From an uncultured virus (IMG/VR IMGVR_UViG_2687453592_000007) (Duplodnaviria > Heunggongvirae > Uroviricota > Caudoviricetes), in the IMG/VR virus record IMGVR_UViG_2687453592_000007: 64,000 nt of DNA; one strand, given 5' to 3'. The position numbers and the translations under genes were made by a program. A model generated the notes under the pieces. That model made no database searches, was not told the DNA's origin, and saw only the letters and a program-made list of their open reading frames with translations. Below are positions 1-64,000 of the stretch, one piece after another; within the stretch, counting starts at the first letter, position 1; each line of letters opens with the position of its first letter.

Positions 1-1050
1 CTAAACATTCCGTTTTTGTTCTGTTCGCCTTTTCGTGGCAAGGCCCTCGCCCGTTGAGGGCTTCTTCCGGCGAGCCTGGGCCTCTATGGCGCGCACGCGC
101 TGCCGGATCTGCTGCGTGTAGTGCGCGACCATCTTGGGGCTTTGACCCGTGACCGCGGCCACCAGCTCGTCAGTGCATCCAGCCTCGACCAGTTCGCACG
201 CGGCATTGTACCGCCAACTGTGGATGTCGAAGTCCAGCGCCCCGATATCTTCCCGGATCTTGCGAATGGCCTGCGATGCTCCGCGATAGGACCAGCGGCT
301 GGTTCCGCTTTGGTTCGTCAGCATGAACAGCGACCGGCGCGGCGCCCTGTCCAGCGCCTCCTGAAGCGAAGGCACAATAGGCACCCAAAGCCGCTTGCCG
401 GTCTTGTTCTGTTTGACCGTGATGCCCCCATCCTGGATATCGCCCCATTGCATTTCCAGCACATCGCCGATGCGCTGGCCGGTTCCGAGGCACAGCTCCA
501 TCAGCAGGCGCTCGCGCGCCCCCAGCGGCACGGCAGCACGAAAAGCGTCGATCAGGCTTTGCGGCCATGGCAGGCGCGGATCCGCATCCGCCTTCAGCAA
601 CGACACCCCCTTGGCTGGGTTATCGGTGCGCCAGCCAAGATCGATGCTATGCTCCATCAGAATGCGGATCACCTTCACCGCGTAGTTCGCGAAATAGGGT
701 TTCCCTGCGTTCTCATCGCGCAGGCGTATCACATCCCGACGCCGGAGGTTTGCCGGGTTCAGCGGGCCGAACCGTTCGTCGATGAACGCCGTGAACTTGT
801 CATAGTCCAGCGCCGTGCGGGGCTTCAGGTTCCGGTAACGCGGCGACTGGTGGTAACTGCGGATAAGAGCGGAAAAGTTCCTGCGCAGAACCTTGGCCTG
901 CCCCTCTCCTTTCAGGATAGCAGCGTATTCGGCCCAGAACTCCGGGCTGCCGAAGTCCGACCCGATCTTTTGCGACGGCCACCCACGGCGCTGAAAATAC
1001 AGACCATTTCGCTGCCGGTACACATATTTAGGAAGCTCTCGCTTCGTCAT
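1..1050 (-). CDS. int: Tyrosine recombinase/phage integrase (E1)
   Basis: TGQRIGD (catalytic R), HSWR (HxxR), GQ..MVAHY (catalytic Y); start taken at MTKRELPKY. Confidence 0.95.
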   Translation of the reverse strand: MTKRELPKYVYRQRNGLYFQRRGWPSQKIGSDFGSPEFWAEYAAILKGEGQAKVLRRNFSALIRSYHQSPRYRNLKPRTALDYDKFTAFIDERFGPLNPANLRRRDVIRLRDENAGKPYFANYAVKVIRILMEHSIDLGWRTDNPAKGVSLLKADADPRLPWPQSLIDAFRAAVPLGARERLLMELCLGTGQRIGDVLEMQWGDIQDGGITVKQNKTGKRLWVPIVPSLQEALDRAPRRSLFMLTNQSGTSRWSYRGASQAIRKIREDIGALDFDIHSWRYNAACELVEAGCTDELVAAVTGQSPKMVAHYTQQIRQRVRAIEAQARRKKPSTGEGLATKRRTEQKRNV

Positions 1051-1204
1051 ACCGCATATCCACCCTATCGAACTCGGAAAGGACTTCCTGCTCCGTTTCA
1101 AGCTCGAACTCGATTCGTCTTCCCTCGATCACCACCCGTTTGACAACCCGCCCTTCGGCCTCAAGGGCCCTCAGGTAGTTCAGGGCCCGCTTCTCAGCCG
1201 TCAT
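1028..1204 (-). CDS. Small protein upstream of integrase, putative excisionase/RDF
   Basis: 58 aa, overlaps int start, GGAGG RBS; positional homolog at 32713-32883. Confidence 0.55.
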   Translation of the reverse strand: MTAEKRALNYLRALEAEGRVVKRVVIEGRRIEFELETEQEVLSEFDRVDMRYDEARAS

Positions 1205-1313
1205 GGCGTCCTCCCGGCTCGGCTCGTACTGCCGCGACGGCCCCAATGTCGCAGTATCCACGCTGCGCTGGCATGTGCAGATCGAGGGGCGGTAGCTGGT
1301 GGATGTCAGACAT
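1194..1313 (-). CDS. Conserved 39-aa peptide (MSDIHQLPPLDLHM...GYCDI)
   Basis: Overlaps both neighbours; frame and N-terminal 23 codons conserved at 32880-33005. Confidence 0.4.
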   Translation of the reverse strand: MSDIHQLPPLDLHMPAQRGYCDIGAVAAVRAEPGGRHDG

Positions 1314-1827
1314 CGGGTTTTCCTTCCTTCATGGCGCAATCGACCAACTCGGCGATGGCGTCGCGGAAAGCCTTGTCGGCGGGGTCTTCGACCGGCTTCG
1401 GAAAGGCGTCCGAGGCCCGGCAGATACCGCCGCCGCATCCCTGCCCCTCGGTCACCAGCTCGCCGCAGGCGGGGCAGATCCGGGGCTCGGCTGGCGGTTG
1501 CCCGGCCTCCGGATCGCCCAGCAGAAGCCGCTCCGCGCGGCGCGGATCGTTGGCCAGGCGCAGCCGCCAGCAGAGCTTGACGGCGGCCATCACGCCCGCG
1601 CGGTAGCGCAGATCCTCGCCGAGCTCGGCCTCGATCCGGTCGAGCCCCCAGCGCAGCGCGCGCTCGATGTCCGGCGCCCAGCTGCCGCCCAGCAACGCGC
1701 TGCGGATCAGGTCGCGGCCGAAGAGCCGGATCACGTCCTTGCAGTCATCGCGGATGATCAGCCGGGCCTCGGCCGGGGTGACCTCGGCATTGAACCGGCC
1801 TAAGCTGCGGATGAAGGTCTCAGCCAT
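1306..1827 (-). CDS. Hypothetical phage protein with C-terminal CxxC..CxxxxC motif
   Basis: ORF in early leftward operon; homologous to C-terminal part of 32998-33825. Confidence 0.65.
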   Translation of the reverse strand: MAETFIRSLGRFNAEVTPAEARLIIRDDCKDVIRLFGRDLIRSALLGGSWAPDIERALRWGLDRIEAELGEDLRYRAGVMAAVKLCWRLRLANDPRRAERLLLGDPEAGQPPAEPRICPACGELVTEGQGCGGGICRASDAFPKPVEDPADKAFRDAIAELVDCAMKEGKPDV

Positions 1828-2254
1828 CGCTTCGATCCTCATGGTGACTGGCGATATCAATGGCCCGGTCGAGATCCTCCTGGTTCAAGGCGATGTTTTC
1901 AGGCGTTTTGCCCGCGAAGACGCCCCCGGCATGGATCGTTTCCAGATCGCGGCTGCGCAGCCACCGATACCGCCTTGCGCCCTCCCGCAGTTGGTCGACC
2001 TCGGCGCGGAGCCGGTCGCATTCGGCCTCGGCGGCTTCGGCCCGGGCGCGCAGCGCAGTCAGCATTTCCAGGCAATAGCGATCCGCACTGTCGACGATGT
2101 CGTCGTCGACATAGCGGTGAAACGCGCAATCGCGTTCGCTGTCGCCCTCAAATCGCGGGATGGTCGCATGCACCGAAAAGACGTGCCTGCCATCTGCATC
2201 ATCCGGATCGGATTGGGCGGCCCAGATTTCGCGGGGCCATTGGGTCTCGGCCAT
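1820..2254 (-). CDS. Hypothetical phage protein (MAETQWPREIW..., coiled-coil)
   Basis: Overlapping start/stop with neighbours; N-terminus shared with 32998-33825. Confidence 0.65.
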   Translation of the reverse strand: MAETQWPREIWAAQSDPDDADGRHVFSVHATIPRFEGDSERDCAFHRYVDDDIVDSADRYCLEMLTALRARAEAAEAECDRLRAEVDQLREGARRYRWLRSRDLETIHAGGVFAGKTPENIALNQEDLDRAIDIASHHEDRSDG

Positions 2255-2967
2255 CACGCGGCCTCCTTTCCTGCTTGCCCGCCCCATTGGTCCGCCGCAG
2301 CAGCGGCGAGACCCTCGAAGGTGCGGGATCTGATCTTCCAGCGGTCGGGTCCGGGCGGGGCCCGGTGGACCGCGCTCCAGCGCTTGTGCGCCTCGGTGCC
2401 GGGCGCGGGCGGGGTCAGCCGGTTGGTGGCGCTCAGCGGCGCGAGCCCGCGCAGATAGAGCCCGGTCGCCTTGAAGACCGGCTCGCCGAACCACCAGGGC
2501 TGGACGATCTGCGGCTTCGGCAGATCGGCCGGCAGCCGCGCGCGCCCGTGCCGGTGCATCACCGGGTTCTCGACCGCCACACGCGGGATCGGGGCGCGCC
2601 AGCAGGCCGAGAACAACGCGGCGCCCTCGTCGAGCAACCGCCACATGATCGCGCGGCGGGTGTCCTCGGGCAGGTCCGGCCAGGCGGCGCGTTCGTCCGG
2701 GTGCGCCTCGGCCGGGGCGTTGGTCGGCGGCACATGCAGCCAGCGCACGCCCGAATTGCAGAGCCGGGTGCAGGGCGGATGCATTACCGCGAGCAGATCC
2801 CAGCCGAGGTGAAGCACCTCGCGGATATCGCAGATCATGTGCCGGTTGGTGGCATCCTCGGCCGGAAGCAGGTCGCAGGACCAGACATCGTGCCCGCGCG
2901 CGGCGAAGGCCCGGCGCATCACGCCCGAGGTCTCGCAGCCGATCAGGATGCGGAGGAGAGATGTCAT
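2254..2967 (-). CDS. Phage DNA cytosine-methyltransferase-like protein
   Basis: N-terminal SAM-binding-like LIGCETSG, HPPCT (PC) and VENP motifs; copy at 33825-34535. Confidence 0.7.
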   Translation of the reverse strand: MTSLLRILIGCETSGVMRRAFAARGHDVWSCDLLPAEDATNRHMICDIREVLHLGWDLLAVMHPPCTRLCNSGVRWLHVPPTNAPAEAHPDERAAWPDLPEDTRRAIMWRLLDEGAALFSACWRAPIPRVAVENPVMHRHGRARLPADLPKPQIVQPWWFGEPVFKATGLYLRGLAPLSATNRLTPPAPGTEAHKRWSAVHRAPPGPDRWKIRSRTFEGLAAAAADQWGGQAGKEAA

Positions 2968-3809
2968 TTCAGCCCTCCGAAGAGCGGCAGTGCGGGATCG
3001 AAGTTCATCCACAAAACCTCGGTCCTCGGCCGTGCGCCGTCAGCAAAAGCCGACCGCTCGATCCGGTGCCAGTCCGCAAGCGCACGGTCGTAGCGGGGCG
3101 AGGCATAGCCCGACAGGACCACCGCGCCCTGCAGTGCGCCAAGCATCGCCAGCAGGTCGTCATGGTCGGTTTCGGACATTTCGTGGGTGTAGTCGGCCCC
3201 GGCATCGCGGGTTTCGGGCAGATAGGGCGGATCGAGATAGAAGAGCGTCGACGGCCCGTCCTGCGCCGCGATCACGTCTAGCGCCGGCCGGCGTTCGATC
3301 ACGACGCCACGGAGCCGCTCAGCCACCTCGCGCAGAACCGGCGGAAAGCATCGCCAGTTTTCCGGTGGGGTCGTTCCCGTGCGCAGACCGCGGGCGCGAA
3401 ATCCGGTTTTCTGGTGCCCGCCGCGACCGCAAGCCCCGGCGTTGGAAAAGCCCATATGCGAACGCAGGAGCAGCCGCAGGCTGAGATCGATCTCGTCTTT
3501 CGGGCCCTGAGACAAATCCTGTGCGGCGTCGAACTCGGCGCGGGCGAAAGGCATCAATTCGACCCGGCGGATCAACTCGTCGGGGGCATCGCGCAGGACG
3601 CGGAACAAGGCGACCACTGCGCCGTCGAGATCATTGTAGACATCGAGTTTGGCGCGCGGCTTGCGCAGCAGTACCGAAGCACCGCCTCCGAAGGGCTCGA
3701 CATAGCACTCATGCGGGGGGAATTGGGCGACGATCCATGGCGCGATGCGCCATTTGCCGCCATGCCAGCGCAGCAAGGGGCGTGAGACGCTCATATCCAT
3801 GATGCTCAT
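2964..3809 (-). CDS. Dam-family (D12 class) N6-adenine DNA methyltransferase
   Basis: WHGGK, YVEPFGGGASV, YNDLD and YLDPPY motifs. Confidence 0.9.
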   Translation of the reverse strand: MSIMDMSVSRPLLRWHGGKWRIAPWIVAQFPPHECYVEPFGGGASVLLRKPRAKLDVYNDLDGAVVALFRVLRDAPDELIRRVELMPFARAEFDAAQDLSQGPKDEIDLSLRLLLRSHMGFSNAGACGRGGHQKTGFRARGLRTGTTPPENWRCFPPVLREVAERLRGVVIERRPALDVIAAQDGPSTLFYLDPPYLPETRDAGADYTHEMSETDHDDLLAMLGALQGAVVLSGYASPRYDRALADWHRIERSAFADGARPRTEVLWMNFDPALPLFGGLK

Positions 3810-4033
3810 GCGGCACCCCCTGCCCGGGCCTGCGCGGCCAGGGCGCCGAGGGTGACGGCACGGCCCTGCAGCCGCTCGGCCCGGGCGAAGGCGGCGCGGG
3901 CGAGCAGCGGCTTGCCGTCCCGCACGCTTGATTTCGCGGCGACGCGGGCGGTATTGGCTTGCGCGCGGGCGGCGGCAGCCTCGGCGGCAAGCCGGTCGGC
4001 GATCTGCGGGGCAATGGCGAGGATCGCGGCCAT
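3806..4033 (-). CDS. Hypothetical Ala-rich phage protein
   Basis: Coupled ORF; copy at 34792-35019. Confidence 0.55.
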   Translation of the reverse strand: MAAILAIAPQIADRLAAEAAAARAQANTARVAAKSSVRDGKPLLARAAFARAERLQGRAVTLGALAAQARAGGAA

Positions 4034-4185
4034 CAGAGGCTGGCCTTCGCGATCCGGGCCAGCATGAGCCCGCCCCCGGCCGAGCCGATGAAGGCAAGGC
4101 CGATGAACAGGCCAAGCAGCGCATCGCGCCAGGTGCCGAAGCCGTAAGTTGCAGGAAGGTCTGGGATTTTGGGGATGCGGGGCAT
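4033..4185 (-). CDS. Small single-TM protein
   Basis: GGAGG RBS, hydrophobic segment; identical protein at 35019-35171. Confidence 0.55.
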   Translation of the reverse strand: MPRIPKIPDLPATYGFGTWRDALLGLFIGLAFIGSAGGGLMLARIAKASL

Positions 4186-4242
4186 GGTGTCCTCCGGGTC
4201 TGGGCATGGGATGCCCGCCCGCGCGGGGCGGGGCACCGATGC

Positions 4243-4524
4243 TCAGGTGTCGGAGCTTTCGCCGCCCTCGCCCTCGCCTTCGCCGGAACCTTCGCCATCG
4301 TCGGACGCGGCGGGGTCACGGTCATTGCCGGTGGGGGCGGTGTAATAGACGCAGCCCGGCGCGTTGCTGCGCTGGAAGGCATTGGTGCCATTGATCGGCG
4401 CGAAGCAATCCGGGGCGGAGGCAGGCGACACGGCGGTCGCCTGATCTTCCGTGGTGTCGGTCGCGGCAAGCGCGGGTGCGGCCAGCAGGGCCAGTGCGCT
4501 GGCGGTGGTCAGGATGGTCTTCAT
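4243..4524 (-). CDS. Small secreted protein (signal peptide, two Cys, acidic Gly-rich tail); first gene of leftward operon
   Basis: MKTILTTASALALLAAPALA signal; GGAGG RBS; homolog at 35229-35501. Confidence 0.7.
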   Translation of the reverse strand: MKTILTTASALALLAAPALAATDTTEDQATAVSPASAPDCFAPINGTNAFQRSNAPGCVYYTAPTGNDRDPAASDDGEGSGEGEGEGGESSDT

Positions 4525-4550
4525 GGAGTCCTCCATCGTGGGCTTCGATG

Positions 4551-4608
4551 GGGTATCTCTAGATGGGGAAAATAATCCCCGTCAACCAAAAAGGGGATAA
4601 AAGTACCT
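4551..4608 (-). promoter_or_regulatory. E1 leftward promoter/operator (oL-like)
   Basis: Palindromes GGGGAAAATAATCCCC (4565-4580) and GGGGATAAAAGTACCT (4593-4608) flank a minus-strand TTGACG; same motif as at 5381-5460. Confidence 0.6.
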
Positions 4609-4746
4609 GTTGGCTCTTCGCGGCATCACTCATGCAGAATCAGCCGCGCTGCTGGCGGCCACCAGAAGCAAACGCTCCCTTCGTATCGACTGACTGGATA
4701 TCTGGCTGGCAGCTAGCGGTGGGCTAGTGCCCGCGTGATGGGCGTC

Positions 4747-5382
4747 TCAGAGCTTCTTGGCGAGATCCGCAGGCCAATGCAGCCTGATAGGTGCAGCCCA
4801 CTTAAGCCGCACCCCGTACATGGTCGGGGATTGGTCGTTGAAGCTGTGCAAATCGAATGTTCCAGGCTCGCGCCCCAGTCTTATTACCTTCGCCCACCCC
4901 AAACCCTCCTCGCACTCGCACACACAGCGCTTGCCAACGGCTTCCGAGGGTACGCCGTCTGCGGTGTGACGCGTGTAGAAGAGAATATCTCCAGCAGAAT
5001 AAACGGGTTCCATGCTGTCGCCCTCGACCTCGACGGCCACGACGCCATGAGGGGAAAGACCCGGCGGGCACTCGACTTGCGGCCCACCACCCTTCTCGTA
5101 TGCATCAAACACCGGCACGCGCGCGCCCGCTCCGACCTTGCCTGCGATGGAGACGGTCCAGGGGGTGGCGGTGGATATGTTCCCGCCCAAGAACTCCTCA
5201 ACCGTCACCCCGAAATGCTCGGCAACACGCACTGCGTCATCCACATTCGTCGATGCGCTATTGCCTCGGAAGAGCTTCTTGAGCTGCTCATAGGAGACGC
5301 CCGATTGTGTAGCGACATTGCGGACCGATTGGCCGCTCTGCTCGATGGCTCGAAGGAAGGCGTCTCTGAATGATTGGCGCAT
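4747..5382 (-). CDS. cI: CI-like repressor: HTH plus S24 (LexA-type) autopeptidase
   Basis: N-terminal HTH; GKVGAG cleavage-type site, GDSMEP Ser and WAKVI Lys; divergent from cro-like gene. Confidence 0.9.
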   Translation of the reverse strand: MRQSFRDAFLRAIEQSGQSVRNVATQSGVSYEQLKKLFRGNSASTNVDDAVRVAEHFGVTVEEFLGGNISTATPWTVSIAGKVGAGARVPVFDAYEKGGGPQVECPPGLSPHGVVAVEVEGDSMEPVYSAGDILFYTRHTADGVPSEAVGKRCVCECEEGLGWAKVIRLGREPGTFDLHSFNDQSPTMYGVRLKWAAPIRLHWPADLAKKL

Positions 5383-5460
5383 GGGGAGATTTTACCCCAT
5401 GTGGACGGCGCGGAAACGGGGACGTTTTTCCCTTGACGATAGGGGAATATTGTCCCTATT
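5381..5460. promoter_or_regulatory. E1 oR-like region with three operators and rightward -35 TTGACG (5433-5438)
   Basis: ATGGGGAGATTTTACCCCAT, GGGGACGTTTTTCCCT and GGGGAATATTGTCCCT between divergent cI and cro. Confidence 0.7.
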
Positions 5461-5469
5461 CGTTGAGCC

Positions 5470-5682
5470 ATGGAACAGTTGATCGTCGATATCGAGGCCT
5501 ACGCGGCCGCAGTCCAGAAAACACCGCAAAAGATACTTCGGGACGCGATTGGTGCGAGTTGGGGGCAGTGGGCTTCCTGGAAGTCGGGAAAGGCAAGCCC
5601 AACGCTTCGCGTTGTCGACCGCCTTCGCGCTTTCATGGCCGCGAACCCAGCTCCTGCCAAGCAGGAGGACCCCGCATGCTGA
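5470..5682 (+). CDS. Cro-like HTH regulator (E1)
   Basis: 70 aa, divergent from CI, W..GK.SPTL motif. Confidence 0.75.
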   Translation: MEQLIVDIEAYAAAVQKTPQKILRDAIGASWGQWASWKSGKASPTLRVVDRLRAFMAANPAPAKQEDPAC

Positions 5683-6029
5683 CGACGTCCACACCTCCGA
5701 TTTCAAACCCAAACCCTTTCGCACGGATCAACCATACGGGGGCCGTCATGCAAAAGTCCTTCCAGAAGTTCCGCGACCCGCAGGAGCGGGAGCGGAAGTG
5801 GTTCGCCTCGCTGCTTTGGCGGTCATTCCCCGAAGCGACCAGCGAGGCCCAACTGGCCGATCTTGTGGCCGAGGCGCTGAACACGGCGCATCGGCCGGTG
5901 AACCCGCGCACGGTGCGGAACTGGCTGCGTTCCGAGAACGCGCCGGGGCTGCATTACGTCGTGGCAGTGCTGGCGCTTGCGGGCGCCGAGACAGTCTTCG
6001 AACTCTTCGACCCGGAGCAAACGGCATGA
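5676..6029 (+). CDS. CII-position HTH protein
   Basis: PRTVRNWLRSENAP helix-turn-helix; follows cro; homolog at 36377-36769. Confidence 0.65.
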   Translation: MLTTSTPPISNPNPFARINHTGAVMQKSFQKFRDPQERERKWFASLLWRSFPEATSEAQLADLVAEALNTAHRPVNPRTVRNWLRSENAPGLHYVVAVLALAGAETVFELFDPEQTA

Positions 6030-6166
6030 CACTGGCAATTCGGATCTACTGGCGTATCGCCGGACGCTTCAACCAGGTGCGCGCGGGCAGAGCCCGCGCC
6101 GCAGCCCGGATTTTCGAGGCGCGTGCGGAAAAGTTTTTGGCACGTTTCAAGGGGAGCCGGACATGA
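6026..6166 (+). CDS. Small basic hypothetical protein
   Basis: ATGA overlaps at both ends; copy at 36766-36906. Confidence 0.55.
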   Translation: MTLAIRIYWRIAGRFNQVRAGRARAAARIFEARAEKFLARFKGSRT

Positions 6167-6444
6167 CCGGCCCGACCGTTTCGCTCACCAGCCCGAACGG
6201 GGTGACGACCGTCCCGATCCCGCTCGATACCTTCACCGCCCCGCCGCGGCTGCCGATGAAGGAAACCGCCGAGGACGAGGCGGTGCGCGACCGGACTTAC
6301 CGGGTCGTGGCTGACGTTCTGCGCGGCTTCATCGAGCGCTTCGAGGCGCTGCGTCGGCTCATCGCGCTACGCAAGCGGCATGCCGAGGACATCGCCGAGA
6401 AAGAGGTGTTGCTGCAGATCTATCGCAAGGCCCTGGGGATGTGA
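6163..6444 (+). pseudogene. Internally deleted GapR/DUF2312 homolog
   Basis: Matches C-terminal part of 37292-37918 but lacks 28 internal residues (AEEKAQ...YDIKAL) and the FtsK-gamma domain. Confidence 0.75.
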
Positions 6445-6986
6445 TGGCCACGCGGGTTCACACCGATCTGACGATCCGCGGCACGACCTATCCGGATGCG
6501 GCCAGCGCCGCCCGTGCGCTGGGGGTGACGCCCGAGGCGATCCGCTCGGCCGCGCGCAAGGGGCGGCTCGACCGGGTGGGCACGGGCCGCAAGGGGCTGG
6601 CGCCGATGCCGGTGCGGATCCGGGGCGAGGTCTTCACTGACGCCCATGCCGCCGCCGCCCGCTTCGGGGTGACGCCGCAGGCGGTCTGGCGGGCGCTGGC
6701 CGATGGCGATCCCGACCGGATCGGCCGGCCGCAGCGCCGCCCCGGGCGAGCCCCGAAACCCTTCGAGATCGGGGGCTTGCGCTTTGCCTCGCAGCGCAAG
6801 GCGAGCCGCGCGCTGGGGTTCTCGGACGACTATCTCTCCCATGCCCTGACCCGGGGCGGTCGCGCCGCCCGGGAACGCATTCTGGCCGCCGCGATGGCGC
6901 TGAGCGCCCGGCAGGCCAGCCCCCGCAAATCGTTACCGAACGGGCCTGCGCGCCCGGAACCGATGGAGGAGCTTCATCATGGATAG
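6444..6986 (+). CDS. DNA-binding protein with three tandem NUMOD1-like HTH repeats
   Basis: Three repeats of IxGxx(Y/F)...AxxA(L/F)G; copy at 37918-38460. Confidence 0.6.
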   Translation: MATRVHTDLTIRGTTYPDAASAARALGVTPEAIRSAARKGRLDRVGTGRKGLAPMPVRIRGEVFTDAHAAAARFGVTPQAVWRALADGDPDRIGRPQRRPGRAPKPFEIGGLRFASQRKASRALGFSDDYLSHALTRGGRAARERILAAAMALSARQASPRKSLPNGPARPEPMEELHHG

Positions 6987-7022
6987 CACGGACCTGACGC
7001 GCCCGGACCGGGTGCCCGCGTG

Positions 7023-7640
7023 ATGGCCGCGCCTCGCCACCTGGCCCCGGTCGAGACCGGCGGGCTGCCGGACTACCCGATCTCCAGCGAGGACCGGCTC
7101 GATTCCCATTTCTTCGTGCAGTGGAACCTCAAGCGCTGGCGCAAGAGCGAGTTCCGCCAGCTGGCCGAGCCCGAGGTCGGCTGGTACGGCTTCCTGCTGA
7201 TCTGCGAGGCCCATGACGAGACCCCGGTGGGCACGCTGCCGACCGACGAGCGGCTGCTGGCCAAGGCGCTGGGGATCACGGTCGACCGCTGGCACCAGCT
7301 TTGCGAGCGCGAGATGACGCCGCTGCATGGCTGGTCGCGGGTGCGCTGCGACAATGGCGAGATCCGGCTGGCGCATCCGGTGGTGACCGAGGTCGCGGTC
7401 GAGGCGCTGGCCAGCAGCCGCCGCAACCGCGCCGAGGCCGAACAGCGCCGCCGCAACAAGCGGCTCAAGGATCTGCGCGAGATGATCGAAAAGCGGATCG
7501 GGGCCGGGCAGCTTCTGCGCGCGCCGCAATTCCTCGACCGCTTCGATGACTGGCTGGCCGAGCGCTATCCCGAGACCCAGCGCCGCGAGGGCTTCATCCG
7601 CCGGGCGCTGGACGAGTTCAGCGCGGAGATGGCCCGATGA
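7023..7640 (+). CDS. Putative replication initiator (DUF1376/YdaU-like)
   Basis: PVGTLPTDERLLA and LAHPVVTEVA motifs; immediately followed by iteron cluster; copy at 38497-39114. Confidence 0.65.
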   Translation: MAAPRHLAPVETGGLPDYPISSEDRLDSHFFVQWNLKRWRKSEFRQLAEPEVGWYGFLLICEAHDETPVGTLPTDERLLAKALGITVDRWHQLCEREMTPLHGWSRVRCDNGEIRLAHPVVTEVAVEALASSRRNRAEAEQRRRNKRLKDLREMIEKRIGAGQLLRAPQFLDRFDDWLAERYPETQRREGFIRRALDEFSAEMAR

Positions 7641-7657
7641 ACCGGCCAGGGTCGATC

Positions 7658-7790
7658 CGTGACATTCCGTTACCGTCACAGAATATTCCGGAACAATCAC
7701 GGAAAATCACGGAACCGACCGGGAAAGTCACGGAACATTCCGTGTTTCCGCCGGGCCGTCCCCTTTTTTTGCGCCGTTTCCGTCACCGCT
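7658..7790. repeat. Iteron cluster, putative replication origin (E1)
   Basis: Repeated TCACGGAA / inverted TTCCGT units and a T-tract; essentially identical at 39132-39264. Confidence 0.65.
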
Positions 7791-7898
7791 GAAAGGAGAG
7801 GAAACGAGAAGAGACGAGAAGAGACACCCCGGTCGCGCCGCCCCGGACGGGGGCGCGCGGCAGGCAGGCGGGGCGAGGCTGAGAAGAAGGGAGCCGAG

Positions 7899-8471
7899 AT
7901 GGATGCGAGGGAACAGGCCGAGGGCGAGAAGCGGGTGCGGGATCTGCTGGTCGAGCCCCTGCTGCGGCGGGGGCTGGTGAAGCCCGGGGCGATGACCAAG
8001 GCGCAGTTCGAGGAGATGCTGGCGGATCTGGCCAAGCGGCTGGCCTATATGAGCGGGCCGAACCTGGCCGCGCTCGAGGAGATGGCGGCGGCCCAGCCCG
8101 GCGGCAAGGACCGCGACCGCTTCCCGATCGCCAATGCGATCCTGAAGGCGGCGGCGCAGATCCAGCCGCCCGCCGACGACGCCTCGCCGCTGATCCGGGC
8201 GGTCTTTGCCCATGCGGTGGGGCGGCAGGCGCTGGCCGAAGGCTGGGCGCCGGAACTCCTGGACGATCTGCGCCACAACCGCCGCTGGCCGCGCAGCTAT
8301 GCGCTGGGGCAGATCCGCCAGGCGGCGGGCGAGGCACTGCGCCGCCACGCGCATCTGGCGGGCGCCGGTCCCGGGCAGCTCTCCCCGGCCGAGGCCGCCT
8401 GGCTGCGGGACCGCGAGGCCCGCCTCGCCCACTGCCGCAGCATCGCCGATCTCGCGGGGGCCTCGGCATGA
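7899..8471 (+). CDS. Conserved phage replication-region protein
   Basis: AAGGGAG RBS; copy at 39373-39945. Confidence 0.7.
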   Translation: MDAREQAEGEKRVRDLLVEPLLRRGLVKPGAMTKAQFEEMLADLAKRLAYMSGPNLAALEEMAAAQPGGKDRDRFPIANAILKAAAQIQPPADDASPLIRAVFAHAVGRQALAEGWAPELLDDLRHNRRWPRSYALGQIRQAAGEALRRHAHLAGAGPGQLSPAEAAWLRDREARLAHCRSIADLAGASA

Positions 8472-9115
8472 GCATCCGGGCGATCAAGGGCAAAGGCGTG
8501 AACCGGGCGCGGGTGGTCTGCGATGGCTGCGGCCGCGAGGAGGTCGTGACCTGCAACTACCTGCATCGACCCGGCAGGGTCTGGGTGCCGGATGCGGGGC
8601 AGATAAACCGGAAGATGATCGGGCAAGGCTGGGCCGAGGTGAAGGGCAAGCTCCACTGCCCGGCCTGCGAAGCGAAACGAAAGGCGACAGGCATGGCAAA
8701 GACGACGACGGCACCGGCTTCGAACCCGGATGGGGCGTTGCGGCAACCGACCCGGGCACAGAAGCGCGAGATCATGGATCTGCTGGAAGGGGTCTATGAC
8801 ACCACGGCGGAACGCTACCGGCAGGGCGACACCGACGCGACGGTGGCCGAGGTGCTGGGGGTGATGCCGGGCTGGGTGGCCGAGATCCGGGATGCGTTCT
8901 TCGGTCCCGATGGCGGCAACGAAGACATCGCGGGAGCGCTCGGCCGGATGGAGGCGCTGGAACGCGACATGCGGGCGGTTGCCGAAGAGGCAGCACGGCA
9001 GCGGGCGGCGGCCGAGAAGAAGCTGGCCGAGCTGTCGGTTCTGAAAGTCGAGCTCGACCGGATCCGAGTGGCGGTGGGACCGCGGGCGTTGCGCAAGGCC
9101 GGGGTCGCGGCATGA
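8468..9115 (+). CDS. Hypothetical protein with N-terminal Zn-finger (CDGC...CPAC) and C-terminal coiled coil; E1-specific
   Basis: ATGA overlaps both sides; absent from the same slot in E2. Confidence 0.7.
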   Translation: MSIRAIKGKGVNRARVVCDGCGREEVVTCNYLHRPGRVWVPDAGQINRKMIGQGWAEVKGKLHCPACEAKRKATGMAKTTTAPASNPDGALRQPTRAQKREIMDLLEGVYDTTAERYRQGDTDATVAEVLGVMPGWVAEIRDAFFGPDGGNEDIAGALGRMEALERDMRAVAEEAARQRAAAEKKLAELSVLKVELDRIRVAVGPRALRKAGVAA

Positions 9116-9771
9116 CGGCGGCGGCCCGGATCAGGGTGCCGCCCGCGCCCCGGACCCGCCGGGCGATGCCGGTTCGGGAGGCTTTGGAATGGGCTTTCGG
9201 CACCGAATGCGCGCGGCTCGACCACGACGAGATCGAGGCGGTCGGCGGCACCGGCTGGCGCCCCTTCGGCATGGAATACGTGGCCCTCGAACGCGCCCAG
9301 CTGGGCACCCGGGTCGACACGAGCCGCGGCCGGTCCCGCCCGCATGACGATGCCGAGATGATCGCGACCGTGGTCCGGAACGTCCTGCCCTGGTACGCCG
9401 CGACCCTCGTCGCCGATCTCGCCCGCGCGGGCCGCACGCCGGACTGGATGCCCGATGCCCGCCCGCATTGCGTTCCGGTCAAGTGGCGGCCGAGCCCGGC
9501 AGGGCCGCGCGCGGCGCAGGACTTCGGCGACACTTGGCGATACCGGGCCGGGCGCGGCCGGAACGGCAACAAGCTGGTAGAGTTGCGCGCGCCGTGCTGC
9601 CCGGTGACCTACTATCCGACCGCCGGTCAGATCGCATCCGCTCGGCGTGCCTGGCTCGACTGGTACGGTTACCTTCTGGAGGTGCGGTGTGCGCTCGAAG
9701 CTGCCGGACTGCGCAGTCTCCGCCTGACCGACGACATGCCGCCGATGACCCCGTGGAAAAATTCTTCTTGA
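9112..9771 (+). CDS. Late-regulator-position protein (putative activator/antiterminator)
   Basis: Last early gene before conserved promoter/hairpin and packaging genes; homolog at 39942-40616. Confidence 0.55.
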   Translation: MTAAARIRVPPAPRTRRAMPVREALEWAFGTECARLDHDEIEAVGGTGWRPFGMEYVALERAQLGTRVDTSRGRSRPHDDAEMIATVVRNVLPWYAATLVADLARAGRTPDWMPDARPHCVPVKWRPSPAGPRAAQDFGDTWRYRAGRGRNGNKLVELRAPCCPVTYYPTAGQIASARRAWLDWYGYLLEVRCALEAAGLRSLRLTDDMPPMTPWKNSS

Positions 9772-9860
9772 CTATTTAGGCATCCATGATTGACAAATGG
9801 TCAGCACCCAAGCTGTGCCCGGAGCGGACCCCCCCGCTGCGGGCGCTTTGCGTTCCGGGA
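9767..9860 (+). promoter_or_regulatory. Putative late promoter plus hairpin leader (E1)
   Basis: CTTGACT..TTGACA, then GCCCGGAGCGGA..GGGCGCTTTGCGTTCCGGGA; conserved at 41260-41350 ahead of non-homologous genes. Confidence 0.6.
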
Positions 9861-9870
9861 GGCCTCATCC

Positions 9871-10254
9871 ATGACGATCCGCAAGCTCTGCGCGGCCGCT
9901 GGCTGCGACGACCTCGCTGTGCCTGGCGCCGCGCTCTGCGAGTTGCACGAGGCCGAACGGATCGACCGGAACCGCGCGCGGCGGGCGAAGGTGAAGACGG
10001 CCGAGGAGATCCGGCGCCGCTCGAAGCTCTATGCCAGTCCCGCCTGGAAGACCGCGCGCGCTGCCTTCCTCGAGGCCAACCCGCTCTGCGTCGATTGCGC
10101 GGGGCTCGGGCTGGTGACCCCGGCCACCGAGGTGGATCACATCGCGCGGCACGAGGGCGACCGCGCCCGGTTCTGGGACCGTTCGAACTGGCAGGCGCTC
10201 TGCAAGAGCTGCCACAGCCGCAAGACCGCCCGCGAGGTGCTGGGGCGCAACTGA
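9871..10254 (+). CDS. HNH endonuclease (HK97 gp74-like terminase cofactor)
   Basis: PLCVDC..EVDHI..H.GD..FWD.SNWQALCKSCHSRKT; upstream of terS. Confidence 0.92.
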   Translation: MTIRKLCAAAGCDDLAVPGAALCELHEAERIDRNRARRAKVKTAEEIRRRSKLYASPAWKTARAAFLEANPLCVDCAGLGLVTPATEVDHIARHEGDRARFWDRSNWQALCKSCHSRKTAREVLGRN

Positions 10255-10385
10255 CACCGGGGGGTGTCCAAAAATCGACGGCCCCCCTCGGGAACCGCGC
10301 ATGGGAGCTTTCCTGTTGCGCGGGCCGAATTGGCAAAAAAAGCCCACGATTATAAGCCCCCGAGACAAAAACGGAGGGAGGTCCG
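10255..10385 (+). other. Probable cos region of E1 (HK97-like)
   Basis: Non-coding gap between HNH and terS with G-run, A-tracts and GC-rich core, the usual cos position in HK97-like phages. Confidence 0.5.
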
Positions 10386-10823
10386 ATGCGCGGTCAGAAG
10401 CCGAAGCTCGACAATGTCGTGCCGATGAAGGCCGACCAGACGGCGCCCGTGCCCGAGGCGCCCGACTGGATGAGCGCCGAGGGGCGGGACGCCTGGGACC
10501 GACTCGCGCCGGTGTTGGCGGGCAAGCGGCGGCTCGACCCGGCCTTTCACGACCCCTTCGCCGTCTATTGCGAGGCGGTGGCCGATGTCATCCGCTTCAC
10601 CGGTGATATCGCGGCCTTCGGCAGCTGGTACGAGGTCGAGACCCGGAACGGGCGGCAGCAGAAGAAGCGCGCGGTCTGGGGCCAGCGCCAGGACGCGATT
10701 GCCACCATGAACCAGCTCGCTGCGCGCTTCGGGATGACGCCGGTCGACGAGGCGCGGATGAGCGCGGGCGGGCAAGGCGATCTCTTCGGCGAGATCCTGA
10801 GGACACTCGATGGACCCGATTGA
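10386..10823 (+). CDS. terS: Terminase small subunit, P27 family
   Basis: MRGQKP N-terminus, EAPDWM..W, FGMTP..R motif. Confidence 0.9.
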   Translation: MRGQKPKLDNVVPMKADQTAPVPEAPDWMSAEGRDAWDRLAPVLAGKRRLDPAFHDPFAVYCEAVADVIRFTGDIAAFGSWYEVETRNGRQQKKRAVWGQRQDAIATMNQLAARFGMTPVDEARMSAGGQGDLFGEILRTLDGPD

Positions 10824-12471
10824 CCACCCGGTCTCGCGCTATGCGCTCGATGTGATCGAGGGCCGCGAGATCGCGGGCACGCTGGTGCGGCTCGCTTGCG
10901 AACGCCACCTGATGGATCTGGAGACCGGCCGCGACCGCGGGCTCCGGTTCGACTGCAAGGCGGCCTCGCGCGTCCTGAACTTCGCGCGGCTGATCAAGCA
11001 CACGACGGGTCCGGCGGCGGGCCGCCCGCTGGCGCTGACGCCCTGGCAGGTCTTCCGGCATGGCTCGGTCTTCGGCTGGAAGCAGGAGGACGGGCTGAGG
11101 CGGTTCCGCACCACCTATCACCAGGTCGCGAAGAAGAACGGCAAGACCACCGACACCGCGGTGCCGATGCTCTTCACCCAGCTCTTCGATGGCGAGGCAG
11201 CCCCCCAGGGCTTCTGCACCGCGACGACGCGCGATCAGGCGGGGCTTCTGTTCCGCGAGCTGCGGCGGATGATCAAGGCCGCGCCCGCGCTTTCGGCCTT
11301 CATGGACACCGACAACAAGCACCTGATCTCGACCGCGATCACCAATGGCACGATCCGGACGCTGAGCCGCGACGGCAACTCGGCCGATGGCATCAACCCC
11401 AGCTTCGTCGCCCGCGACGAGGTGCACCGCTGGACCGACCGCGAACTGGCCGAGGTGGTGGTCAATTCGATGATCGCCCGCGCCCAGCCCATCGATTGGG
11501 CGATCACCACGGCAGGCGCCGACATGGCCTCGATCTGCGGCGAGCTGAGGGAATACTCCGCGACCGTCCTGCGGGGCGATGTCGAGGATGACAGCTTCTT
11601 TGCCTATGTCGCCGAGCCGCCTGGCGATTGCGACGTGGGCGATCCGGTGGCCTGGAAGATGGCCAATCCCAATCTGGGCATCGCCTTCAGCGAGGAGCGC
11701 TTTGCCGAGCTTTACCGCGAGGCCACGGTGATCTCGGGCAAGATGCCGAACTTCCGGCGGCTGCACATGAACCTCTGGACCGAGGGCGCGCAGTCCTGGA
11801 TCGAGCGCGAGATCTGGGACAGGGGCGCCGAGCCCTTCGCGCCCGAGGCGCTTTACGGGCGCCCGGCCTGGGTCGGGCTCGATCTGTCGAAGACCACCGA
11901 CCTGACCTCGATCTGCATCGCGATCCCGAAGGACGGGCAGGTCTACCTGATCAGCTATTCCTTCCTGCCCTCGGGGCCGAAGGGCTTCATCGCCCGGGCG
12001 CAGAGCGAGAAGCGGGACTATGTCGCCTGGCGCGATCAGGGCTGGCTGGAGGTGCATGGCGGCGGCGTGATCGACGAGGACCAGGTGATCGAGCGGCTGG
12101 AATGGATCCGGGCGCGCTTCGATCTGCGCGAGCTGTCCTATGACCGCTGGGGCATGAAGTATGTGGCGAAGGAGCTGGTCAAGCGGCGCTTTCCGCTGGT
12201 CGAGCATGGCCAGGGCTATGCCTCGATGTCCTCGCCGATGAAGCGCTTCGAGCGCGCGGTGGCGCAGGGGCGGCTGCGGCATGGCGGCAATCCGGTGCTG
12301 GCCTGGGCGGTGGGCAATGTCCATCGCGACGAGGATGCGGCCGAGAACATCAAGCCCAACAAGGCGCGCTCGAAGGGGCGGATCGATCCGGCGGTGGCCG
12401 CGATCATGGCGCTCGGCCGCGCCGAGGCGGAGGCGGGCAAACGCAAGGCACGGGACGTGGCAACGGTATGA
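10810..12471 (+). CDS. terL: Terminase large subunit (HK97-type)
   Basis: LTPWQ, KKNGKT Walker A, DEVH Walker B, GLDLS..DLT nuclease, RIDPAVA. Confidence 0.95.
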   Translation: MDPIDHPVSRYALDVIEGREIAGTLVRLACERHLMDLETGRDRGLRFDCKAASRVLNFARLIKHTTGPAAGRPLALTPWQVFRHGSVFGWKQEDGLRRFRTTYHQVAKKNGKTTDTAVPMLFTQLFDGEAAPQGFCTATTRDQAGLLFRELRRMIKAAPALSAFMDTDNKHLISTAITNGTIRTLSRDGNSADGINPSFVARDEVHRWTDRELAEVVVNSMIARAQPIDWAITTAGADMASICGELREYSATVLRGDVEDDSFFAYVAEPPGDCDVGDPVAWKMANPNLGIAFSEERFAELYREATVISGKMPNFRRLHMNLWTEGAQSWIEREIWDRGAEPFAPEALYGRPAWVGLDLSKTTDLTSICIAIPKDGQVYLISYSFLPSGPKGFIARAQSEKRDYVAWRDQGWLEVHGGGVIDEDQVIERLEWIRARFDLRELSYDRWGMKYVAKELVKRRFPLVEHGQGYASMSSPMKRFERAVAQGRLRHGGNPVLAWAVGNVHRDEDAAENIKPNKARSKGRIDPAVAAIMALGRAEAEAGKRKARDVATV

Positions 12472-13781
12472 TCGGACTTCCTTTCCTCACGCGCGGCCGG
12501 AAAGCAGAGGCCCCCCGGCCCGAACCCCGGCCCGAACCCCGGCGCGAACCGCCGGTCACGGCCAGCATGGCTGCGGCCGGACCTGTGGAGCCCTCGGGCA
12601 CACGCGCCCCGTCGCCGTGGTTCGGCGATCACTGGGCGGGCACGCAATCCCGCGTGCGCTCGCTGCCGGTGGTGACGCCGCTGGCGGCACAGCGTCATGC
12701 CACGGTCTTCGCCTGCTGCAACGTGATCGCGGGCGATCTCGCCAAGGTGCCGCTGCGGCTCTACCAGCGGATGGGGCCGAGCCGGGCCGAGCCGGTGGTC
12801 GAGCATGCCGCGACCTATCTGCTGAACACCGAATCCGCCCCGGGCGTGGCGGCCCGTCTCGCGCGTTTTGCGCTGGTCTATGCCTTCGCGCTGCGCGGCC
12901 GGGGCTATGCCTATGCGCCCCGCGACGGCGCGGGCGAGCTGACGCTTCTGGATGTGATCCGCCCCGATCTCTGCGCCGAGCTTCGCGACGGCCGGGCGCG
13001 CTTCTATGCCTTCGAGGACGGGGCCGGGATCCAGCGCCGGGCGCCGTCCCGCGCGATGGTGCATCTGCGCTACATGGCCGAGGACGGCTGGACCGGGCGC
13101 AGCCCCTTGCAGGTCGCGGCCGAGTCGGTCGGCCTCGCGCTGGCCGGTCAGGAGGCCGCGGCGCGGGCGGCTTCGGGCGTGCAGATGCGCGCGGTCCTGA
13201 AGATGGAGGATGTCTACGAGGACGATGAGGCCTGGCACCGCAATGCCCGCCGCGTGCGCAACGCGCTGACCGATCCCGAGGCCAACGGGATCCCGATCAT
13301 CGGCGCCACCGAGGACATCAAGTCGCTGGATCTCTCGGCCGCCGATCAGCAGCTCCTGGAAAGCCGCAAGTTCGACCGCGAGCAGATCGCGGCGATCTAC
13401 CGGGTGCCGCCCTCGAAGCTGCAGATGCTGGAACACGGGGTGAAGGCCAACGGCCAGCAGCAGGCCATCGATTACAAGACCGACTGCCTGTTGCATTGGG
13501 GCGGCTTCGTCGAGGCGCAGCTGGCGCTCGGCGTGCTGACCGAGGCCGAACGGCGGGCCGGGCTCTTCTTCCGGCACGATTACGACGCGCTGATGCAGGC
13601 GACGACGAAAGAACGCTACGACGCACTGAAGGCGGCGGTGGGCGGCCCGTTCCTGACCGCCAACGAGGCCCGCGCCGAGGATGGCCGCGCCCCGGTCGAG
13701 GACGGCGACCGCCTCAACCCCGCCCCCAACATGACCCGCGACGAGGATGCCGGGGCCGAGACGACAGAAGGGAAAGACTGA
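12468..13781 (+). CDS. Portal protein, HK97 family
   Basis: VFACCNVIAGDLAKVPL, GRSPL, IAAIYRVPP, TANEAR motifs. Confidence 0.95.
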   Translation: MIGLPFLTRGRKAEAPRPEPRPEPRREPPVTASMAAAGPVEPSGTRAPSPWFGDHWAGTQSRVRSLPVVTPLAAQRHATVFACCNVIAGDLAKVPLRLYQRMGPSRAEPVVEHAATYLLNTESAPGVAARLARFALVYAFALRGRGYAYAPRDGAGELTLLDVIRPDLCAELRDGRARFYAFEDGAGIQRRAPSRAMVHLRYMAEDGWTGRSPLQVAAESVGLALAGQEAAARAASGVQMRAVLKMEDVYEDDEAWHRNARRVRNALTDPEANGIPIIGATEDIKSLDLSAADQQLLESRKFDREQIAAIYRVPPSKLQMLEHGVKANGQQQAIDYKTDCLLHWGGFVEAQLALGVLTEAERRAGLFFRHDYDALMQATTKERYDALKAAVGGPFLTANEARAEDGRAPVEDGDRLNPAPNMTRDEDAGAETTEGKD

Positions 13782-14698
13782 TGGAGATGACGATTGCCAG
13801 CCTTCTGGGCGCCGCCCCCCTGGCGCTGGATCACGACTTCGGGGCGGGGCTCCTGGGGCTGCCTTTGCCCGCCGCGCCTGCCGCCGGGCCAGCGCTTTCC
13901 GGGCCGGTCGAGGTGGCCCGCGGCGAGCGCTTCGCGGTCGCGCGCGGCGTGGCGGTGATGCCGGTGCGGGGCGTGCTGACGCCCAATGCCGAGATCCTCG
14001 AACGCTACCTCGGCTGGGCGACCTTTGCGGGGATCGAGGCCTCCTGCGGGGCGCTGGCCGCCCAGGAGGACGTGGCGGCGGTGGTGATCGAGTTCGACAC
14101 GCCGGGCGGGCTGGTCCTGGGCGGCGCGGCTGCGGCGGGGGCCATCGCGGCGCTGGCGGCGGTCAAGCCCGTCCATGCCCTGGTCAATCCGCTGGCGGCC
14201 TCGATGGGGTATCACCTGGCGAGCCAGTGTTCGGAGATCGCGATGACGCCGGGCAGCCTCGCGGGCTCCATCGGCATCATGCGCCAGGCGGGCTGGCCGG
14301 TCGGCCCGGACAGGGCGGGCCAGCAATGGCAGATCTTCACCTCGACCCATGCCCGCGCCAAGCTGCCGAACCCCGAGACCGAGGCGGGCCGGGCCGAGAT
14401 CCGGCGCGATCTCGATGCCCATGAGGCGGCCTTCCATGCCGATGTCGCCCGGGGCCGGGGCATCGCCCCCGGGGATCTGGCCGCGCGGCTGTCCGTGACC
14501 GACGACCCGACCGATGGCGGGGCGACCTTCGGGCCGGAGGCGGCCATCGCCCGCGGCCTTGCCGACCGCGCCGAGACCCGCCTGGCCTTCTATGACCGGA
14601 TCTTTGCGGCCCATGCGCCCAGGCCCGCCGCCCGGCGGAGCTCGGGCCGGGGCCACCTGGCGCAAGCCGCCGCCGCGCAGGCCCGCGCCACGCTCTGA
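13781..14698 (+). CDS. Prohead protease, S49 family
   Basis: DTPGG, AASMGYHLAS, GSIGI motifs. Confidence 0.9.
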   Translation: MEMTIASLLGAAPLALDHDFGAGLLGLPLPAAPAAGPALSGPVEVARGERFAVARGVAVMPVRGVLTPNAEILERYLGWATFAGIEASCGALAAQEDVAAVVIEFDTPGGLVLGGAAAAGAIAALAAVKPVHALVNPLAASMGYHLASQCSEIAMTPGSLAGSIGIMRQAGWPVGPDRAGQQWQIFTSTHARAKLPNPETEAGRAEIRRDLDAHEAAFHADVARGRGIAPGDLAARLSVTDDPTDGGATFGPEAAIARGLADRAETRLAFYDRIFAAHAPRPAARRSSGRGHLAQAAAAQARATL

Positions 14699-14719
14699 AC
14701 TTCCCGAGAGCGGGAACTT

Positions 14720-14761
14720 GCCGCCCCGTCCGGATCGCTCCGGGCGGGGCTTTTGCTTTTG
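14720..14761 (+). terminator. Intrinsic-terminator-like hairpin between protease and capsid genes
   Basis: GCCCCGTCCGGA..TCCGGGCGGGGC followed by TTTTGCTTTT. Confidence 0.45.
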
Positions 14762-14778
14762 CCAACCAGGAGACCGAC

Positions 14779-16101
14779 ATGCCCAAACCCCGTGACCTGA
14801 ACGATCTGCGCCGCGAGCGCCGCGCGGCGGCCGCGCAGATGCAGGAGCGCGCCGATGCGCTGGCCGCGCTCGAAGGGGCGGAAACGCCCGATACCGAGGC
14901 CATCGCCGCGGCCGAGACCGCCTTTGCCGAGGCCCAGGCGGGCTTCGAGACGCTGAACGCCCAGGTCGGCCGGGCCGAGGCCACGGACGCCGCCCGCGCC
15001 GCCGCCGCAACCGGGGGCGACGATCCCGCGCCCGCCCAAACCCCCGCGCCGCAGGCCGCCACGCCGCGCAATCCCGCGCATCGGGGCGTCGAGGTGGGCT
15101 TCATGCTGCATGCGCTGGCGGCCAGCCGGGGCGACCGCGAGCGCGCGGTGGCGCGCCTTGAGACCGACGGCCATTCCGGCGTTGCCGCGATCATGTCGGG
15201 CGCCTCGGAAGCCGCGGGCGGCATCACCATTCCCGCCGCGCAATCCGAGGAACTGATCGCGCTCCTGCGCCCGCGCGTCACCGTCCGGGCCTCGGGCGCG
15301 CGCACCGTGCCGATGCCGGCCGGTGAGCTGCGCACCGCGCGCCAGAGCGCGGGCGCGACCGCGGGCTATGGCGCCGAGACCTCGGCCATCGCGGAAAGCG
15401 AGATGAGCTTCGATGCGGTCGACAAGTCCTTCAAGCTCCTGCGCGCGCTGGTGCCGCTCTCGAACAGCCTCTTGCGGCATTCCTCGGTCGCCATGGCCCA
15501 GCATGCCCGGGATGACCTGCTGAAGGCGATGGCGCTGCGCGAGGATCTGGCCTTCCTGCGCGGCGACGGCGCGAATGACACGCCGAAGGGGCTGCGCAAC
15601 TGGGCGCTGGCCGACAACTGGCGCGAGGGCATCGCGGGCACGGCCGCGGCGGCCGAGGCGGCGGTTCGCTGGGCGGTCTCGACGGTCGAGGACGCCAATG
15701 TCGGCATGGTGCAACCTGGCTGGATCATGCGCGCCTCGGCCAAGAACTGGCTCGCGAGCCTGCGCGATGATCGCGGCACCCCGGTCTTCCCCTCGATCGA
15801 TGCCAGCGGGACGCTGAAGGGCTATCCGATCCGCACCACTTCGCAGGTGCCCGACAATCTGGGCGCGGAGGGCGACGGCACCGAGATCACCTTCGCCGAT
15901 TTCGACGAGGTGGTGATCGGGGACGCGATGCAGATCGCCATCGCCGCCTCGACCGAGGCCGCTTTCGTCGATGCCAATGGCGAGACGATCTCGGCCTTCC
16001 AGCGCGATCTGACGCTGATGCGCGCGGTCTCCGAACACGATCTCGCACCCAGCCATGACGAGGCCATCGCGGGCTTCACCGCGACCGGCTGGTCGCTCTG
16101 A
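14779..16101 (+). CDS. Major capsid protein, HK97 fold with N-terminal delta domain
   Basis: Coiled-coil N-terminus, GGITIP, FLRGDG..PKGL, FQRDLT.MRA motifs; position. Confidence 0.93.
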   Translation: MPKPRDLNDLRRERRAAAAQMQERADALAALEGAETPDTEAIAAAETAFAEAQAGFETLNAQVGRAEATDAARAAAATGGDDPAPAQTPAPQAATPRNPAHRGVEVGFMLHALAASRGDRERAVARLETDGHSGVAAIMSGASEAAGGITIPAAQSEELIALLRPRVTVRASGARTVPMPAGELRTARQSAGATAGYGAETSAIAESEMSFDAVDKSFKLLRALVPLSNSLLRHSSVAMAQHARDDLLKAMALREDLAFLRGDGANDTPKGLRNWALADNWREGIAGTAAAAEAAVRWAVSTVEDANVGMVQPGWIMRASAKNWLASLRDDRGTPVFPSIDASGTLKGYPIRTTSQVPDNLGAEGDGTEITFADFDEVVIGDAMQIAIAASTEAAFVDANGETISAFQRDLTLMRAVSEHDLAPSHDEAIAGFTATGWSL

Positions 16102-16139
16102 GCCCCGCCACCGTTCCCCAATTCCGAGAGGTATCCGAC

Positions 16140-16487
16140 ATGACGAAGGTCATTCTGAAGTTCCGCCGCGCCCATGGGCGCTACAACCGCGGCGAGGTGG
16201 CGGGGTTTGCGCCCGCGCTGGCCGCGAAGCTGACCCGGGGCGAGGACCCGGTGGCGACGGTCTTCGACCGGGCGGCCGAGGCCCGGCTTGCCGCCGCGCC
16301 CGTCGATCCGGCCGAACTGGCGGCCCGCGCCGCCGATCTGGCCGCCCGCGAGACGGCGCTTGCGACGCGCGAGGCGGCCCTGGCCCAGGCCGAGGCGAAG
16401 GCCGAGACCGGCGCGCCGCCGAAACAGGGCAAGGCCGCCGGGAAAGAGACCGCCAAGGATCCGGCCAAGGACGCGGCGACGGCATGA
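16140..16487 (+). CDS. Small head-associated protein
   Basis: Follows capsid; GRYNRGEVAGF motif; RBS. Confidence 0.6.
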   Translation: MTKVILKFRRAHGRYNRGEVAGFAPALAAKLTRGEDPVATVFDRAAEARLAAAPVDPAELAARAADLAARETALATREAALAQAEAKAETGAPPKQGKAAGKETAKDPAKDAATA

Positions 16488-17032
16488 TCCTGGAAGAGAC
16501 CCCGCCGCCGGGTGTCAGTGTCGAGGCGTATAAACGCGCCTCGCATTGGGAGGGCGATGCGGACGATGCCCGGATCGGGGCCTGTCTGGCGGCGGCGCAA
16601 TCGGCGGTCGAGACCGCCACGCGCCGTCCGCTGACGCCCCGCCGGGTGCGCTTCGAGACCGCCGCCGGACAGGGCCGCCGCTGGTGGGTGCCGGTCGCCC
16701 CGGTGCGCGCGCTGCTGGGCGTGAGCTGGTCGGGCGGCGAGCTGAGCGCGGAGGCCGCCCGGCTCCTCTTTCCCGACAGCGAGCCGCAGATCCTCCTTGC
16801 CCCGGGGGCGCTGGCGCGGGTGCCGGACGGCGCGCCGCTCCGGATCGCCCTCGAGGTCGGTCCCGACATCGTGCCGCCGACGCTGGCCCAGGCGGTGATC
16901 CTGATCGCGCGGGACTGGCTCGATGCGGGGATCGCCATCGAGACGGTGGAAAGCCCGCGCATCGCCTTCGGGGCGCGCTCCCTGATCCGGCAGATGCGCT
17001 ATCGGCGCCCCGGCATCTGGTGCCGCCGATGA
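16484..17032 (+). CDS. Head-tail adaptor (gp6-like)
   Basis: DDARIGACLAAAQSAVETATRRPL...VPPTLAQAVIL. Confidence 0.8.
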   Translation: MILEETPPPGVSVEAYKRASHWEGDADDARIGACLAAAQSAVETATRRPLTPRRVRFETAAGQGRRWWVPVAPVRALLGVSWSGGELSAEAARLLFPDSEPQILLAPGALARVPDGAPLRIALEVGPDIVPPTLAQAVILIARDWLDAGIAIETVESPRIAFGARSLIRQMRYRRPGIWCRR

Positions 17033-17370
17033 GCCTGTGTCTCGACCGCCGCGTCACCTTCGAGCGCCAGGGGCAGGGGCGCAATGCGCTGAACGAACCC
17101 ACGGGCGCCTGGGCGGAGATCGCCACGCTCTGGGCCGCGCGCGCGGATCTGGCCGAGACCGAACGCGCCGCGGCGGGCCAGATCGGGGCGGTGCGCGCCG
17201 CGCGCTTCACCCTGCGCCGCTCGGCCCTGGCCGAGGGCCCGGCCCGGACCCTCAGTGCCGCCGACCGGCTCCGGGACGAGGGAATGATCTGGAACATCAC
17301 CGGCGTCACCGAACGCGGCCGCTGGGTCGACGTCTCGGCCGTCAGCAATGGCCGGAAGGAGGAGGCATGA
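17029..17370 (+). CDS. Head closure protein (SPP1 gp16-like)
   Basis: LDRRVTF, W.EIATLWA motifs; position. Confidence 0.85.
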   Translation: MSLCLDRRVTFERQGQGRNALNEPTGAWAEIATLWAARADLAETERAAAGQIGAVRAARFTLRRSALAEGPARTLSAADRLRDEGMIWNITGVTERGRWVDVSAVSNGRKEEA

Positions 17371-17876
17371 GCAAGCAACCCGTCTCGGTCGATGGCCTGG
17401 CCGACCTGGAAAAGATGATGGTGGAGCATCTGCCCAAATCGACCGGCCGGGGCGTGCTGCGCCGGGTGGGCAAGTCGGCGCTGGGGATCTTCGTCGAGCG
17501 CGCCCGCGATCTCGCACCGCGCGCCAGCGGCGATCTGGCCGAGAGCCTCGCGGTCTCGACCCGGCTCGACCCCAAACAGCGCCGCGATCACCGCAAGCTC
17601 GTGCGCGACGACAAGGCGGCGGTCGAGATCTTCGGCGGCGCCGCGGCGCTCCCCCATGCCCATCTGGTCGAGTTCGGCAGCGTCGAGCGGCATCTGGAAA
17701 GCGGCGGCTCGACCGGCACCATGCCAGCCCAGCCCTTCATGCGCCCGGCCTGGGACGCGACCCGCGAGGCGGTGCTGGCCGGTATCGCCAAGGGGCTCGG
17801 GCACGAGATCGCGAAGACCGTGGCCCGCCGCGCGAAGCGGCTGGCGAAGAGGGCCGGGAAGGGGGGCGGCCGATGA
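17367..17876 (+). CDS. HK97 gp10-like neck/tail completion protein
   Basis: APRASGDLAES, HLVEFG, MPAQPFMRPAWD. Confidence 0.88.
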   Translation: MSKQPVSVDGLADLEKMMVEHLPKSTGRGVLRRVGKSALGIFVERARDLAPRASGDLAESLAVSTRLDPKQRRDHRKLVRDDKAAVEIFGGAAALPHAHLVEFGSVERHLESGGSTGTMPAQPFMRPAWDATREAVLAGIAKGLGHEIAKTVARRAKRLAKRAGKGGGR

Positions 17877-18292
17877 GCTTCAAGGCCGACCTGACCGATC
17901 TCTTGCTGAGCGATCCGGGGCTCGCGGATCTGGTCGGCGCACGCATCACCTGGGGCCGCCGCGCGCCCGGCGAGGGGCTGCCCGCGCTGGTGCTGCTGCG
18001 GGTCGGCGCGACACGCGACTATCACATGAAGGGGGTCGGCGCGCTGCGGCGCACCCGGATCCAGGCCGAGATCCTGGCCACCACGCTGGCCGAGGCGGGC
18101 GAGGTCGAGGCGCGTCTGATCGCCCGGCTCGACGGGGTCCGCGGCCCCCATGGCGGCACCGATTTCCGCGGCATCTTCGTCGAGGCCCTGCGCGACGGGC
18201 TCGACACCGACCGGGACGGCAGCGGGATCCACCGGATCCTGGCCGACCTGATCATCCATCACAGGGTTCACAACGAGGAGAATGAGAGATGA
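17873..18292 (+). CDS. Tail terminator (DUF3168-like)
   Basis: LADLVGARI..LPALV motif; precedes tube gene. Confidence 0.8.
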   Translation: MSFKADLTDLLLSDPGLADLVGARITWGRRAPGEGLPALVLLRVGATRDYHMKGVGALRRTRIQAEILATTLAEAGEVEARLIARLDGVRGPHGGTDFRGIFVEALRDGLDTDRDGSGIHRILADLIIHHRVHNEENER

Positions 18293-18717
18293 GCGAGGCG
18301 GATATCGCCTGGGGCTATGGCGTGGAAGTGGCCGAGGACGCCGCCGCCACGACCTTCCTGGAGCTGGCCGAGGTCAAGTCGGTGGCCCTGCCCGACCAGC
18401 AGCGCGACGAACATGAGGCGACCCATATGAAGTCGCCGAACCGGACCAAGGAGTTCCGCCCGGGGCTGCTCGATCCGGGCGAATGCTCGGTCACCATGAA
18501 CTGGATCGAAGGCTCGGCCACCGACAATCTGCTGATCGGGCTGAAGGCCAGCGGCAATGTGCGCCAGATCCGGGTGACCTTCCCGGGCGGCACGGCCTGG
18601 ACCTTCGAGGGCTGGCTCAAATCCTACGTGCCCCCCGCTACCGTGGGTGAGTTCCAGGAGGTCTCCGCGAGCTTCCGGGTCACCGGCAGCCTGTCCATCA
18701 CCGGCATGGGGGGCTGA
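18289..18717 (+). CDS. Major tail tube protein (siphovirus)
   Basis: EATHMKSP..KEF.PGL.DPGE, FRVTG motifs. Confidence 0.88.
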   Translation: MSEADIAWGYGVEVAEDAAATTFLELAEVKSVALPDQQRDEHEATHMKSPNRTKEFRPGLLDPGECSVTMNWIEGSATDNLLIGLKASGNVRQIRVTFPGGTAWTFEGWLKSYVPPATVGEFQEVSASFRVTGSLSITGMGG

Positions 18718-18720
18718 TCC

Positions 18721-18954
18721 ATGGCCAATCCGATGAAGGGCGAGGTCGATATCGAGGCCTGCGGCGAACAGCTCCGGCTGATCCTGAGCTTCAATGCCAT
18801 TGCCGAGCTGGAAGAAGAGGCGGGCCAGACGCTCGCCGAGGCGATGGCCGCGCTCGAGGCGGGCTCGGTGCGGATCATGCGGCTCATTCTCTGGGCGGCG
18901 ATGCGCGATCACCGCCCCGGGACCACCCTGCGCCAGGCGGGCGCGGTCGACTGA
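18721..18954 (+). pseudogene. Tail assembly chaperone, C-terminally truncated by deletion
   Basis: MANPMKGEV..L.LSFNAIAELEE chaperone motif, only 77 aa; ends in TCGACTGATCC, the same end sequence as the NlpC-like gene in E2 (46548-46558). Confidence 0.7.
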
Positions 18955-18962
18955 TCCGGTGC

Positions 18963-21602
18963 ATGACCGCAGCGCTGACGCTGATCCTGCTGGCCGGTCT
19001 CGCGCTGACCCTCCCGGCGACCCCGGCCGCGGCCATGCCGCCGGTGGTGGCGGCCCTTGGCGCCGCGGCGGGCGGCTGGATGGCCGGACTGACCGCGACC
19101 GCCATCATGGGCCAGGCCGCGCTTGCGGCCGTCCTGACCGGCATCCAGATGGCGATGGCGAAGAAGCCGAAGGCGAAGACCCGCGACGAGATCACGCTCA
19201 ACCGGATCCAGCCGGTCACCACGGGCCGGATCCTCTATGGCGAGCGCATGCTCGGGGGTTCCATCGTCGCCCGCGCCACCACCGAGGCCGGGGGCAAGCC
19301 GCATCGCCGCTATCACTCGATCATGCCACTGGCCTGCCACGAGATCGACGGCGCGGTCGAGATCTGGCTGGGCGAGACCCTGGTCTGGACCGAGGCGAAA
19401 TACCGCCGCGATGAAGCCGCGGGCAGCGGCGATCCCTATCACTGGGGCCAGGTCGGAAGCGATTACAAAGGCCGCGTCCGGCTCCGCGTCCACAATGGCG
19501 GCGAGGATCAGGCGGCCGAGGCCCGCTATGTCGCGGCCGCCCGCGAATGGACCGAGGCGCATCGGCTGCGCGGCGTGGCCTATGTCTATTTCGAGGCCGA
19601 TTACGACCGCGATCTCTTCCCCAGCGGCGCGCCCCAGATCCGGGTCCGCGCCCGCGGCAAGCGCGTCTTCGATCCGCGCGACGGCCAGGTCAAATACAGC
19701 ACCAACCCCGCGCTCTGCCTGCGCGATTACATGCTGACGCCGCAGCTCCGGGGCGGGCCGGGCTGGCGCCCCGGGGATCTCGACGAGGACACGATCCTGG
19801 CCCTGGCCAACCTCGCCGAGGAACAGGTGCCGCTGGCCTCGGGCAGGACCGAGGACCGCTATGCCTTCAACGGCGTGCTCGAGACCGAGGCCACCGCGGC
19901 CGAGAACCTCAACGATCTGTCCTCCTCCTGGGGCGGCTGGTGGACCTGCGAGCGCGGCCGCCTGACCGTCGGGGGCGCGGCCTGGGAGGAGCCCGCCTTC
20001 ACCGTCACCGAGGACATGCTGGTCGGCGGGATCCAGGTCACCGCCCGCAAGCCCTTCGAGGAGCAGTTCAACACCGTGAAGGCGCAATATGCCGATCCGG
20101 AGAACGAGCATGTCGTGACCGATCTGCCGGTGCTGGACAGCGCCACCTATATCGCGGCCGACAATGGCGAGCCGCTGGTGCTCGACATGGGCGAGCTGCC
20201 GGGCGAGACCGGCTTTGCCCGCGGCCAGCGGCTGATGAAGCTGGCACTGCTGAAGGGCCGCCGCCAGAAGCAGGTCACGCTGCCCTGTTCGCTTGCCGCC
20301 TGGCCGGTGCGGCTGGGCGACACTATCCGGGTCTCGCTGCCGCGCCGGGGCTGGACGGCCAAGACCTTCGAGGTCACCGGCCGCACCGTCCATATCGGCG
20401 AGGACGGGGTCCGCGTCACGCTGAGCTGCATCGAGACCGGCCCCGCAATCTTCGACTGGCGGACCTCGGAGGAGACGCCCAAGCCCGCGGGCGGGATCCC
20501 GACGCTGCCCTCGCCGACCGCAAAACCGGTGGTGAGCGCGCCGACCATGACCGAGGCGCTTTACGAGACCCGCGGCGGCGGCGGGGTCAAGACCCGGGTC
20601 CGGCTGGCGGCCACCACCGACAATCCCTTCATTGACGCCTGGCAGTTCGCCTGGCGCCCGGTCTCGGCCCCCGAGCCCACGCTGCGCGGGCTCACCGATA
20701 CGCCCGAGGACATGATCGACGACGTGGCGCCCGGCCCCTATGCCTTCGGCGTGCGCGGCCGCAATGCGCGCGGCATCTGGTCGGACTGGGCCTGGGCAGG
20801 CGCCACTGCCGTGCAGGGCGAGAACGCCCCGCCGGGCGCCATCACCGGGCTTTCGGTGCAGGCCTCGGGCGGCGCGGTCGCGATGCTGCGCTGGGACCGG
20901 CATCCCTCGCTCGACGTGCGCCAGGGCGGCCGGATCGAGTTCCGCCACGCGACCGCGCAGGCGGGTGCCAGCTGGCAGAGCTCGACCGGCATCGGCAAAT
21001 CGGTCTCGGGCGGGGTCACCGAGGCGACCCTGCCGCTCAAATCCGGCACCTATCTGGCTCGGCCCTATGACGCGATGGGCACGCCCGGCCCGGTCTCGGG
21101 GATCGCGGTCCGCGCCGCCTCGATCATCCCGACCACGACCGTCGCCACCCTGGCCGAGGCGCCGGGCTTCGCGGGGGCGGCAGAGGGCTGCCACGCGGCG
21201 GGCGGCGTGCTGGCGATGGCACCGGGCGAGACCCGCGCGCGCTATGCCTTCGCGGGCCGGATCGATCTGGGCGCGGTCCAGCCGGTGCGGCTGATCTCGG
21301 ATATCGAGCTGCTGATCTCGGAGGCCCGGGACCTGTTCTGGCAGCCCTCCGGCACGGCGATGTGGACGCCGCCCGATGCGCGGCTCTGGCTCGGCTCGAC
21401 GGATGCCTATGGCGATGTCGATCTGCAGGTCTCGGTTACCGATGACGCCCCCGACGCCGCCCGCTGGGGGCCCTGGCAGAGCTTCGATGCCGCCGACTAC
21501 TCGGGCCGGGCCTTCCGCTTCCGCGCGGTCCTGGGCGTCGAGAGCCCCGATTACACCATCGGCATCACGGGCCTGACCGTGACCGCCCTCCAGGCCGCAT
21601 GA
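18963..21602 (+). CDS. Central tail tip/host-specificity protein (J-like, FN3 repeats) (E1)
   Basis: ILYGERMLGG, HRLRGVAY, YSTNPALCLRDY, RYAFNG motifs; near-identical copy 46540-49167. Confidence 0.9.
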   Translation: MTAALTLILLAGLALTLPATPAAAMPPVVAALGAAAGGWMAGLTATAIMGQAALAAVLTGIQMAMAKKPKAKTRDEITLNRIQPVTTGRILYGERMLGGSIVARATTEAGGKPHRRYHSIMPLACHEIDGAVEIWLGETLVWTEAKYRRDEAAGSGDPYHWGQVGSDYKGRVRLRVHNGGEDQAAEARYVAAAREWTEAHRLRGVAYVYFEADYDRDLFPSGAPQIRVRARGKRVFDPRDGQVKYSTNPALCLRDYMLTPQLRGGPGWRPGDLDEDTILALANLAEEQVPLASGRTEDRYAFNGVLETEATAAENLNDLSSSWGGWWTCERGRLTVGGAAWEEPAFTVTEDMLVGGIQVTARKPFEEQFNTVKAQYADPENEHVVTDLPVLDSATYIAADNGEPLVLDMGELPGETGFARGQRLMKLALLKGRRQKQVTLPCSLAAWPVRLGDTIRVSLPRRGWTAKTFEVTGRTVHIGEDGVRVTLSCIETGPAIFDWRTSEETPKPAGGIPTLPSPTAKPVVSAPTMTEALYETRGGGGVKTRVRLAATTDNPFIDAWQFAWRPVSAPEPTLRGLTDTPEDMIDDVAPGPYAFGVRGRNARGIWSDWAWAGATAVQGENAPPGAITGLSVQASGGAVAMLRWDRHPSLDVRQGGRIEFRHATAQAGASWQSSTGIGKSVSGGVTEATLPLKSGTYLARPYDAMGTPGPVSGIAVRAASIIPTTTVATLAEAPGFAGAAEGCHAAGGVLAMAPGETRARYAFAGRIDLGAVQPVRLISDIELLISEARDLFWQPSGTAMWTPPDARLWLGSTDAYGDVDLQVSVTDDAPDAARWGPWQSFDAADYSGRAFRFRAVLGVESPDYTIGITGLTVTALQAA

Positions 21603-21609
21603 GGATGAC

Positions 21610-22455
21610 ATGACCCAAGCCACCTATCTGCTCGACACCGGCCATACCAAGGCCCAGGCCTTCGCCATGCTGCAGGGCGTGCTTTCCGCGATCCAGAGCG
21701 GCAATGCCGGGGCCACCCCGCCCGCCGAGACGGCGGCCGGCATGCTCTGGGTCGATACCGACGCCCGCGCCCTGAAGATGCGCAATGTCCCGAACAATGG
21801 CTGGATCACGCTGGGCTCCTTCGCCTCCGGCAGCTTCGTTCCGGCCGGGGTGAACCAGCTGACCGAGGCCCAGGCGAAGGATGCGTTTTCCGACATCTAC
21901 GGCGCGGTGACCGGGGCGATCCTGCGCGCCGCGATCCTGGCCCACGCCCCCGACGCTGTGATCCCGGGCTGGCACCCTTTCGACATGGTCCGGCCCGGCG
22001 ACGGCGCCACCGGCCTGATCTGGAGCTACGACAAGGCAGGCAGCATCCAGAACGTGGAGACGCCCGAGTTCGAGGACGGATACGAATATGCGCTGGTCTT
22101 CGAGGCCGTCGCCACCAACAAGACCACCTCCACACTGCAGATCTCGGTGCGGCCCGAGGTCACCGGCACCTGGTCGCCCTTCACGTCCTTCCCCGGGGCG
22201 GGCTTCCGCAGGGATGACGTCTGTTCCGGCATGCTGCGGCTGCCCATGCCGCGCCAGCCCCGGCTGGTCCATGGCTGCATCTGGGACGCGCCGCTGAAGG
22301 CCGGGATGGAGGATCTTGCCGTCCCGACCGGCGCCCCCGAGGCCTCGGCGCTGAGTGCCGTCCGGGTCCGCTGGGCCGAGGGCGGACGCATCAACGAGGT
22401 CTTCCGCACCGGCCGCGTCCGCCTGTTCAGGCGCCGCGAACACCTCACCGGCTGA
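21610..22455 (+). CDS. Putative tail fibre/receptor-binding protein (E1)
   Basis: After J; N-terminal ~105 aa shared with 49175-50011, C-terminus divergent. Confidence 0.7.
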   Translation: MTQATYLLDTGHTKAQAFAMLQGVLSAIQSGNAGATPPAETAAGMLWVDTDARALKMRNVPNNGWITLGSFASGSFVPAGVNQLTEAQAKDAFSDIYGAVTGAILRAAILAHAPDAVIPGWHPFDMVRPGDGATGLIWSYDKAGSIQNVETPEFEDGYEYALVFEAVATNKTTSTLQISVRPEVTGTWSPFTSFPGAGFRRDDVCSGMLRLPMPRQPRLVHGCIWDAPLKAGMEDLAVPTGAPEASALSAVRVRWAEGGRINEVFRTGRVRLFRRREHLTG

Positions 22456-22525
22456 TCTGCCCTCCCATGACGAGGCCCGCCATGACCGTCACCAACACCG
22501 CGCGCGCCCATCCGCCGGAGGCCCC

Positions 22526-22813
22526 ATGCAGGAACTGACCACGCAGATCCGGGACTGGTGGGCGGTGATGCTCTCGCTGCTCGGGCTGGCCGTCTGGTCG
22601 GTACGGCTCGAGGCCCGGGCGCGGACCAATACCGCCGCGCTCGACCGCGAGACCGCCCGGCTCGCCGAGGAGATCCGCGCCCTCGAGGCCCGCTGGCAGC
22701 GGCAGCGCGCCGAAGATCTCGCCGCCCGCCAGCGCGACCGCGAGGAGACCAACGCGCTGCTGCGCGAGCTTCGCGCCGACATCAAGACCGTCCTGCAGCG
22801 CGTCCCGCGCTGA
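22526..22813 (+). CDS. Lysis-region membrane protein (1 TM plus coiled coil)
   Basis: N-terminal TM; identical protein at 50173-50460. Confidence 0.65.
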   Translation: MQELTTQIRDWWAVMLSLLGLAVWSVRLEARARTNTAALDRETARLAEEIRALEARWQRQRAEDLAARQRDREETNALLRELRADIKTVLQRVPR

Positions 22814-22838
22814 GCTATTCCCCCGAAAGGAGCCCCAA

Positions 22839-23051
22839 ATGCACCTCGTGCCCCACTGGCGCGCGCTGATCCGGCGCGCCTGGTCGATCCGTCTCATCCT
22901 GATCGCGGGCCTGCTCTCGGGCTGTGAGGCCGGGCTCTCGCTCGCCTCGCCCGATCTGCTGGGCATCCCGCGCGGCCTCTTTGCCGGGCTGTCGGCGCTG
23001 GTGACCGCGGCCGCCTTCGCCGCCCGGCTGATCGCCCAGAGGATGGAGTGA
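22839..23051 (+). CDS. Putative holin (2 TM)
   Basis: 70 aa, two hydrophobic segments, directly before endolysin. Confidence 0.7.
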   Translation: MHLVPHWRALIRRAWSIRLILIAGLLSGCEAGLSLASPDLLGIPRGLFAGLSALVTAAAFAARLIAQRME

Positions 23052-23055
23052 ACCG

Positions 23056-23565
23056 ATGCGCAGGATCCTGAAACGCGGCGCCGCCGCCACCGCCCTCGCG
23101 CTCAGCTTCGTCGGTGGCAATGAGGGCCTGAAGACAGAGGCCTATCTCGACATCGTCGGCATGCCGACCGTCTGCTTCGGCGAGACCCGGGGCGTCGCGC
23201 TCGGCGACAGCTACACGCCCGCCGAGTGCCGGGCGATGTTCGCCGGGAGGCTCGCGGAGTTCGAGGCCGGGCTCGACCGGCTGATCGCGGATCCCGTCGA
23301 GGACCTGATCCCGGCCCGGAGCTATGTGGGCATTTTGGACTGGGCCTATAATGTCGGGCTCGGCGCGGCTGCGCGCTCGACCCTGATCCGCAAGCTCAAT
23401 GCGGGCGATCTGCGCGGCGCCTGCGACGAGCTTCCGCGCTGGCGCTTCGCGGGCGGCAAGGGCATTCGCGGCCTCCTGATCCGCCGCAACAAGGCCCGGC
23501 AGCTCTGTCATGAGGGGCTCGACGGCGTTCCGGCCGACGTGCCGTTTCGCTGGGACGGCGCATGA
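23056..23565 (+). CDS. Endolysin, GH24 lysozyme with SAR-like N-terminus
   Basis: EG..(8)..D..(5)..T catalytic triad, YNVG, STL.RKLNAGD..GAC, GL..RR. Confidence 0.93.
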   Translation: MRRILKRGAAATALALSFVGGNEGLKTEAYLDIVGMPTVCFGETRGVALGDSYTPAECRAMFAGRLAEFEAGLDRLIADPVEDLIPARSYVGILDWAYNVGLGAAARSTLIRKLNAGDLRGACDELPRWRFAGGKGIRGLLIRRNKARQLCHEGLDGVPADVPFRWDGA

Positions 23566-23891
23566 GGGCGCTCCTCGCGGCGCTGCTGCTGGCCGGATGC
23601 GGCGGGCTGCCCGTGCCGCTCGGGCCAAACGTCGCCGCCAACGTCCAGGCCGGGGCCGAAAACGTCCAGGGCCAGAAGGTCGAAAACGCGCCTTCCATCC
23701 TTCGGCCCCGCGCCCGCGAGATCCGCCAGGAGCAATCCGAGAACCGCCTCCGCGCCGACCGCGTCGAGACCGTCATCGTCAATGTCATTCCGCCCTGGAT
23801 CGTGCTGGTCGCCCTGATCGGATGGATCGCCCCCTCGCCCGGCGAGATCGGGCGGCGGATCGGCGAAGCGGTCAGGGGAAGGCGATCATGA
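23562..23891 (+). CDS. Putative unimolecular spanin (lipoprotein with C-terminal TM)
   Basis: Lipobox LLAGC; C-terminal hydrophobic helix PWIVLVALIGWIAP; after endolysin. Confidence 0.65.
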   Translation: MRALLAALLLAGCGGLPVPLGPNVAANVQAGAENVQGQKVENAPSILRPRAREIRQEQSENRLRADRVETVIVNVIPPWIVLVALIGWIAPSPGEIGRRIGEAVRGRRS

Positions 23892-24104
23892 GAAATACAA
23901 CCATAAGGCGAGTTATCTATAATACAGACAACCTTTGGTTAGGGTATCCGCTATAACAACGGAACTGGCCAGGCAAGGGCCCACTAAACTTATCAAAGAA
24001 CTGAAACTAAATTAGACCCTCGCAGGCCCAACGCCCGCGGGGGTCGCCCCGTTCTCGCGTGCCCGCTTGGGGGTGCCACCCTTTCCTTCTCTCACGCAAC
24101 TGAA

Positions 24105-24251
24105 TTCCCCCCGCTTACGGGCGGGGGCAAGGCGGTGTTGTAGCACCGCCTCACCACGCAGCCTGCGTCAACAGATGCTGCGCCGACACCCGAGAGGGAA
24201 TCTGTCGCCCGGCTCTCGCGAGAGCGGGCGGACCTAGAACAGGTTCCTGAC
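24105..24251 (+). promoter_or_regulatory. Conserved multi-hairpin leader of the late Dam-like gene
   Basis: Three stem-loops including perfect AGGCGGTG/CACCGCCT; near-identical at 52398-52544. Confidence 0.4.
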
Positions 24252-25067
24252 ATGAACGAAATGCGAAAAACCGTCCCCGCAACCCCCGTCGCCCCGTGGA
24301 TGGGCGGCAAGAAGGCCCTCAACCGGCGGATCATCGAGCGGATCGAGGCGATCCCGCACCGCACCTATGTCGAGCCCTTCCTCGGCATGGGCGGGGTCTT
24401 CCTGCGCCGAAGCTGGCGCCCGCGTCTGGAGGTGGCGAACGACCTGAACGGCGAGATCACCAATCTCTTCCGCGTGTTGCAGCGCCATTATCCCCAGCTG
24501 ATGGAGGTGATGCGCTTCCAGATCACCTCGCGCCGCGAGTTCGAGCGGCTCCGCGCCTGCGATCCGGCCACGCTGACCGATCTGGAACGTGCCGCGCGCT
24601 TCCTCTATCTGCAGCGGCTGGCCTTCGGCGGGCAGCTCCGCGGGGTTTTCGGCATATCGCCGAACAGTGGGCCTCTGTTCAGCCTGGCCAAGATCGGCCC
24701 GCTGCTCGACGCCGCTCATACCCGGCTCGACGGCGTGGTCTTCGAGAACCTGCCCTGGCAGGACGTGCTGGCCCGCTATGATGGCCCGCAGGCGCTGTTC
24801 TATCTCGATCCGCCCTATTGGGGCGGCGAGGACGATTACGGCAAGGGGCTCTTCGACCGCGACCAGTTCGCCGAGCTGGCCGAGCGCCTGGGCCGGATCG
24901 AGGGCGCCTTCGTGCTGTCGATCAACGACCGGCCCGAGATCCGCGATCTGTTCGGCGCCTTCGTAATCGAGGAGGTGCGGCTGAATTACTCGGTCTCGAA
25001 GAGCGGCGCGACCGCCGCGCGGGAGTTGATCATCGCCAATCGCGAGGTCAGGGTGGGGCTCGTATGA
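24252..25067 (+). CDS. Dam-family N6-adenine DNA methyltransferase (E1 late)
   Basis: WMGGK, YVEPFLGMGGVF, NDLN, YLDPPY. Confidence 0.92.
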   Translation: MNEMRKTVPATPVAPWMGGKKALNRRIIERIEAIPHRTYVEPFLGMGGVFLRRSWRPRLEVANDLNGEITNLFRVLQRHYPQLMEVMRFQITSRREFERLRACDPATLTDLERAARFLYLQRLAFGGQLRGVFGISPNSGPLFSLAKIGPLLDAAHTRLDGVVFENLPWQDVLARYDGPQALFYLDPPYWGGEDDYGKGLFDRDQFAELAERLGRIEGAFVLSINDRPEIRDLFGAFVIEEVRLNYSVSKSGATAARELIIANREVRVGLV

Positions 25068-25129
25068 GTTCCCCCGGCCCGGTCGGCGTTTAACCGGATC
25101 TTGGGGGCGCCCGGTAAAAGGTCCGTCCC

Positions 25130-25705
25130 ATGCGCCGTCTCCTGTCCCTGCTGCTGCTGAGCCTGACGCTCCTGACCTGCGCGCCGGTCGCGCAGGCGCC
25201 GCAGGGCGTTGCACCGGCCGCGCCCTACACCCGCGCGGCCTTCGGCTCGGGCTGGACGGATCCGGACGGCAACTGCCTCGACACCCGCGCCGAGCTGCTG
25301 GCGGCTCTCTCCACCGTGCCGGTGCGGCTCGCGCCCTCGGGCTGCTCGGTGCGCCACGGCCGCTGGTTCGCACCGTATACCGGGCAGGTGATCACCGAGG
25401 CGGGCGATCTCGACATCGATCACATCGTGCCGCTGCGCTATGCGTGGGGCCACGGTGCCGCCAGCTGGTCGGCCCAGAAGCGCGCCCGCTTCGCCCGCGA
25501 TCCCGTCAACCTGCTGCCCGTCAGCGCCTCCGCGAACCGCTCGAAAGGCGCGCGTGGGCCGCTGGACTGGTTGCCGCCGGATCCGGGCTTCCGCTGTCAG
25601 TATGTGCTGCGGTTCCGGCGGATCGCCGCGAGCTACGGCCTGGTGCAGTCCGCTGCCGAGGAACGGGATCTGGTGGCGCTGACCGGGCGGGTGTGTGGGG
25701 CATGA
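25130..25705 (+). CDS. Secreted HNH nuclease (DUF1524-like)
   Basis: Signal peptide; DIDHIVPL, NLLPVSASANRSKG, WLPP...CQY. Confidence 0.85.
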   Translation: MRRLLSLLLLSLTLLTCAPVAQAPQGVAPAAPYTRAAFGSGWTDPDGNCLDTRAELLAALSTVPVRLAPSGCSVRHGRWFAPYTGQVITEAGDLDIDHIVPLRYAWGHGAASWSAQKRARFARDPVNLLPVSASANRSKGARGPLDWLPPDPGFRCQYVLRFRRIAASYGLVQSAAEERDLVALTGRVCGA

Positions 25706-25871
25706 AGGGCGGGGAGCGGACGCTCGGGGTTGTCGCAGGGCATCGCGCGTGCATCCTCGAAGCAGACGTTCACCGGACGTGCTGTCGCTGGAGCGTGCAG
25801 GCAGACATTTGCAGGTGCGCTATTGGCTTTCGGAGCAGGACTTCATCCGCGAGAAGCTCACACCAAGTACC

Positions 25872-26582
25872 TCACTTTCCAAGAATACCTAGGTCAAAGC
25901 CAACGTTGCATAAGACTCGGCCAGTGAAAGTTAAGCCCGGCAGTGACAACAAGACGAAGCCCGCTGCGTAGAATACAAGGACCATGTAAACGATACCACG
26001 CAAGGTGTGTCTGTTCTGCACATTGTAAAAGCTTCGTAGGATGTCGATCTTGATCTGGTTGTCATCATCCTTTTTAAGAGCATCCGAGGCTGTCTTAAGA
26101 CTCTTATCTCGACTTAACCATGGCGCCCTCCGGCCGAAGGACGACGCCACCTGCGGTCTCTTCGATTTAATTGTCACGTACATCGAGCGTAGATTTCTTG
26201 CCGAAACGTTTTCAATTGTTTCAACGACATACTCATTTATGCCCTTAGCGCCCTTGATGACTCCGGGCGCAAATGCACGGTAAAGAATTGTGCCAAATCC
26301 GAGAAACAATAAGCCGATGTAAACAATGTTTAAGCGCATGGAGAACTCGAACCACGGCGCGCAAGTACCTGGTTGCGCCTGTTGGTTCAGCAATCCCCCG
26401 AGGCCACCCAAATACTCTTCTATCTGTGAGTGGTACAGGATCATATATCCCACAAACGGCGTGCTCATCGTTAAAGAAGCTGGCACGCTCTGACCGAACC
26501 CCCTTAGCAGATGCCAGTTTATGAGCCTGTAACGCCAAGTTTCAGGCTCCCAAGACTCCTGAACTGCTCGCCGTTCGGACAT
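25872..26582 (-). CDS. Multi-TM membrane protein, last gene of the Lamassu-like operon
   Basis: At least three hydrophobic segments; starts within 14 bp of the SMC-ATPase stop; same low GC. Confidence 0.75.
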   Translation of the reverse strand: MSERRAVQESWEPETWRYRLINWHLLRGFGQSVPASLTMSTPFVGYMILYHSQIEEYLGGLGGLLNQQAQPGTCAPWFEFSMRLNIVYIGLLFLGFGTILYRAFAPGVIKGAKGINEYVVETIENVSARNLRSMYVTIKSKRPQVASSFGRRAPWLSRDKSLKTASDALKKDDDNQIKIDILRSFYNVQNRHTLRGIVYMVLVFYAAGFVLLSLPGLTFTGRVLCNVGFDLGILGK

Positions 26583-26595
26583 CAGCACCTCATAG

Positions 26596-28518
26596 TTACG
26601 CGTTCGAAAGGCGCAAAGTACGGTTCTGGTGGGTGTAGAAGTCGCCCACGGTTATCTCTGGAACGTCTAACTCAGGCGCAATCATCGACGTAGCAATAAT
26701 CATCTGGTTGGGTGATTTTGACGAAGACGATTTATTGTAAAGAAGTCTCTGGAAGTTTTTGCTTCTATCCGGCTCCATTCCTTTGTCCTCAACCGTGTCC
26801 ATCAATAGAAAACGAGGGTGAGAGAAGGATGCCTGATTGGCGGCAGCAACGGCAAACGACGCAATAAAGCTGTTGCGAAGGTAGGCCATCGAGCTCGCGG
26901 AAAAGAAAGACTCTCCATTGACGCTTATTCTATCGCCATCGAAATCGAAATCGACAGTGTCCGCATTCTTGAATGTGGACTGCCGCTCCAAGTCATTTCT
27001 CAGAAATTCCAGGACCTCGAGTTCAATATATCTTCTTGCCTTGGAAATCTGGTCGCGGTCGCGCCTCTCCGTGGTTTCGATTATTGATCGGGCGTCATCA
27101 ATCTTGCGTTGCAGTGCATCGCGCTGTCTTTGCGCCTCTTTTAATTCCGCAACAGCAGACTTGCGAGCCGCCAGCTCTTCGAGCTTCCGTTGAGCGTAGC
27201 CAACCTCCCGGTTAAGAGAACGAAGTCTTGTTCTGAGCTCCGTCGTTGGACTTCGGAGCGAGACTGTATAGTGTCTACCAGCTTGCTCCCACAGCTCAGT
27301 AACTTTAGTCAGTTGTGTCTTTAGGTCCGAAATTCGGCGCTGCCTGTCAGCCTGAAGGTCAATAGAACTTTGTCTTTGCCGAGCATACTCATTTATCAAG
27401 CGCAACGCGCGCTCCTTAACATGGCTCTGATCGGAAGCTTGCTTGCAGAGAGAGCAAGCGCCTTCAACTTCCGAGCCATGGATCGGCGCGAAGCAAGCAG
27501 GGCAGAACTCGAATTGTAGAGAGTTCAACTCATCAACGACCATCTTGGATTCATGGAGGGCATCCAGCTTCTTCGTCAACGACGCGATAAATTCAACCGA
27601 GTCGGAGGCCTCTAGCTCAAGAAAATCAAGCTCCTCTTTTATCTTTCCAATATCAGCCTGGAGGGATTTCACTCTCGCATACGTGGCTTCTTGGTCGTTC
27701 AAAGAAAGCCGGTCCTCAAATTGAGCGGAGAATACTTGCTCCTCCGTTTTTTCGATCTGGCCGTTTAGATCGTCCAGTTCTTTTTGAAGCGTCCGATATT
27801 CCTCATTTAACCAATCTTCAGTCAAAGGGTGACCTTCGCGCCCGTGAATCCTAATTAAAGTCTTAATCCGCGCGCTTACATCCTTCATCTCAGCTTCGTA
27901 GGCCTTCAAGTTTAACTTCGCGGCGTAGTACTCTTCACTAAAGGCGCCAAGAAGCAAGTGCCCTACAGTCTGCCGGGTGATCGCATCGTCAAATGGCTGG
28001 CTGCGAAATATTTTTTCGACCGAGCTAAGCTGATCGGAGTAGAGGAGCCGCAAAACTTGGTTAATTGTAATCTTTGTATTCGCTTCTCCGTATTGCACTT
28101 CTGGCAAGCCAAGAAGGCGAAACATCACCTGGGAAAAACTTTCAGATTTGCCCCTCCTGAAAGAGTATCTTTCCCACCCAGAGGCGCCACTCTTTAACGC
28201 CTCGTCACTTGGGCCAAAGAAGATGCGCATGGGTTGGGACGACTTTTGTTCAACGTCCCGCTGTAGAGTAACGTCTTTTCCGTTTAGTTTTACGCCCATT
28301 GTGACAGTGTCGCAGAGCAGCGCGGACTCTCTCCACTGGTGATCCAATAGATCGCCACCTAAGCCGAAGAAAATGAAATCCATGATTGTGGATTTGCCTG
28401 AGCTATTTTCTCCACGAATTATATTAAGTCCACTATGAAAAGTTTCCGAGAATACCGTGTTGCCACGGCGAAAAATCGACAAATCGACAACTTCTAAATT
28501 AGGGCTATACAACGTCAT
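26596..28518 (-). CDS. lmuB: SMC/Rad50-like ABC ATPase of ABC-three-component (Lamassu LmuB-like) system
   Basis: Walker A GENSSGKST, coiled coils, CPAC...CSLC zinc site, Walker B LLMD, IIATS. Confidence 0.88.
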   Translation of the reverse strand: MTLYSPNLEVVDLSIFRRGNTVFSETFHSGLNIIRGENSSGKSTIMDFIFFGLGGDLLDHQWRESALLCDTVTMGVKLNGKDVTLQRDVEQKSSQPMRIFFGPSDEALKSGASGWERYSFRRGKSESFSQVMFRLLGLPEVQYGEANTKITINQVLRLLYSDQLSSVEKIFRSQPFDDAITRQTVGHLLLGAFSEEYYAAKLNLKAYEAEMKDVSARIKTLIRIHGREGHPLTEDWLNEEYRTLQKELDDLNGQIEKTEEQVFSAQFEDRLSLNDQEATYARVKSLQADIGKIKEELDFLELEASDSVEFIASLTKKLDALHESKMVVDELNSLQFEFCPACFAPIHGSEVEGACSLCKQASDQSHVKERALRLINEYARQRQSSIDLQADRQRRISDLKTQLTKVTELWEQAGRHYTVSLRSPTTELRTRLRSLNREVGYAQRKLEELAARKSAVAELKEAQRQRDALQRKIDDARSIIETTERRDRDQISKARRYIELEVLEFLRNDLERQSTFKNADTVDFDFDGDRISVNGESFFSASSMAYLRNSFIASFAVAAANQASFSHPRFLLMDTVEDKGMEPDRSKNFQRLLYNKSSSSKSPNQMIIATSMIAPELDVPEITVGDFYTHQNRTLRLSNA

Positions 28519-29032
28519 AGCTGAACTCCCCAAGCCCGGTACGTGCAAAGAGGCCATCGCTTCCGGTTTGGCCTATTTGCGGAAGGGATACCGCCAAGAA
28601 ACTCAATAAATCTGGAGTTTTGTCGACAGCATTTTCGACGGCACGCCATAACTCAGCGGGCACGCCTGACCGCTTTAGCTTTAAGACTTCTGAGGAAACA
28701 TCCAGCAACTCAATCATATCAGCACCTGCAAGAGCACTCATCGCTGTTGACTGGATCAATTCCATTCTTTCGAAAATAACCCGGGCATTCGGAAATTGAT
28801 CGTAGCTGGTTTTTGGGTATTTTCTTACAAGGCGATTTCGTGTGCGAGCAAAGCCCTGAATATTCCGAGGTGCGCGAACGTCTGCAAGCATCCACGGAAA
28901 GCAATAAAAGAAATCGGCCACCCGCGCCGCTTTTGCGGGTATTCTGCCTTCGTCTGCGGAGGCAAGGAGAACAAGAAACCTGAAAACTGTATGGTACGGG
29001 TCGTACGCAGGTGTGTATGATATAGAAAACAC
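28505..29032 (-). CDS. lmuC: ABC-three-component middle component (LmuC-like)
   Basis: Y.PAYDPYHTVFR, DFFYCFP and C-terminal GL.ARTGL.EF.YD motifs; between CTD and ATPase genes. Confidence 0.75.
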   Translation of the reverse strand: MFSISYTPAYDPYHTVFRFLVLLASADEGRIPAKAARVADFFYCFPWMLADVRAPRNIQGFARTRNRLVRKYPKTSYDQFPNARVIFERMELIQSTAMSALAGADMIELLDVSSEVLKLKRSGVPAELWRAVENAVDKTPDLLSFLAVSLPQIGQTGSDGLFARTGLGEFSYDVV

Positions 29033-29514
29033 TAGTTCCACCTGACGTAGCATCTATCTGCAAGCCAATAAATCATTCCTCTGACGTGCGCATGGTTGAT
29101 GGTGAAGTGTTCAAATCCTGCACCCATATCATTCAAGGTGGGTTGTAGAATTTTATCCTCGATAATTTGGTCAATTTCCTGACGATCAAGAGATGAAGCG
29201 TGCGGAATGATGTTATTTTCAAACACATCATTTATGCGAGCCAGAAACAAAGCGAAAATTTTTTGCGCTGATGGATAGTGTTGCATTTTCGCCAATAGTT
29301 TCGCGAATAGTTCTTTCTTGGCCTGAGCTCCCTCGACTTGGTCGTGACGCTCTGCTGCTTCTAGTTTTGCCTCCAAGCCGATCAAACCTCCTGCGCTACG
29401 TCTATCTTGAAACATCTGGAGGTCATCAATGAAATCAGAGACATACGCGTCACCGTCGGAAATTTCCTTGTCGAGGCGCGCAAGAAGCCCAGTCACCTGC
29501 GATAACTCTGACAC
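29032..29514 (-). CDS. lmuA: ABC-three-component C-terminal-domain protein (LmuA-like) with no effector domain
   Basis: IGLEAKL..KELFAK, AQKIFA, GMIYWLADRCYVRW; in-frame stop two codons upstream of the GTG start. Confidence 0.72.
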   Translation of the reverse strand: MSELSQVTGLLARLDKEISDGDAYVSDFIDDLQMFQDRRSAGGLIGLEAKLEAAERHDQVEGAQAKKELFAKLLAKMQHYPSAQKIFALFLARINDVFENNIIPHASSLDRQEIDQIIEDKILQPTLNDMGAGFEHFTINHAHVRGMIYWLADRCYVRWN

Positions 29515-29837
29515 TGTTCACGCCCTACCGCATTTGGCGGCATCTCCGGCTGCGTGTGCTCGTCCTTGTGTTGGGTTCATAGTATCGAAGTTGCACTTTG
29601 CTTCTAGCATGTGTGTTGGTCGCAGCCGATCCCTTCGGCGTAGCCTTGTATCTTGTCTCTCACGCGATTGGGCGCTTTGTAAACTTCATATGCATGTCTG
29701 TATGTTCGTGGACCTTTACTGAGCGTCCGAGAAGCGCCACCAGCGTCCCTAGTTGAGAGCTGTTCCGTGTGTGAAGCGGAAGTCCCCTTCTCCGATTCGT
29801 CAATTGGTGATCGCAGTAGGCGGCGAATGGCCGCAAG

Positions 29838-29878
29838 CGGCAGGGAGCGCCCGAGCGGGCGCCGAGGCGCTCCGGCGC
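29838..29878 (+). repeat. 41-bp GC-rich repeat, identical copy at 58727-58767
   Basis: CGGCAGGGAGCGCCCGAGCGGGCGCCGAGGCGCTCCGGCGC read at both positions. Confidence 0.9.
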
Positions 29879-30013
29879 GAGCTCGATCTCCAGCGTGGCC
29901 ATGGGCCGCTCCTGAGTGATCGACCAGGCGTGGACATGATGGGCGCGGGCCAAGCCGGAGCATTCGCTAAGCGGCGATTGTGGATGACACTCGGTAGCTC
30001 CTATCGCTCTTCC

Positions 30014-30814
30014 CTATCGTAAACGACTCCGCTCGAGCAGATAGCGGCTTGGAGGCTTGCCGACCATCTTTCGAAACATGGTCACGAAACTGCTGGCGCT
30101 TTCATAGCCGAGATCGATGGCGACGGCCTGAACCGACTGACCAGCGCTAAGCCGCCGCAAGGCAAGCACAATATGCAACTGTCGGCGCCAGCGGCCGAAA
30201 CTCATGCCCACCTCTTCGGCCAACAGACGGCTCAGGCTGCGCTCGCTGAGCGCGACGCGGGAGGCCCACTTCGCGACGCTCGCATGATCCGCAGGCGCCG
30301 CGATCAACAGGTCGGTGAGCTTCTTCAGGCGCGGATCGCCGGGGATGGGGAGGCAGAGATCCTCGACCGGCGCCACAGCCAGCTCATCGAAGAGAACGGA
30401 CACGATCCGGCCATCCGGACCGTCGACGTCATAGAGGTCCGGCAGAGCGTTTGCCCGCATCAGCAACTCACGGAAAAAACGCGACACCGTGATCGTGCAG
30501 CAGTCTTTCGGCAGGTTCGCGGATTCGGGAGGATCAATGAAGAGAGAGAGACACTCCACCTCGCCCGAGCCGAAAACGGAATGGGGCAGCCCGCCGGGAA
30601 TCCACACGGCGCATTGCGGCGGTACGATCCAGACTGCGCCGTCGACCTCGCAATTGACGACGCCACGCACCGTGAAAAGCAGTTGCGCCTTCTGATGGTG
30701 GTGCCGGGGCGATTGCTCCAGGGCGTCAAGGGTGGCGACCGCGTTGGCTGCCACCAGCGCACGCGGGATCTCGTCGACATAGGCGAGCCAGTCGGGACGG
30801 ACGTCCAGATACAT
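30014..30814 (-). CDS. AraC-family regulator with cupin domain (NimR-like)
   Basis: HHHQKAQLL, AVWIPGG.PH, SERSLSR, LGYESASSFVTMFRK..G.PP..Y. Confidence 0.92.
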   Translation of the reverse strand: MYLDVRPDWLAYVDEIPRALVAANAVATLDALEQSPRHHHQKAQLLFTVRGVVNCEVDGAVWIVPPQCAVWIPGGLPHSVFGSGEVECLSLFIDPPESANLPKDCCTITVSRFFRELLMRANALPDLYDVDGPDGRIVSVLFDELAVAPVEDLCLPIPGDPRLKKLTDLLIAAPADHASVAKWASRVALSERSLSRLLAEEVGMSFGRWRRQLHIVLALRRLSAGQSVQAVAIDLGYESASSFVTMFRKMVGKPPSRYLLERSRLR

Positions 30815-31042
30815 CTCAGACCTCGACGTTATCAGATTAGGCCGGATTGAAACATATAGTGGCAAGGTTGCGCAATGACGCCACGTGCCGGCTGGCGTAT
30901 TGCTGTGAGGCAGAGGCGGCTGGCGGATCTTGTGATCGCGCTCCGTTACTGGAGGGGCAGAGCTGACCTGCCAGACACATATCTTTACGTTACAGCACAT
31001 TCGTTCGACCTAAAACCATCCATTCTCGCTCGGAGACAACAC

Positions 31043-31483
31043 ATGCCCTTGGATATCAAGAATTTTCCGCTTGTCTGGATGAGCTATGACGAAGCGCCGG
31101 ACCACGACCACGACGAGGATTTCGCGGCGTTAGAGGTGTGCCTTAAGCGCGGCGCACCGTTCGTGATCTTGAGCGATAATGCTCCGACCGAAGACGAAGA
31201 CCACGACCACAGCCAGGAAGAAAGGAAGCGCACTGCGCTGTGGATGAAGAAGCACAAGGCCGAACTGCGGACGCTCGTGCTGGCGATGATTGTGATTGAG
31301 CCGAGCGCCGCCAAGCGTCTGACCTTCAAGACTTTCGGCGCGGTCTTTTCTAAATTCTGGGGTTTTCCGTTGAAGATTGCAGTGACTCGCAAAGAGGCGA
31401 TGGATGTCGCCGAGAACCTGCTGTCAGAAGGCGTGAGGCCTGGGGGAAGCGCATCGCAGCGCCGATGCGCGCAGACCTCATAG
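31043..31483 (+). CDS. Hypothetical protein divergent from AraC gene
   Basis: GGAG RBS; MPLDIKNFPLVW start; His/acidic patches. Confidence 0.7.
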   Translation: MPLDIKNFPLVWMSYDEAPDHDHDEDFAALEVCLKRGAPFVILSDNAPTEDEDHDHSQEERKRTALWMKKHKAELRTLVLAMIVIEPSAAKRLTFKTFGAVFSKFWGFPLKIAVTRKEAMDVAENLLSEGVRPGGSASQRRCAQTS

Positions 31484-31624
31484 GCTCGCAGGCCAAGTGA
31501 GACGTTAGCTGCCAAACCGCAGCAATCGACAGCGAGGCGCCCTCTAGGCATTCACGCTACGTTCTGCGGATTTTTCGCGTCAGCCTAGGCAAAAAGACGC
31601 GCAAAGTCAGCGACATGCCAACTC

Positions 31625-31668
31625 TTGCAAATCCGTGTACAGGAGTTCGATTCTCCTACTCGCCTCCA
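31625..31668 (+). repeat. att junction E1/E2: 3' half of tRNA-Cys(GCA) from anticodon loop to CCA
   Basis: TTGCAAATCCGTGTACAGGAGTTCGATTCTCCTACTCGCCTCCA with T-arm and CCA; identical at 62313-62356; no 5' half. Confidence 0.92.
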
Positions 31669-31693
31669 CTACTTAGCGGTTCCGCCCCGCGCT

Positions 31694-31714
31694 CTCTCAA
31701 CACCGCTCTCAACA
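31694..31714 (+). repeat. Putative integrase arm-type sites (CTCTCAACA x2)
   Basis: Direct repeats between att core and int stop; related CAACA(TTC) units recur at ~62215-62241 on the far arm of E2. Confidence 0.45.
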
Positions 31715-31738
31715 TTCACGTTCTGGTCCCGTTCCGTT

Positions 31739-32716
31739 CTACAGCCTGCGTTCCTGGGCTTTGAGCGCACGGACCTTCTGCCTCACATGGGCGGTGTAAT
31801 GCGCAACCATCGCCATGGATTGGCCGGTGACGGATGCGATTTCCTCATCCGTCAGCCCCAAGGTGCAGAGTTCCGAAGCCGCGGTGTGGCGCAGGGCGTG
31901 AATGTCGTAGGCTTCCGCGCCAATCTCCTCCCTCACCTTCCTGACCGCCTGCGCGGCGCCCCTGTACGACCACGGGCCAGTTGCGCGTTCGTTGGTCAGG
32001 ATGAAAACGCTGCGGCGGTCGGCCGCTTCGAGCGTGGCCCGCAATGTCTTCGTAAACGGCACCCACAGGGTCTTGCCGGTCTTGTTCTGCCGGACATTGA
32101 TCCCGCCATTCTCAAGGTCGCTCCAGCGCATTTTCAGCACATCGCCGATCCGCTGCCCGGTTCCGAGGCAGAGCTCGAAGACAAGTAGCGCGCGCCCTTC
32201 CGCTGCGTCTCGATACGCCTTGACCAGATCCGCGGGCCACGGTCGACGATCTATCGTCTCGCCTTTCACCTGCTTGATGCCCTTGGCCGGGTTCTCGGAC
32301 ACCATGCCAATGTCGATGGCATGCTCCATCAGGACACGGGACACCTGAACCACGTAGTTTGCGAATCGGGCCGCGTCAGCGTTGGCATCGCGCAAGGCAA
32401 TGAAGTGCTTGCGCTGCGCCTTGACCGGATCGAGAGCGCCCCATTTCGCCTCGATCACGGAGAGCACGCGCTCGTAATCCTTGCGGGTTCGGGCCGCCAG
32501 AGAGGTGTAGCGCTCGGATCGGCGGTAGCTGTCGATCAGCCCGTTGAAGGTCCGCTTGGACGGTGCGCGGACAGGCCCCTTGAGCCGAAGCGCATATTCC
32601 GCCCAGAACGCCGGGGTCAGTTCCTGGTTCTCCATCCTGACGGTCGGCTCGCCCCGGCGCTGCCAGTAGATCGCCGTTCCCTTTCGATAGACATGCTTCG
32701 GCAAGTCACGCTTCAT
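31739..32716 (-). CDS. int: Tyrosine recombinase/phage integrase (E2)
   Basis: TGQRIGD, HALRH, GQS.AMVAHY; homologous to but clearly diverged from E1 integrase. Confidence 0.95.
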   Translation of the reverse strand: MKRDLPKHVYRKGTAIYWQRRGEPTVRMENQELTPAFWAEYALRLKGPVRAPSKRTFNGLIDSYRRSERYTSLAARTRKDYERVLSVIEAKWGALDPVKAQRKHFIALRDANADAARFANYVVQVSRVLMEHAIDIGMVSENPAKGIKQVKGETIDRRPWPADLVKAYRDAAEGRALLVFELCLGTGQRIGDVLKMRWSDLENGGINVRQNKTGKTLWVPFTKTLRATLEAADRRSVFILTNERATGPWSYRGAAQAVRKVREEIGAEAYDIHALRHTAASELCTLGLTDEEIASVTGQSMAMVAHYTAHVRQKVRALKAQERRL

Positions 32717-32883
32717 CGTCTCAGATCCATCGCTTCGAATTCGTCGATCTCGTCCTGGTCGCGAAGCAGGATCAGCTCGACCTCCCTGCCCCTCACAATG
32801 ACACGCTGCACAGTTTTCCCGCATGCCTCAACGGCAGAGACGAGGCGACGCACGCGGTCGTCGGTGCGAAGATGCTTGTTCAT
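32713..32883 (-). CDS. Putative excisionase/RDF (E2)
   Basis: 56 aa, ATGA overlap with int; resembles 1028-1204. Confidence 0.55.
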   Translation of the reverse strand: MNKHLRTDDRVRRLVSAVEACGKTVQRVIVRGREVELILLRDQDEIDEFEAMDLRR

Positions 32884-33005
32884 GGCGCGCCCTCCTCGCT
32901 CGCGAGTTTTCCCGCCGCAACGGCCCCGAAACGGCAAATGTCGCAGTATCCACGCTGCGTTGACATGTGCAGATCGAGGGTCGGAAGCTGGTGGATGTCA
33001 GACAT
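32880..33005 (-). CDS. Conserved 41-aa peptide
   Basis: Homolog of 1194-1313; stop overlaps xis start (ATGA). Confidence 0.4.
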   Translation of the reverse strand: MSDIHQLPTLDLHMSTQRGYCDICRFGAVAAGKLASEEGAP

Positions 33006-33825
33006 CGGGTTTTCCCTCCTTCATGGCGCAATCGACCAGTTCGGCGACGGCTTCGCGGAACGCCTTGTCGGCGGGCTCTTCGACCGGCTTCGGAAAGGCG
33101 TCCGAGGCACGGCAGATACCGCCGCCGCATCCCTGTCCCTCGGTCACCAGCTCGCCGCAGGCGGGACAGATCCGGGGCTCGACTGGCGGTTGCCCGGCCT
33201 CCGGATCGCCCAGCAGAAGCCGCTCCGCGCGGCGCGGGTCATTGGCCAGGCGCAGCCGCCAGCAGAGCTTGACGGCGGCCATCACGCCCGCGCGGTAGCG
33301 CAGATCCTCGCCGAGCTCGGCCTCGATCCGGTCGAGCCCCCAGCGCAGCGCGCGCTCGATGTCGAGCTTCCAGCTCCCGCCCAGCAGCGAGCTGCGGATC
33401 AGGTCGCGACCGAAGAGCCGGATCACGTCCTTGCAGTCATCGCGGATGATCAGCCGGGCCTCGGCCGGGGTCACCTCGGCATTGAACCGGCCGAAGCTGC
33501 GGGTGAGCGTGTCAGGTGTTGTTTCAGTGATGATGCGGTATTCGGCCTCGACTTCCCGCAGCCGCTCGGGCTCAACGCGGAGCCGGTCGCGTTCGGCCTC
33601 TGCCGTCTCGGCCCGGGCGCGCGCGGCGATCAGCATTTCGCGGTGGTAGCGATCCGCACTGTCGACGATGTCGCCGTCGACATAGCGGTGAAACGCGCAA
33701 TCGCGTTCGCTGTCGCCCTCAAATCGCGGGACGGTCGCATGCACCGAAAAGACGTGTCTGCCATCTGCATCATCCGGATCGGATTGGGCGGCCCAAATCT
33801 CGCGGGGCCATTGGGTCTCGGCCAT
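32998..33825 (-). CDS. Fusion of the two E1 genes 1820-2254 and 1306-1827
   Basis: N-terminus MAETQWPRE.., C-terminus GRFNAEVT...EGKPDV in one frame. Confidence 0.7.
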   Translation of the reverse strand: MAETQWPREIWAAQSDPDDADGRHVFSVHATVPRFEGDSERDCAFHRYVDGDIVDSADRYHREMLIAARARAETAEAERDRLRVEPERLREVEAEYRIITETTPDTLTRSFGRFNAEVTPAEARLIIRDDCKDVIRLFGRDLIRSSLLGGSWKLDIERALRWGLDRIEAELGEDLRYRAGVMAAVKLCWRLRLANDPRRAERLLLGDPEAGQPPVEPRICPACGELVTEGQGCGGGICRASDAFPKPVEEPADKAFREAVAELVDCAMKEGKPDV

Positions 33826-34535
33826 CACGCGGCCTCCTTTCCTGCTTGCCCGCCCCATTGGGCGGCCGCGGCGGCGGCGAGGCCCTCGAAGGTGCGGGAT
33901 CTGATCTTCCAGCGGTCGGGTCCGGGCGGGGCCCGGTGGACCGCGCTCCAGCGCTTGTGCGCCTCGGTGCCGGGCGCGGGCGGGGTCAGGCGGTTGGTGG
34001 CGCTCAGCGGCGCGAGGCCGCGCAGGTAGAGCCCGGTCGCCTTGAAGACCGGCTCGCCGAACCACCAGGGCTGCACGATCTGCGGCTTCGGCAGATCGGC
34101 CGGCAGCCGGACGCGCCCGTGCCGGTGCATCACCGGGTTCTCGACCGCGACGCGCGGGATCGGGGCACGCCAGCAGGCCGAAAACAGCGCGGCCCCCTCG
34201 TCGAGCAGCCGCCACATGATCGCGCGGCGGGTGTCCTCGGGCAGATCCGGCCAGGCGGCGCGTTCTTCCGGGCGCGCCTCGGCCGGGGCGTTGGTCGGCG
34301 GCACATGCAGCCAGCGCACGCCCGAATTGCAGAGCCGGGTGCAGGGCGGATGCATGACGGCGAGCAGGTCCCAGCCGAGGTGAAGCACCTCGCGGATATC
34401 GCAGATCATGTGCCGGTTAGTGGCATCCTCGGCCGGAAGCAGGTCGCAGGACCAGACATCATGCCCGCGCGCGGCGAAGGCCCGGCGCATCACGCCCGAG
34501 GTCTCGCAGCCGATCAGGATCCGGAGGGGGTGCAT
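33825..34535 (-). CDS. DNA cytosine-methyltransferase-like protein (E2)
   Basis: Near-identical to 2254-2967. Confidence 0.7.
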   Translation of the reverse strand: MHPLRILIGCETSGVMRRAFAARGHDVWSCDLLPAEDATNRHMICDIREVLHLGWDLLAVMHPPCTRLCNSGVRWLHVPPTNAPAEARPEERAAWPDLPEDTRRAIMWRLLDEGAALFSACWRAPIPRVAVENPVMHRHGRVRLPADLPKPQIVQPWWFGEPVFKATGLYLRGLAPLSATNRLTPPAPGTEAHKRWSAVHRAPPGPDRWKIRSRTFEGLAAAAAAQWGGQAGKEAA

Positions 34536-34795
34536 CAGTCGAAGGGACAGAGGCGGATGGCCGCCTCCATCCAGTTTTGGGCGGCCTCGGCCTCGTCGCG
34601 GCCGGTGGCGACCAGTCCGAAGAGCTGGATCTCGTAGAAGGCCACCCGGCCCGGCAGCGCCGGGATCTCGATCCCGTGACGGCGGAGCGCACCGCGGATC
34701 GCGGCGAGGCGGACCTCGGGCGATGCGCCACGCCATTCGACGACGAAGGCGGCCAGTGCGTCTGGCGGCGGGGCGATGCTGTCGAAGACGCTCAT
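34535..34795 (-). CDS. Hypothetical 86-aa protein occupying the slot of E1's early Dam gene
   Basis: Coupled at both ends; flanks homologous to E1. Confidence 0.6.
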   Translation of the reverse strand: MSVFDSIAPPPDALAAFVVEWRGASPEVRLAAIRGALRRHGIEIPALPGRVAFYEIQLFGLVATGRDEAEAAQNWMEAAIRLCPFD

Positions 34796-35019
34796 GCGGC
34801 ACCGCCTGCCCGGGCCTGCGCGGCCAGGGCGCCGAGGGTGACGGCACGTCCCTGCAGCCGCTCGGCCCGGGCGAAGGCGGCGCGGGCGAGCAGCGGCTTG
34901 CCGTCCCGCGCGTTCGATTTCGCGGCGACGCGGGCAGTGTTGGCTTGCGCGCGGGCGACGGCAGCCTCGGCCGCGAGCCGGTCGGCGATCTGCGGGGCGA
35001 TGGCGAGGATCGCGGCCAT
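34792..35019 (-). CDS. Hypothetical Ala-rich protein
   Basis: Homolog of 3806-4033. Confidence 0.55.
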   Translation of the reverse strand: MAAILAIAPQIADRLAAEAAVARAQANTARVAAKSNARDGKPLLARAAFARAERLQGRAVTLGALAAQARAGGAA

Positions 35020-35171
35020 CAGAGGCTGGCCTTCGCGATCCGGGCCAGCATGAGCCCGCCCCCGGCCGAGCCGATGAAGGCAAGGCCGATGAACAGGCCG
35101 AGCAGCGCATCGCGCCAGGTGCCGAAGCCGTAAGTTGCAGGAAGGTCTGGGATTTTGGGGATGCGGGGCAT
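35019..35171 (-). CDS. Small single-TM protein
   Basis: Same as 4033-4185. Confidence 0.55.
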   Translation of the reverse strand: MPRIPKIPDLPATYGFGTWRDALLGLFIGLAFIGSAGGGLMLARIAKASL

Positions 35172-35228
35172 GGTGTCCTCCGGGTCTGGGCATGGGATGC
35201 CCGCCCGCGCGGGGCGGGGCACCGATGC

Positions 35229-35501
35229 TCAGGTGTCGGAGCTTTCGCCGCCCTCGCCCTCGCCTTCGCCGGAGCCTTCGCCGGACGCGGCGGGGTCGCG
35301 GTCATTGCCGGTGGGGGCGGTGTAATAGACGCAGCCCGGCGCGTTGCTGCGCTGGAAGGCGTTGGTGCCTTGGATCGGGGCGAAGCAATCCGGGGCGGAG
35401 GCAGGCGACACGGCGGTCGCCTGGTCTTCCGTGGTGTCGGTTGCGGCAAGCACGGGCGCGGCCAGCAGGGCCAGTACGGCGGTGGTCAGGATGGTCTTCA
35501 T
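35229..35501 (-). CDS. Small secreted protein
   Basis: Homolog of 4243-4524. Confidence 0.7.
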   Translation of the reverse strand: MKTILTTAVLALLAAPVLAATDTTEDQATAVSPASAPDCFAPIQGTNAFQRSNAPGCVYYTAPTGNDRDPAASGEGSGEGEGEGGESSDT

Positions 35502-35538
35502 GGGATCCTCCATCGTGGGTTTCGATGGGGGCTATTTC

Positions 35539-35588
35539 ATACCTATTGGGTATATACCGGTCAAGAATAAATTATTCCTATCAGGTAT
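35539..35588. promoter_or_regulatory. E2 oL-like operators (ATWCC-N5-GGTAT x2)
   Basis: ATACCTATTGGGTAT and ATTCCTATCAGGTAT; same motif at 36075-36123. Confidence 0.65.
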
Positions 35589-35737
35589 TGTCCTGCAGGG
35601 CGATGTTCGCTTGAACGTCTCCGACCCTGCGGCGCGGGGCTTCCGCAGGGGTAGATCCTTGGAGGTAAGTGTGGCTGATTCAGCGAAAGAATTCGAAGAC
35701 CTGCTCGCGCAGATGGATAGACTGACGCTGTCTGCGT

Positions 35738-36040
35738 TTATTGATCTGACGGCACCTGAGATGCCAGAAGAGTCTGCGCCAAATCTAGCCAGCCCTGCTG
35801 GCGCTCCTTCGGAAGACTCCGAAATGCCTCTAATAGAGCGACTTCCGCGGCAGTCCGATCATCAGAAAAGAGATCGCTGAGGCTTACCCCAAGAGCCATT
35901 GCCACTTGCCTGAGGACCCGGAGTGTAACGGCATCGTTCCCGCGCTCTATCCGAGAGATAGTGGGCTGCTCAACTCCAGCGAGCTCAGCGAGATCGGCCT
36001 GAGATAACCCCTGGGAGCGTCTAATTTCAGCAATTCTCAT
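35738..36040 (-). CDS. XRE-family repressor without peptidase domain (E2)
   Basis: GLSQADLAELAGVEQPTISRIERG HTH; 100 aa; divergent from cro-like gene. Confidence 0.88.
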   Translation of the reverse strand: MRIAEIRRSQGLSQADLAELAGVEQPTISRIERGNDAVTLRVLRQVAMALGVSLSDLFSDDRTAAEVALLEAFRSLPKERQQGWLDLAQTLLASQVPSDQ

Positions 36041-36074
36041 GTTTGCATCCTACAGGCGCATCCCGGGCGGACAA

Positions 36075-36123
36075 ATTCACGAAGGGTATAATTATGCTTG
36101 CAGGGTATATACCTGATGGGTAT
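36075..36123. promoter_or_regulatory. E2 oR-like operators (three ATNCN-N5-GGTAT sites)
   Basis: ATTCACGAAGGGTAT, ATGCTTGCAGGGTAT, ATACCTGATGGGTAT between divergent regulators. Confidence 0.65.
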
Positions 36124-36134
36124 ATCCTGCCTGC

Positions 36135-36383
36135 ATGAACGCTCTAGCCTCATACCTTCAAACCCAATCCATGACACAGACCCAGTTCGCTGAGGTCATT
36201 GGGGTCAAGCAGCCGCTGGTCTCCAAATTGGTCAGAGGGGTTTCACAGCCCAGCCCGGATCTCGCCGCGAGGATCGCTCGCGAAACGCATGACCGAGTGC
36301 CCTTCTACAGCTGGCCTGCCTATGCGCCATTCAAGCCGGAAGGTGATGAAACGAACCGCTGCACGAAGGAGGCGAGATGTTGA
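36135..36383 (+). CDS. Cro-like HTH regulator (E2)
   Basis: MTQTQFAEVIGVKQPLVSKLVRG..PS..LA.RI. Confidence 0.85.
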   Translation: MNALASYLQTQSMTQTQFAEVIGVKQPLVSKLVRGVSQPSPDLAARIARETHDRVPFYSWPAYAPFKPEGDETNRCTKEARC

Positions 36384-36769
36384 CCGCCACCCCTCGCGCA
36401 CATTCGGCGCACCGCATGCTGAGCGCGTCCGACCCCTCGTTTTCTTCCCCGAGTCATTTTGCACGAAGCCACCATAGGGATGTCGCCATGCAAAAGTCCT
36501 TCCAGAAGTTCCGCGACCCGCAGGAGCGGGAGCGGAAATGGTTCGCCTCGCTGCTTTGGCGGTCATTCCCCGAGGCGACGAGCGAGGCCCAGCTGGCCGA
36601 CCTTGTGGCCGAGGCGCTGAACACGGCGCAGCGGCCTGTGAACCCGCGCACGGTGCGGAACTGGCTGCGTTCCGAGAACGCGCCGGGGCTGCATTACGTC
36701 GTGGCGGTGCTGGCGCTTGCGGGCGCCGAGACAGTCTTCGAACTCTTCGACCCGGAGCAAACGGCATGA
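36377..36769 (+). CDS. CII-position HTH protein (E2)
   Basis: C-terminal ~93 aa near-identical to 5676-6029. Confidence 0.65.
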   Translation: MLTATPRAHSAHRMLSASDPSFSSPSHFARSHHRDVAMQKSFQKFRDPQERERKWFASLLWRSFPEATSEAQLADLVAEALNTAQRPVNPRTVRNWLRSENAPGLHYVVAVLALAGAETVFELFDPEQTA

Positions 36770-36906
36770 CACTGGCAATTCGGATCTACTGGCGTATCGC
36801 CGGACGCTTCAACCAGGTGCGCGCGGGCAGAGCCCGCGCCGCCGCCCGCGTCTTCGAGGCGCGGGCCGAAAAGTTTTTGGCACGTTTCAAGGGGGGCCGG
36901 ACATGA
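36766..36906 (+). CDS. Small basic hypothetical protein
   Basis: Homolog of 6026-6166. Confidence 0.55.
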   Translation: MTLAIRIYWRIAGRFNQVRAGRARAAARVFEARAEKFLARFKGGRT

Positions 36907-36954
36907 CCGGCCCGACCGACGTCGCGGCCGTCCCCCAGGCATCAGGAGCAGAAC

Positions 36955-37140
36955 ATGGGAATTATGGAGATGCTGGCCCTCATCCTCGGCATTCAGGTCT
37001 CGGGCGGCGTGATCTTCTTGGGCGTTCTCATCTGGGGCATGCGCCACATGGCCGAGACCAGACGCCGCCTGGATGCAAAGGCCGCGGATTTCGACAAGGA
37101 ACATGCCCGCTTTCTACGGACGATGCACCGGCTTCGGTAG
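36955..37140 (+). CDS. Small single-TM protein, E2-specific
   Basis: AGGAG RBS; hydrophobic N-terminal helix. Confidence 0.55.
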   Translation: MGIMEMLALILGIQVSGGVIFLGVLIWGMRHMAETRRRLDAKAADFDKEHARFLRTMHRLR

Positions 37141-37291
37141 CGAGCGGCCGCCACGGCATCGCCCATATCGCCATTCGGGGCCTTCGCCCCGTCTCCGCAG
37201 CCCGGCCGGACGCCGGGCCCCTCCCTGACGACTGGCTGGGCAGCACGTCCTTTCCCCTCGGGCTGCCCTGCCCCTTTGGGGAGGATGCGGC

Positions 37292-37918
37292 ATGAGCGTC
37301 GGGGCGGAAATGTTGAAAGTTCCGGGCGCGGCAGAGCTGGCGGTCGACCCGCTGACGGTTCGGGCGGCGCAGCACATCGTCGAGTCGCGCAAGGCGTCGG
37401 TGTCGAACCTGCAAGCCGTGTTGCGCATCGGGTTCAGCCGGGCGGCGGGGTTGATGGAGGCGCTGGAGGCCGAGGGCATCGTCACGGCTGCCGATCATGT
37501 CGGTCGCCGCGAAGTGGCCGCCGATGTCCTGCCGCCCTCCCTGGCAGTGCTGGCAGACGGCCCGACCGTTTCGCTCACCGGCCCGAACGGGGCGACGACC
37601 GGCCCGATCCCGCTCGATACCTTCACCGCCCCGCCGCGGCCGCCGATGAAGGAAACCGCCGAGGACGAGGCGGTGCGCGAGAAGACCTACCGGGTCGCGG
37701 CCGATGAGCTGCGCGGCTTCATCGAGCGCTTCGAGGCCCTGGCCGAGGAGAAGGCCCAGATCGGCGATCAGCAGAAGGCCGTCATGGCCGAGGCCAAGGG
37801 CCGCGGCTACGACATCAAGGCGCTGCGCCGGATCATCGCGCTGCGCAAGCGGCATGCCGAGGACATCGCCGAGGAAGAGGCGGTGCTGCAGCTCTATCGC
37901 GAGGCCCTGGGGATGTGA
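37292..37918 (+). CDS. FtsK-gamma winged-helix domain fused to GapR/DUF2312 domain
   Basis: DPL...KASVSNLQAVLRIGFSRAAGLMEALEAEGIV (FtsK gamma); AADELRGFIERFEALAEEKAQI..EAKGRGYD.K..R.IIALRK..EEEAVLQLYREALGM (GapR). Confidence 0.85.
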   Translation: MSVGAEMLKVPGAAELAVDPLTVRAAQHIVESRKASVSNLQAVLRIGFSRAAGLMEALEAEGIVTAADHVGRREVAADVLPPSLAVLADGPTVSLTGPNGATTGPIPLDTFTAPPRPPMKETAEDEAVREKTYRVAADELRGFIERFEALAEEKAQIGDQQKAVMAEAKGRGYDIKALRRIIALRKRHAEDIAEEEAVLQLYREALGM

Positions 37919-38460
37919 TGGCCGCGCGGGTTCACACCGATCTGACGATCCGCGGCACGACCTATCCGGATGCGGCCAGCGCCGCCCGCGCGCTGGGGGT
38001 GACGCCCGAGGCGATCCGCTCGGCCGCGCGCAAGGGGCGGCTCGACCGGGTGGGAACGGGCCGCAAGGGGCTCGCGCCGATGCCGGTGCGGATCCGGGGC
38101 GAGGTCTTCACTGACGCCCATGCCGCCGCCGCGCGCTTCGGGGTGACGCCGCAGGCGGTCTGGCGGGCGCTGGCCGATGGCGATCCCGACCGGATCGGCC
38201 GGCCGCAGCGCCGCCCCGGCCGAGACCCGAAACCCTTCGAGATCGGGGGCCTGCGCTTTGCCTCGCAGCGCAAGGCGAGCCGCGCGCTGGGGTTCTCGGA
38301 CGATTATCTCTCCCATGCCCTGACCCGGGGCGGCCGCGCCGCCCGGGAACGCATTCTGGCCGCCGCGATGGCGCTGAGCGCCCGGCAGGCCAGCCCCCGC
38401 AAATCGTTACCGAACGGGCCTGCGTGCCCGGAACCGATGGAGGAGCTTCATCATGGATAG
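37918..38460 (+). CDS. Tandem-HTH DNA-binding protein (E2)
   Basis: Near-identical to 6444-6986. Confidence 0.6.
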   Translation: MAARVHTDLTIRGTTYPDAASAARALGVTPEAIRSAARKGRLDRVGTGRKGLAPMPVRIRGEVFTDAHAAAARFGVTPQAVWRALADGDPDRIGRPQRRPGRDPKPFEIGGLRFASQRKASRALGFSDDYLSHALTRGGRAARERILAAAMALSARQASPRKSLPNGPACPEPMEELHHG

Positions 38461-38496
38461 CACGGACCTGACGCGCCCGGACCGGGTGCCCGCGTG

Positions 38497-39114
38497 ATGG
38501 CCGCGCGTCGCCACCTGGCCCCGGTCGAGACCGGCGGGCTGCCGGACTACCCGATCTCCAGCGAGGACCGGCTCGATTCCCATTTCTTCGTGCAGTGGAA
38601 CCTCAAGCGCTGGCGCAAGAGCGAGTTCCGCCAGCTCGCCGAGCCCGAGGTCGGCTGGTACGGCTTCCTGCTGATCTGCGAGGCCCATGACGAGACCCCG
38701 GTGGGCACGCTGCCGACCGACGAGCGGCTGCTGGCCAAGGCGCTGGGGATCACGGTCGACCGCTGGCACCAGCTTTGCGAGCGCGAGATGACGCCGCTGC
38801 ATGGCTGGTCGCGGGTACGCTGCGACAATGGCGAGATCCGGCTGGCGCATCCGGTCGTGACCGAGGTCGCGGTCGAGGCGCTGGCCAGCAGCCGCCGCAA
38901 CCGCGCCGAGGCCGAACAGCGCCGCCGCAACAAGCGGCTCAAGGATCTGCGCGAGATGATCGAAAAACGGATCGGGGCCGGGCAGCTTCTGCGCGCGCCG
39001 CAATTCCTCGACCGCTTCGATGACTGGCTGGCCGAGCGCTACCCCGAGACCCAGCGCCGCGAGGGCTTCATCCGCCGGGCGCTGGACGAGTTCAGCGCGG
39101 AGATGGCCCGATGA
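38497..39114 (+). CDS. Putative replication initiator (E2)
   Basis: One residue different from the E1 protein in the ORF track. Confidence 0.65.
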   Translation: MAARRHLAPVETGGLPDYPISSEDRLDSHFFVQWNLKRWRKSEFRQLAEPEVGWYGFLLICEAHDETPVGTLPTDERLLAKALGITVDRWHQLCEREMTPLHGWSRVRCDNGEIRLAHPVVTEVAVEALASSRRNRAEAEQRRRNKRLKDLREMIEKRIGAGQLLRAPQFLDRFDDWLAERYPETQRREGFIRRALDEFSAEMAR

Positions 39115-39131
39115 GCCGGTCAGGGTCGATC

Positions 39132-39264
39132 CGTGACATTCCGTTACCGTCACAGAATATTCCGGAACAATCACGGAAAATCACGGAACCGACCGGGAAA
39201 GTCACGGAACATTCCGTGTTTCCGCCGGGCCGTCCCCTTTTTTTGCGCCGTTTCCGTCACCGCT
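39132..39264. repeat. Iteron cluster, putative replication origin (E2)
   Basis: Essentially identical to 7658-7790. Confidence 0.65.
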
Positions 39265-39372
39265 GAAAGGAGAGGAAACGAGAAGAGACGAGAAGAGACA
39301 CCCCGGTCGCGCCGCCCCGGACGGGGGCGCGCGGCAGGCAGGCGGGGCAAGGCTGAGAAGAAGGGAGCCGAG

Positions 39373-39945
39373 ATGGATGCGAGGGAACAGGCCGAGGGCG
39401 AGAAGCGGGTGCGGGATCTGCTGGTCGAGCCCCTGCTGCGGCGGGGGCTGGTCAAGCCCGGGGCGATGACCAAGGCGCAGTTCGAGGAGATGCTGGCCGA
39501 TCTGGCCAAGCGGCTGGCCTATATGAGCGGGCCGAACCTGGCCGCGCTCGAGGAGATGGCGGCGGCCCAGCCCGGCGGCAAGGACCGCGACCGCTTCCCG
39601 ATCTCCAATGCGATCCTGAAGGCGGCGGCGCAGATCCAGCCGCCCGCCGACGACGCCTCGCCGCTGATCCGCGCGGTCTTTGCCCATGCGGTGGGGCGGC
39701 AGGCGCTGGCCGAAGGCTGGGCGCCGGAACTCCTGGACGATCTGCGCCACAACCGCCGCTGGCCGCGCAGCTATGCGCTGGGGCAGATCCGCCAGGCCGC
39801 GGGCGAGGCGCTGCGCCGCCACGCGCATCTGGCGGGCGCCGGTCCCGGGCAGCTCTCCCCGACCGAGGCCGCCTGGCTGCGGGACCGCGAGGCCCGCCTC
39901 GCCCACTGCCGCAGCATCGCCGATCTCGCGGGGGCCTCGGCATGA
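39373..39945 (+). CDS. Conserved replication-region protein (E2)
   Basis: Near-identical to 7899-8471. Confidence 0.7.
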   Translation: MDAREQAEGEKRVRDLLVEPLLRRGLVKPGAMTKAQFEEMLADLAKRLAYMSGPNLAALEEMAAAQPGGKDRDRFPISNAILKAAAQIQPPADDASPLIRAVFAHAVGRQALAEGWAPELLDDLRHNRRWPRSYALGQIRQAAGEALRRHAHLAGAGPGQLSPTEAAWLRDREARLAHCRSIADLAGASA

Positions 39946-40616
39946 CGGCCGCGCTCCGCTCCCCGCTGCGGCCTGCACCGCGCAGCCGCCGGGCGATGCC
40001 GGTTCGGGAGGCTTTGGAATGGGCCTTCGGCACCGAATGCGCGCGGCTCGACCATGACGAGATCGAGGCGGTCGGCGGCACCGGCTGGCGCCCCTTCGGC
40101 ATGGAATATGTGGCCCTCGAACGCGCCCAGCTCGGCACGCGCGTCGACACCAGCCGCGGCCGGTCCCGCCCGCATGACGATGCCGAGCTGATCGCGACCG
40201 TGGTCCGGAACGTCCTGCCCTGGTATGCCGCCACGCTGGTCGCCGATCTTGCCCGTGCGGGCCGCACCCCCGACTGGATGCCCGACGCCCGCCCGCGGCT
40301 CCGCCCGGCCGAGTGGCAGCACAATCGCCCGAACCGTTGGGGCAAAGCCGCGGATGCGGCGGCGCTCGGCGCCGAGGGCTGGCAACCGATCCCGCGCAGG
40401 AACCGCAAGGGCGTGATCGTCCAGGACGCGGTGCGCTTCACGCCCTGCGTCTGGACCCCGACCCAGAGCCAGATCGCGGCGGCGCGGCGGGCTTACCTCG
40501 ACTGGTGGGGCTATCTGCTGGAGGTGCAGGCGGCTTTGACGGCAGCCGACCTGGCGCGGATCGTGGTCACCAAGGACATGCCGCCGATGCGGCCATGGGT
40601 AAGGTCGAAGGAATAG
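39942..40616 (+). CDS. Late-regulator-position protein (E2)
   Basis: N-terminal half near-identical to 9112-9771, middle diverged, C-terminal motifs retained. Confidence 0.55.
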   Translation: MTAALRSPLRPAPRSRRAMPVREALEWAFGTECARLDHDEIEAVGGTGWRPFGMEYVALERAQLGTRVDTSRGRSRPHDDAELIATVVRNVLPWYAATLVADLARAGRTPDWMPDARPRLRPAEWQHNRPNRWGKAADAAALGAEGWQPIPRRNRKGVIVQDAVRFTPCVWTPTQSQIAAARRAYLDWWGYLLEVQAALTAADLARIVVTKDMPPMRPWVRSKE

Positions 40617-40721
40617 CGTTAGCAAGTCACTCCTTAGGAGACCTACCCATGTGCAAAACAAATTGACGAATCCTTATGAAAAAATCCAAATTAAACCCGA
40701 TATTTGAAATGAAGGTAATTT

Positions 40722-41237
40722 ATGATGTATGAATACGAAAGAAGCTATAAAACTGGCAGAGGGGTATGCGTAGTAATGGAGCTTCTAGGATGGCTCCTTG
40801 TTTTTGTCGGTTTCATAGCCGTCATTGTTGGCTATTCTTCAGGAGGACTGGTCGGGTTTGCTTCCCGTAGCTTCATGGAGGAAGGCCCTCCAGTCGTTTT
40901 CAGGCTGATTGCCACGATCCCCGGGCTGCTCACGATGGCTGCAGGAGTGTATTCTGTGATGGAAACTCAGAAAGTGAAGGCAACTCTAGACTCAGCAGAA
41001 ATGACGCGTGAGATGCTGTCTATTTCGAGGCGGAACGACGGCGCTCTCTCATCCAACAGAGTCGAACCAAGCATTAGCCGTGGTCTCGCTCCAGCATCAT
41101 CGACTTTGGTAAAATACTATCGAACCAAGCAGATAATGAGGCGTCCAACTGGTGGAGTGACTGTTGACGGTGAAGTCTTCAACGATGTGCAGGAAGCCGA
41201 GAAGCACATCGACATGATGCTCAAGAACGGGGCGTGA
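40722..41237 (+). CDS. AT-rich moron encoding a 2-TM membrane protein
   Basis: Low GC, AT-rich upstream region with TTGACG, two hydrophobic segments; absent in E1. Confidence 0.75.
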   Translation: MMYEYERSYKTGRGVCVVMELLGWLLVFVGFIAVIVGYSSGGLVGFASRSFMEEGPPVVFRLIATIPGLLTMAAGVYSVMETQKVKATLDSAEMTREMLSISRRNDGALSSNRVEPSISRGLAPASSTLVKYYRTKQIMRRPTGGVTVDGEVFNDVQEAEKHIDMMLKNGA

Positions 41238-41259
41238 TCTTGGCTCCGGAAACTTTTTT

Positions 41260-41350
41260 CTTGACTGTAATCTGATCCCGTTGACATAGTGCCGTCACCC
41301 AATTTGCGCCCGGAGCGGAGACCCCGCCCCGGGCGCTTTGCGTTCCGGGA
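41260..41350 (+). promoter_or_regulatory. Putative late promoter plus hairpin leader (E2)
   Basis: Same architecture as 9767-9860. Confidence 0.6.
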
Positions 41351-41385
41351 CGGGCTATTGCAGCCCGCAGACAGGGAGGGACGGC

Positions 41386-42105
41386 ATGAAGCTGACGGCA
41401 GGTGTCTCGCCCTCGGATCTGCGCAAGCTGGTGTCCCGGCTTCGGGAGGTGGAGCGCAAGCAGATGCCCTACGCGACGATGCTGGCGCTGAACGCCACCG
41501 GCGAGGCGGTTCTGGAAGAGAACAGGACGCTGATGCGCAAGGTGTTCGACCGGCCGACGCGCTGGACGCTGAATGCGTTCTTCCTGCGGCGGGCGACCAA
41601 GCGGAAGCCGGAGGCGACGGTCGAGCGCAAGGATGCCCCGCGCGGACGGCATTACCTCGAAGTCGAGGAGCGCGGCGGCGCCCGCCCGAAGACCGGGATC
41701 GAGCGGCTGATCATCGGCAATGTCGCCTATGAAGACCATATCGAGGCGGTGGTTCCGGCGCGGGGCGCCAGGCTCAACGCCCATGGCAACCTGCCCGCCG
41801 GTCAGATCCAGCGGGCGCTTTCCAATATCGGGGCGCAGCAGGACCGCGCCCAGAACAGCACCGACGGCTCGCGCAAGCGCAGCGCGCGGGCGGCGCGGTA
41901 TTTCGTGCCGAAGCCCGGGCAGCTGTCGCCCGGGGTCTGGAAGCGGCAGGGCAAGCGGCTGACCAAGTTCCTGTCCTTCACCGACCGGCTGCCCCGCTAC
42001 GGCGCGCGGTTCGACATGGAAGGCCATGGCCGGATCGTCGCCGCGCGCGAGATGCCGGGCCGGATGCGGGCGGCGATCAGGAAGGCCTTTTCCACCGCCA
42101 GATGA
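41386..42105 (+). CDS. Basic phage protein preceding lambda-type cos/terS (gpZ-like family)
   Basis: KQMPYAT.LALN.T..FDRPT.WTLNAF motif; GGAGG RBS. Confidence 0.65.
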   Translation: MKLTAGVSPSDLRKLVSRLREVERKQMPYATMLALNATGEAVLEENRTLMRKVFDRPTRWTLNAFFLRRATKRKPEATVERKDAPRGRHYLEVEERGGARPKTGIERLIIGNVAYEDHIEAVVPARGARLNAHGNLPAGQIQRALSNIGAQQDRAQNSTDGSRKRSARAARYFVPKPGQLSPGVWKRQGKRLTKFLSFTDRLPRYGARFDMEGHGRIVAAREMPGRMRAAIRKAFSTAR

Positions 42106-42208
42106 GCGCGGGTCCTTCCCGGAGGGGGATCGCACGGGGGTAATTCGCACCCCGGTGCCTGCATGTGTGTCTGAATTTTCGAAGCTGCGAGTGAGGGTTG
42201 TTGTTGTC
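42106..42208 (+). other. Probable lambda-type cos region of E2
   Basis: GGGTCCTTCC...GGGTAATTCGCACCCC in the gap immediately upstream of a Nu1-like gene. Confidence 0.5.
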
Positions 42209-42853
42209 ATGACCGATCTGGCCGATCTCCGCCGCCTCTATCCGCTGCCCGAGGGGGTGGAGGACACCGCAATGAACCGCGCCCAGATCGCCCGCGCCCT
42301 CGATGTCAGCGACAACACGATCAGCAAATGGATCGCGCAGGGCATGCCGGTGCTGGAGGAAGGCGGGAACGGCCGGGAATATGCCTTTTCGCCGGCCGAT
42401 TGCTACGCCTGGCGGAGGCATCGCGATGCCGGGGCGCGGGCGGCGAAGGCGGCGGCCGACCGCTCGGCCTCGCAGCTGGCAATGGCGTTCCGCAATCTCG
42501 ACGAGGAGGATGCCAATGCCTCGGCCGGGCTGACCGCCAAGCAGATCGCCGAGGAGGCCGATGCCGATTACCGCTACCAGCGCGCGGCCGAGCAGCGCGG
42601 CGAGCTGACCCGGACGGCGCGGGTGCGCGATCTCTTCGAGGACATGCTGGTCGAGTTCCGCCGCACCATCACCACGCTGGTCGATTATTGCGAGATGGAG
42701 TTCTCGCTCGATCCCGAGGAGACCGCCAAGCTCGAGGCCCGCTGCGACGGGGCGCTGGTGCGGGCGCGCGGCAACCTGGAACAGGCCATCGGCCGGGGTG
42801 CGGCCGAACCGGTCGCGCTGCGGCGGGGCGACCAGGGCGAGATGGGGCTCTGA
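42209..42853 (+). CDS. Terminase small subunit, lambda Nu1/DUF1441-like
   Basis: MNRAQIARALDVSDNTISKWIAQGMPV..GGNGREY.F winged-HTH; coiled C-terminus. Confidence 0.82.
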   Translation: MTDLADLRRLYPLPEGVEDTAMNRAQIARALDVSDNTISKWIAQGMPVLEEGGNGREYAFSPADCYAWRRHRDAGARAAKAAADRSASQLAMAFRNLDEEDANASAGLTAKQIAEEADADYRYQRAAEQRGELTRTARVRDLFEDMLVEFRRTITTLVDYCEMEFSLDPEETAKLEARCDGALVRARGNLEQAIGRGAAEPVALRRGDQGEMGL

Positions 42854-42854
42854 G

Positions 42855-42926
42855 ATGGTGGTGATCCGCGATGCCCGGATCGGCGCGCTGCGCAGCTTCG
42901 CGCCGCTGCCGGGAGTGCGGCGATGA
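42855..42926 (+). pseudogene. 23-codon remnant, probably N-terminus of gpA-type terminase large subunit, fused to sequence upstream of tape measure gene
   Basis: Starts 1 bp after terS stop (MVVIRDARIGALRSFAPLP...); stop overlaps TMP start (ATGA). Confidence 0.55.
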
Positions 42927-45037
42927 TCGACGTTGGACGGCTGCGCGTGCGGCTGGGGCTCGACAATCGCGAGTTTCAGACCGGACTGGCAAAGGCCCGG
43001 GGCGCGTTCGGCAAGTTCGCGGGCCGCATCGCGGCGGCGGCGGCCCCGGTGGCCATCGGGGCGGCCGTCGCAGCCGCGGCCAGGTCGAGCTTCGAGATGG
43101 TCGATGCGCAGGCCAAGCTGGCGCAGTCCCTCGAGACCTCGACCAGATCGGTGCAGCTGCTGGGCCGCGCCGCCGATCTGTCCGGCGTGCCGATGTCGCA
43201 GCTGCAGCAGGCCGCGCTGGCGCTGAACAAGCGCCTCTCGGAGGCCTCGTCCGGCGCGGGCCCGGCGGTGAAGGCGCTGCGGGCCCTGGGCCTGGAGGCC
43301 CGGGATCTGCTCGGCCTCGATCTCGATCAGCGCTTCGACAGGATCAACGGCGCCATTGCCGGGCTGGAGGATCCGGCGAAGAAGGCCGCGGTTGCGGCGG
43401 CGCTCTATGGCGACCGGGCCTATGCCGCCATCACCCGGCTGGACAGCGCGACGCTCAGCCAGGCGGCCCGCGATGTCGATCAGTTCGGGGTCGCGCTGTC
43501 GGAGCTGCAGGCCGACAATATCGAGGCCGCCAACGATGCCATGTCGACGCTGGGCGTGGTCATGCGCGGGGTCGGCAACCAGGTCGCGGCCAGCATGGCC
43601 CCGGCGATCACCGCGCTGGCCACCGGCTTCACCGACCTGTTGCGCGAGGGCACGCCGCTGCGCGCGATGCTGGACGGGCTGGGCGCCAGCGTGAGCGGCA
43701 CGTTCCAGGTCATGTCCGGGACCATCGGCCGGCTCATGTCCTATGCCGGCACATTCGCGTCCTTCCTGGCGGGGCGGTTCGTCACCAGCATGTCGCTGGC
43801 CGCGGCCTCGGTGGTGACGCTGAACGCAAAGCTGCTGCTGACCCGGGCGGCCCTGATGCGCACCGGGTTCGGCGCGCTGGTCATCGGTGTCGGCGAGCTG
43901 ATCTATCGCTTCACCGGCCTGGTCGAGGCCACCGGCGGCGTCGGTCAGGCCTTCGATGCGCTGAAGACGGTGGCGATCGAGGTCTGGGAGCGGATCGGCG
44001 CGGGCACCCGGATCGTCGTGCTGGCGGTGAAACGGATGGGCTGGGCGATCCGCGCGGATTTCTACGGCACGCTCGAGGCGATCCAGTCCAAATGGGGCGG
44101 CGTCATCACCAACATGGCGGCCATCGGCGCGATCATTCCGGGCTTCGGCTCGCAGTTCCGGGCGGTGGCGGCCGAGATCCGGAAGAGCAGCGCCGCCGCG
44201 AAGGATCTGAAGACCGCCACCAGCGAGGCGACCGGAAAGGTGGCCGAAAACGCCAGGGCCATCGAGGCGGCCCTGACCGGCTTCACCGCCCCCCTTGCCT
44301 CGGTCGAGGCGCTGCGGGCGAAGCTCAGGGACGCCCGCGCCGAAATGGACAATACCGGCACCAGCTCGCAGGGCCTCAAGGCGGCGCTCAAGGATCTGAA
44401 CGATGCCCTCTCCGGTGACGGCAAGGGCGGCAAGGGCTCTGGCGTCGACGAGGTCGAGAGCGGGCTCACCCGGCTGGGCACCAGCGTCAACGCCACAAGC
44501 AGCAGCTTCCAGAGCTTCTTCAAGGATATCGTGAAGGGCTCGGGCGATGCGGGCGACGCGGTCTCGGCGCTGGCCGACCGGATGCTGGACGACCTGCTCG
44601 ACCGCGCGATGAGCCCGCTCTCGGACGCCCTGGGCTCCATGTTCGACGGGCTGTTCTCGGGGCTCTTCGGTGGCCGCGCAAGCGGCGGCGGCGGGACGGT
44701 CAAGCCCATCGGGGATCTGATCGGCAAGGTGATGGAGGGCGGGTCGTTTGACGGCGGCGGGCGCACGCCCCTCGGGCCGCGCGCGGGCGGGCTCGACGGC
44801 AAGGGCGGGTTCCTGGCCATGCTGCACCCCAATGAAAGCGTGATCGACCATACCCGCGACAGCGGCGGCTTCGGCGGCTTCGGCGCGGTCCGGGGCGGCG
44901 ACGTCTATGTCAGCGTGCAGGGCTCGAATGCCAGCCCCGAGCAGATCGCGGCCGCCGTGCGGGCGGAAAGCCGACGCCAGGCCTCGGAGATCTACGACCG
45001 CCGCAAGCGGATGGCCCGGGCGGGAGGGGCGAGCTGA
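42923..45037 (+). CDS. Tail tape measure protein (704 aa)
   Basis: VGRLRVRLGLD..F N-terminus, Ala/Gly helical body, C-terminal FDGGG.T..GG.DGKGGFLAMLHPNE.V. Confidence 0.93.
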   Translation: MIDVGRLRVRLGLDNREFQTGLAKARGAFGKFAGRIAAAAAPVAIGAAVAAAARSSFEMVDAQAKLAQSLETSTRSVQLLGRAADLSGVPMSQLQQAALALNKRLSEASSGAGPAVKALRALGLEARDLLGLDLDQRFDRINGAIAGLEDPAKKAAVAAALYGDRAYAAITRLDSATLSQAARDVDQFGVALSELQADNIEAANDAMSTLGVVMRGVGNQVAASMAPAITALATGFTDLLREGTPLRAMLDGLGASVSGTFQVMSGTIGRLMSYAGTFASFLAGRFVTSMSLAAASVVTLNAKLLLTRAALMRTGFGALVIGVGELIYRFTGLVEATGGVGQAFDALKTVAIEVWERIGAGTRIVVLAVKRMGWAIRADFYGTLEAIQSKWGGVITNMAAIGAIIPGFGSQFRAVAAEIRKSSAAAKDLKTATSEATGKVAENARAIEAALTGFTAPLASVEALRAKLRDARAEMDNTGTSSQGLKAALKDLNDALSGDGKGGKGSGVDEVESGLTRLGTSVNATSSSFQSFFKDIVKGSGDAGDAVSALADRMLDDLLDRAMSPLSDALGSMFDGLFSGLFGGRASGGGGTVKPIGDLIGKVMEGGSFDGGGRTPLGPRAGGLDGKGGFLAMLHPNESVIDHTRDSGGFGGFGAVRGGDVYVSVQGSNASPEQIAAAVRAESRRQASEIYDRRKRMARAGGAS

Positions 45038-45627
45038 TGGCCTTTCCACCGCCGAGCGTTCGGGTCGCCGCCTTCACCCTGACCCGGATCACCAGCAGCC
45101 TGCGGGTGCAGAGCCCCTACAGCTTTGCCCAGACCGCCTATGACTTCATGGGCGGGATGTGGGCGGCCGAACTGACCCTGACCCATGTCTCGGCGGCCGA
45201 GAATGCCGCGACCGAAGCCTGGCTGGCGGGCCTGAACGGGATGGCCGGGACCTTCGAGATGGGGCCAGTCGACTACGAAGGCCCCTATGGCAAGATCTCG
45301 GCCGATCCTGTCGTCGCGGTCGCGGCCAATGCCCGGGCGCAGGCGCTGGTGCTACAGCTCGCCAGGGCGGGCGACCGGGCGCTGCCGGGCGATTACCTGA
45401 CCCTCGGCCGCCATCTGCATATCGTGACCGCGGCCGAGGCCCCCACACCGGCCTTCCGGCAGAGCGTCACGCTCTGGCCGCGGCTGCGCCGCCCCGTCGC
45501 CCCGGGCGATCCGGTAACGATGCGCGCGCCCTTCGGCACCTGGGCGCTGGCCGGGCCCGAGACCAGCTACAGCGGCAGCCAGTCCCGGATCCGGACACGC
45601 ATATTGCAAGTCAGAGAGGCGCTGTGA
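45037..45627 (+). CDS. Putative distal tail protein
   Basis: Directly after TMP; SPYSF.Q..GGMWAAEL.L, WPRLR motifs. Confidence 0.7.
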   Translation: MAFPPPSVRVAAFTLTRITSSLRVQSPYSFAQTAYDFMGGMWAAELTLTHVSAAENAATEAWLAGLNGMAGTFEMGPVDYEGPYGKISADPVVAVAANARAQALVLQLARAGDRALPGDYLTLGRHLHIVTAAEAPTPAFRQSVTLWPRLRRPVAPGDPVTMRAPFGTWALAGPETSYSGSQSRIRTRILQVREAL

Positions 45628-46151
45628 TGGACGCGAGCGGAGATCGGATGCTGGGCCTGCTGGTGCGCTGCCGGTTCGATACCGGAGATCTGGCGATGTT
45701 CACCGGATATGGCGAGGTCGACTGGGAGGGCGTGACCTATCTGGGCGCGGGGCAGATGCTCTCGGTCGGCGAGGCGCAGGCGACCTCGGGCGACGGCATT
45801 CCGGGGCTGTCGATCACGCTTTCCGGGCTCGATCCGGAGGTGGTGGCGCTGGCCGAGCTCGAGGAGTTCCAGCGCCGCCGGGTGACGGTGTTCCTGGCGC
45901 TGTTCGACGAGACCGGCCAGATCGAGACGGCCGATGTGCTCTTCGACGGGGTCGCCGACACCATGGAGAGCGATGACGGCCCCGACACCGCCACCACCAC
46001 GCTGGCGCTCGAGCCGCGCAGCATGGCGCTGGGGCGCAAGTTCCCGTGCTACTACCTGCCCGAGGACCAGAAGAAGCGCTTTCCGGGCGATCAGGGCTTC
46101 GACCTGGTCCAGGCGATCCAGAACCGCGAAGATACCTGGGGGCGGTCGTGA
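45627..46151 (+). CDS. Putative tail hub/gpL-position protein
   Basis: FTGYG.V.W.G.TYLGAG, DQK.RFPGD.GF..V motifs. Confidence 0.72.
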   Translation: MDASGDRMLGLLVRCRFDTGDLAMFTGYGEVDWEGVTYLGAGQMLSVGEAQATSGDGIPGLSITLSGLDPEVVALAELEEFQRRRVTVFLALFDETGQIETADVLFDGVADTMESDDGPDTATTTLALEPRSMALGRKFPCYYLPEDQKKRFPGDQGFDLVQAIQNREDTWGRS

Positions 46152-46555
46152 GGCGCGCGGGCTGGGAGCGGCGCCTGTCGGCGGCGGTGCGGGACTGGGA
46201 GGACCGGCCCTTTGCCTGGGGCACGGCCGATTGCCTGGGCTTCTGCCGGGCCGTCGCCCGGAGCATGACCTGGGAAGATCCGATACCGGGCCTGCCGGAT
46301 TACGGTTCGGAATACGGGGCCGCCAAGGTGCTGGTCTCGCTGGGCTTCGGCTCCATCGAGGCGCTGGTCGACGCGCATCTGGAGCGGCTGCCGGTCGCGG
46401 GCGCGCGGCGCGGCGACTGGGTGATGACCGCCTGCGAGGGCGCGATGCCGGGCGCCATGGGCGTGGTGACGGGGCGCTATGCGCAGCATATGGGCCGGAA
46501 CGGCCTGGTGCGCCGCCCGGTCCTGACCGCGGAGGCGGCATGGCGTATCGACTGA
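46148..46555 (+). CDS. NlpC/P60-like tail protein (DUF6950-like)
   Basis: WE.RL, PFAWGTADC, ARRGD, AWRID motifs; before J. Confidence 0.75.
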   Translation: MRRAGWERRLSAAVRDWEDRPFAWGTADCLGFCRAVARSMTWEDPIPGLPDYGSEYGAAKVLVSLGFGSIEALVDAHLERLPVAGARRGDWVMTACEGAMPGAMGVVTGRYAQHMGRNGLVRRPVLTAEAAWRID

Positions 46556-49167
46556 TCCTTCCCGCGCTGCTGATCCTGCTGGCCGGACCCGCGCAGGCCA
46601 TGCCGCCGGTGGTGGCGGCCCTTGGCGTTGCGGCGGGCGGCTGGATGGCCGGGCTGACCGCGACCGCCATCATGGGCCAGGCCGCGCTCGCGGCCGTGCT
46701 GACCGGCATCCAGATGGCGATGGCGAAGAAACCCAAGGCCAAGACCCGTGACGAGATCACGCTCAACCGGATCCAGCCGGTCACCACGGGCCGGATCCTC
46801 TATGGCGAACGCATGCTCGGGGGCTCGATTGTCGCCCGCGCCACCACCGAGGCCGGGGGCAAGCCGCATCGCCGCTATCACTCGATCATGCCGCTGGCCT
46901 GCCACGAGATCGACGGCGCGGTCGAGATCTGGCTGGGCGAGACGCTGGTCTGGACCGAGGCGCAATACCGCCGCGATGAAGCCGCGGGCACGGGCGATCC
47001 GTATCACTGGGGCCAGGTCGGAAGCGATTACCAGGGCCGCGTGCGCCTCCGCGTCCACAATGGCACCGAGGATCAGGCGGCCGAGGCCCGCTATGTCGCG
47101 GCCGCCCGCGAATGGACCGAGGCGCATCGGCTGCGCGGCGTGGCCTATGTCTATTTCGAGGCCGATTACGACCGCGATCTCTTCCCCAGCGGCGCGCCCC
47201 AGATCCGGGTCCGCGCCCGCGGCAAGCGGGTGCTCGATCCGCGCGACGGCCAGGTCAAATACAGCACCAACCCGGCGCTCTGCCTGCGCGATTACATGCT
47301 GACGCCGCAGCTCCGCGGCGGGCCGGGCTGGCGCCCCGGGGATCTCGACGAGGACACGATCCTGGCGCTGGCCAACCTGGCCGAGGAACAGGTGCCGCTG
47401 GCCTCGGGCAGGGCCGAGGACCGCTATGCCTTCAACGGCGTGCTCGAGACCGAGGCCACCGCGGCCGAGAACCTCAACGACCTGTCTTCCTCCTGGGGCG
47501 GCTGGTGGACCTGCGAGCGCGGCCGCCTGACCGTCGGGGGCGCGGCCTGGGAGGAGCCCGCCTTCACCGTCACCGAGGACATGCTGGTCGGCGGGATCCA
47601 GGTCACCGCCCGCAAGCCCTTCGAGGAGCAGTTCAACACCGTGAAGGCGCAATATGCCGATCCGGAGAACGAGCATGTCGTGACCGATCTGCCGGTGCTG
47701 GACAGCGCCACCTATATCGCGGCCGACAATGGCGAGCCGCTGGTGCTCGACATGGGCGAGCTGCCGGGCGAGACCGGCTTTGCCCGCGGCCAGCGGCTGA
47801 TGAAGCTGGCACTGCTGAAGGGCCGCCGCCAGAAGCAGGTCACGCTGCCCTGTTCGCTTGCCGCCTGGCCGGTGCGGCGGGGCGACAACATCCGGGTCTC
47901 GCTGCCGCGCCGGGGCTGGACGGCCAAGACCTTCGAGGTCACCGGCCGCACCGTCCATATCGGCAAGGACGGGGTCCGCGTCACGCTGAGCTGCATCGAG
48001 ACCGGCCCCGCAATCTTCGACTGGCGGACCTCGGAGGAGACGCCCAAGCCCGCGGGCGGGATCCCGACGCTGCCCTCGCCGACCGCAAAACCGGTGGTGA
48101 GCGCGCCGACCATGACCGAGGCGCTTTACGAGACCCGCGGCGGCGGCGGGGTCAAGACCCGGGTCCGGCTGGCGGCCACCACCGACAATCCCTTCATTGA
48201 CGCCTGGCAGTTCGCCTGGCGCCCGGTCTCGGCCCCCGAGCCCACGCTGCGCGGGCTCACCGATACGCCCGAGGACATGATCGACGACGTGGCGCCCGGC
48301 CCCTATGCCTTCGGCGTGCGCGGCCGCAATGCGCGCGGCATCTGGTCGGACTGGGCCTGGGCAGGCGCCACTGCCGTGCAGGGCGAGAACGCCCCGCCGG
48401 GCGCCATCACCGGGCTTTCGGTGCAGGCCTCGGGCGGCGCGGTCGCGATGCTGCGCTGGGACCGGCATCCCTCGCTCGACGTGCGCCAGGGCGGCCGGAT
48501 CGAGTTCCGCCACGCGACCGCGCAGGCGGGTGCCAGCTGGCAGAGCTCGACCGGCATCGGCAAATCGGTCTCGGGCGGGGTCACCGAGGCGACCCTGCCG
48601 CTCAAATCCGGCACCTATCTCGCGCGCCCCTATGACGCGATGGGCACGCCCGGCCCGGTCTCGGGGATCGCGGTCCGCGCCGCCTCGATCATCCCGACCA
48701 CGACCGTCGCCACCCTGGCCGAGGCCCCTGGCTTTGCCGGGACCGCCACCGGCTGCCACGCGGCGGGCGGCGTGCTGGCAATGGCGCCGGGCGAGACCCG
48801 CGCGCGCTACGCCTTCGCGGGCCGGGTCGATCTGGGCGCGGTCCAGCCGGTGCGGCTGATCTCGGATATCGAGCTCCTGATCTCGGAGGCCCGGGACCTG
48901 TTCTGGCAGCCCTCCGGCACGGCGATGTGGACGCCGCCCGATGCGCGGCTCTGGCTCGGATCGACGGATGCCTATGGCGATGTCGACCTGCAGGTCTCGC
49001 TCACCGACGACGACCCCGAAACCGCCCGCTGGGGGCCCTGGCAGAGCTTCGATGCCGCCGACTTCTCGGGCCGGGCCTTCCGCTTCCGCGCGGTCCTGAG
49101 CGTCGAGAGCCCCGATTACACCATCGGCATCACGGGCCTGACCGTGACCGCCCTCCAGGCCGCATGA
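46540..49167 (+). CDS. Central tail tip/host-specificity protein (J-like) (E2)
   Basis: Near-identical to 18963-21602 apart from the N-terminal leader. Confidence 0.9.
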   Translation: MAYRLILPALLILLAGPAQAMPPVVAALGVAAGGWMAGLTATAIMGQAALAAVLTGIQMAMAKKPKAKTRDEITLNRIQPVTTGRILYGERMLGGSIVARATTEAGGKPHRRYHSIMPLACHEIDGAVEIWLGETLVWTEAQYRRDEAAGTGDPYHWGQVGSDYQGRVRLRVHNGTEDQAAEARYVAAAREWTEAHRLRGVAYVYFEADYDRDLFPSGAPQIRVRARGKRVLDPRDGQVKYSTNPALCLRDYMLTPQLRGGPGWRPGDLDEDTILALANLAEEQVPLASGRAEDRYAFNGVLETEATAAENLNDLSSSWGGWWTCERGRLTVGGAAWEEPAFTVTEDMLVGGIQVTARKPFEEQFNTVKAQYADPENEHVVTDLPVLDSATYIAADNGEPLVLDMGELPGETGFARGQRLMKLALLKGRRQKQVTLPCSLAAWPVRRGDNIRVSLPRRGWTAKTFEVTGRTVHIGKDGVRVTLSCIETGPAIFDWRTSEETPKPAGGIPTLPSPTAKPVVSAPTMTEALYETRGGGGVKTRVRLAATTDNPFIDAWQFAWRPVSAPEPTLRGLTDTPEDMIDDVAPGPYAFGVRGRNARGIWSDWAWAGATAVQGENAPPGAITGLSVQASGGAVAMLRWDRHPSLDVRQGGRIEFRHATAQAGASWQSSTGIGKSVSGGVTEATLPLKSGTYLARPYDAMGTPGPVSGIAVRAASIIPTTTVATLAEAPGFAGTATGCHAAGGVLAMAPGETRARYAFAGRVDLGAVQPVRLISDIELLISEARDLFWQPSGTAMWTPPDARLWLGSTDAYGDVDLQVSLTDDDPETARWGPWQSFDAADFSGRAFRFRAVLSVESPDYTIGITGLTVTALQAA

Positions 49168-49174
49168 GGATGAC

Positions 49175-50011
49175 ATGACCCAAGCCACCTATCTGCTCGA
49201 CACCGGCCATACCAAGGCCCAGGCCTTCGCCATGCTGCAGGGCGTGCTTTCCGCGATCCAGAGCGGAAATGCAGGCGCCACCCCGCCCGCCGAGACGGCG
49301 GCCGGCATGATCTGGGTCGATACCGACGCCCGCGCCCTGAAGATGCGCAATGTCCCGAACAATGGCTGGATCACGCTGGGCAGCTTCGCCTCCGGCACGT
49401 TCGTTCCGGCCGGGGTGAACCAGCTGACCGAGGCGCAGGCGAAGGATGCGTTTTCCGACATCTACGGCGCTGTCACGGGCCAGATCCTGGCCGCCGCCAT
49501 CGATGCGCGGGTGAGAGCCACGGGGGCCCCCGTCAACGAGGCCGTCTGGCACCCCTATGACATGGTTCGCGTCGGCGATGGCGCAGACGGGCTGTTCTGG
49601 GACCATTCCTTGACGGGGAACCAGCGGTACGTTCAAACCCCCGACTTTGAAGACGGGTACGAGTACATGCTCAGGATCATGGGCATGGAGTGGCATGGGT
49701 ACGGCAATAAGCGCCCAACAATCAAAGGCTTCATCGAGCAGACGGGGCGTTATGCTTCTGCGATGGCTATGGCTGGCGACGTCGAGCCCTCAACCGGCTT
49801 TCATGTGATGATTCGCTTGCTCTTCCCGAGAGTGCCGAGCCCGTTCTTCGGCATCGAAGGTAAGATCCCCTCAGGGCAAATAAGGACATCGACGCTTGGA
49901 GGGAACGACCGGACGGTATCCAGGGCTGAGATCTCCTGGGCCGACGGGGACACCGACATCAGGGCTGGCAAGATGTACCTGTATCGCCGCCGTGAGTACA
50001 TTTCGGGCTGA
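49175..50011 (+). CDS. Putative tail fibre/receptor-binding protein (E2)
   Basis: Shared N-terminus with 21610-22455; lower-GC divergent C-terminus. Confidence 0.7.
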   Translation: MTQATYLLDTGHTKAQAFAMLQGVLSAIQSGNAGATPPAETAAGMIWVDTDARALKMRNVPNNGWITLGSFASGTFVPAGVNQLTEAQAKDAFSDIYGAVTGQILAAAIDARVRATGAPVNEAVWHPYDMVRVGDGADGLFWDHSLTGNQRYVQTPDFEDGYEYMLRIMGMEWHGYGNKRPTIKGFIEQTGRYASAMAMAGDVEPSTGFHVMIRLLFPRVPSPFFGIEGKIPSGQIRTSTLGGNDRTVSRAEISWADGDTDIRAGKMYLYRRREYISG

Positions 50012-50036
50012 GCGCCTCCCCCCCCCCACGTCCCGA

Positions 50037-50060
50037 TCCCCCCGCTTCGGCGGGGTTTTC
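50037..50060 (+). terminator. Intrinsic-terminator-like hairpin
   Basis: CCCCGC-TTCG-GCGGGG followed by TTTT. Confidence 0.55.
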
Positions 50061-50172
50061 CATGCCCGGAGATTGGCTGTGACCATGATCGGCATCGCCC
50101 TCAGCCCCTGCGCAGCCCGGTCCCGCCGGGCGCCCGCGGCCGACATCTGACCCGCCCAGGAAGGAGCCCGCC

Positions 50173-50460
50173 ATGCAGGAATTGACCACGCAGATCCGGG
50201 ACTGGTGGGCGGTGATGCTCTCGCTGCTCGGGCTGGCCGTCTGGTCGGTGCGGCTCGAGGCGCGCGCCCGCACCAATACCGCCGCGCTCGACCGCGAGAC
50301 CGCCCGGCTGGCCGAGGAGATCCGCGCCCTCGAGGCCCGCTGGCAGCGGCAGCGCGCCGAGGATCTCGCCGCCCGCCAGCGCGACCGCGAGGAGACCAAC
50401 GCGCTGCTCCGCGAGCTTCGCGCCGACATCAAGACCGTCCTGCAGCGCGTCCCGCGCTGA
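50173..50460 (+). CDS. Lysis-region membrane protein (E2)
   Basis: Same protein as 22526-22813. Confidence 0.65.
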   Translation: MQELTTQIRDWWAVMLSLLGLAVWSVRLEARARTNTAALDRETARLAEEIRALEARWQRQRAEDLAARQRDREETNALLRELRADIKTVLQRVPR

Positions 50461-50599
50461 TCGCCCCTCATCCCCGAAAGGACCCCCCATGCACCTCGTG
50501 CCCGACTGGCGCGGCGGCAAATTGCCTCCGCGCCGCCGACCTGCCGCTCGTGGTCGCTATCTGAAACGTACTGAGCACCTGGCCCTGATAGCCGAATGA

Positions 50600-50929
50600 T
50601 CAGGAGGGGTTGAAGGGTGCGGCCTGTTGACGGGCCACTGCCTCTACCGTGTCGGGGTTGTTATCGATGACGGACAATAGCAGGCGCGCCGCCGGATCGG
50701 GCCTGCGCCGCCCCTGCTCCCAGTTGTTGATCGTGGCCGCGGGGATACCGAAGCGCTTTTCGAATGCAGCGGCAGATCGGGCCACCTTCTTGCGGATTTC
50801 CCTGATCCGAGACGGTGGCATGGGATCGACATTGCGGGCTTCGAGGCTAATCTCGCCACGTTTCCAGGCGCGGGCCTCCTCAAGTCCTTCCTTGAGGGCT
50901 TCGCCGAGATCAAAAGTCTCATCAGTCAT
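50600..50929 (-). CDS. higA: HigA-like HTH antitoxin
   Basis: IREIRKK..F..RFGIP..TINNWEQGRRRPD.AAR.LL.VI. Confidence 0.88.
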   Translation of the reverse strand: MTDETFDLGEALKEGLEEARAWKRGEISLEARNVDPMPPSRIREIRKKVARSAAAFEKRFGIPAATINNWEQGRRRPDPAARLLLSVIDNNPDTVEAVARQQAAPFNPS

Positions 50930-51245
50930 CGTGGAGATCCTCCAGCATCTTGAGAATGGCCTTGCGCTGCGTGGTCGTGAGGTCGCTCTGTTCTTTCTTC
51001 ATGTAGGCAGTAATCATGATCGCCACATCATCGTTCACCATCAGGAAATAGATCGCGCGTCCGCCTCCACTCTTCCCCTTGTTGCGCAGGCCGAAACGGA
51101 TCTTGCGCACACCACGCAACCCCTGGATGACGTCACCAGCTTCAGGGTTCGTCGCGATCATCTGCTCGACAGCCTCGGCCTCCGCTTCCGTTGCCCGAAT
51201 GCGCTTGAGGTCTTTCAGGTAGCGTTTGGTGCGAACAATCTTCAT
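50922..51245 (-). CDS. higB: RelE/HigB-family toxin
   Basis: NPEAGDVIQG..GVRKIRF...KGKSGGGRAIY, AY.K.EQSDLT; toxin-before-antitoxin order. Confidence 0.9.
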   Translation of the reverse strand: MKIVRTKRYLKDLKRIRATEAEAEAVEQMIATNPEAGDVIQGLRGVRKIRFGLRNKGKSGGGRAIYFLMVNDDVAIMITAYMKKEQSDLTTTQRKAILKMLEDLHDD

Positions 51246-51256
51246 GCCCAGATAAA

Positions 51257-51305
51257 TACGCCATTGGCGTAATTTCGGCAACCCGAAAATTGCGCCAATG
51301 GCGTA
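51257..51305. promoter_or_regulatory. Twin palindromic operators of the TA promoter
   Basis: TACGCCATTGGCGTA (perfect) and TGCGCCAATGGCGTA immediately upstream of higB. Confidence 0.7.
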
Positions 51306-51329
51306 TAATTTCAACCGCAGGAGACCAAA

Positions 51330-51542
51330 ATGCACCTCGTGCCCCACTGGCGCGCGCTGATCCGGCGCGCCTGGTCGATCCGTCTCATCCTGCTCGCGGG
51401 CCTGCTGTCAGGGCTCGAGGCCGGGCTCTCGCTGGCCTCGCCCGATCTGCTGGGGATCCCGCGCGGGCTCTTCGCCGGGCTCTCGGCGCTGGTCACCGCG
51501 GCCGCCTTCGCTGCCCGGTTGATCGCCCAGAGGATGGAGTAA
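51330..51542 (+). CDS. Putative holin (E2)
   Basis: Near-identical to 22839-23051. Confidence 0.7.
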   Translation: MHLVPHWRALIRRAWSIRLILLAGLLSGLEAGLSLASPDLLGIPRGLFAGLSALVTAAAFAARLIAQRME

Positions 51543-51546
51543 GCCG

Positions 51547-52056
51547 ATGCGCAGTATCCTGAAGCGCGGCGCCGCCGCCACCGCCCTCGCGCTCAGCTTC
51601 ATCGGCGGCAATGAGGGCCTGAAGACAGAGGCCTATCTCGACATCGTCGGCGTGCCGACCGTCTGCTTCGGCGAAACCCGCGATGTGGAGATCGGCGACA
51701 GCTACACGCCCGCGGAGTGCCGGGCGATGTTCGCAGGGCGGCTCGCGGAGTTCGAGGCCGGGCTCGACCGGCTGATCGCGGATCCCCTCGAGGCCCGGAT
51801 CCCCGACCGCACCTATGTCGCGATCCTCGACTGGGCCTATAATGTGGGCCTCGGCGCGGCCGCGCGCTCGACGCTGATCCGCAAGCTCAACGCGGGCGAT
51901 CTGCGCGGCGCCTGCAATGAGCTTCCGCGCTGGCGCTTTGCGGGCGGCAAGGGCATTCGCGGCCTCCTGATCCGCCGCAACAAGGCCCGCCAGCTCTGCC
52001 ATGAGGGGCTCGACGGGATCCCGGCCGAGGTGCCGTTCCGCTGGGGCGGCGCATGA
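51547..52056 (+). CDS. Endolysin, GH24 lysozyme (E2)
   Basis: Homolog of 23056-23565. Confidence 0.93.
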   Translation: MRSILKRGAAATALALSFIGGNEGLKTEAYLDIVGVPTVCFGETRDVEIGDSYTPAECRAMFAGRLAEFEAGLDRLIADPLEARIPDRTYVAILDWAYNVGLGAAARSTLIRKLNAGDLRGACNELPRWRFAGGKGIRGLLIRRNKARQLCHEGLDGIPAEVPFRWGGA

Positions 52057-52394
52057 GGGTGCTCCTCGCGGCGCTGCTGCTGGCCGGATGCGGTGGGCTG
52101 CCGGTGCCGCTCGGCCCCAACGTCGCCGCGAATGTCCAGGCCGGGGCCGAAAACGTGCAGGGCCAGAAGGTCGAGAACGCGCCCAGCATCGTCCGGCCCC
52201 GCGCCCGCGAGATCCGCCAGGAGCAATCCGAGAACCGCCTCCGCGCCGACCGCGTCGACACCGTCATCGTCAATGTCATTCCGCCCTGGATCGTGCTGGT
52301 CGCGCTGATCGGATGGATCGCCCCCTCGCCGGGCGAGATCGGGCGGCGGATCGGGCGGCGGATCGGCGAAGCGGTCACGCGCCGCCGGGCCTGA
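52053..52394 (+). CDS. Putative unimolecular spanin (E2)
   Basis: Lipobox and C-terminal TM as 23562-23891. Confidence 0.65.
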   Translation: MRVLLAALLLAGCGGLPVPLGPNVAANVQAGAENVQGQKVENAPSIVRPRAREIRQEQSENRLRADRVDTVIVNVIPPWIVLVALIGWIAPSPGEIGRRIGRRIGEAVTRRRA

Positions 52395-52544
52395 GAGTTC
52401 CCCCCGCTTTCGGGCGGGGGCAAGGCGGTGTTGCAGCACCGCCTCACCACGCAGCCTGCGTCAACAGAAACTGCGCCGACACCCGAGAGGGAATCTGTCG
52501 CCCGGCTCTCGCGAGAGCGGGCGGACCTAGAACAGGTTCCTGAC

Positions 52545-53360
52545 ATGAACGAAATGCGAAAAACCGTCCCCGCAACCCCCGTCGCCCCCTGGATGGGCGG
52601 CAAGAAGGCCCTGCACCGGCGGATCATCGAGCGGATCGAGGCGATCCCGCACCGCACCTATGTCGAGCCCTTCCTCGGCATGGGCGGGGTCTTCCTGCGC
52701 CGAAGCTGGCGCCCGCGTCTGGAGGTGGCGAACGATCTGAACGGCGAGATCACCAATCTCTTCCGCGTGCTGCAGCGCCATTATCCGCAGCTGATGGAGG
52801 TGATGCGGTTCCAGATCACCTCGCGCCGCGAATTCGAGCGGCTCCGCGCCTGCGATCCGGCCACGCTGACCGATCTGGAACGCGCCGCGCGCTTCCTCTA
52901 CCTGCAGCGGCTGGCCTTCGGCGGGCAGCTCGGCGGGGTTTTCGCCGTGCAGCCTGGCTGCGGGCCACGCTTCAGCCTGGCCCGGATCGGCCCGCTGTTG
53001 GACGCCGCCCATGCCCGGCTCGACGGCGTGGTCTTCGAGAACCTGCCCTGGCAGGAGGTGCTGGCGCGCTATGACGGCCCGCAGGCGCTGTTCTATCTCG
53101 ATCCGCCCTATTGGGGCGGCGAGGACGATTACGGCAAGGGGCTCTTCGACCGCGACCAGTTCGCCGAGCTGGCCGAGCGCCTGGCCAGGATCGAGGGCGC
53201 CTTCGTGCTGTCGATCAACGACCGGCCCGAGATCCGCGATCTGTTCGGTGCCTTCCTGATCGAGGAGGTGCGGCTGACTTACTCGGTCTCGAAGAGCGGC
53301 GCGACCGCCGCGCGGGAGTTGATCATCGCCAATCGCGAGGTCAGGGTGGGGCTCGTATGA
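52545..53360 (+). CDS. Dam-family N6-adenine DNA methyltransferase (E2 late)
   Basis: Homolog of 24252-25067, DPPY intact. Confidence 0.92.
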   Translation: MNEMRKTVPATPVAPWMGGKKALHRRIIERIEAIPHRTYVEPFLGMGGVFLRRSWRPRLEVANDLNGEITNLFRVLQRHYPQLMEVMRFQITSRREFERLRACDPATLTDLERAARFLYLQRLAFGGQLGGVFAVQPGCGPRFSLARIGPLLDAAHARLDGVVFENLPWQEVLARYDGPQALFYLDPPYWGGEDDYGKGLFDRDQFAELAERLARIEGAFVLSINDRPEIRDLFGAFLIEEVRLTYSVSKSGATAARELIIANREVRVGLV

Positions 53361-53422
53361 GTTCCCCCGGCCCGGTCGACGTTTAACCGGATCTTGGGGG
53401 CGCCCGGTAAAAGGTCTGCCCC

Positions 53423-53998
53423 ATGCGCCGTCTCCTGTCCCTGCTTCTGCTGAGCCTGACGCTCCTGACCTGCGCGCCGGTCGCGCAGGCGCCGCAGAGC
53501 GTTGCACCGGCCGTGCCCTATGAGCGCGCGGCCTTCGGCTCGGGCTGGACCGATCCCGACGGCGACTGTCTCGACACCCGGGCCGAGCTGCTGGCGGCTC
53601 TCTCCACCGTGCCGGTGCGGCTCGCGCCCTCGGGCTGCTCGGTGCGCCACGGCCGCTGGTTTGCGCCCTATACCGGGCAGGTGGTCACCGAGGCGGGCGA
53701 TCTCGACATCGATCACATCGTGCCGCTGCGCTATGCGTGGGGCCATGGTGCCGCCAGTTGGTCGGCCCAGAAGCGCGCCCGCTTCGCCCGCGATCCCGTC
53801 AACCTGCTGCCCGTCAGCGCCTCGGCGAACCGCTCGAAAGGCGCGCGCGGGCCGCTGGACTGGTTGCCGCCCGATCCGGGGTTCCGCTGTCAGTATGTGC
53901 TGCGGTTCAGGCGGATCGCCGCGAGCTACGGCCTGGTGCAGTCCGCCGCCGAGGAGCGGGAACTGGTCGCGCTGACCGGGCGGCTGTGTGGGACGTAA
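53423..53998 (+). CDS. Secreted HNH nuclease (DUF1524-like) (E2)
   Basis: Homolog of 25130-25705. Confidence 0.85.
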   Translation: MRRLLSLLLLSLTLLTCAPVAQAPQSVAPAVPYERAAFGSGWTDPDGDCLDTRAELLAALSTVPVRLAPSGCSVRHGRWFAPYTGQVVTEAGDLDIDHIVPLRYAWGHGAASWSAQKRARFARDPVNLLPVSASANRSKGARGPLDWLPPDPGFRCQYVLRFRRIAASYGLVQSAAEERELVALTGRLCGT

Positions 53999-54177
53999 GG
54001 GCGGATTGTGTTGAAAAACTCCGGCCGCGGTTGAGAGGTCGCCTGAGTTTGGAACGCCGTTCTTCACAGGGGCAGCAAAGGTCCATTTACGAGGCAGGAT
54101 CGCAGAAAAGCGGAACCATGTCCCGTGAGCTTGTGCTCCGCGGCCCCGCAAGCGAGTTTTTCAAGAGTATGGGCGGA
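53994..54177 (+). repeat. MITE-like repeat, left copy; terminal IRs TGTTGAAAAACTC / GAGTTTTTCAAGA
   Basis: Reverse complement of 61503-61687 with few mismatches; non-coding; internal TIRs. Confidence 0.88.
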
Positions 54178-54352
54178 GAGCGGTCGTTCGTGGTATTCGC
54201 AAGCCGCCCCCTGAACTTCCCCAGAGCGGACCATGACCACCGCAATCGCCGGGTCGCAATGCCGGATGATGGCACCGCGCGTCGAGCGACTGCTCAAATC
54301 AAGAAAACTGAATTATACACCCAAGGGACTCGGGTCACGGCTTGATGAAAGC

Positions 54353-55375
54353 TCAGTTGCCAGTCAAGGAGCTACCAGCGCCACTGATCCACCACTGTAC
54401 GACGCTCCCCGTCAAGCTGCCGACGACACCAAGTGCGAGGGCCACCGAAACATAAATGGCAATCACCATTGGGCTGGTCTTTCTCGTCTGCAACTTAACA
54501 AAAGCTGAAAATCCCTGCAGGCCATTTTGGCCATTGCGTTCAAACTTTTTGCGCCAGTGATAGACCACCATCCCGTTCTCCAAGCCTTCGGGAACATAGT
54601 CTTTCCAAATCTCAGTTTCGAGCAAGCGGCTTTTATGCCACTCGGAATGGGACGATGTGATCGACGAAGTCACGGGGACCACGGCCAAGAACACAATGCG
54701 AGATACATGGGCGAGGCCATGCTTGGCGGCGTCTGCTAATGCTTCGATTGATGTCGGCAGAGTGCGTGCTTCATTTAAACGACAATCGATATACTCAATT
54801 TCTTCAAAGCCGCTAGTCCAAGCTCGGTCCTTCGGCTTGATGGCGGTCACAAATGGCCTTATATCCTGTATCGGCGGCAGGAGGCGAAGGCGGAAGTAAC
54901 CGCATTCTGCCTCGCCCACGCACTGTCTCCCGAGGGCACCCAACGCCTGTGCGGTGATCGAGATTAAAGTGCCCCCATCTTTCTCCAAGACTTGGAGCTC
55001 GTCGCGGTCGATTAAGTCGTTTTCGACCGAGAAAAGATGAACGTGACAATAGGTTTCGACACCAACCTTAAGCTCTACTGACTTACCGTTTGGCTTGCTT
55101 GTCGACGACAGAGTTTCGTTGAAAATACCCTGAGCAAGGCCAGTAGATAAAAACTCGGGCCCGAGGTCTTTAATGTCCTTATGGCCCAGAGGAAAGGGGA
55201 CGAAAATTCGAATCACCGACAACGCAGAGGGATTTCTTGGCATCACTCCAATTTCGACGAAATCGCGGCGATTTTTTGCTGAGAAATGCCAAAGGTTTAC
55301 ATGAAACTCAGTCGTGACTTCTGCGTCGGCGGCAGCAAGTTCGCACCAGAATGCCACCGATCTGTTTTCAGACAT
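54353..55375 (-). CDS. Hypothetical 340-aa protein with C-terminal TM helix
   Basis: Overlaps kinase stop; C-terminal VIAIYVSVALALGVVGSL. Confidence 0.8.
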   Translation of the reverse strand: MSENRSVAFWCELAAADAEVTTEFHVNLWHFSAKNRRDFVEIGVMPRNPSALSVIRIFVPFPLGHKDIKDLGPEFLSTGLAQGIFNETLSSTSKPNGKSVELKVGVETYCHVHLFSVENDLIDRDELQVLEKDGGTLISITAQALGALGRQCVGEAECGYFRLRLLPPIQDIRPFVTAIKPKDRAWTSGFEEIEYIDCRLNEARTLPTSIEALADAAKHGLAHVSRIVFLAVVPVTSSITSSHSEWHKSRLLETEIWKDYVPEGLENGMVVYHWRKKFERNGQNGLQGFSAFVKLQTRKTSPMVIAIYVSVALALGVVGSLTGSVVQWWISGAGSSLTGN

Positions 55376-55937
55376 CGGGTTCGACCTCTTGGAGGGAGCT
55401 CAAGACGCGGGTTAACTCGGGGTCATCGCCGCCGTTCACAAAATAAATAGGTATACTCAAATTATCTGAGATGTCACGTGCGGCTGCAATCGCAACGCGC
55501 TGCTGTTTGGTTAGAAAGTCAACGCTTCGATCAGGTCGTAGTCGCCTTGCATCGCGCTCCCGATTTCGGCGAATCCTTCGAGGCTCATCTTTGATAAAAA
55601 CCATGAAGTCGGGGTCAATCTTCCGGAAGACGTCTGAACTAACATGGGCCAACCCGTCAGGGGTATCAATGATTACATGTGCGTCCAAGATGACTAGGGT
55701 CGTATCAGGATCAATGCATCGGTTGAATGCTTCGATCAGGGCAGCTTGGTTGTCGTCGATGCAGCGAGCGCGAAGGTCGTCTTGGGGTGTTGGCTGTTCC
55801 TCCTTCTGCGCGAGCGATTCCCGAATGAGAGTGCTTGCAGAAAGAATTTGCATCGGTATGGCTGCGCGCACTTTGTTAAGTAGCCATGTCTTTCCAACTC
55901 CGGAGATGCCAACGACGATGCCAACTCTTTGCCTCAT
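55368..55937 (-). CDS. P-loop nucleotide-kinase-like protein (AAA_17/archaeal adenylate kinase-like)
   Basis: Walker A GISGVGKT, ILDAH, lid I..NRERD..R.R. Confidence 0.82.
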   Translation of the reverse strand: MRQRVGIVVGISGVGKTWLLNKVRAAIPMQILSASTLIRESLAQKEEQPTPQDDLRARCIDDNQAALIEAFNRCIDPDTTLVILDAHVIIDTPDGLAHVSSDVFRKIDPDFMVFIKDEPRRIRRNRERDARRLRPDRSVDFLTKQQRVAIAAARDISDNLSIPIYFVNGGDDPELTRVLSSLQEVEPDV

Positions 55938-57475
55938 AGCGAAAAACCGAAGTTGCACCGATCCAAGGCTTCGTGAAGTCGCACCCCACTTAGCTCGATA
56001 ATGGATCGTGGCGGGTGGCCCGAAAAAATCCCGGCATCTTGCAGTTCGTCGAGCGAGATGGGTGGGTCAATATAACCAACGAGCAAGTAGTTGATGACCT
56101 TTACCGGGCGATCGGATGTTGCTTTATAGCCCTCTAGCTCCTTTTCGCTGTAAACGGATCGCCCTCCGGTCAGCTTCATAAGATCTTTGGTTGACGTCGC
56201 AAATGAGACATCATCGAGAACACCCACCGCTGTCAGTGCTTGTGATGGATTTTCAATAGATTTTCCTTTGTAAAAGAACAATACGGATCCGGGCGGTCCA
56301 AGGTTCGATGGTGCGCGACAGAGGTAAACCTTGCGGATGGTGTTGCCTGGTCGTCTTGGACCTGCGCCATGCATAGTATCGCGAAACATGTCAGGCTGAC
56401 GCGCATTCCTGAGATCCGGATACAGAACGTCATGGTAGTCTTCTTTGATCGGGATGACAAAACCACGCACACCTGTATCGGCGACAAAGCGTGGATAGCT
56501 TTTCCGATCTATTTCATAGACTGAGGTGCCATCGATACGTGTCAGTCGTGTATTCGAGAAACAGCGCTCGAGAACAAGTTCGCCATCTAAACCTTTGGTG
56601 CCGGATTTCTCGAAGCCATAAAACTCCAAAAGAGCGATCAGTGCGTCTTGATCAGGGTAAGCCGTCAGATAAGCTAGATCATAACCATTCTTTTGAGCAA
56701 ACCACAGTACCTTCTTGAGTAACAACTCTCCGAGTTTTACGCCCCTTTTTTCTGGGCCGACCTTAAATGTACAGATTTTCAATATTTTTTGCGCTTTGTG
56801 TATCGCGTCGGTGTTGGCTCCGGTTTCATCCTTGCGGACGATCAAGCCAGCAATTTCGTCATTGTCATAGACGACCCAGCACGAGCGTCGTTCTGCCACA
56901 CATTTCGTCTTCCACCAGTTATTAAATTCAGGATACCCCTCGCGAAGGCTGTCGAAAAAGTTGTCGGTAATCGGTATCGTGTGAGCAGAAACGTCCGCCA
57001 CATGTCGGATGGGTACGGCGCGTGGTTCATACGTCGTTATGAGAAGTTGAGCCGCATCTGCTATAAACAACACACGGTTTGCGAGGTCCGGTGCGTATTT
57101 TTGGGCGCGTTCATGCAGCCCCTGATCTTCCGTTACAAGAAAATCCGAGGCATTGATGTACAGCGCGTGGAGTAAGGTGGCGTCGACCTCATCATTGTGT
57201 TTTCGGATCCTGCCGAAGGCCCGCTGTAGATCTTCTTTGGTGACGCCCTTGACCTTTTCAAGGATTTGGAATTTGTCGACCTTGCTCAGCGAAATCGCAC
57301 GGCGCGCGGCATCCTTGTCGCGATTGATGTCATCGCGCGCGGCTTCATGTACCAGAACATCGACTTTGTGCTTCGCAGCTAACTGAGAGAACTTGGCATA
57401 GGCGGGCTTGACGGTGTGATTGTCTTCAAGGCCGATGATGATGTTCGTATCAATGAGATACGACTGCGTGCTCAT
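55934..57475 (-). CDS. PIN - GNAT acetyltransferase - PUA/EVE-like multidomain protein
   Basis: LIDTNII..D...LVTED.GL (PIN); LKICTFKV..RG.KLGELLL..FYGF (GNAT); IPIK..YH..LYPD..GNTIRKVY..G..L.FY (PUA-like). Confidence 0.85.
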   Translation of the reverse strand: MSTQSYLIDTNIIIGLEDNHTVKPAYAKFSQLAAKHKVDVLVHEAARDDINRDKDAARRAISLSKVDKFQILEKVKGVTKEDLQRAFGRIRKHNDEVDATLLHALYINASDFLVTEDQGLHERAQKYAPDLANRVLFIADAAQLLITTYEPRAVPIRHVADVSAHTIPITDNFFDSLREGYPEFNNWWKTKCVAERRSCWVVYDNDEIAGLIVRKDETGANTDAIHKAQKILKICTFKVGPEKRGVKLGELLLKKVLWFAQKNGYDLAYLTAYPDQDALIALLEFYGFEKSGTKGLDGELVLERCFSNTRLTRIDGTSVYEIDRKSYPRFVADTGVRGFVIPIKEDYHDVLYPDLRNARQPDMFRDTMHGAGPRRPGNTIRKVYLCRAPSNLGPPGSVLFFYKGKSIENPSQALTAVGVLDDVSFATSTKDLMKLTGGRSVYSEKELEGYKATSDRPVKVINYLLVGYIDPPISLDELQDAGIFSGHPPRSIIELSGVRLHEALDRCNFGFSL

Positions 57476-58244
57476 TTTTAAGGGCCTTTCTTAAATCACG
57501 TTTCGCATACAAGAATGACTGGGGTGGCTCAAAGCCAAATCGCTCTCTAAGATAGGCAAGACCCAACGGTGTTTCGAATGGCCGAACATTCGCAAACTCC
57601 AGCGCGAAACCTTCGTGCAAGCCTTCAAAGTAACGGTCAAATTCCGGGCGCTCGATGAACGCTACATCCGCGTAGCGTCGCCAAATTTCATCGATGGGAA
57701 GTTTCCTCACAGATGAGATTTCCGCTACGCCAACCATCGCACGTTCAGGAGACGTCGAATAAATGTAGGCAATTGTACCTTCCGGTGCAGCCGCGGGAAA
57801 CTTGCGCCGAAGCTCAACAGTCTTTTCGCCAGACATGATACGGCTACTAAATTTCGGGCGGATACTAAGTACGACGTCCCTGTGAGGTCGGAACTGCTCT
57901 TCCGCGAAAATCGGAAGTACTAATTGGTCTTCCTGGTCAAGCTCGACGTCAAATGCCTCGCGCACACGCAGACACAACGAGCTACCCGCATCAAAGGCTG
58001 CGCTCACCTGAAGTGTTCCGCCAAGGGCTTCCACATATTTTTGGATCGTGCATAGCTGCATGTCGGCTCGGCCCTTCTCGAACTTTGATATCGAAGCCTG
58101 TCCAATGTTGAGGAGTTCGGCCATTTCGACTTGCGTCAAACCTGAGAGCTTCCGGATCTCTTTGAGAGCCTCACCAATCCTCAGAGATTGCTCATCCAAG
58201 CTTGATGCTCGAACCTCTACGACCTTGCCCTCTAGTTTGCCCAT
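57450..58244 (-). CDS. XRE HTH fused to ASCH domain
   Basis: GLTQ.EMAE.L.IGQASISKFE HTH; LSIRPKF..RIMSGEKTVELRR, YIYSTSP, PPQSF.Y (ASCH). Confidence 0.88.
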   Translation of the reverse strand: MGKLEGKVVEVRASSLDEQSLRIGEALKEIRKLSGLTQVEMAELLNIGQASISKFEKGRADMQLCTIQKYVEALGGTLQVSAAFDAGSSLCLRVREAFDVELDQEDQLVLPIFAEEQFRPHRDVVLSIRPKFSSRIMSGEKTVELRRKFPAAAPEGTIAYIYSTSPERAMVGVAEISSVRKLPIDEIWRRYADVAFIERPEFDRYFEGLHEGFALEFANVRPFETPLGLAYLRERFGFEPPQSFLYAKRDLRKALKNEHAVVSH

Positions 58245-58726
58245 TCCACTCACCTCTCATTTTCTCCCGCTGGTAGCAGTCTCCGGTATTCCTCACAAGG
58301 AATATATGGGGATGTGACTAGATCATTGTGGACGATATCTGCTCTTGCCAAGCCGCTGCACAGCGCTGGTTTCTGGACGCATTGACCGCCGTGGGCCGCC
58401 TGCGTCGGTGGTTGAGAAGTGTTTCATATACCAAAGCGGATGTCGGCCCCTTCTAGTCGTCAACGGGTGAGATAGCGGGGGTCTAATGGCCGCGGCCGGC
58501 AGGGGGCGCGACTACGGACCGACTCCCGTCCCTGAAGGCTCCCAGCAAAGAGCCGCGAGACGGCGGTCACATCGACCGACGCGGAGCCCGATGGTGAAGT
58601 CAAATCGCTTGTCCGCTTGGTACGCTCTCCGGACCTTGGCGGCTCCAGGGTATGCCGCAGCGGGGATGAACGGCCGCTTCCGCGATCCGCTGCCGGATCG
58701 GGCTTGGGCGACCGAACGGCGGCTAT

Positions 58727-58767
58727 CGGCAGGGAGCGCCCGAGCGGGCGCCGAGGCGCTCCGGCGC
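58727..58767 (+). repeat. 41-bp repeat, identical to 29838-29878
   Basis: Direct sequence comparison. Confidence 0.9.
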
Positions 58768-59047
58768 CATGCTGCACCGTCGCAGCTCCGCTCCGAGCCC
58801 GAAACGGACCAGAGCGCGCCAGACCGTTTTTGCACGCGCAGCGACGCGCTCAGCGTAGCGACCGGCCCAGACCTGCCGTTCGACGGGCGGGCCGTCGCCG
58901 CATTGCAGCTTTCCCGAACCGGCCTTTCGTAAAATCGTGCAGCATCGGCCGAGAAGCTATACCTCATTGCAGGAACTGAGCAAACATGCATAGCATCTAT
59001 CGCGCCACCATAGGCCCAGAAAAAGTACCTTAGAAGGAGCCCCTTTC

Positions 59048-59644
59048 ATGCCCGCCGAGCGAACACATATTATATGGGATAATTCGAATATTTTCATTTC
59101 TGGAAGGTCCGTTTGCGACAATCTAGAAAGAAAGCCAGGGGCGTTCCGGGTCAATTTTGAATCTTTGGTGGATCTGGCTGTTAACAACCGACCTGTTGAG
59201 CAGGTTTTTTGCGTTGGATCGGTGCCGCCGCCGACTGATGCCGTTTGGGGCCACATCGAGAAGAAGACAGGGAAAGCACCGGAGTTATATGAAAGAGGTG
59301 CCAATTCCGGAAAAGAACAGGCTGTAGACCAAGCGCTGCAAACTAGAATGTTGCGACTAGGATATGACTTCACCCCTCCTGAAACGCTCGTGCTACTTAG
59401 TGGAGATGGTAGCGGACACGAACAAGGTGTAGGATTTTTTGCAGATATTCAGAGATTACATCGGATTGGATGGAATATTGAAGTCATTTCCTGGAAAGAT
59501 CATTGCAACAGAGCCATGAAAACTTGGGCCGAAGAAAACGGCTTATTTGTTCCGCTAGATGACTTTTATGCCTCTGTGACATTTCTACAAGGACTCAGGA
59601 GTTCAAGTGTGCTCGATCTGTCGAAGCGACCAGTGAATACTTGA
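59048..59644 (+). CDS. NYN-domain (PIN-fold) ribonuclease
   Basis: IWDNSNI, KEQAVD, LVLLSGDG..GF, GW.IEVISW; AAGGAG RBS. Confidence 0.85.
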   Translation: MPAERTHIIWDNSNIFISGRSVCDNLERKPGAFRVNFESLVDLAVNNRPVEQVFCVGSVPPPTDAVWGHIEKKTGKAPELYERGANSGKEQAVDQALQTRMLRLGYDFTPPETLVLLSGDGSGHEQGVGFFADIQRLHRIGWNIEVISWKDHCNRAMKTWAEENGLFVPLDDFYASVTFLQGLRSSSVLDLSKRPVNT

Positions 59645-59996
59645 GCGAAATAATAAGTGCAAAAGTGGGCCGGCGTTTTGTCTCGACTATTTAAACTGGC
59701 GTCCAAGCGGCAATGCGACCCTGCCGATATTTGGACGGTTTTTCCACAAGTCGGCCACTATTTTTGCCGGGAGCATCTGCGCTCCCGGCCCTTACTTGAC
59801 ATCCGCCCGCTCGGCAGTTGGTGCGGAGCGGAACGTCGCTCTGGTCTTTTCCCTTGGACTGCATGTAATGTTCATTTCGGATTGATGAGCGCAAGACAAG
59901 GTGAGCTTCAACTTGCGTTGGCTATGGTTCAGCTTTGCAGACTTCGCCTTTACGCTCTGATGGCGAAAAAGCAGATTATCGAGGTGAAAATTCCAA

Positions 59997-60884
59997 ATGA
60001 GTGTGGCTGACAACTTCAAATCGTTTCGGAAAATATACCTAATACCCACAGAAAAGATCTCAAGCATTTCATATCGCTACAAGAGAATAACAAGACAACT
60101 AAATAAGGACTTCTGGGGGACAGATTCAGAAACTTCACACAGTCTTTATATTGGCTCTTTTGGGCGAGATACCGCCACAAACGGGGTTAGTGACATCGAC
60201 ATGTCATTTACCCTACCAGCCAGCCTCTACCATCAATACAATGCACATTCGGGAAACGGCCAATCCACCCTGCTTCAGAAAGTGAAAAATTCTCTCAACA
60301 GGACTTACTCAAACTCTTACACGGGCGCTGATGGCCAGGTGGTGGCGCTAAATTTTACTGATAGTATAAAGTTTGAAATACTACCGGTTTTTTTGAATAA
60401 AGATGGAAAATCATTCACCTTCGCCGACACAAACGGTGGTGGGACTTGGAGGGTCTGCAACCCCCGTGCAGAGATGGAAGACTTCGCAATTAGAAATAGC
60501 GCGACGGCAAACGGAAACTTGAAAGCAATTTGCAGAATGGCGAGAATTTGGCGAGACAAACATAACGTACCAATGAGCGGAATGTTGATCGATACGCTGG
60601 CATACCACTGGATTCTCGGATGGAAATACAGAGATAAATCTTTCCTTTACCATGATTTTTTGGTGCGTGATTTTATGAAGCACCTCTCGGAAATCGACGC
60701 AAGCAAGAAGTATTGGCGCGCACCTGGAAGTGGTTCTTATGTCTGGAAACGAGGAAATTTCCAAGCAAAAGCTAAGGTCGCGTATGAGAAGGCGCTGGAT
60801 GCCATTAAGTATGATGCCGACAAGCCTTACACGGCAGCAAACAAGTGGAGAGAAATTTTTGGATCAAAATACCCAACTCCCTGA
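59997..60884 (+). CDS. SMODS/CD-NTase (cGAS/DncV-like cyclase), CBASS
   Basis: GSFGRDTA..SDID, FEILPVF, W..CNP, SGMLIDTL, WRAPGS, WREIFG..YP. Confidence 0.9.
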   Translation: MSVADNFKSFRKIYLIPTEKISSISYRYKRITRQLNKDFWGTDSETSHSLYIGSFGRDTATNGVSDIDMSFTLPASLYHQYNAHSGNGQSTLLQKVKNSLNRTYSNSYTGADGQVVALNFTDSIKFEILPVFLNKDGKSFTFADTNGGGTWRVCNPRAEMEDFAIRNSATANGNLKAICRMARIWRDKHNVPMSGMLIDTLAYHWILGWKYRDKSFLYHDFLVRDFMKHLSEIDASKKYWRAPGSGSYVWKRGNFQAKAKVAYEKALDAIKYDADKPYTAANKWREIFGSKYPTP

Positions 60885-61437
60885 GAGCAACGTCTTGGAG
60901 AACCAGCTTCGTGAGTGCTTTGCAAGGGTCGTTTACTCACATAAGACACACGAAAAGCAGGCGGACATTACATCTACTCAGCTTATGCGCTTCAAAATGA
61001 CGCAAATAGCGCTGTCTGCGCTAACCTCCTCCGGTGCGCTTGCCATCTTGTTTGCCGAAAATTTTTACCTCAAGTGCGCGACAGCAGCGATTTCTTTAAT
61101 CTCTCTTTTTGTAGCAGGATATATGAAAGGTTTTGATCCGGGGGCAGTCGCTCAGAAGCATCGTGATACTGCGGCTGACTTGTGGTCTATTCGCGAGTCC
61201 TACCTGTCTCTTCTCACAGACTGCGCCAATGGAACGGTTGATCGAGAAAACGCCTGCATAAAGAGAGATCAACTGCAAGCGGAGTTGGCAGCAATCTACA
61301 AATCGGCTCCAGGAACGACGCCAAAATCCTATTTGTCGGCACAAGAGGCCCTTCAGACCTTAGAAGACTACACGTTTAACCCCGGAGAAATCGACAAGTT
61401 CCTGCCTCCTGCGTTGAAGCGTGACAACGGTAAGTAG
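60859..61437 (+). CDS. SLATT-domain 2-TM CBASS effector
   Basis: QLREC..RVVYSHKTHEK.AD, two TMs, KHR..A..LW.IRESYLSLL; TTG start overlapping the cyclase end with GGAG RBS. Confidence 0.87.
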   Translation: MDQNTQLPESNVLENQLRECFARVVYSHKTHEKQADITSTQLMRFKMTQIALSALTSSGALAILFAENFYLKCATAAISLISLFVAGYMKGFDPGAVAQKHRDTAADLWSIRESYLSLLTDCANGTVDRENACIKRDQLQAELAAIYKSAPGTTPKSYLSAQEALQTLEDYTFNPGEIDKFLPPALKRDNGK

Positions 61438-61502
61438 CGCTACGAGTGCCCGCTTCTGTGCCGTCCTTCTCGCCATTTCGTAGCTGCGGCGAAAGTCCGG
61501 AA

Positions 61503-61687
61503 TCTGCCGATACTGTTGAAAAACTCGCTTGCGGGGCCGCGGAGCACAAGCTCACGGGGCAATTGTTCCGCTTTTCTGCGATCCCGCCTCGTAAATGGAC
61601 CTTTGCTGCCCCTGTGAAGAACGGCGTTCCAAACTCAGACGACCTCTCAACCGCGGCCGGAGTTTTTCAACACAATCTGCCCTTACG
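61503..61687 (-). repeat. MITE-like repeat, right (inverted) copy
   Basis: Reverse complement of 53994-54177. Confidence 0.88.
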
Positions 61688-61959
61688 GCAAGACCTCTCG
61701 CTCCTACGGCACAAATCGAGCCAGTGCAGCGAACGGCAGGCAACTGCCTTGATCTTTGGGCTGTCCTATCTCGGGGCACCCACCGGCCCAGGGACGCGGC
61801 GACAATGTGGATTTTGACGAATAGCTCTGTCACGCCCCCTCGGCCGGGCGGGAACTAGTCATCACGATTGTCCAGGTAGTCGTCTAGTTCAATGAGCAAC
61901 TCGTCGTTGGTCTAATCGGGGCTTTTTCTTAATCTCGGCCGTACCTGAGTGCCAAGCAC

Positions 61960-62154
61960 TCAGCGGCGGTCCCACCACAAGCTCGAACTGTCCAGTTCTC
62001 CGCCAGGCCACTCCACATCGTCGCACAAGCGGTAGAGGTTGGTATCTGGGTGGCCAATTAACGCGAAGGCCTCCGCCTCCGTGTCAGCCCGCACGTAGCC
62101 TTCGGGAGGGTTGGGCGTGGTGATGTCGGCGGCTATGCTGAAGACCCAGATCAT
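61960..62154 (-). CDS. Small hypothetical protein near att
   Basis: 64-aa ORF with GGAGG upstream; no recognised motif. Confidence 0.35.
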   Translation of the reverse strand: MIWVFSIAADITTPNPPEGYVRADTEAEAFALIGHPDTNLYRLCDDVEWPGGELDSSSLWWDRR

Positions 62155-62307
62155 ATGGGGAGAGTCCTCCAGCGCCGTTAAGGAAGGGTTAAAGCGGGCG
62201 AGGATCGCTCTCCCAGCAACAAGGACGCGTCTGCAACATTCTCGCACCGTTCCCCATATGTCCGCCTATGGCTGAAACGAATTTGCGTTTGCTTTCAAAG
62301 CGTCTCG

Positions 62308-62356
62308 GCGGATTGCAAATCCGTGTACAGGAGTTCGATTCTCCTACTCGCCTCCA
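62308..62356 (+). repeat. att junction E2/E3: tRNA-Cys(GCA) 3' fragment including anticodon stem-loop
   Basis: GCGGA-TTGCAAA-TCCGT, T-arm and CCA; no D-arm or 5' acceptor strand upstream. Confidence 0.92.
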
Positions 62357-62430
62357 TTTACTTTCAAGCACTTGGCTCGACCACCCGCTTGCGCGGGGCG
62401 CTCCGTTTACAGCGCCGTTTACAGTTTTGT

Positions 62431-63483
62431 TCACGCTACACCCCCTTTCGCATGGGCAAGTTTGATCAGAACGGCATCGGTTTCGTCGGGAGAAACACGG
62501 GCGTAATGCTCGATCACGTTCGCCGCGTAGCGGACCGACCAGCCCATGTGATTGGCGATCTCCGCGAGCGAGAGACCCGCATTCAACAGCCGCGTCGCGG
62601 CCGTCCCGCGCGCATCGTAAAGGCGCAGGTCATCGGACAGCTTCGCCTTGTCGCGCCACTGGCGGACGCCCTCGGATGCCCGGTGAGGCGTGAGGGCATT
62701 GCCTCTCGCGTTGGTCAGGATCAGCAGCCGACTGGCCGGGGTTGTGTCGATAATTTCGGCCAGCTCAGGCGTGATCGGGATATGGGCCAGCCGCTTGCGC
62801 TTGTTCGTCCTGACGCGCAGGCGACGGCCGAGAGGAGTCTGCTCGACATGGGCTTGGGTCAGCTTGATCAGGTCGGCCGGGCGCAGACCGGTCTCGCAGG
62901 CAGCGCAAAGAACGCGGCGCACCCATTCCGGGGCAACCGCGTTGAACGCGGCGCGGTCGGTCTGGGTCCAGACGATTTCCGAGCGGTCCACATCATAAAG
63001 CCGATGCAGCTTGTGACAGTAATGCTCGGTCAGCTTGCCCTCCTGCACCGCCCAATTCAGGATGCGGACAGCATGAGTGCCCGCCATGTCGTGCTGTTTG
63101 GGCGAGTGCTTCCAGAGTGCCCGCCAGGCATTCACTTCCCCGCGCGCGCCGCGCTCCTCGAAGATAACGGCAGGCGCGTCCTTGAAATGCTCGGCAAAGC
63201 GCAGCGCCCATTTGCGGATGTCCGCGCGGGACCTTTCGCCTTTGGGCATCGCGGTGCTGGACAGGAAGTCATCCACCATCCTGGGCGTCATGTAGTCGGC
63301 CGGTTGCGGTCGGGCGGCGGCGTCCGCGAAAGCCTGATAGAAGGCCGGATCGCGGGGCTTGCAGTATTCATCTTCCCAGAATTTCGGGCCTCCGCGCCAC
63401 GCATAGAAGTGAAAACGGCTCTTGCCGTTCGCCAGCTTCCGCCGGACCCGGTGCACGCCTTTGGGCAGGTCAGCTTGCGGCAC
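62431..63483 (-). CDS. int: Tyrosine recombinase/integrase (E3)
   Basis: ETGLRPAD, YDARGT, HMGWS..HY; more distant from int1/int2. Confidence 0.93.
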   Translation of the reverse strand: MPQADLPKGVHRVRRKLANGKSRFHFYAWRGGPKFWEDEYCKPRDPAFYQAFADAAARPQPADYMTPRMVDDFLSSTAMPKGERSRADIRKWALRFAEHFKDAPAVIFEERGARGEVNAWRALWKHSPKQHDMAGTHAVRILNWAVQEGKLTEHYCHKLHRLYDVDRSEIVWTQTDRAAFNAVAPEWVRRVLCAACETGLRPADLIKLTQAHVEQTPLGRRLRVRTNKRKRLAHIPITPELAEIIDTTPASRLLILTNARGNALTPHRASEGVRQWRDKAKLSDDLRLYDARGTAATRLLNAGLSLAEIANHMGWSVRYAANVIEHYARVSPDETDAVLIKLAHAKGGVA

Positions 63484-63682
63484 GGCCTGCCCTCCACTTT
63501 TCGAGCGGCGTCATGTCCGGCGTAGCGGTATCGCCCGCCGCCACGGCTGTAATCAGGAAGCGCTTTCCATCGTTGGTCTCCACAACGATGGAAACCTGAT
63601 CATAGCCCGCAGCCTTCGCAGCTTCAAAAGCGGGTGTCAGGTCGGATTTTCGGATTGCGGCGGGACGGCGCTCCATCGTCAT
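63470..63682 (-). CDS. Putative excisionase-like small protein (E3)
   Basis: RRPAAIRKSDLT..FEAAKAAG; overlaps int start. Confidence 0.55.
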   Translation of the reverse strand: MTMERRPAAIRKSDLTPAFEAAKAAGYDQVSIVVETNDGKRFLITAVAAGDTATPDMTPLEKWRAGRAAS

Positions 63683-63828
63683 GCCTCCCCCAAACCGAGC
63701 GCGATCACGGCTATCTTGCCCGTGCGCGGGTCGATCTCGCCCCAACCCATCGGGATTTCGGCGCCGCAGCAGGCTTTGAGCACGCGCGCCACGTCTGCTT
63801 GGGTGAAGCTGTTCGGTTTGCAGGCCAT
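63679..63828 (-). CDS. Second small xis-like protein
   Basis: FTQADVARVLKA..EIDPRTGKI; AAGGAG RBS; ATGA overlap. Confidence 0.45.
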   Translation of the reverse strand: MACKPNSFTQADVARVLKACCGAEIPMGWGEIDPRTGKIAVIALGLGEA

Positions 63829-64000
63829 GTGCAGTTCTCCTTGCTGCGTTTCTATGGCGGAGAGAGGGGAGCGCCGGTTGGAATGGGAGCGTTGGCGAGA
63901 GTTACGCCAGCGAGACCTTGTATTCGCTCCCGCCCCCGAGAGCCGCTTGGACATGGATACTATCGACTTTGGCCATCAGGCTTTGCCGCCTTCGAGCTCA

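Follow-up and report, generated by a model that had tools for sequence, protein, structure and literature searches.

Two neighbouring prophages, each lacking much of the structural gene block that the other keeps, raise the question of whether they are the halves of a virus whose genome has been divided between two elements, or two casualties of ordinary prophage decay. The pair occupies a 64,000-nt stretch of DNA from an uncultured virus record (IMG/VR IMGVR_UViG_2687453592_000007), referred to here as the window, in which element E1 spans positions 1-31624 (31.7 kb, with a temperate-phage backbone) and element E2 spans 31675-62307 (30.7 kb). The original prediction interpreted them as reciprocal gene loss that had given rise to an obligate mutualism. 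The two lie next to each other in a series of related temperate siphoviral prophages, arranged in tandem at a tRNA-Cys gene of a marine Rhodovulum chromosome. They look like products of ordinary recent decay, within a large group of related defective viruses, and not like a virus that evolved to consist of two parts; the specific proposal that an E1/E2 mutualism evolved fails the checks applied to it. What the locus offers is a well-resolved case of prophages decaying in a marine, polylysogenic alphaproteobacterium.

The integration target of the array, tRNA-Cys (C1:4081989-4082062), is overlapped at its 3′ end by the attL copy, which lies 45-110 nt left of the window (-110 to -45). Four copies of one att core follow the tRNA gene, each succeeded by an integrase. 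The repeat, of 51-66 nt, recurs at 31625-31674 between E1 with its cargo and E2, and at 62308-62373, where it closes the island formed by E2 and its cargo; the fourth copy is found at 69159-69222 in extended coordinates, and the third integrase of the array (62431-63483) follows the att copy that closes E2. The integrases are diverse, with those of E1 and E4 99.5% identical, that of E2 52% identical to E1 by tblastn, and that of E3 28%. Tandem polylysogeny at a tRNA att site is a general phenomenon, which the four att cores after tRNA-Cys resemble, but this array differs in the diversity of its integrases and in that every member examined has arisen by deletion. At their right ends, E1 and E2 carry an LmuB-like ATPase, PDC-M11 A/B, and a CBASS cyclase with a 2TM effector. 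Both elements have an integrase beside flanking direct att repeats, as is typical of an integrated temperate siphovirus, and neither has a complete morphogenesis set; E1 and E2 are therefore defective prophages.

E1 encodes, on the minus strand, a 366-aa tyrosine integrase (1-1101; PHROG phrog_1) and a 211-aa repressor-like protein (4747-5382; phrog_4 transcriptional repressor, 1e-15), the gene for which is unique in the genome at 100% identity and has homologues of 59-61% at three other loci. Its late genes, all on the plus strand, begin with a 154-aa HNH endonuclease (9790-10254; phrog_144, 1.2e-30); the ORF at 9786-10355 gave no HNH match when scanned against families because the HNH gene uses another frame. 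There follow a small terminase gene, terS, of the Terminase_4 type (10386-10823; Pfam PF05119, 6.9e-21; phrog_83), a 553-aa large terminase, terL (10810-12471; TerL_ATPase and TerL_nuclease), a portal (12468-13781; PF04860, 6.1e-69), an S49-type head maturation protease (13747-14698; phrog_53, 1.7e-42; Peptidase_S49) with an uncertain start, the longest ORF being 13496-14698, and a 440-aa HK97-family major capsid protein (14779-16101; PF05065, 5.6e-50). The terL is single-copy in the genome, its sole other match being that of another family member, P3, at 24.7%. Connectors for head completion, an HK97 gp10-like/Neck1 function, and tail completion/termination (16140-18292; PF05521, PF04883, PF11367; phrog_25, phrog_5, phrog_347) lead to a 142-aa tail tube (18289-18717; Phage_TTP_12, 5.7e-20), which is 35-40% identical to the tubes of P3 and of an intact prophage in a related genome, G015. 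A 77-aa tail assembly chaperone stump (18721-18954; Phage_TAC_11 positions 2-61 of 96) is then followed directly by an 879-aa J-like protein or central tail fibre (18963-21602; phrog_5616, phrog_31) that begins at its native start, as indicated by an identical N-terminus after DUF6950 at two other loci. A fibre (21610-22455), holin (22839-23051), endolysin (23056-23565), and downstream lysis gene, assigned by PHROG, occupy 21610-23891, and the fibre and endolysin proteins are 100% identical at five loci. Within E1, tblastn found no tape measure protein (TMP), distal tail protein (Dit), hub, or DUF6950 gene. PHROG, Pfam, and tblastn thus agree on the gene order originally proposed, from HNH endonuclease to chaperone stump and straight to J. 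The retained structural ORFs had also been described as intact, and this was borne out by a sister-species copy of the head module (G005) with 92.2% identity over 8 kb: seven of the eight indels are multiples of three, the eighth lies at a gene boundary, and the frames of the connector genes are preserved.

E2 likewise begins with a minus-strand tyrosine integrase (361 aa; 31739-32824; phrog_1), and this side of the element matches the corresponding end of the intact G015 prophage at 93% nucleotide identity. Its immunity region (35738-36383), comprising an HTH repressor on the minus strand (35738-36040) and a cro-like gene on the plus strand (36135-36383) from PHROG repressor/regulator families, is unique in the genome, and the counterpart region is deleted in P3. 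The late operon, on the plus strand, opens with a gene for a 255-aa putative 'minor tail protein' (41338-42105; phrog_1924) that also sits before terS in a further family locus, R3, and in the intact G015 prophage. A Nu1-like terS of 214 aa (42209-42853; Phage_Nu1, 1.4e-07; phrog_57), with a 100% identical copy at R3, is followed by a terL stump of 23 codons (42855-42926), in which 20 native gpA-type codons plus VRR and a stop overlap the TMP start; the N-terminus of this stump is identical at R3 and G015, where GpA_ATPase continues. The 704-aa TMP (42923-45037; phrog_8462, 1.4e-70), a form found in other assemblies too, is 69% identical to the TMP of G015, 44-47% to those of G005, and 40% to that of P3. 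It is succeeded by Dit (196 aa; 45037-45627; phrog_1302), a hub-like protein (174 aa; 45627-46151; phrog_2048) that is 96% identical to the P3 hub, a DUF6950 protein (135 aa; 46148-46555; PF22262, 4.9e-33), a J-like protein (875 aa; 46540-49167), a fibre (278 aa; 49175-50011) 54.5% identical to that of E1, and a holin, endolysin, and downstream lysis gene (51330-52394; PHROG). Searches of E2 for terL beyond the stump, portal, capsid, connector, tube, and chaperone found none, and together with the gene calls they confirm the predicted passage from terS and a terL stump to the tail genes, with no head, neck, or tube. Two labels required correction. The gene called NlpC-like encodes the DUF6950 protein, the NLPC_P60 match (E 0.23) being not significant. 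The J proteins are indeed nearly identical (96.7% over 876 aa), but the 1077-aa J ORF first assigned to E2 has an out-of-frame N-terminus, and its true start is 46540. Pfam, at E values up to 1, returned no family for J, Dit, hub, or the fibres.

Intact relatives reveal what each element has lost. The E1 junction, on the plus strand at 18947-18949, has TCG microhomology and marks the loss of ~4.1 kb. Contigs of G005 match E1 up to 18949 and then hold 4.1-4.7 kb before J, two of them with the order tube, TAC (126 aa), second chaperone, TMP, Dit, hub, DUF6950, and J; compared with these, E1 has lost the chaperone C-terminus, the second chaperone, TMP, Dit, hub, and DUF6950. Alignment across the junction resolves the chaperone stump into 75 native codons plus the in-frame last two codons and stop of the DUF6950 gene, and of the 12 distinct sequences that cluster with the chaperone at 90%, 11 have lengths of 120-129 aa, the sole short one being the 77-aa protein described here. 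The E2 junction (42913-42922, plus strand) corresponds to 8.2 kb, with loss of terL, portal, protease-capsid, decoration, connectors, tube, and both chaperones. In the G015 prophage (contig C13), 8211 nt separates the two sides of this junction and encodes a gpA terL, lambda-type portal, protease-capsid, cement, connectors, tube, and two chaperones. In a sister-strain contig from sequencing run X2, the two sides of the E2 junction (42913 and 42912) are separated by 8210 additional nt, and the flanks differ from E2 at 11/1122 and 11/1036 positions (~99% identity). The E2-type phage is intact in the sister strain, and the E2 deletion is strain-specific. Run X3 yielded no piece bridging the E2 junction, and runs X2-X5 and X7 contained 0.25-0.43 of the words across the E1 junction, a fraction compatible with the junction being present or absent. 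By comparison with these relatives, E1 and E2 are deletion derivatives of complete siphoviral prophages.

The junctions themselves have microhomology of only ~3 nt scale, and all but one of their four deletion end-points are found no more than ~60 nt from where a gene begins or stops. The E1 stump stops at a native stop 8 nt ahead of the J ATG, the E2 terL stump overlaps the TMP ATG behind GGGAG, and translation of the downstream genes is retained at both. Junctions placed at boundaries and keeping translation would be the pattern expected from selection for continued expression, although other remnants end mid-gene. The only close comparators are older than the deletions, and their dN/dS would therefore say nothing on selection after the losses.

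The missing blocks had been described as reciprocal, and largely they are, but not perfectly: mapped on the intact relative, the two deletions overlap by about 0.44 kb, and the chaperone C-terminus and second chaperone are therefore missing from both elements, as the original prediction had itself cautioned. In phage lambda, the tail assembly chaperones gpG and gpGT are both required for tail assembly. Intact relatives and P3 have a comparable arrangement, with a Phage_TAC_11 gene, an overlapping second chaperone ORF, and then TMP, but E1 retains 75 of 120-126 first-chaperone codons with no second chaperone, and E2 has neither. Neither element can build a virion alone, each lacking a structural block, and a single E1 × E2 crossover restores no full genome, both as predicted. 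When two deletions of the E1 and E2 sizes were placed at random in a 16.5-kb late region, no overlap resulted in 17% of trials and an overlap of ≤450 nt in 21%. The complementarity is real and statistically unremarkable.

The two elements are far from alone. A genome catalogue lists at least 13 multi-gene loci and at least seven single-gene fragments of the E1/E2 prophage family, with J present at nine places. The loci lie in three tandem arrays, many carry defence systems, their deletions differ, and none of those examined is complete. Deletions elsewhere in the family run from MTase to Dit, MTase to mid-TMP, terL residue ~240 to endolysin, terS to J residue 167, and terS residue 86 to endolysin. 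Several related prophages with distinct defects thus coexist in one genome, and E1 and E2 stand out only as the two regulated members that have decayed least. Since the genome has no complete family member, particle production would need cooperation. The most complete structural set belongs to P3, which has every structural function by PHROG and the sole intact chaperones in the genome, 32% and 46% identical to the E1 type, but is without a repressor/cro immunity region; an intact chaperone of the E1/E2 type was found nowhere in the genome. Homology between E1 and P3 flanks the morphogenesis region, at 97.9% over E1 6344-9466 and 98.0% over E1 19032-25727, and within that region the connector and tube proteins are 35-40% identical. 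Among sequenced phages there was no close relative, the best terL match having 36.6% identity and TMP matches ≤37% and partial, and the phage lineage of E1 and E2 is undescribed.

Late-operon leaders are a further common feature. In E1 the leader (9771-9862, plus strand) comprises TTGACT/TTGACA-like hexamers, a GC-rich hairpin, and then TTTGCGTT, and alignment identifies a homologous leader in E2 (41245-41352, plus strand). Conserved copies precede the late operons of E1, E2, P3, R3, R4, and a remnant at 1.006 Mb. The hairpin is predicted at -27 kcal/mol (z -2.1) in E1 and -28 kcal/mol (z -3.05) in E2. Consensus scans of the E1 leader gave no sigma-70 site and no terminator, the scan disallowing a bulge that is present in the hairpin, and in the E2 leader they gave one promoter-like site (41261-41290). 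Because the leader is conserved among E1, E2, and P3, a late regulator encoded by any one of them could also activate late transcription in the rest. RNA run X9 gave 10 records on E2 but no usable cover, the pieces listed being 22-44-nt matches in long unrelated contigs and a 222-nt piece covering 38911-39131, and it speaks neither for nor against expression.

The explanation that accounts best for these observations, and that is probably correct, is that E1 and E2 are independent recent deletions in the tRNA-Cys tandem array, within a pool of defective prophages, and not an evolved pair. It builds on the anatomy of the two elements, their deletion end-points, the intact relatives, the strain-specificity of the E2 loss, and the other family members. 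Each element would have taken its own illegitimate, microhomology-type deletion in the late operon, E1 losing a ~4.1-kb segment that begins at chaperone codon 75 and reaches as far as the end of the DUF6950 gene and E2 losing 8.2 kb from terL codon 20 to just before the TMP start. The losses would be largely complementary because two independent events fell in an operon of ~16 kb, not through co-evolution, and we infer both this independence and that the elements do not function as a pair. E1 and E2 belong to a genome-wide pool of same-family remnants recombining with each other, and the remnants probably persist through recency and the carriage of methyltransferases and anti-phage defence cargo.

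A split phage whose halves evolved to depend on each other, with selection holding the reciprocal losses while E1 gives head, neck, and tube and E2 gives TMP, Dit, hub, and DUF6950, is highly improbable, even though it would make sense of complementary content and adjacency in one att array, near-identical J proteins, intact retained ORFs, junctions that preserve translational coupling, and a late leader common to both elements. The two do not jointly encode all essential virion functions, the missing chaperone parts existing only as P3 copies. Nor is there a terminase route for E2: with a Nu1-type terS, 20 codons of terL, and no E1-type terS, it would probably not be packaged by E1, because it lacks terL and its terS is of a different family. 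E2 would gain nothing and nothing would transmit it, and the relation could therefore not be mutual. The paired deletions expected to be conserved in relatives were not, each junction occurring in 0 of 60 related genomes searched (16 of the same genus), and the sister strain holds its ~99% identical E2-type phage in intact form. In addition, E2 has a TMP that shares only 44-47% identity with the one naturally partnering an E1-type tube, chance alone yields such complementarity with an expectation of about 0.2, and eleven other multi-gene family loci occupy the same chromosome. An assembly artefact is less credible still, whether as mis-joins among prophage copies of 93-99% identity or as an error in closing the circular record. 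The family is certainly repetitive, with its nine J loci, the record origin (window 50462/50463) lies inside E2, and among the run X1 pieces listed none visibly bridges 42913-42923 and one ends exactly at 42913. Neither junction is in repeats, however: the E1 left flank and the E2 TMP N-terminus are single-copy and the flanks share ~3 nt. The collinearity of E1 and E2 crosses the record origin (22517-22863 versus 50163-50513), and X1 contigs have 0 differences from E2 as far as 42913, the point at which the graph would be expected to branch with R3. Run X1 also reproduces the junctions of other loci, such as 34824>36828, and has 72% of sampled words from a 701-nt stretch over the E1 junction, and the exact 77-aa stump is present on four contigs.

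A less remote alternative, although still unlikely, is a defective-prophage pool with real trans-complementation or recombinational rescue, which the conserved late-operon leaders would allow. By one route, induction of E1 or E2 would let a shared late regulator activate all late operons of the family, and E1 DNA would be packaged in E1 heads with tails drawn mainly from the P3 set, the E2 TMP block being dispensable. By another, a double crossover between E1 and P3 would swap in the P3 late region and yield a viable phage. The conservation of the leader before six late operons, the homologous blocks flanking the morphogenesis region in E1 and P3, and the division of assets between these two (all structural functions and the sole intact chaperones in P3; integrase, att, repressor, replication genes, HNH-terS-terL, and an intact head module in E1) argue for such rescue, as does the precedent of defective prophages in Escherichia coli O157 Sakai discussed below. 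Against it, the 35-40% identity of E1 and P3 connectors and tubes makes head-tail joining across elements uncertain, and P3, having lost its early control region, may be silent. A stronger form, which we consider very unlikely, would make E1, E2, and P3 a three-way interdependent consortium acting as one multipartite temperate phage. P3 would contribute the complete structural operon and sole chaperones, having lost its repressor/cro and early promoter region, and E1 and E2 would contribute inducible immunity and early regions, along with the unique cos-type head module of E1 and the tail core of E2. The late regulator of induced E1 or E2 would work in trans on the three late leaders, and particles or recombinant phages would arise from the pool and never from one element. 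Independent decay remains the preferred reading.

Several known systems bear comparison. PICIs and capsid-forming PICIs (cf-PICIs) are small, dedicated elements without tail genes that hijack a helper, and E1 would similarly rely on another element for part of its virion. It differs in having tube, J, fibre, and lysis genes and in being separated from an intact relative by a single 4.1-kb deletion, and because this deletion is the only such difference, E1 does not have the architecture of a dedicated satellite. A phage satellite of this kind is ruled out by the size and content of both elements, E1 at 31.7 kb with tail genes and E2 at 30.7 kb with TMP through J. F-type tailocins consist of tail tube, chaperones, TMP, and tip without head genes, and this class is ruled out for E2, which has no tube or chaperone.

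The closest parallel is E. coli O157 Sakai, for which Asadulghani et al. 2009 (PMC2669165) report induction, packaging, and even transfer of many defective prophages, as well as the origin of new phages through inter-prophage recombination. In both cases one chromosome carries many related prophages of lambdoid type, most with defined genetic defects, with shared homologous modules that allow recombination and possibly complementation. The Rhodovulum host differs in being a marine phototrophic alphaproteobacterium with its elements in tandem arrays at shared att sites, and whereas induction, packaging, and transfer were observed in O157 Sakai by that account, complementation among the Rhodovulum elements is only a possibility. 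The array is a good natural system in which to study the persistence, recombination, and possible complementation of defective prophages outside the enterobacteria. If particles do form from parts of several elements, this would widen the concept of the defective prophage pool and provide tractable distributed phage genomes.

A search of the literature on tandem prophages complementing each other for tails found none, and among the Rhodovulum prophage matches listed none concerned E1/E2-family loci by title or abstract; one Rhodovulum prophage paper names only Rhodovulum phage RS1 in the passages checked. Gene transfer agents (GTAs), which are host-regulated, have no integrase or immunity genes, and package random host DNA, do not fit, given the integrase, att sites, repressor, and HNH/terS/terL genes present here. 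The E1 chaperone does belong to a Pfam family named after GTA gp10, but E1 and E2 differ from RcGTA in having integrases, att sites, repressors, and cos-type terminase genes. Rhodovulum sulfidophilum is reported (PMC5669443) to release GTA-like particles with 4.5-kb DNA, and that particle mapped to an RcGTA-like cluster rather than to loci of the E1/E2 family.

The window maps to the chromosome contig of the host genome, G000 (G000:C1:4082125-4132586), and then crosses the origin of this 4.13-Mb circular record, with window position 50463 corresponding to C1:1. The genome comprises three contigs with 67% G+C, and proteins at least 90% identical to those of the window carry Rhodovulum species as source names. 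Self-comparison of the window resolved E1 and E2 as two collinear, related elements of 66-74% G+C, each followed by an island of ~50% G+C, with identities of 98.3% in the early region (6341-8471 versus 37815-39945), 96.8% in the J gene (19001-21936 versus 46565-49501), and 92-95% in the right arm and other blocks. Copies of att at -110..-45 (overlapping tRNA-Cys), 31625-31674, 62308-62373, and 69159-69222 bound four elements, namely the cargo-bearing E1 and E2 (31.7 and 30.7 kb, cargo included), a 6.8-kb element between two att copies (window 62374-64000 and chromosome stretch L027, G000:C1:11800-20400), and, after it, an element with an integrase 99.5% identical to that of E1. Besides a distinct integrase (28% identity with that of E1), the 6.8-kb element carries an Abi-like gene (phrog_2158, 1.1e-58) and retains pieces of a protease-capsid fusion gene (phrog_4523). 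The record origin (window 50462/50463) falls within E2, flanked by the fibre region on one side and an inserted gene pair on the other, and E1-E2 collinearity (22517-22863 versus 50163-50513) is unbroken across it.

Gene orders were obtained from PHROG and Pfam scans. E1 carries an HNH gene (9790-10254), followed in order by terS (Terminase_4), terL, portal, S49 protease, and HK97-type capsid genes, then head completion, gp10-like, and tail-completion genes, the tube gene (18289-18717), a 77-aa tail assembly chaperone stump (Phage_TAC_11, 18721-18954), J (from 18963), fibre, holin, endolysin, and methyltransferase. The late genes of E2 begin with a phrog_1924 gene and a Nu1-like terS (42209-42853), followed by a 23-codon ORF (42855-42926), a 704-aa tape measure (TMP, 42923-45037), distal tail (Dit), phrog_2048 hub, DUF6950, J, fibre, lysis, and methyltransferase genes. 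By whole-genome tblastn of each module, TMP, Dit, hub, and DUF6950 were not found in E1, nor terL, portal, capsid, connector, tube, and chaperone in E2, bearing out the gene orders and missing blocks of the original prediction. The gene it called NlpC-like is instead DUF6950 (E 4.9e-33, with NlpC/P60 similarity only at E 0.23), and the 1077-aa ORF it took as E2 J reads out of frame at its N-terminus, the gene actually starting at 46540, in agreement with E1. Its claim that the retained ORFs are intact held: the E1 head module is in frame relative to the same-genus genome G005 (10640-18668, 92.2% identical, with seven of eight indels multiples of three and the remaining one, 17 nt at 17017, at a gene boundary), and the sizes of E2 TMP, Dit, hub, DUF6950, and J agree with those of other copies.

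Both elements are, by alignment with longer relatives, deletion forms with end-points mapped to the base. The first 20 codons 3′ of E2 terS exactly match a gpA-type terL at the family locus R3 (C1:3.056 Mb), where the gene runs on for ~280 aa (Pfam GpA_ATPase). In a prophage of a relative's genome (G015:C13, integrase end 93% identical), the sequences that flank the E2 junction lie 8211 nt apart, and the stretch separating them encodes a 724-aa gpA terL, lambda-family portal, protease-capsid protein, cement protein, head-tail attachment protein, tube, 124-aa chaperone, and second chaperone. A contig from sequencing run X2, from another strain with the same organism label, runs through 41792-42913, then 8210 nt, then 42912-43947, with 11 differences from E2 on each flank; such an intact, 99%-identical copy in a sister strain shows that the E2 deletion is recent and strain-specific.

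Two G005 contigs match E1 as far as 18949, beyond which they complete a 126-aa chaperone and add a second chaperone ORF overlapping it, a 683-aa TMP, Dit, hub, and DUF6950 ahead of J; a third matches the entire E1 head module (10640-18668) at 91-92%. At the E1 junction, chaperone codon 75 is joined in frame to the last two DUF6950 codons and stop, TCG microhomology at 18947-18949 spans the fusion, and the J ATG lies 8 nt downstream, an arrangement shared with other loci. In the chaperone 90% cluster, 11 of 12 distinct sequences are 120-129 aa, and the exact 77-aa form occurs on four contigs, which are not necessarily independent.

The original prediction viewed E1 and E2 as a cooperative split phage bound by obligate mutualism. 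The elements are indeed defective, largely complementary, and intact in their retained genes, but the cooperative model itself is very improbable. Three of four deletion end-points lie near gene boundaries and translational coupling to the next gene is kept at both junctions, which, with the intact ORFs, would suit a partnership but is equally compatible with recent deletions. Against mutualism, the deletions are not perfectly reciprocal: on the intact G015 layout they overlap by ~0.44 kb, and the chaperone C-terminus and whole second chaperone are lost from both elements, as the prediction had cautioned. By the lambda precedent (gpG/gpGT), both chaperones are required for siphoviral tail assembly, and in this genome only another family locus, P3, has an intact pair, with 32% and 46% identity to the E1-type proteins of G005. 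Chance also weighs against it, as random placement of 8.2- and 4.1-kb deletions in a 16.5-kb late region gave no overlap in 17% of trials and an overlap of ≤450 nt in 21%. E2 would have no route of inheritance, because its terS is of a different family and it has no terL. The paired deletions are not conserved: among 61 genomes searched, G000 included, only G000 matched across either junction. E2 TMP shares 44-47% identity with the TMP that goes with the E1-type tube in G005 and 69% with its own type in G015, and E1 tube shares 35-40% with the tubes of G015 and P3, so the tube-TMP pairing would be non-native. Finally, E1 and E2 are not special on a chromosome with 13 multi-gene loci of their prophage family and at least seven fragments.

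Independent recent decay of E1 and E2 within a recombining pool of defective prophages would best explain the arrangement, and is probably what occurred. The family loci form three tandem arrays, at tRNA-Cys, 2.44-2.51 Mb, and 3.05-3.12 Mb, and among the remnants, deletions have brought the left methyltransferase up against Dit or mid-TMP, endolysin against terL residue ~240 or an E1-type terS, and J residue 167 against a P3-type terS. J itself is present at nine places in the genome. The E1 fibre (281 aa) and endolysin (169 aa) have 100% protein identity at five G000:C1 loci where the adjoining J genes differ by 3-12%, a pattern suggesting that remnants have recently undergone gene conversion or exchanged modules. 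The main rival, real complementation or rescue within the pool, is unlikely, yet stays as a minority reading owing to a shared late leader and the complete structural operon of P3. By PHROG, P3 (G000:C1:2485476-2512471, stretches L001 and L002) has HNH, putative terS, terL, portal, ClpP-type protease, capsid, Ad1, Hc1, Neck1, tail terminator, tube, 117-aa chaperone, 103-aa second chaperone, 669-aa TMP, Dit, hub, DUF6950, J, fibre, lysis, and integrase genes; its integrase type recurs in four other remnants, and its early genes share 97.9% identity with those of E1. P3 has no equivalent of E2 34834-36824 (repressor and cro), the flanking genes being truncated and abutting (E2-like 34535-34834 adjoins 36824-37298, and a run X1 contig has the same joint, 34824>36828), so no examined family member in G000 is complete. 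The ~95-nt leader lies upstream of six late operons (E1, E2, P3, R3, R4, and a 1.006-Mb remnant) and has TTGACT/TTGACA-like hexamers, a GC hairpin of -27 to -28 kcal/mol, and then UUUGCGUU; promoter-like hexamers, hairpin, and TTTGCGTT are found at window 9771-9862 and 41245-41352, L002:5725-5845 (-), and L003:5000-5140 (a further chromosome stretch). The leader may serve these operons as a common target for antitermination or activation, and lambdoid late control offers a model in which a single late regulator could switch on all six.

The most plausible form of complementation pairs E1 heads with P3-made tails; the other form, recombinational rescue between E1 and P3, would draw on the blocks of 97.9-98.0% identity that the two share on both sides of the morphogenesis region. 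The E2 TMP block is unnecessary for either. Such a reading agrees with the defective-prophage-pool concept described for E. coli O157 Sakai (PMC2669165).

DNA methyltransferase genes (phrog_757, phrog_56), two or three per element (window 2254-4469, 24252-25067, 33825-34847, 52428-53360), are among the most widely kept genes across family remnants. The E1 cargo island (26596-29514, ~50% G+C) encodes an LmuB-like SMC/AAA ATPase (PADLOC LmuB, 2.1e-45) as well as an ABC-3C CTD9-domain protein (PF20285, 7.1e-34), and looks like a Lamassu/ABC-3C-type defence. A stretch with an AraC-family regulator (29867-31446, regulator 30014-31000) has 99% identical copies at C1:40053-41307 and C1:1562856-1564434. 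The E2 island (55934-61437) holds a PDC-M11 A/B pair (PIN-GNAT, 513 aa; HTH-ASCH, 267 aa) together with a CBASS-like SMODS cyclase (59997-60884) and its SLATT_4 2TM effector (60730-61437). It is bracketed by a 185-nt inverted repeat (95%; 53994-54177 and 61503-61687), with more copies ~34 kb downstream, beyond the window, and the repeats may be the ends of a mobile cassette. Between fibre and holin, E2 has an insert on the minus strand (50600-51347) encoding a phrog_2104 HTH-like protein (109 aa) and a phrog_5869 protein (141 aa), which may be a toxin-antitoxin or regulator pair; it is absent at other loci, and X1 and X2 contig joints (50466>51330) agree.
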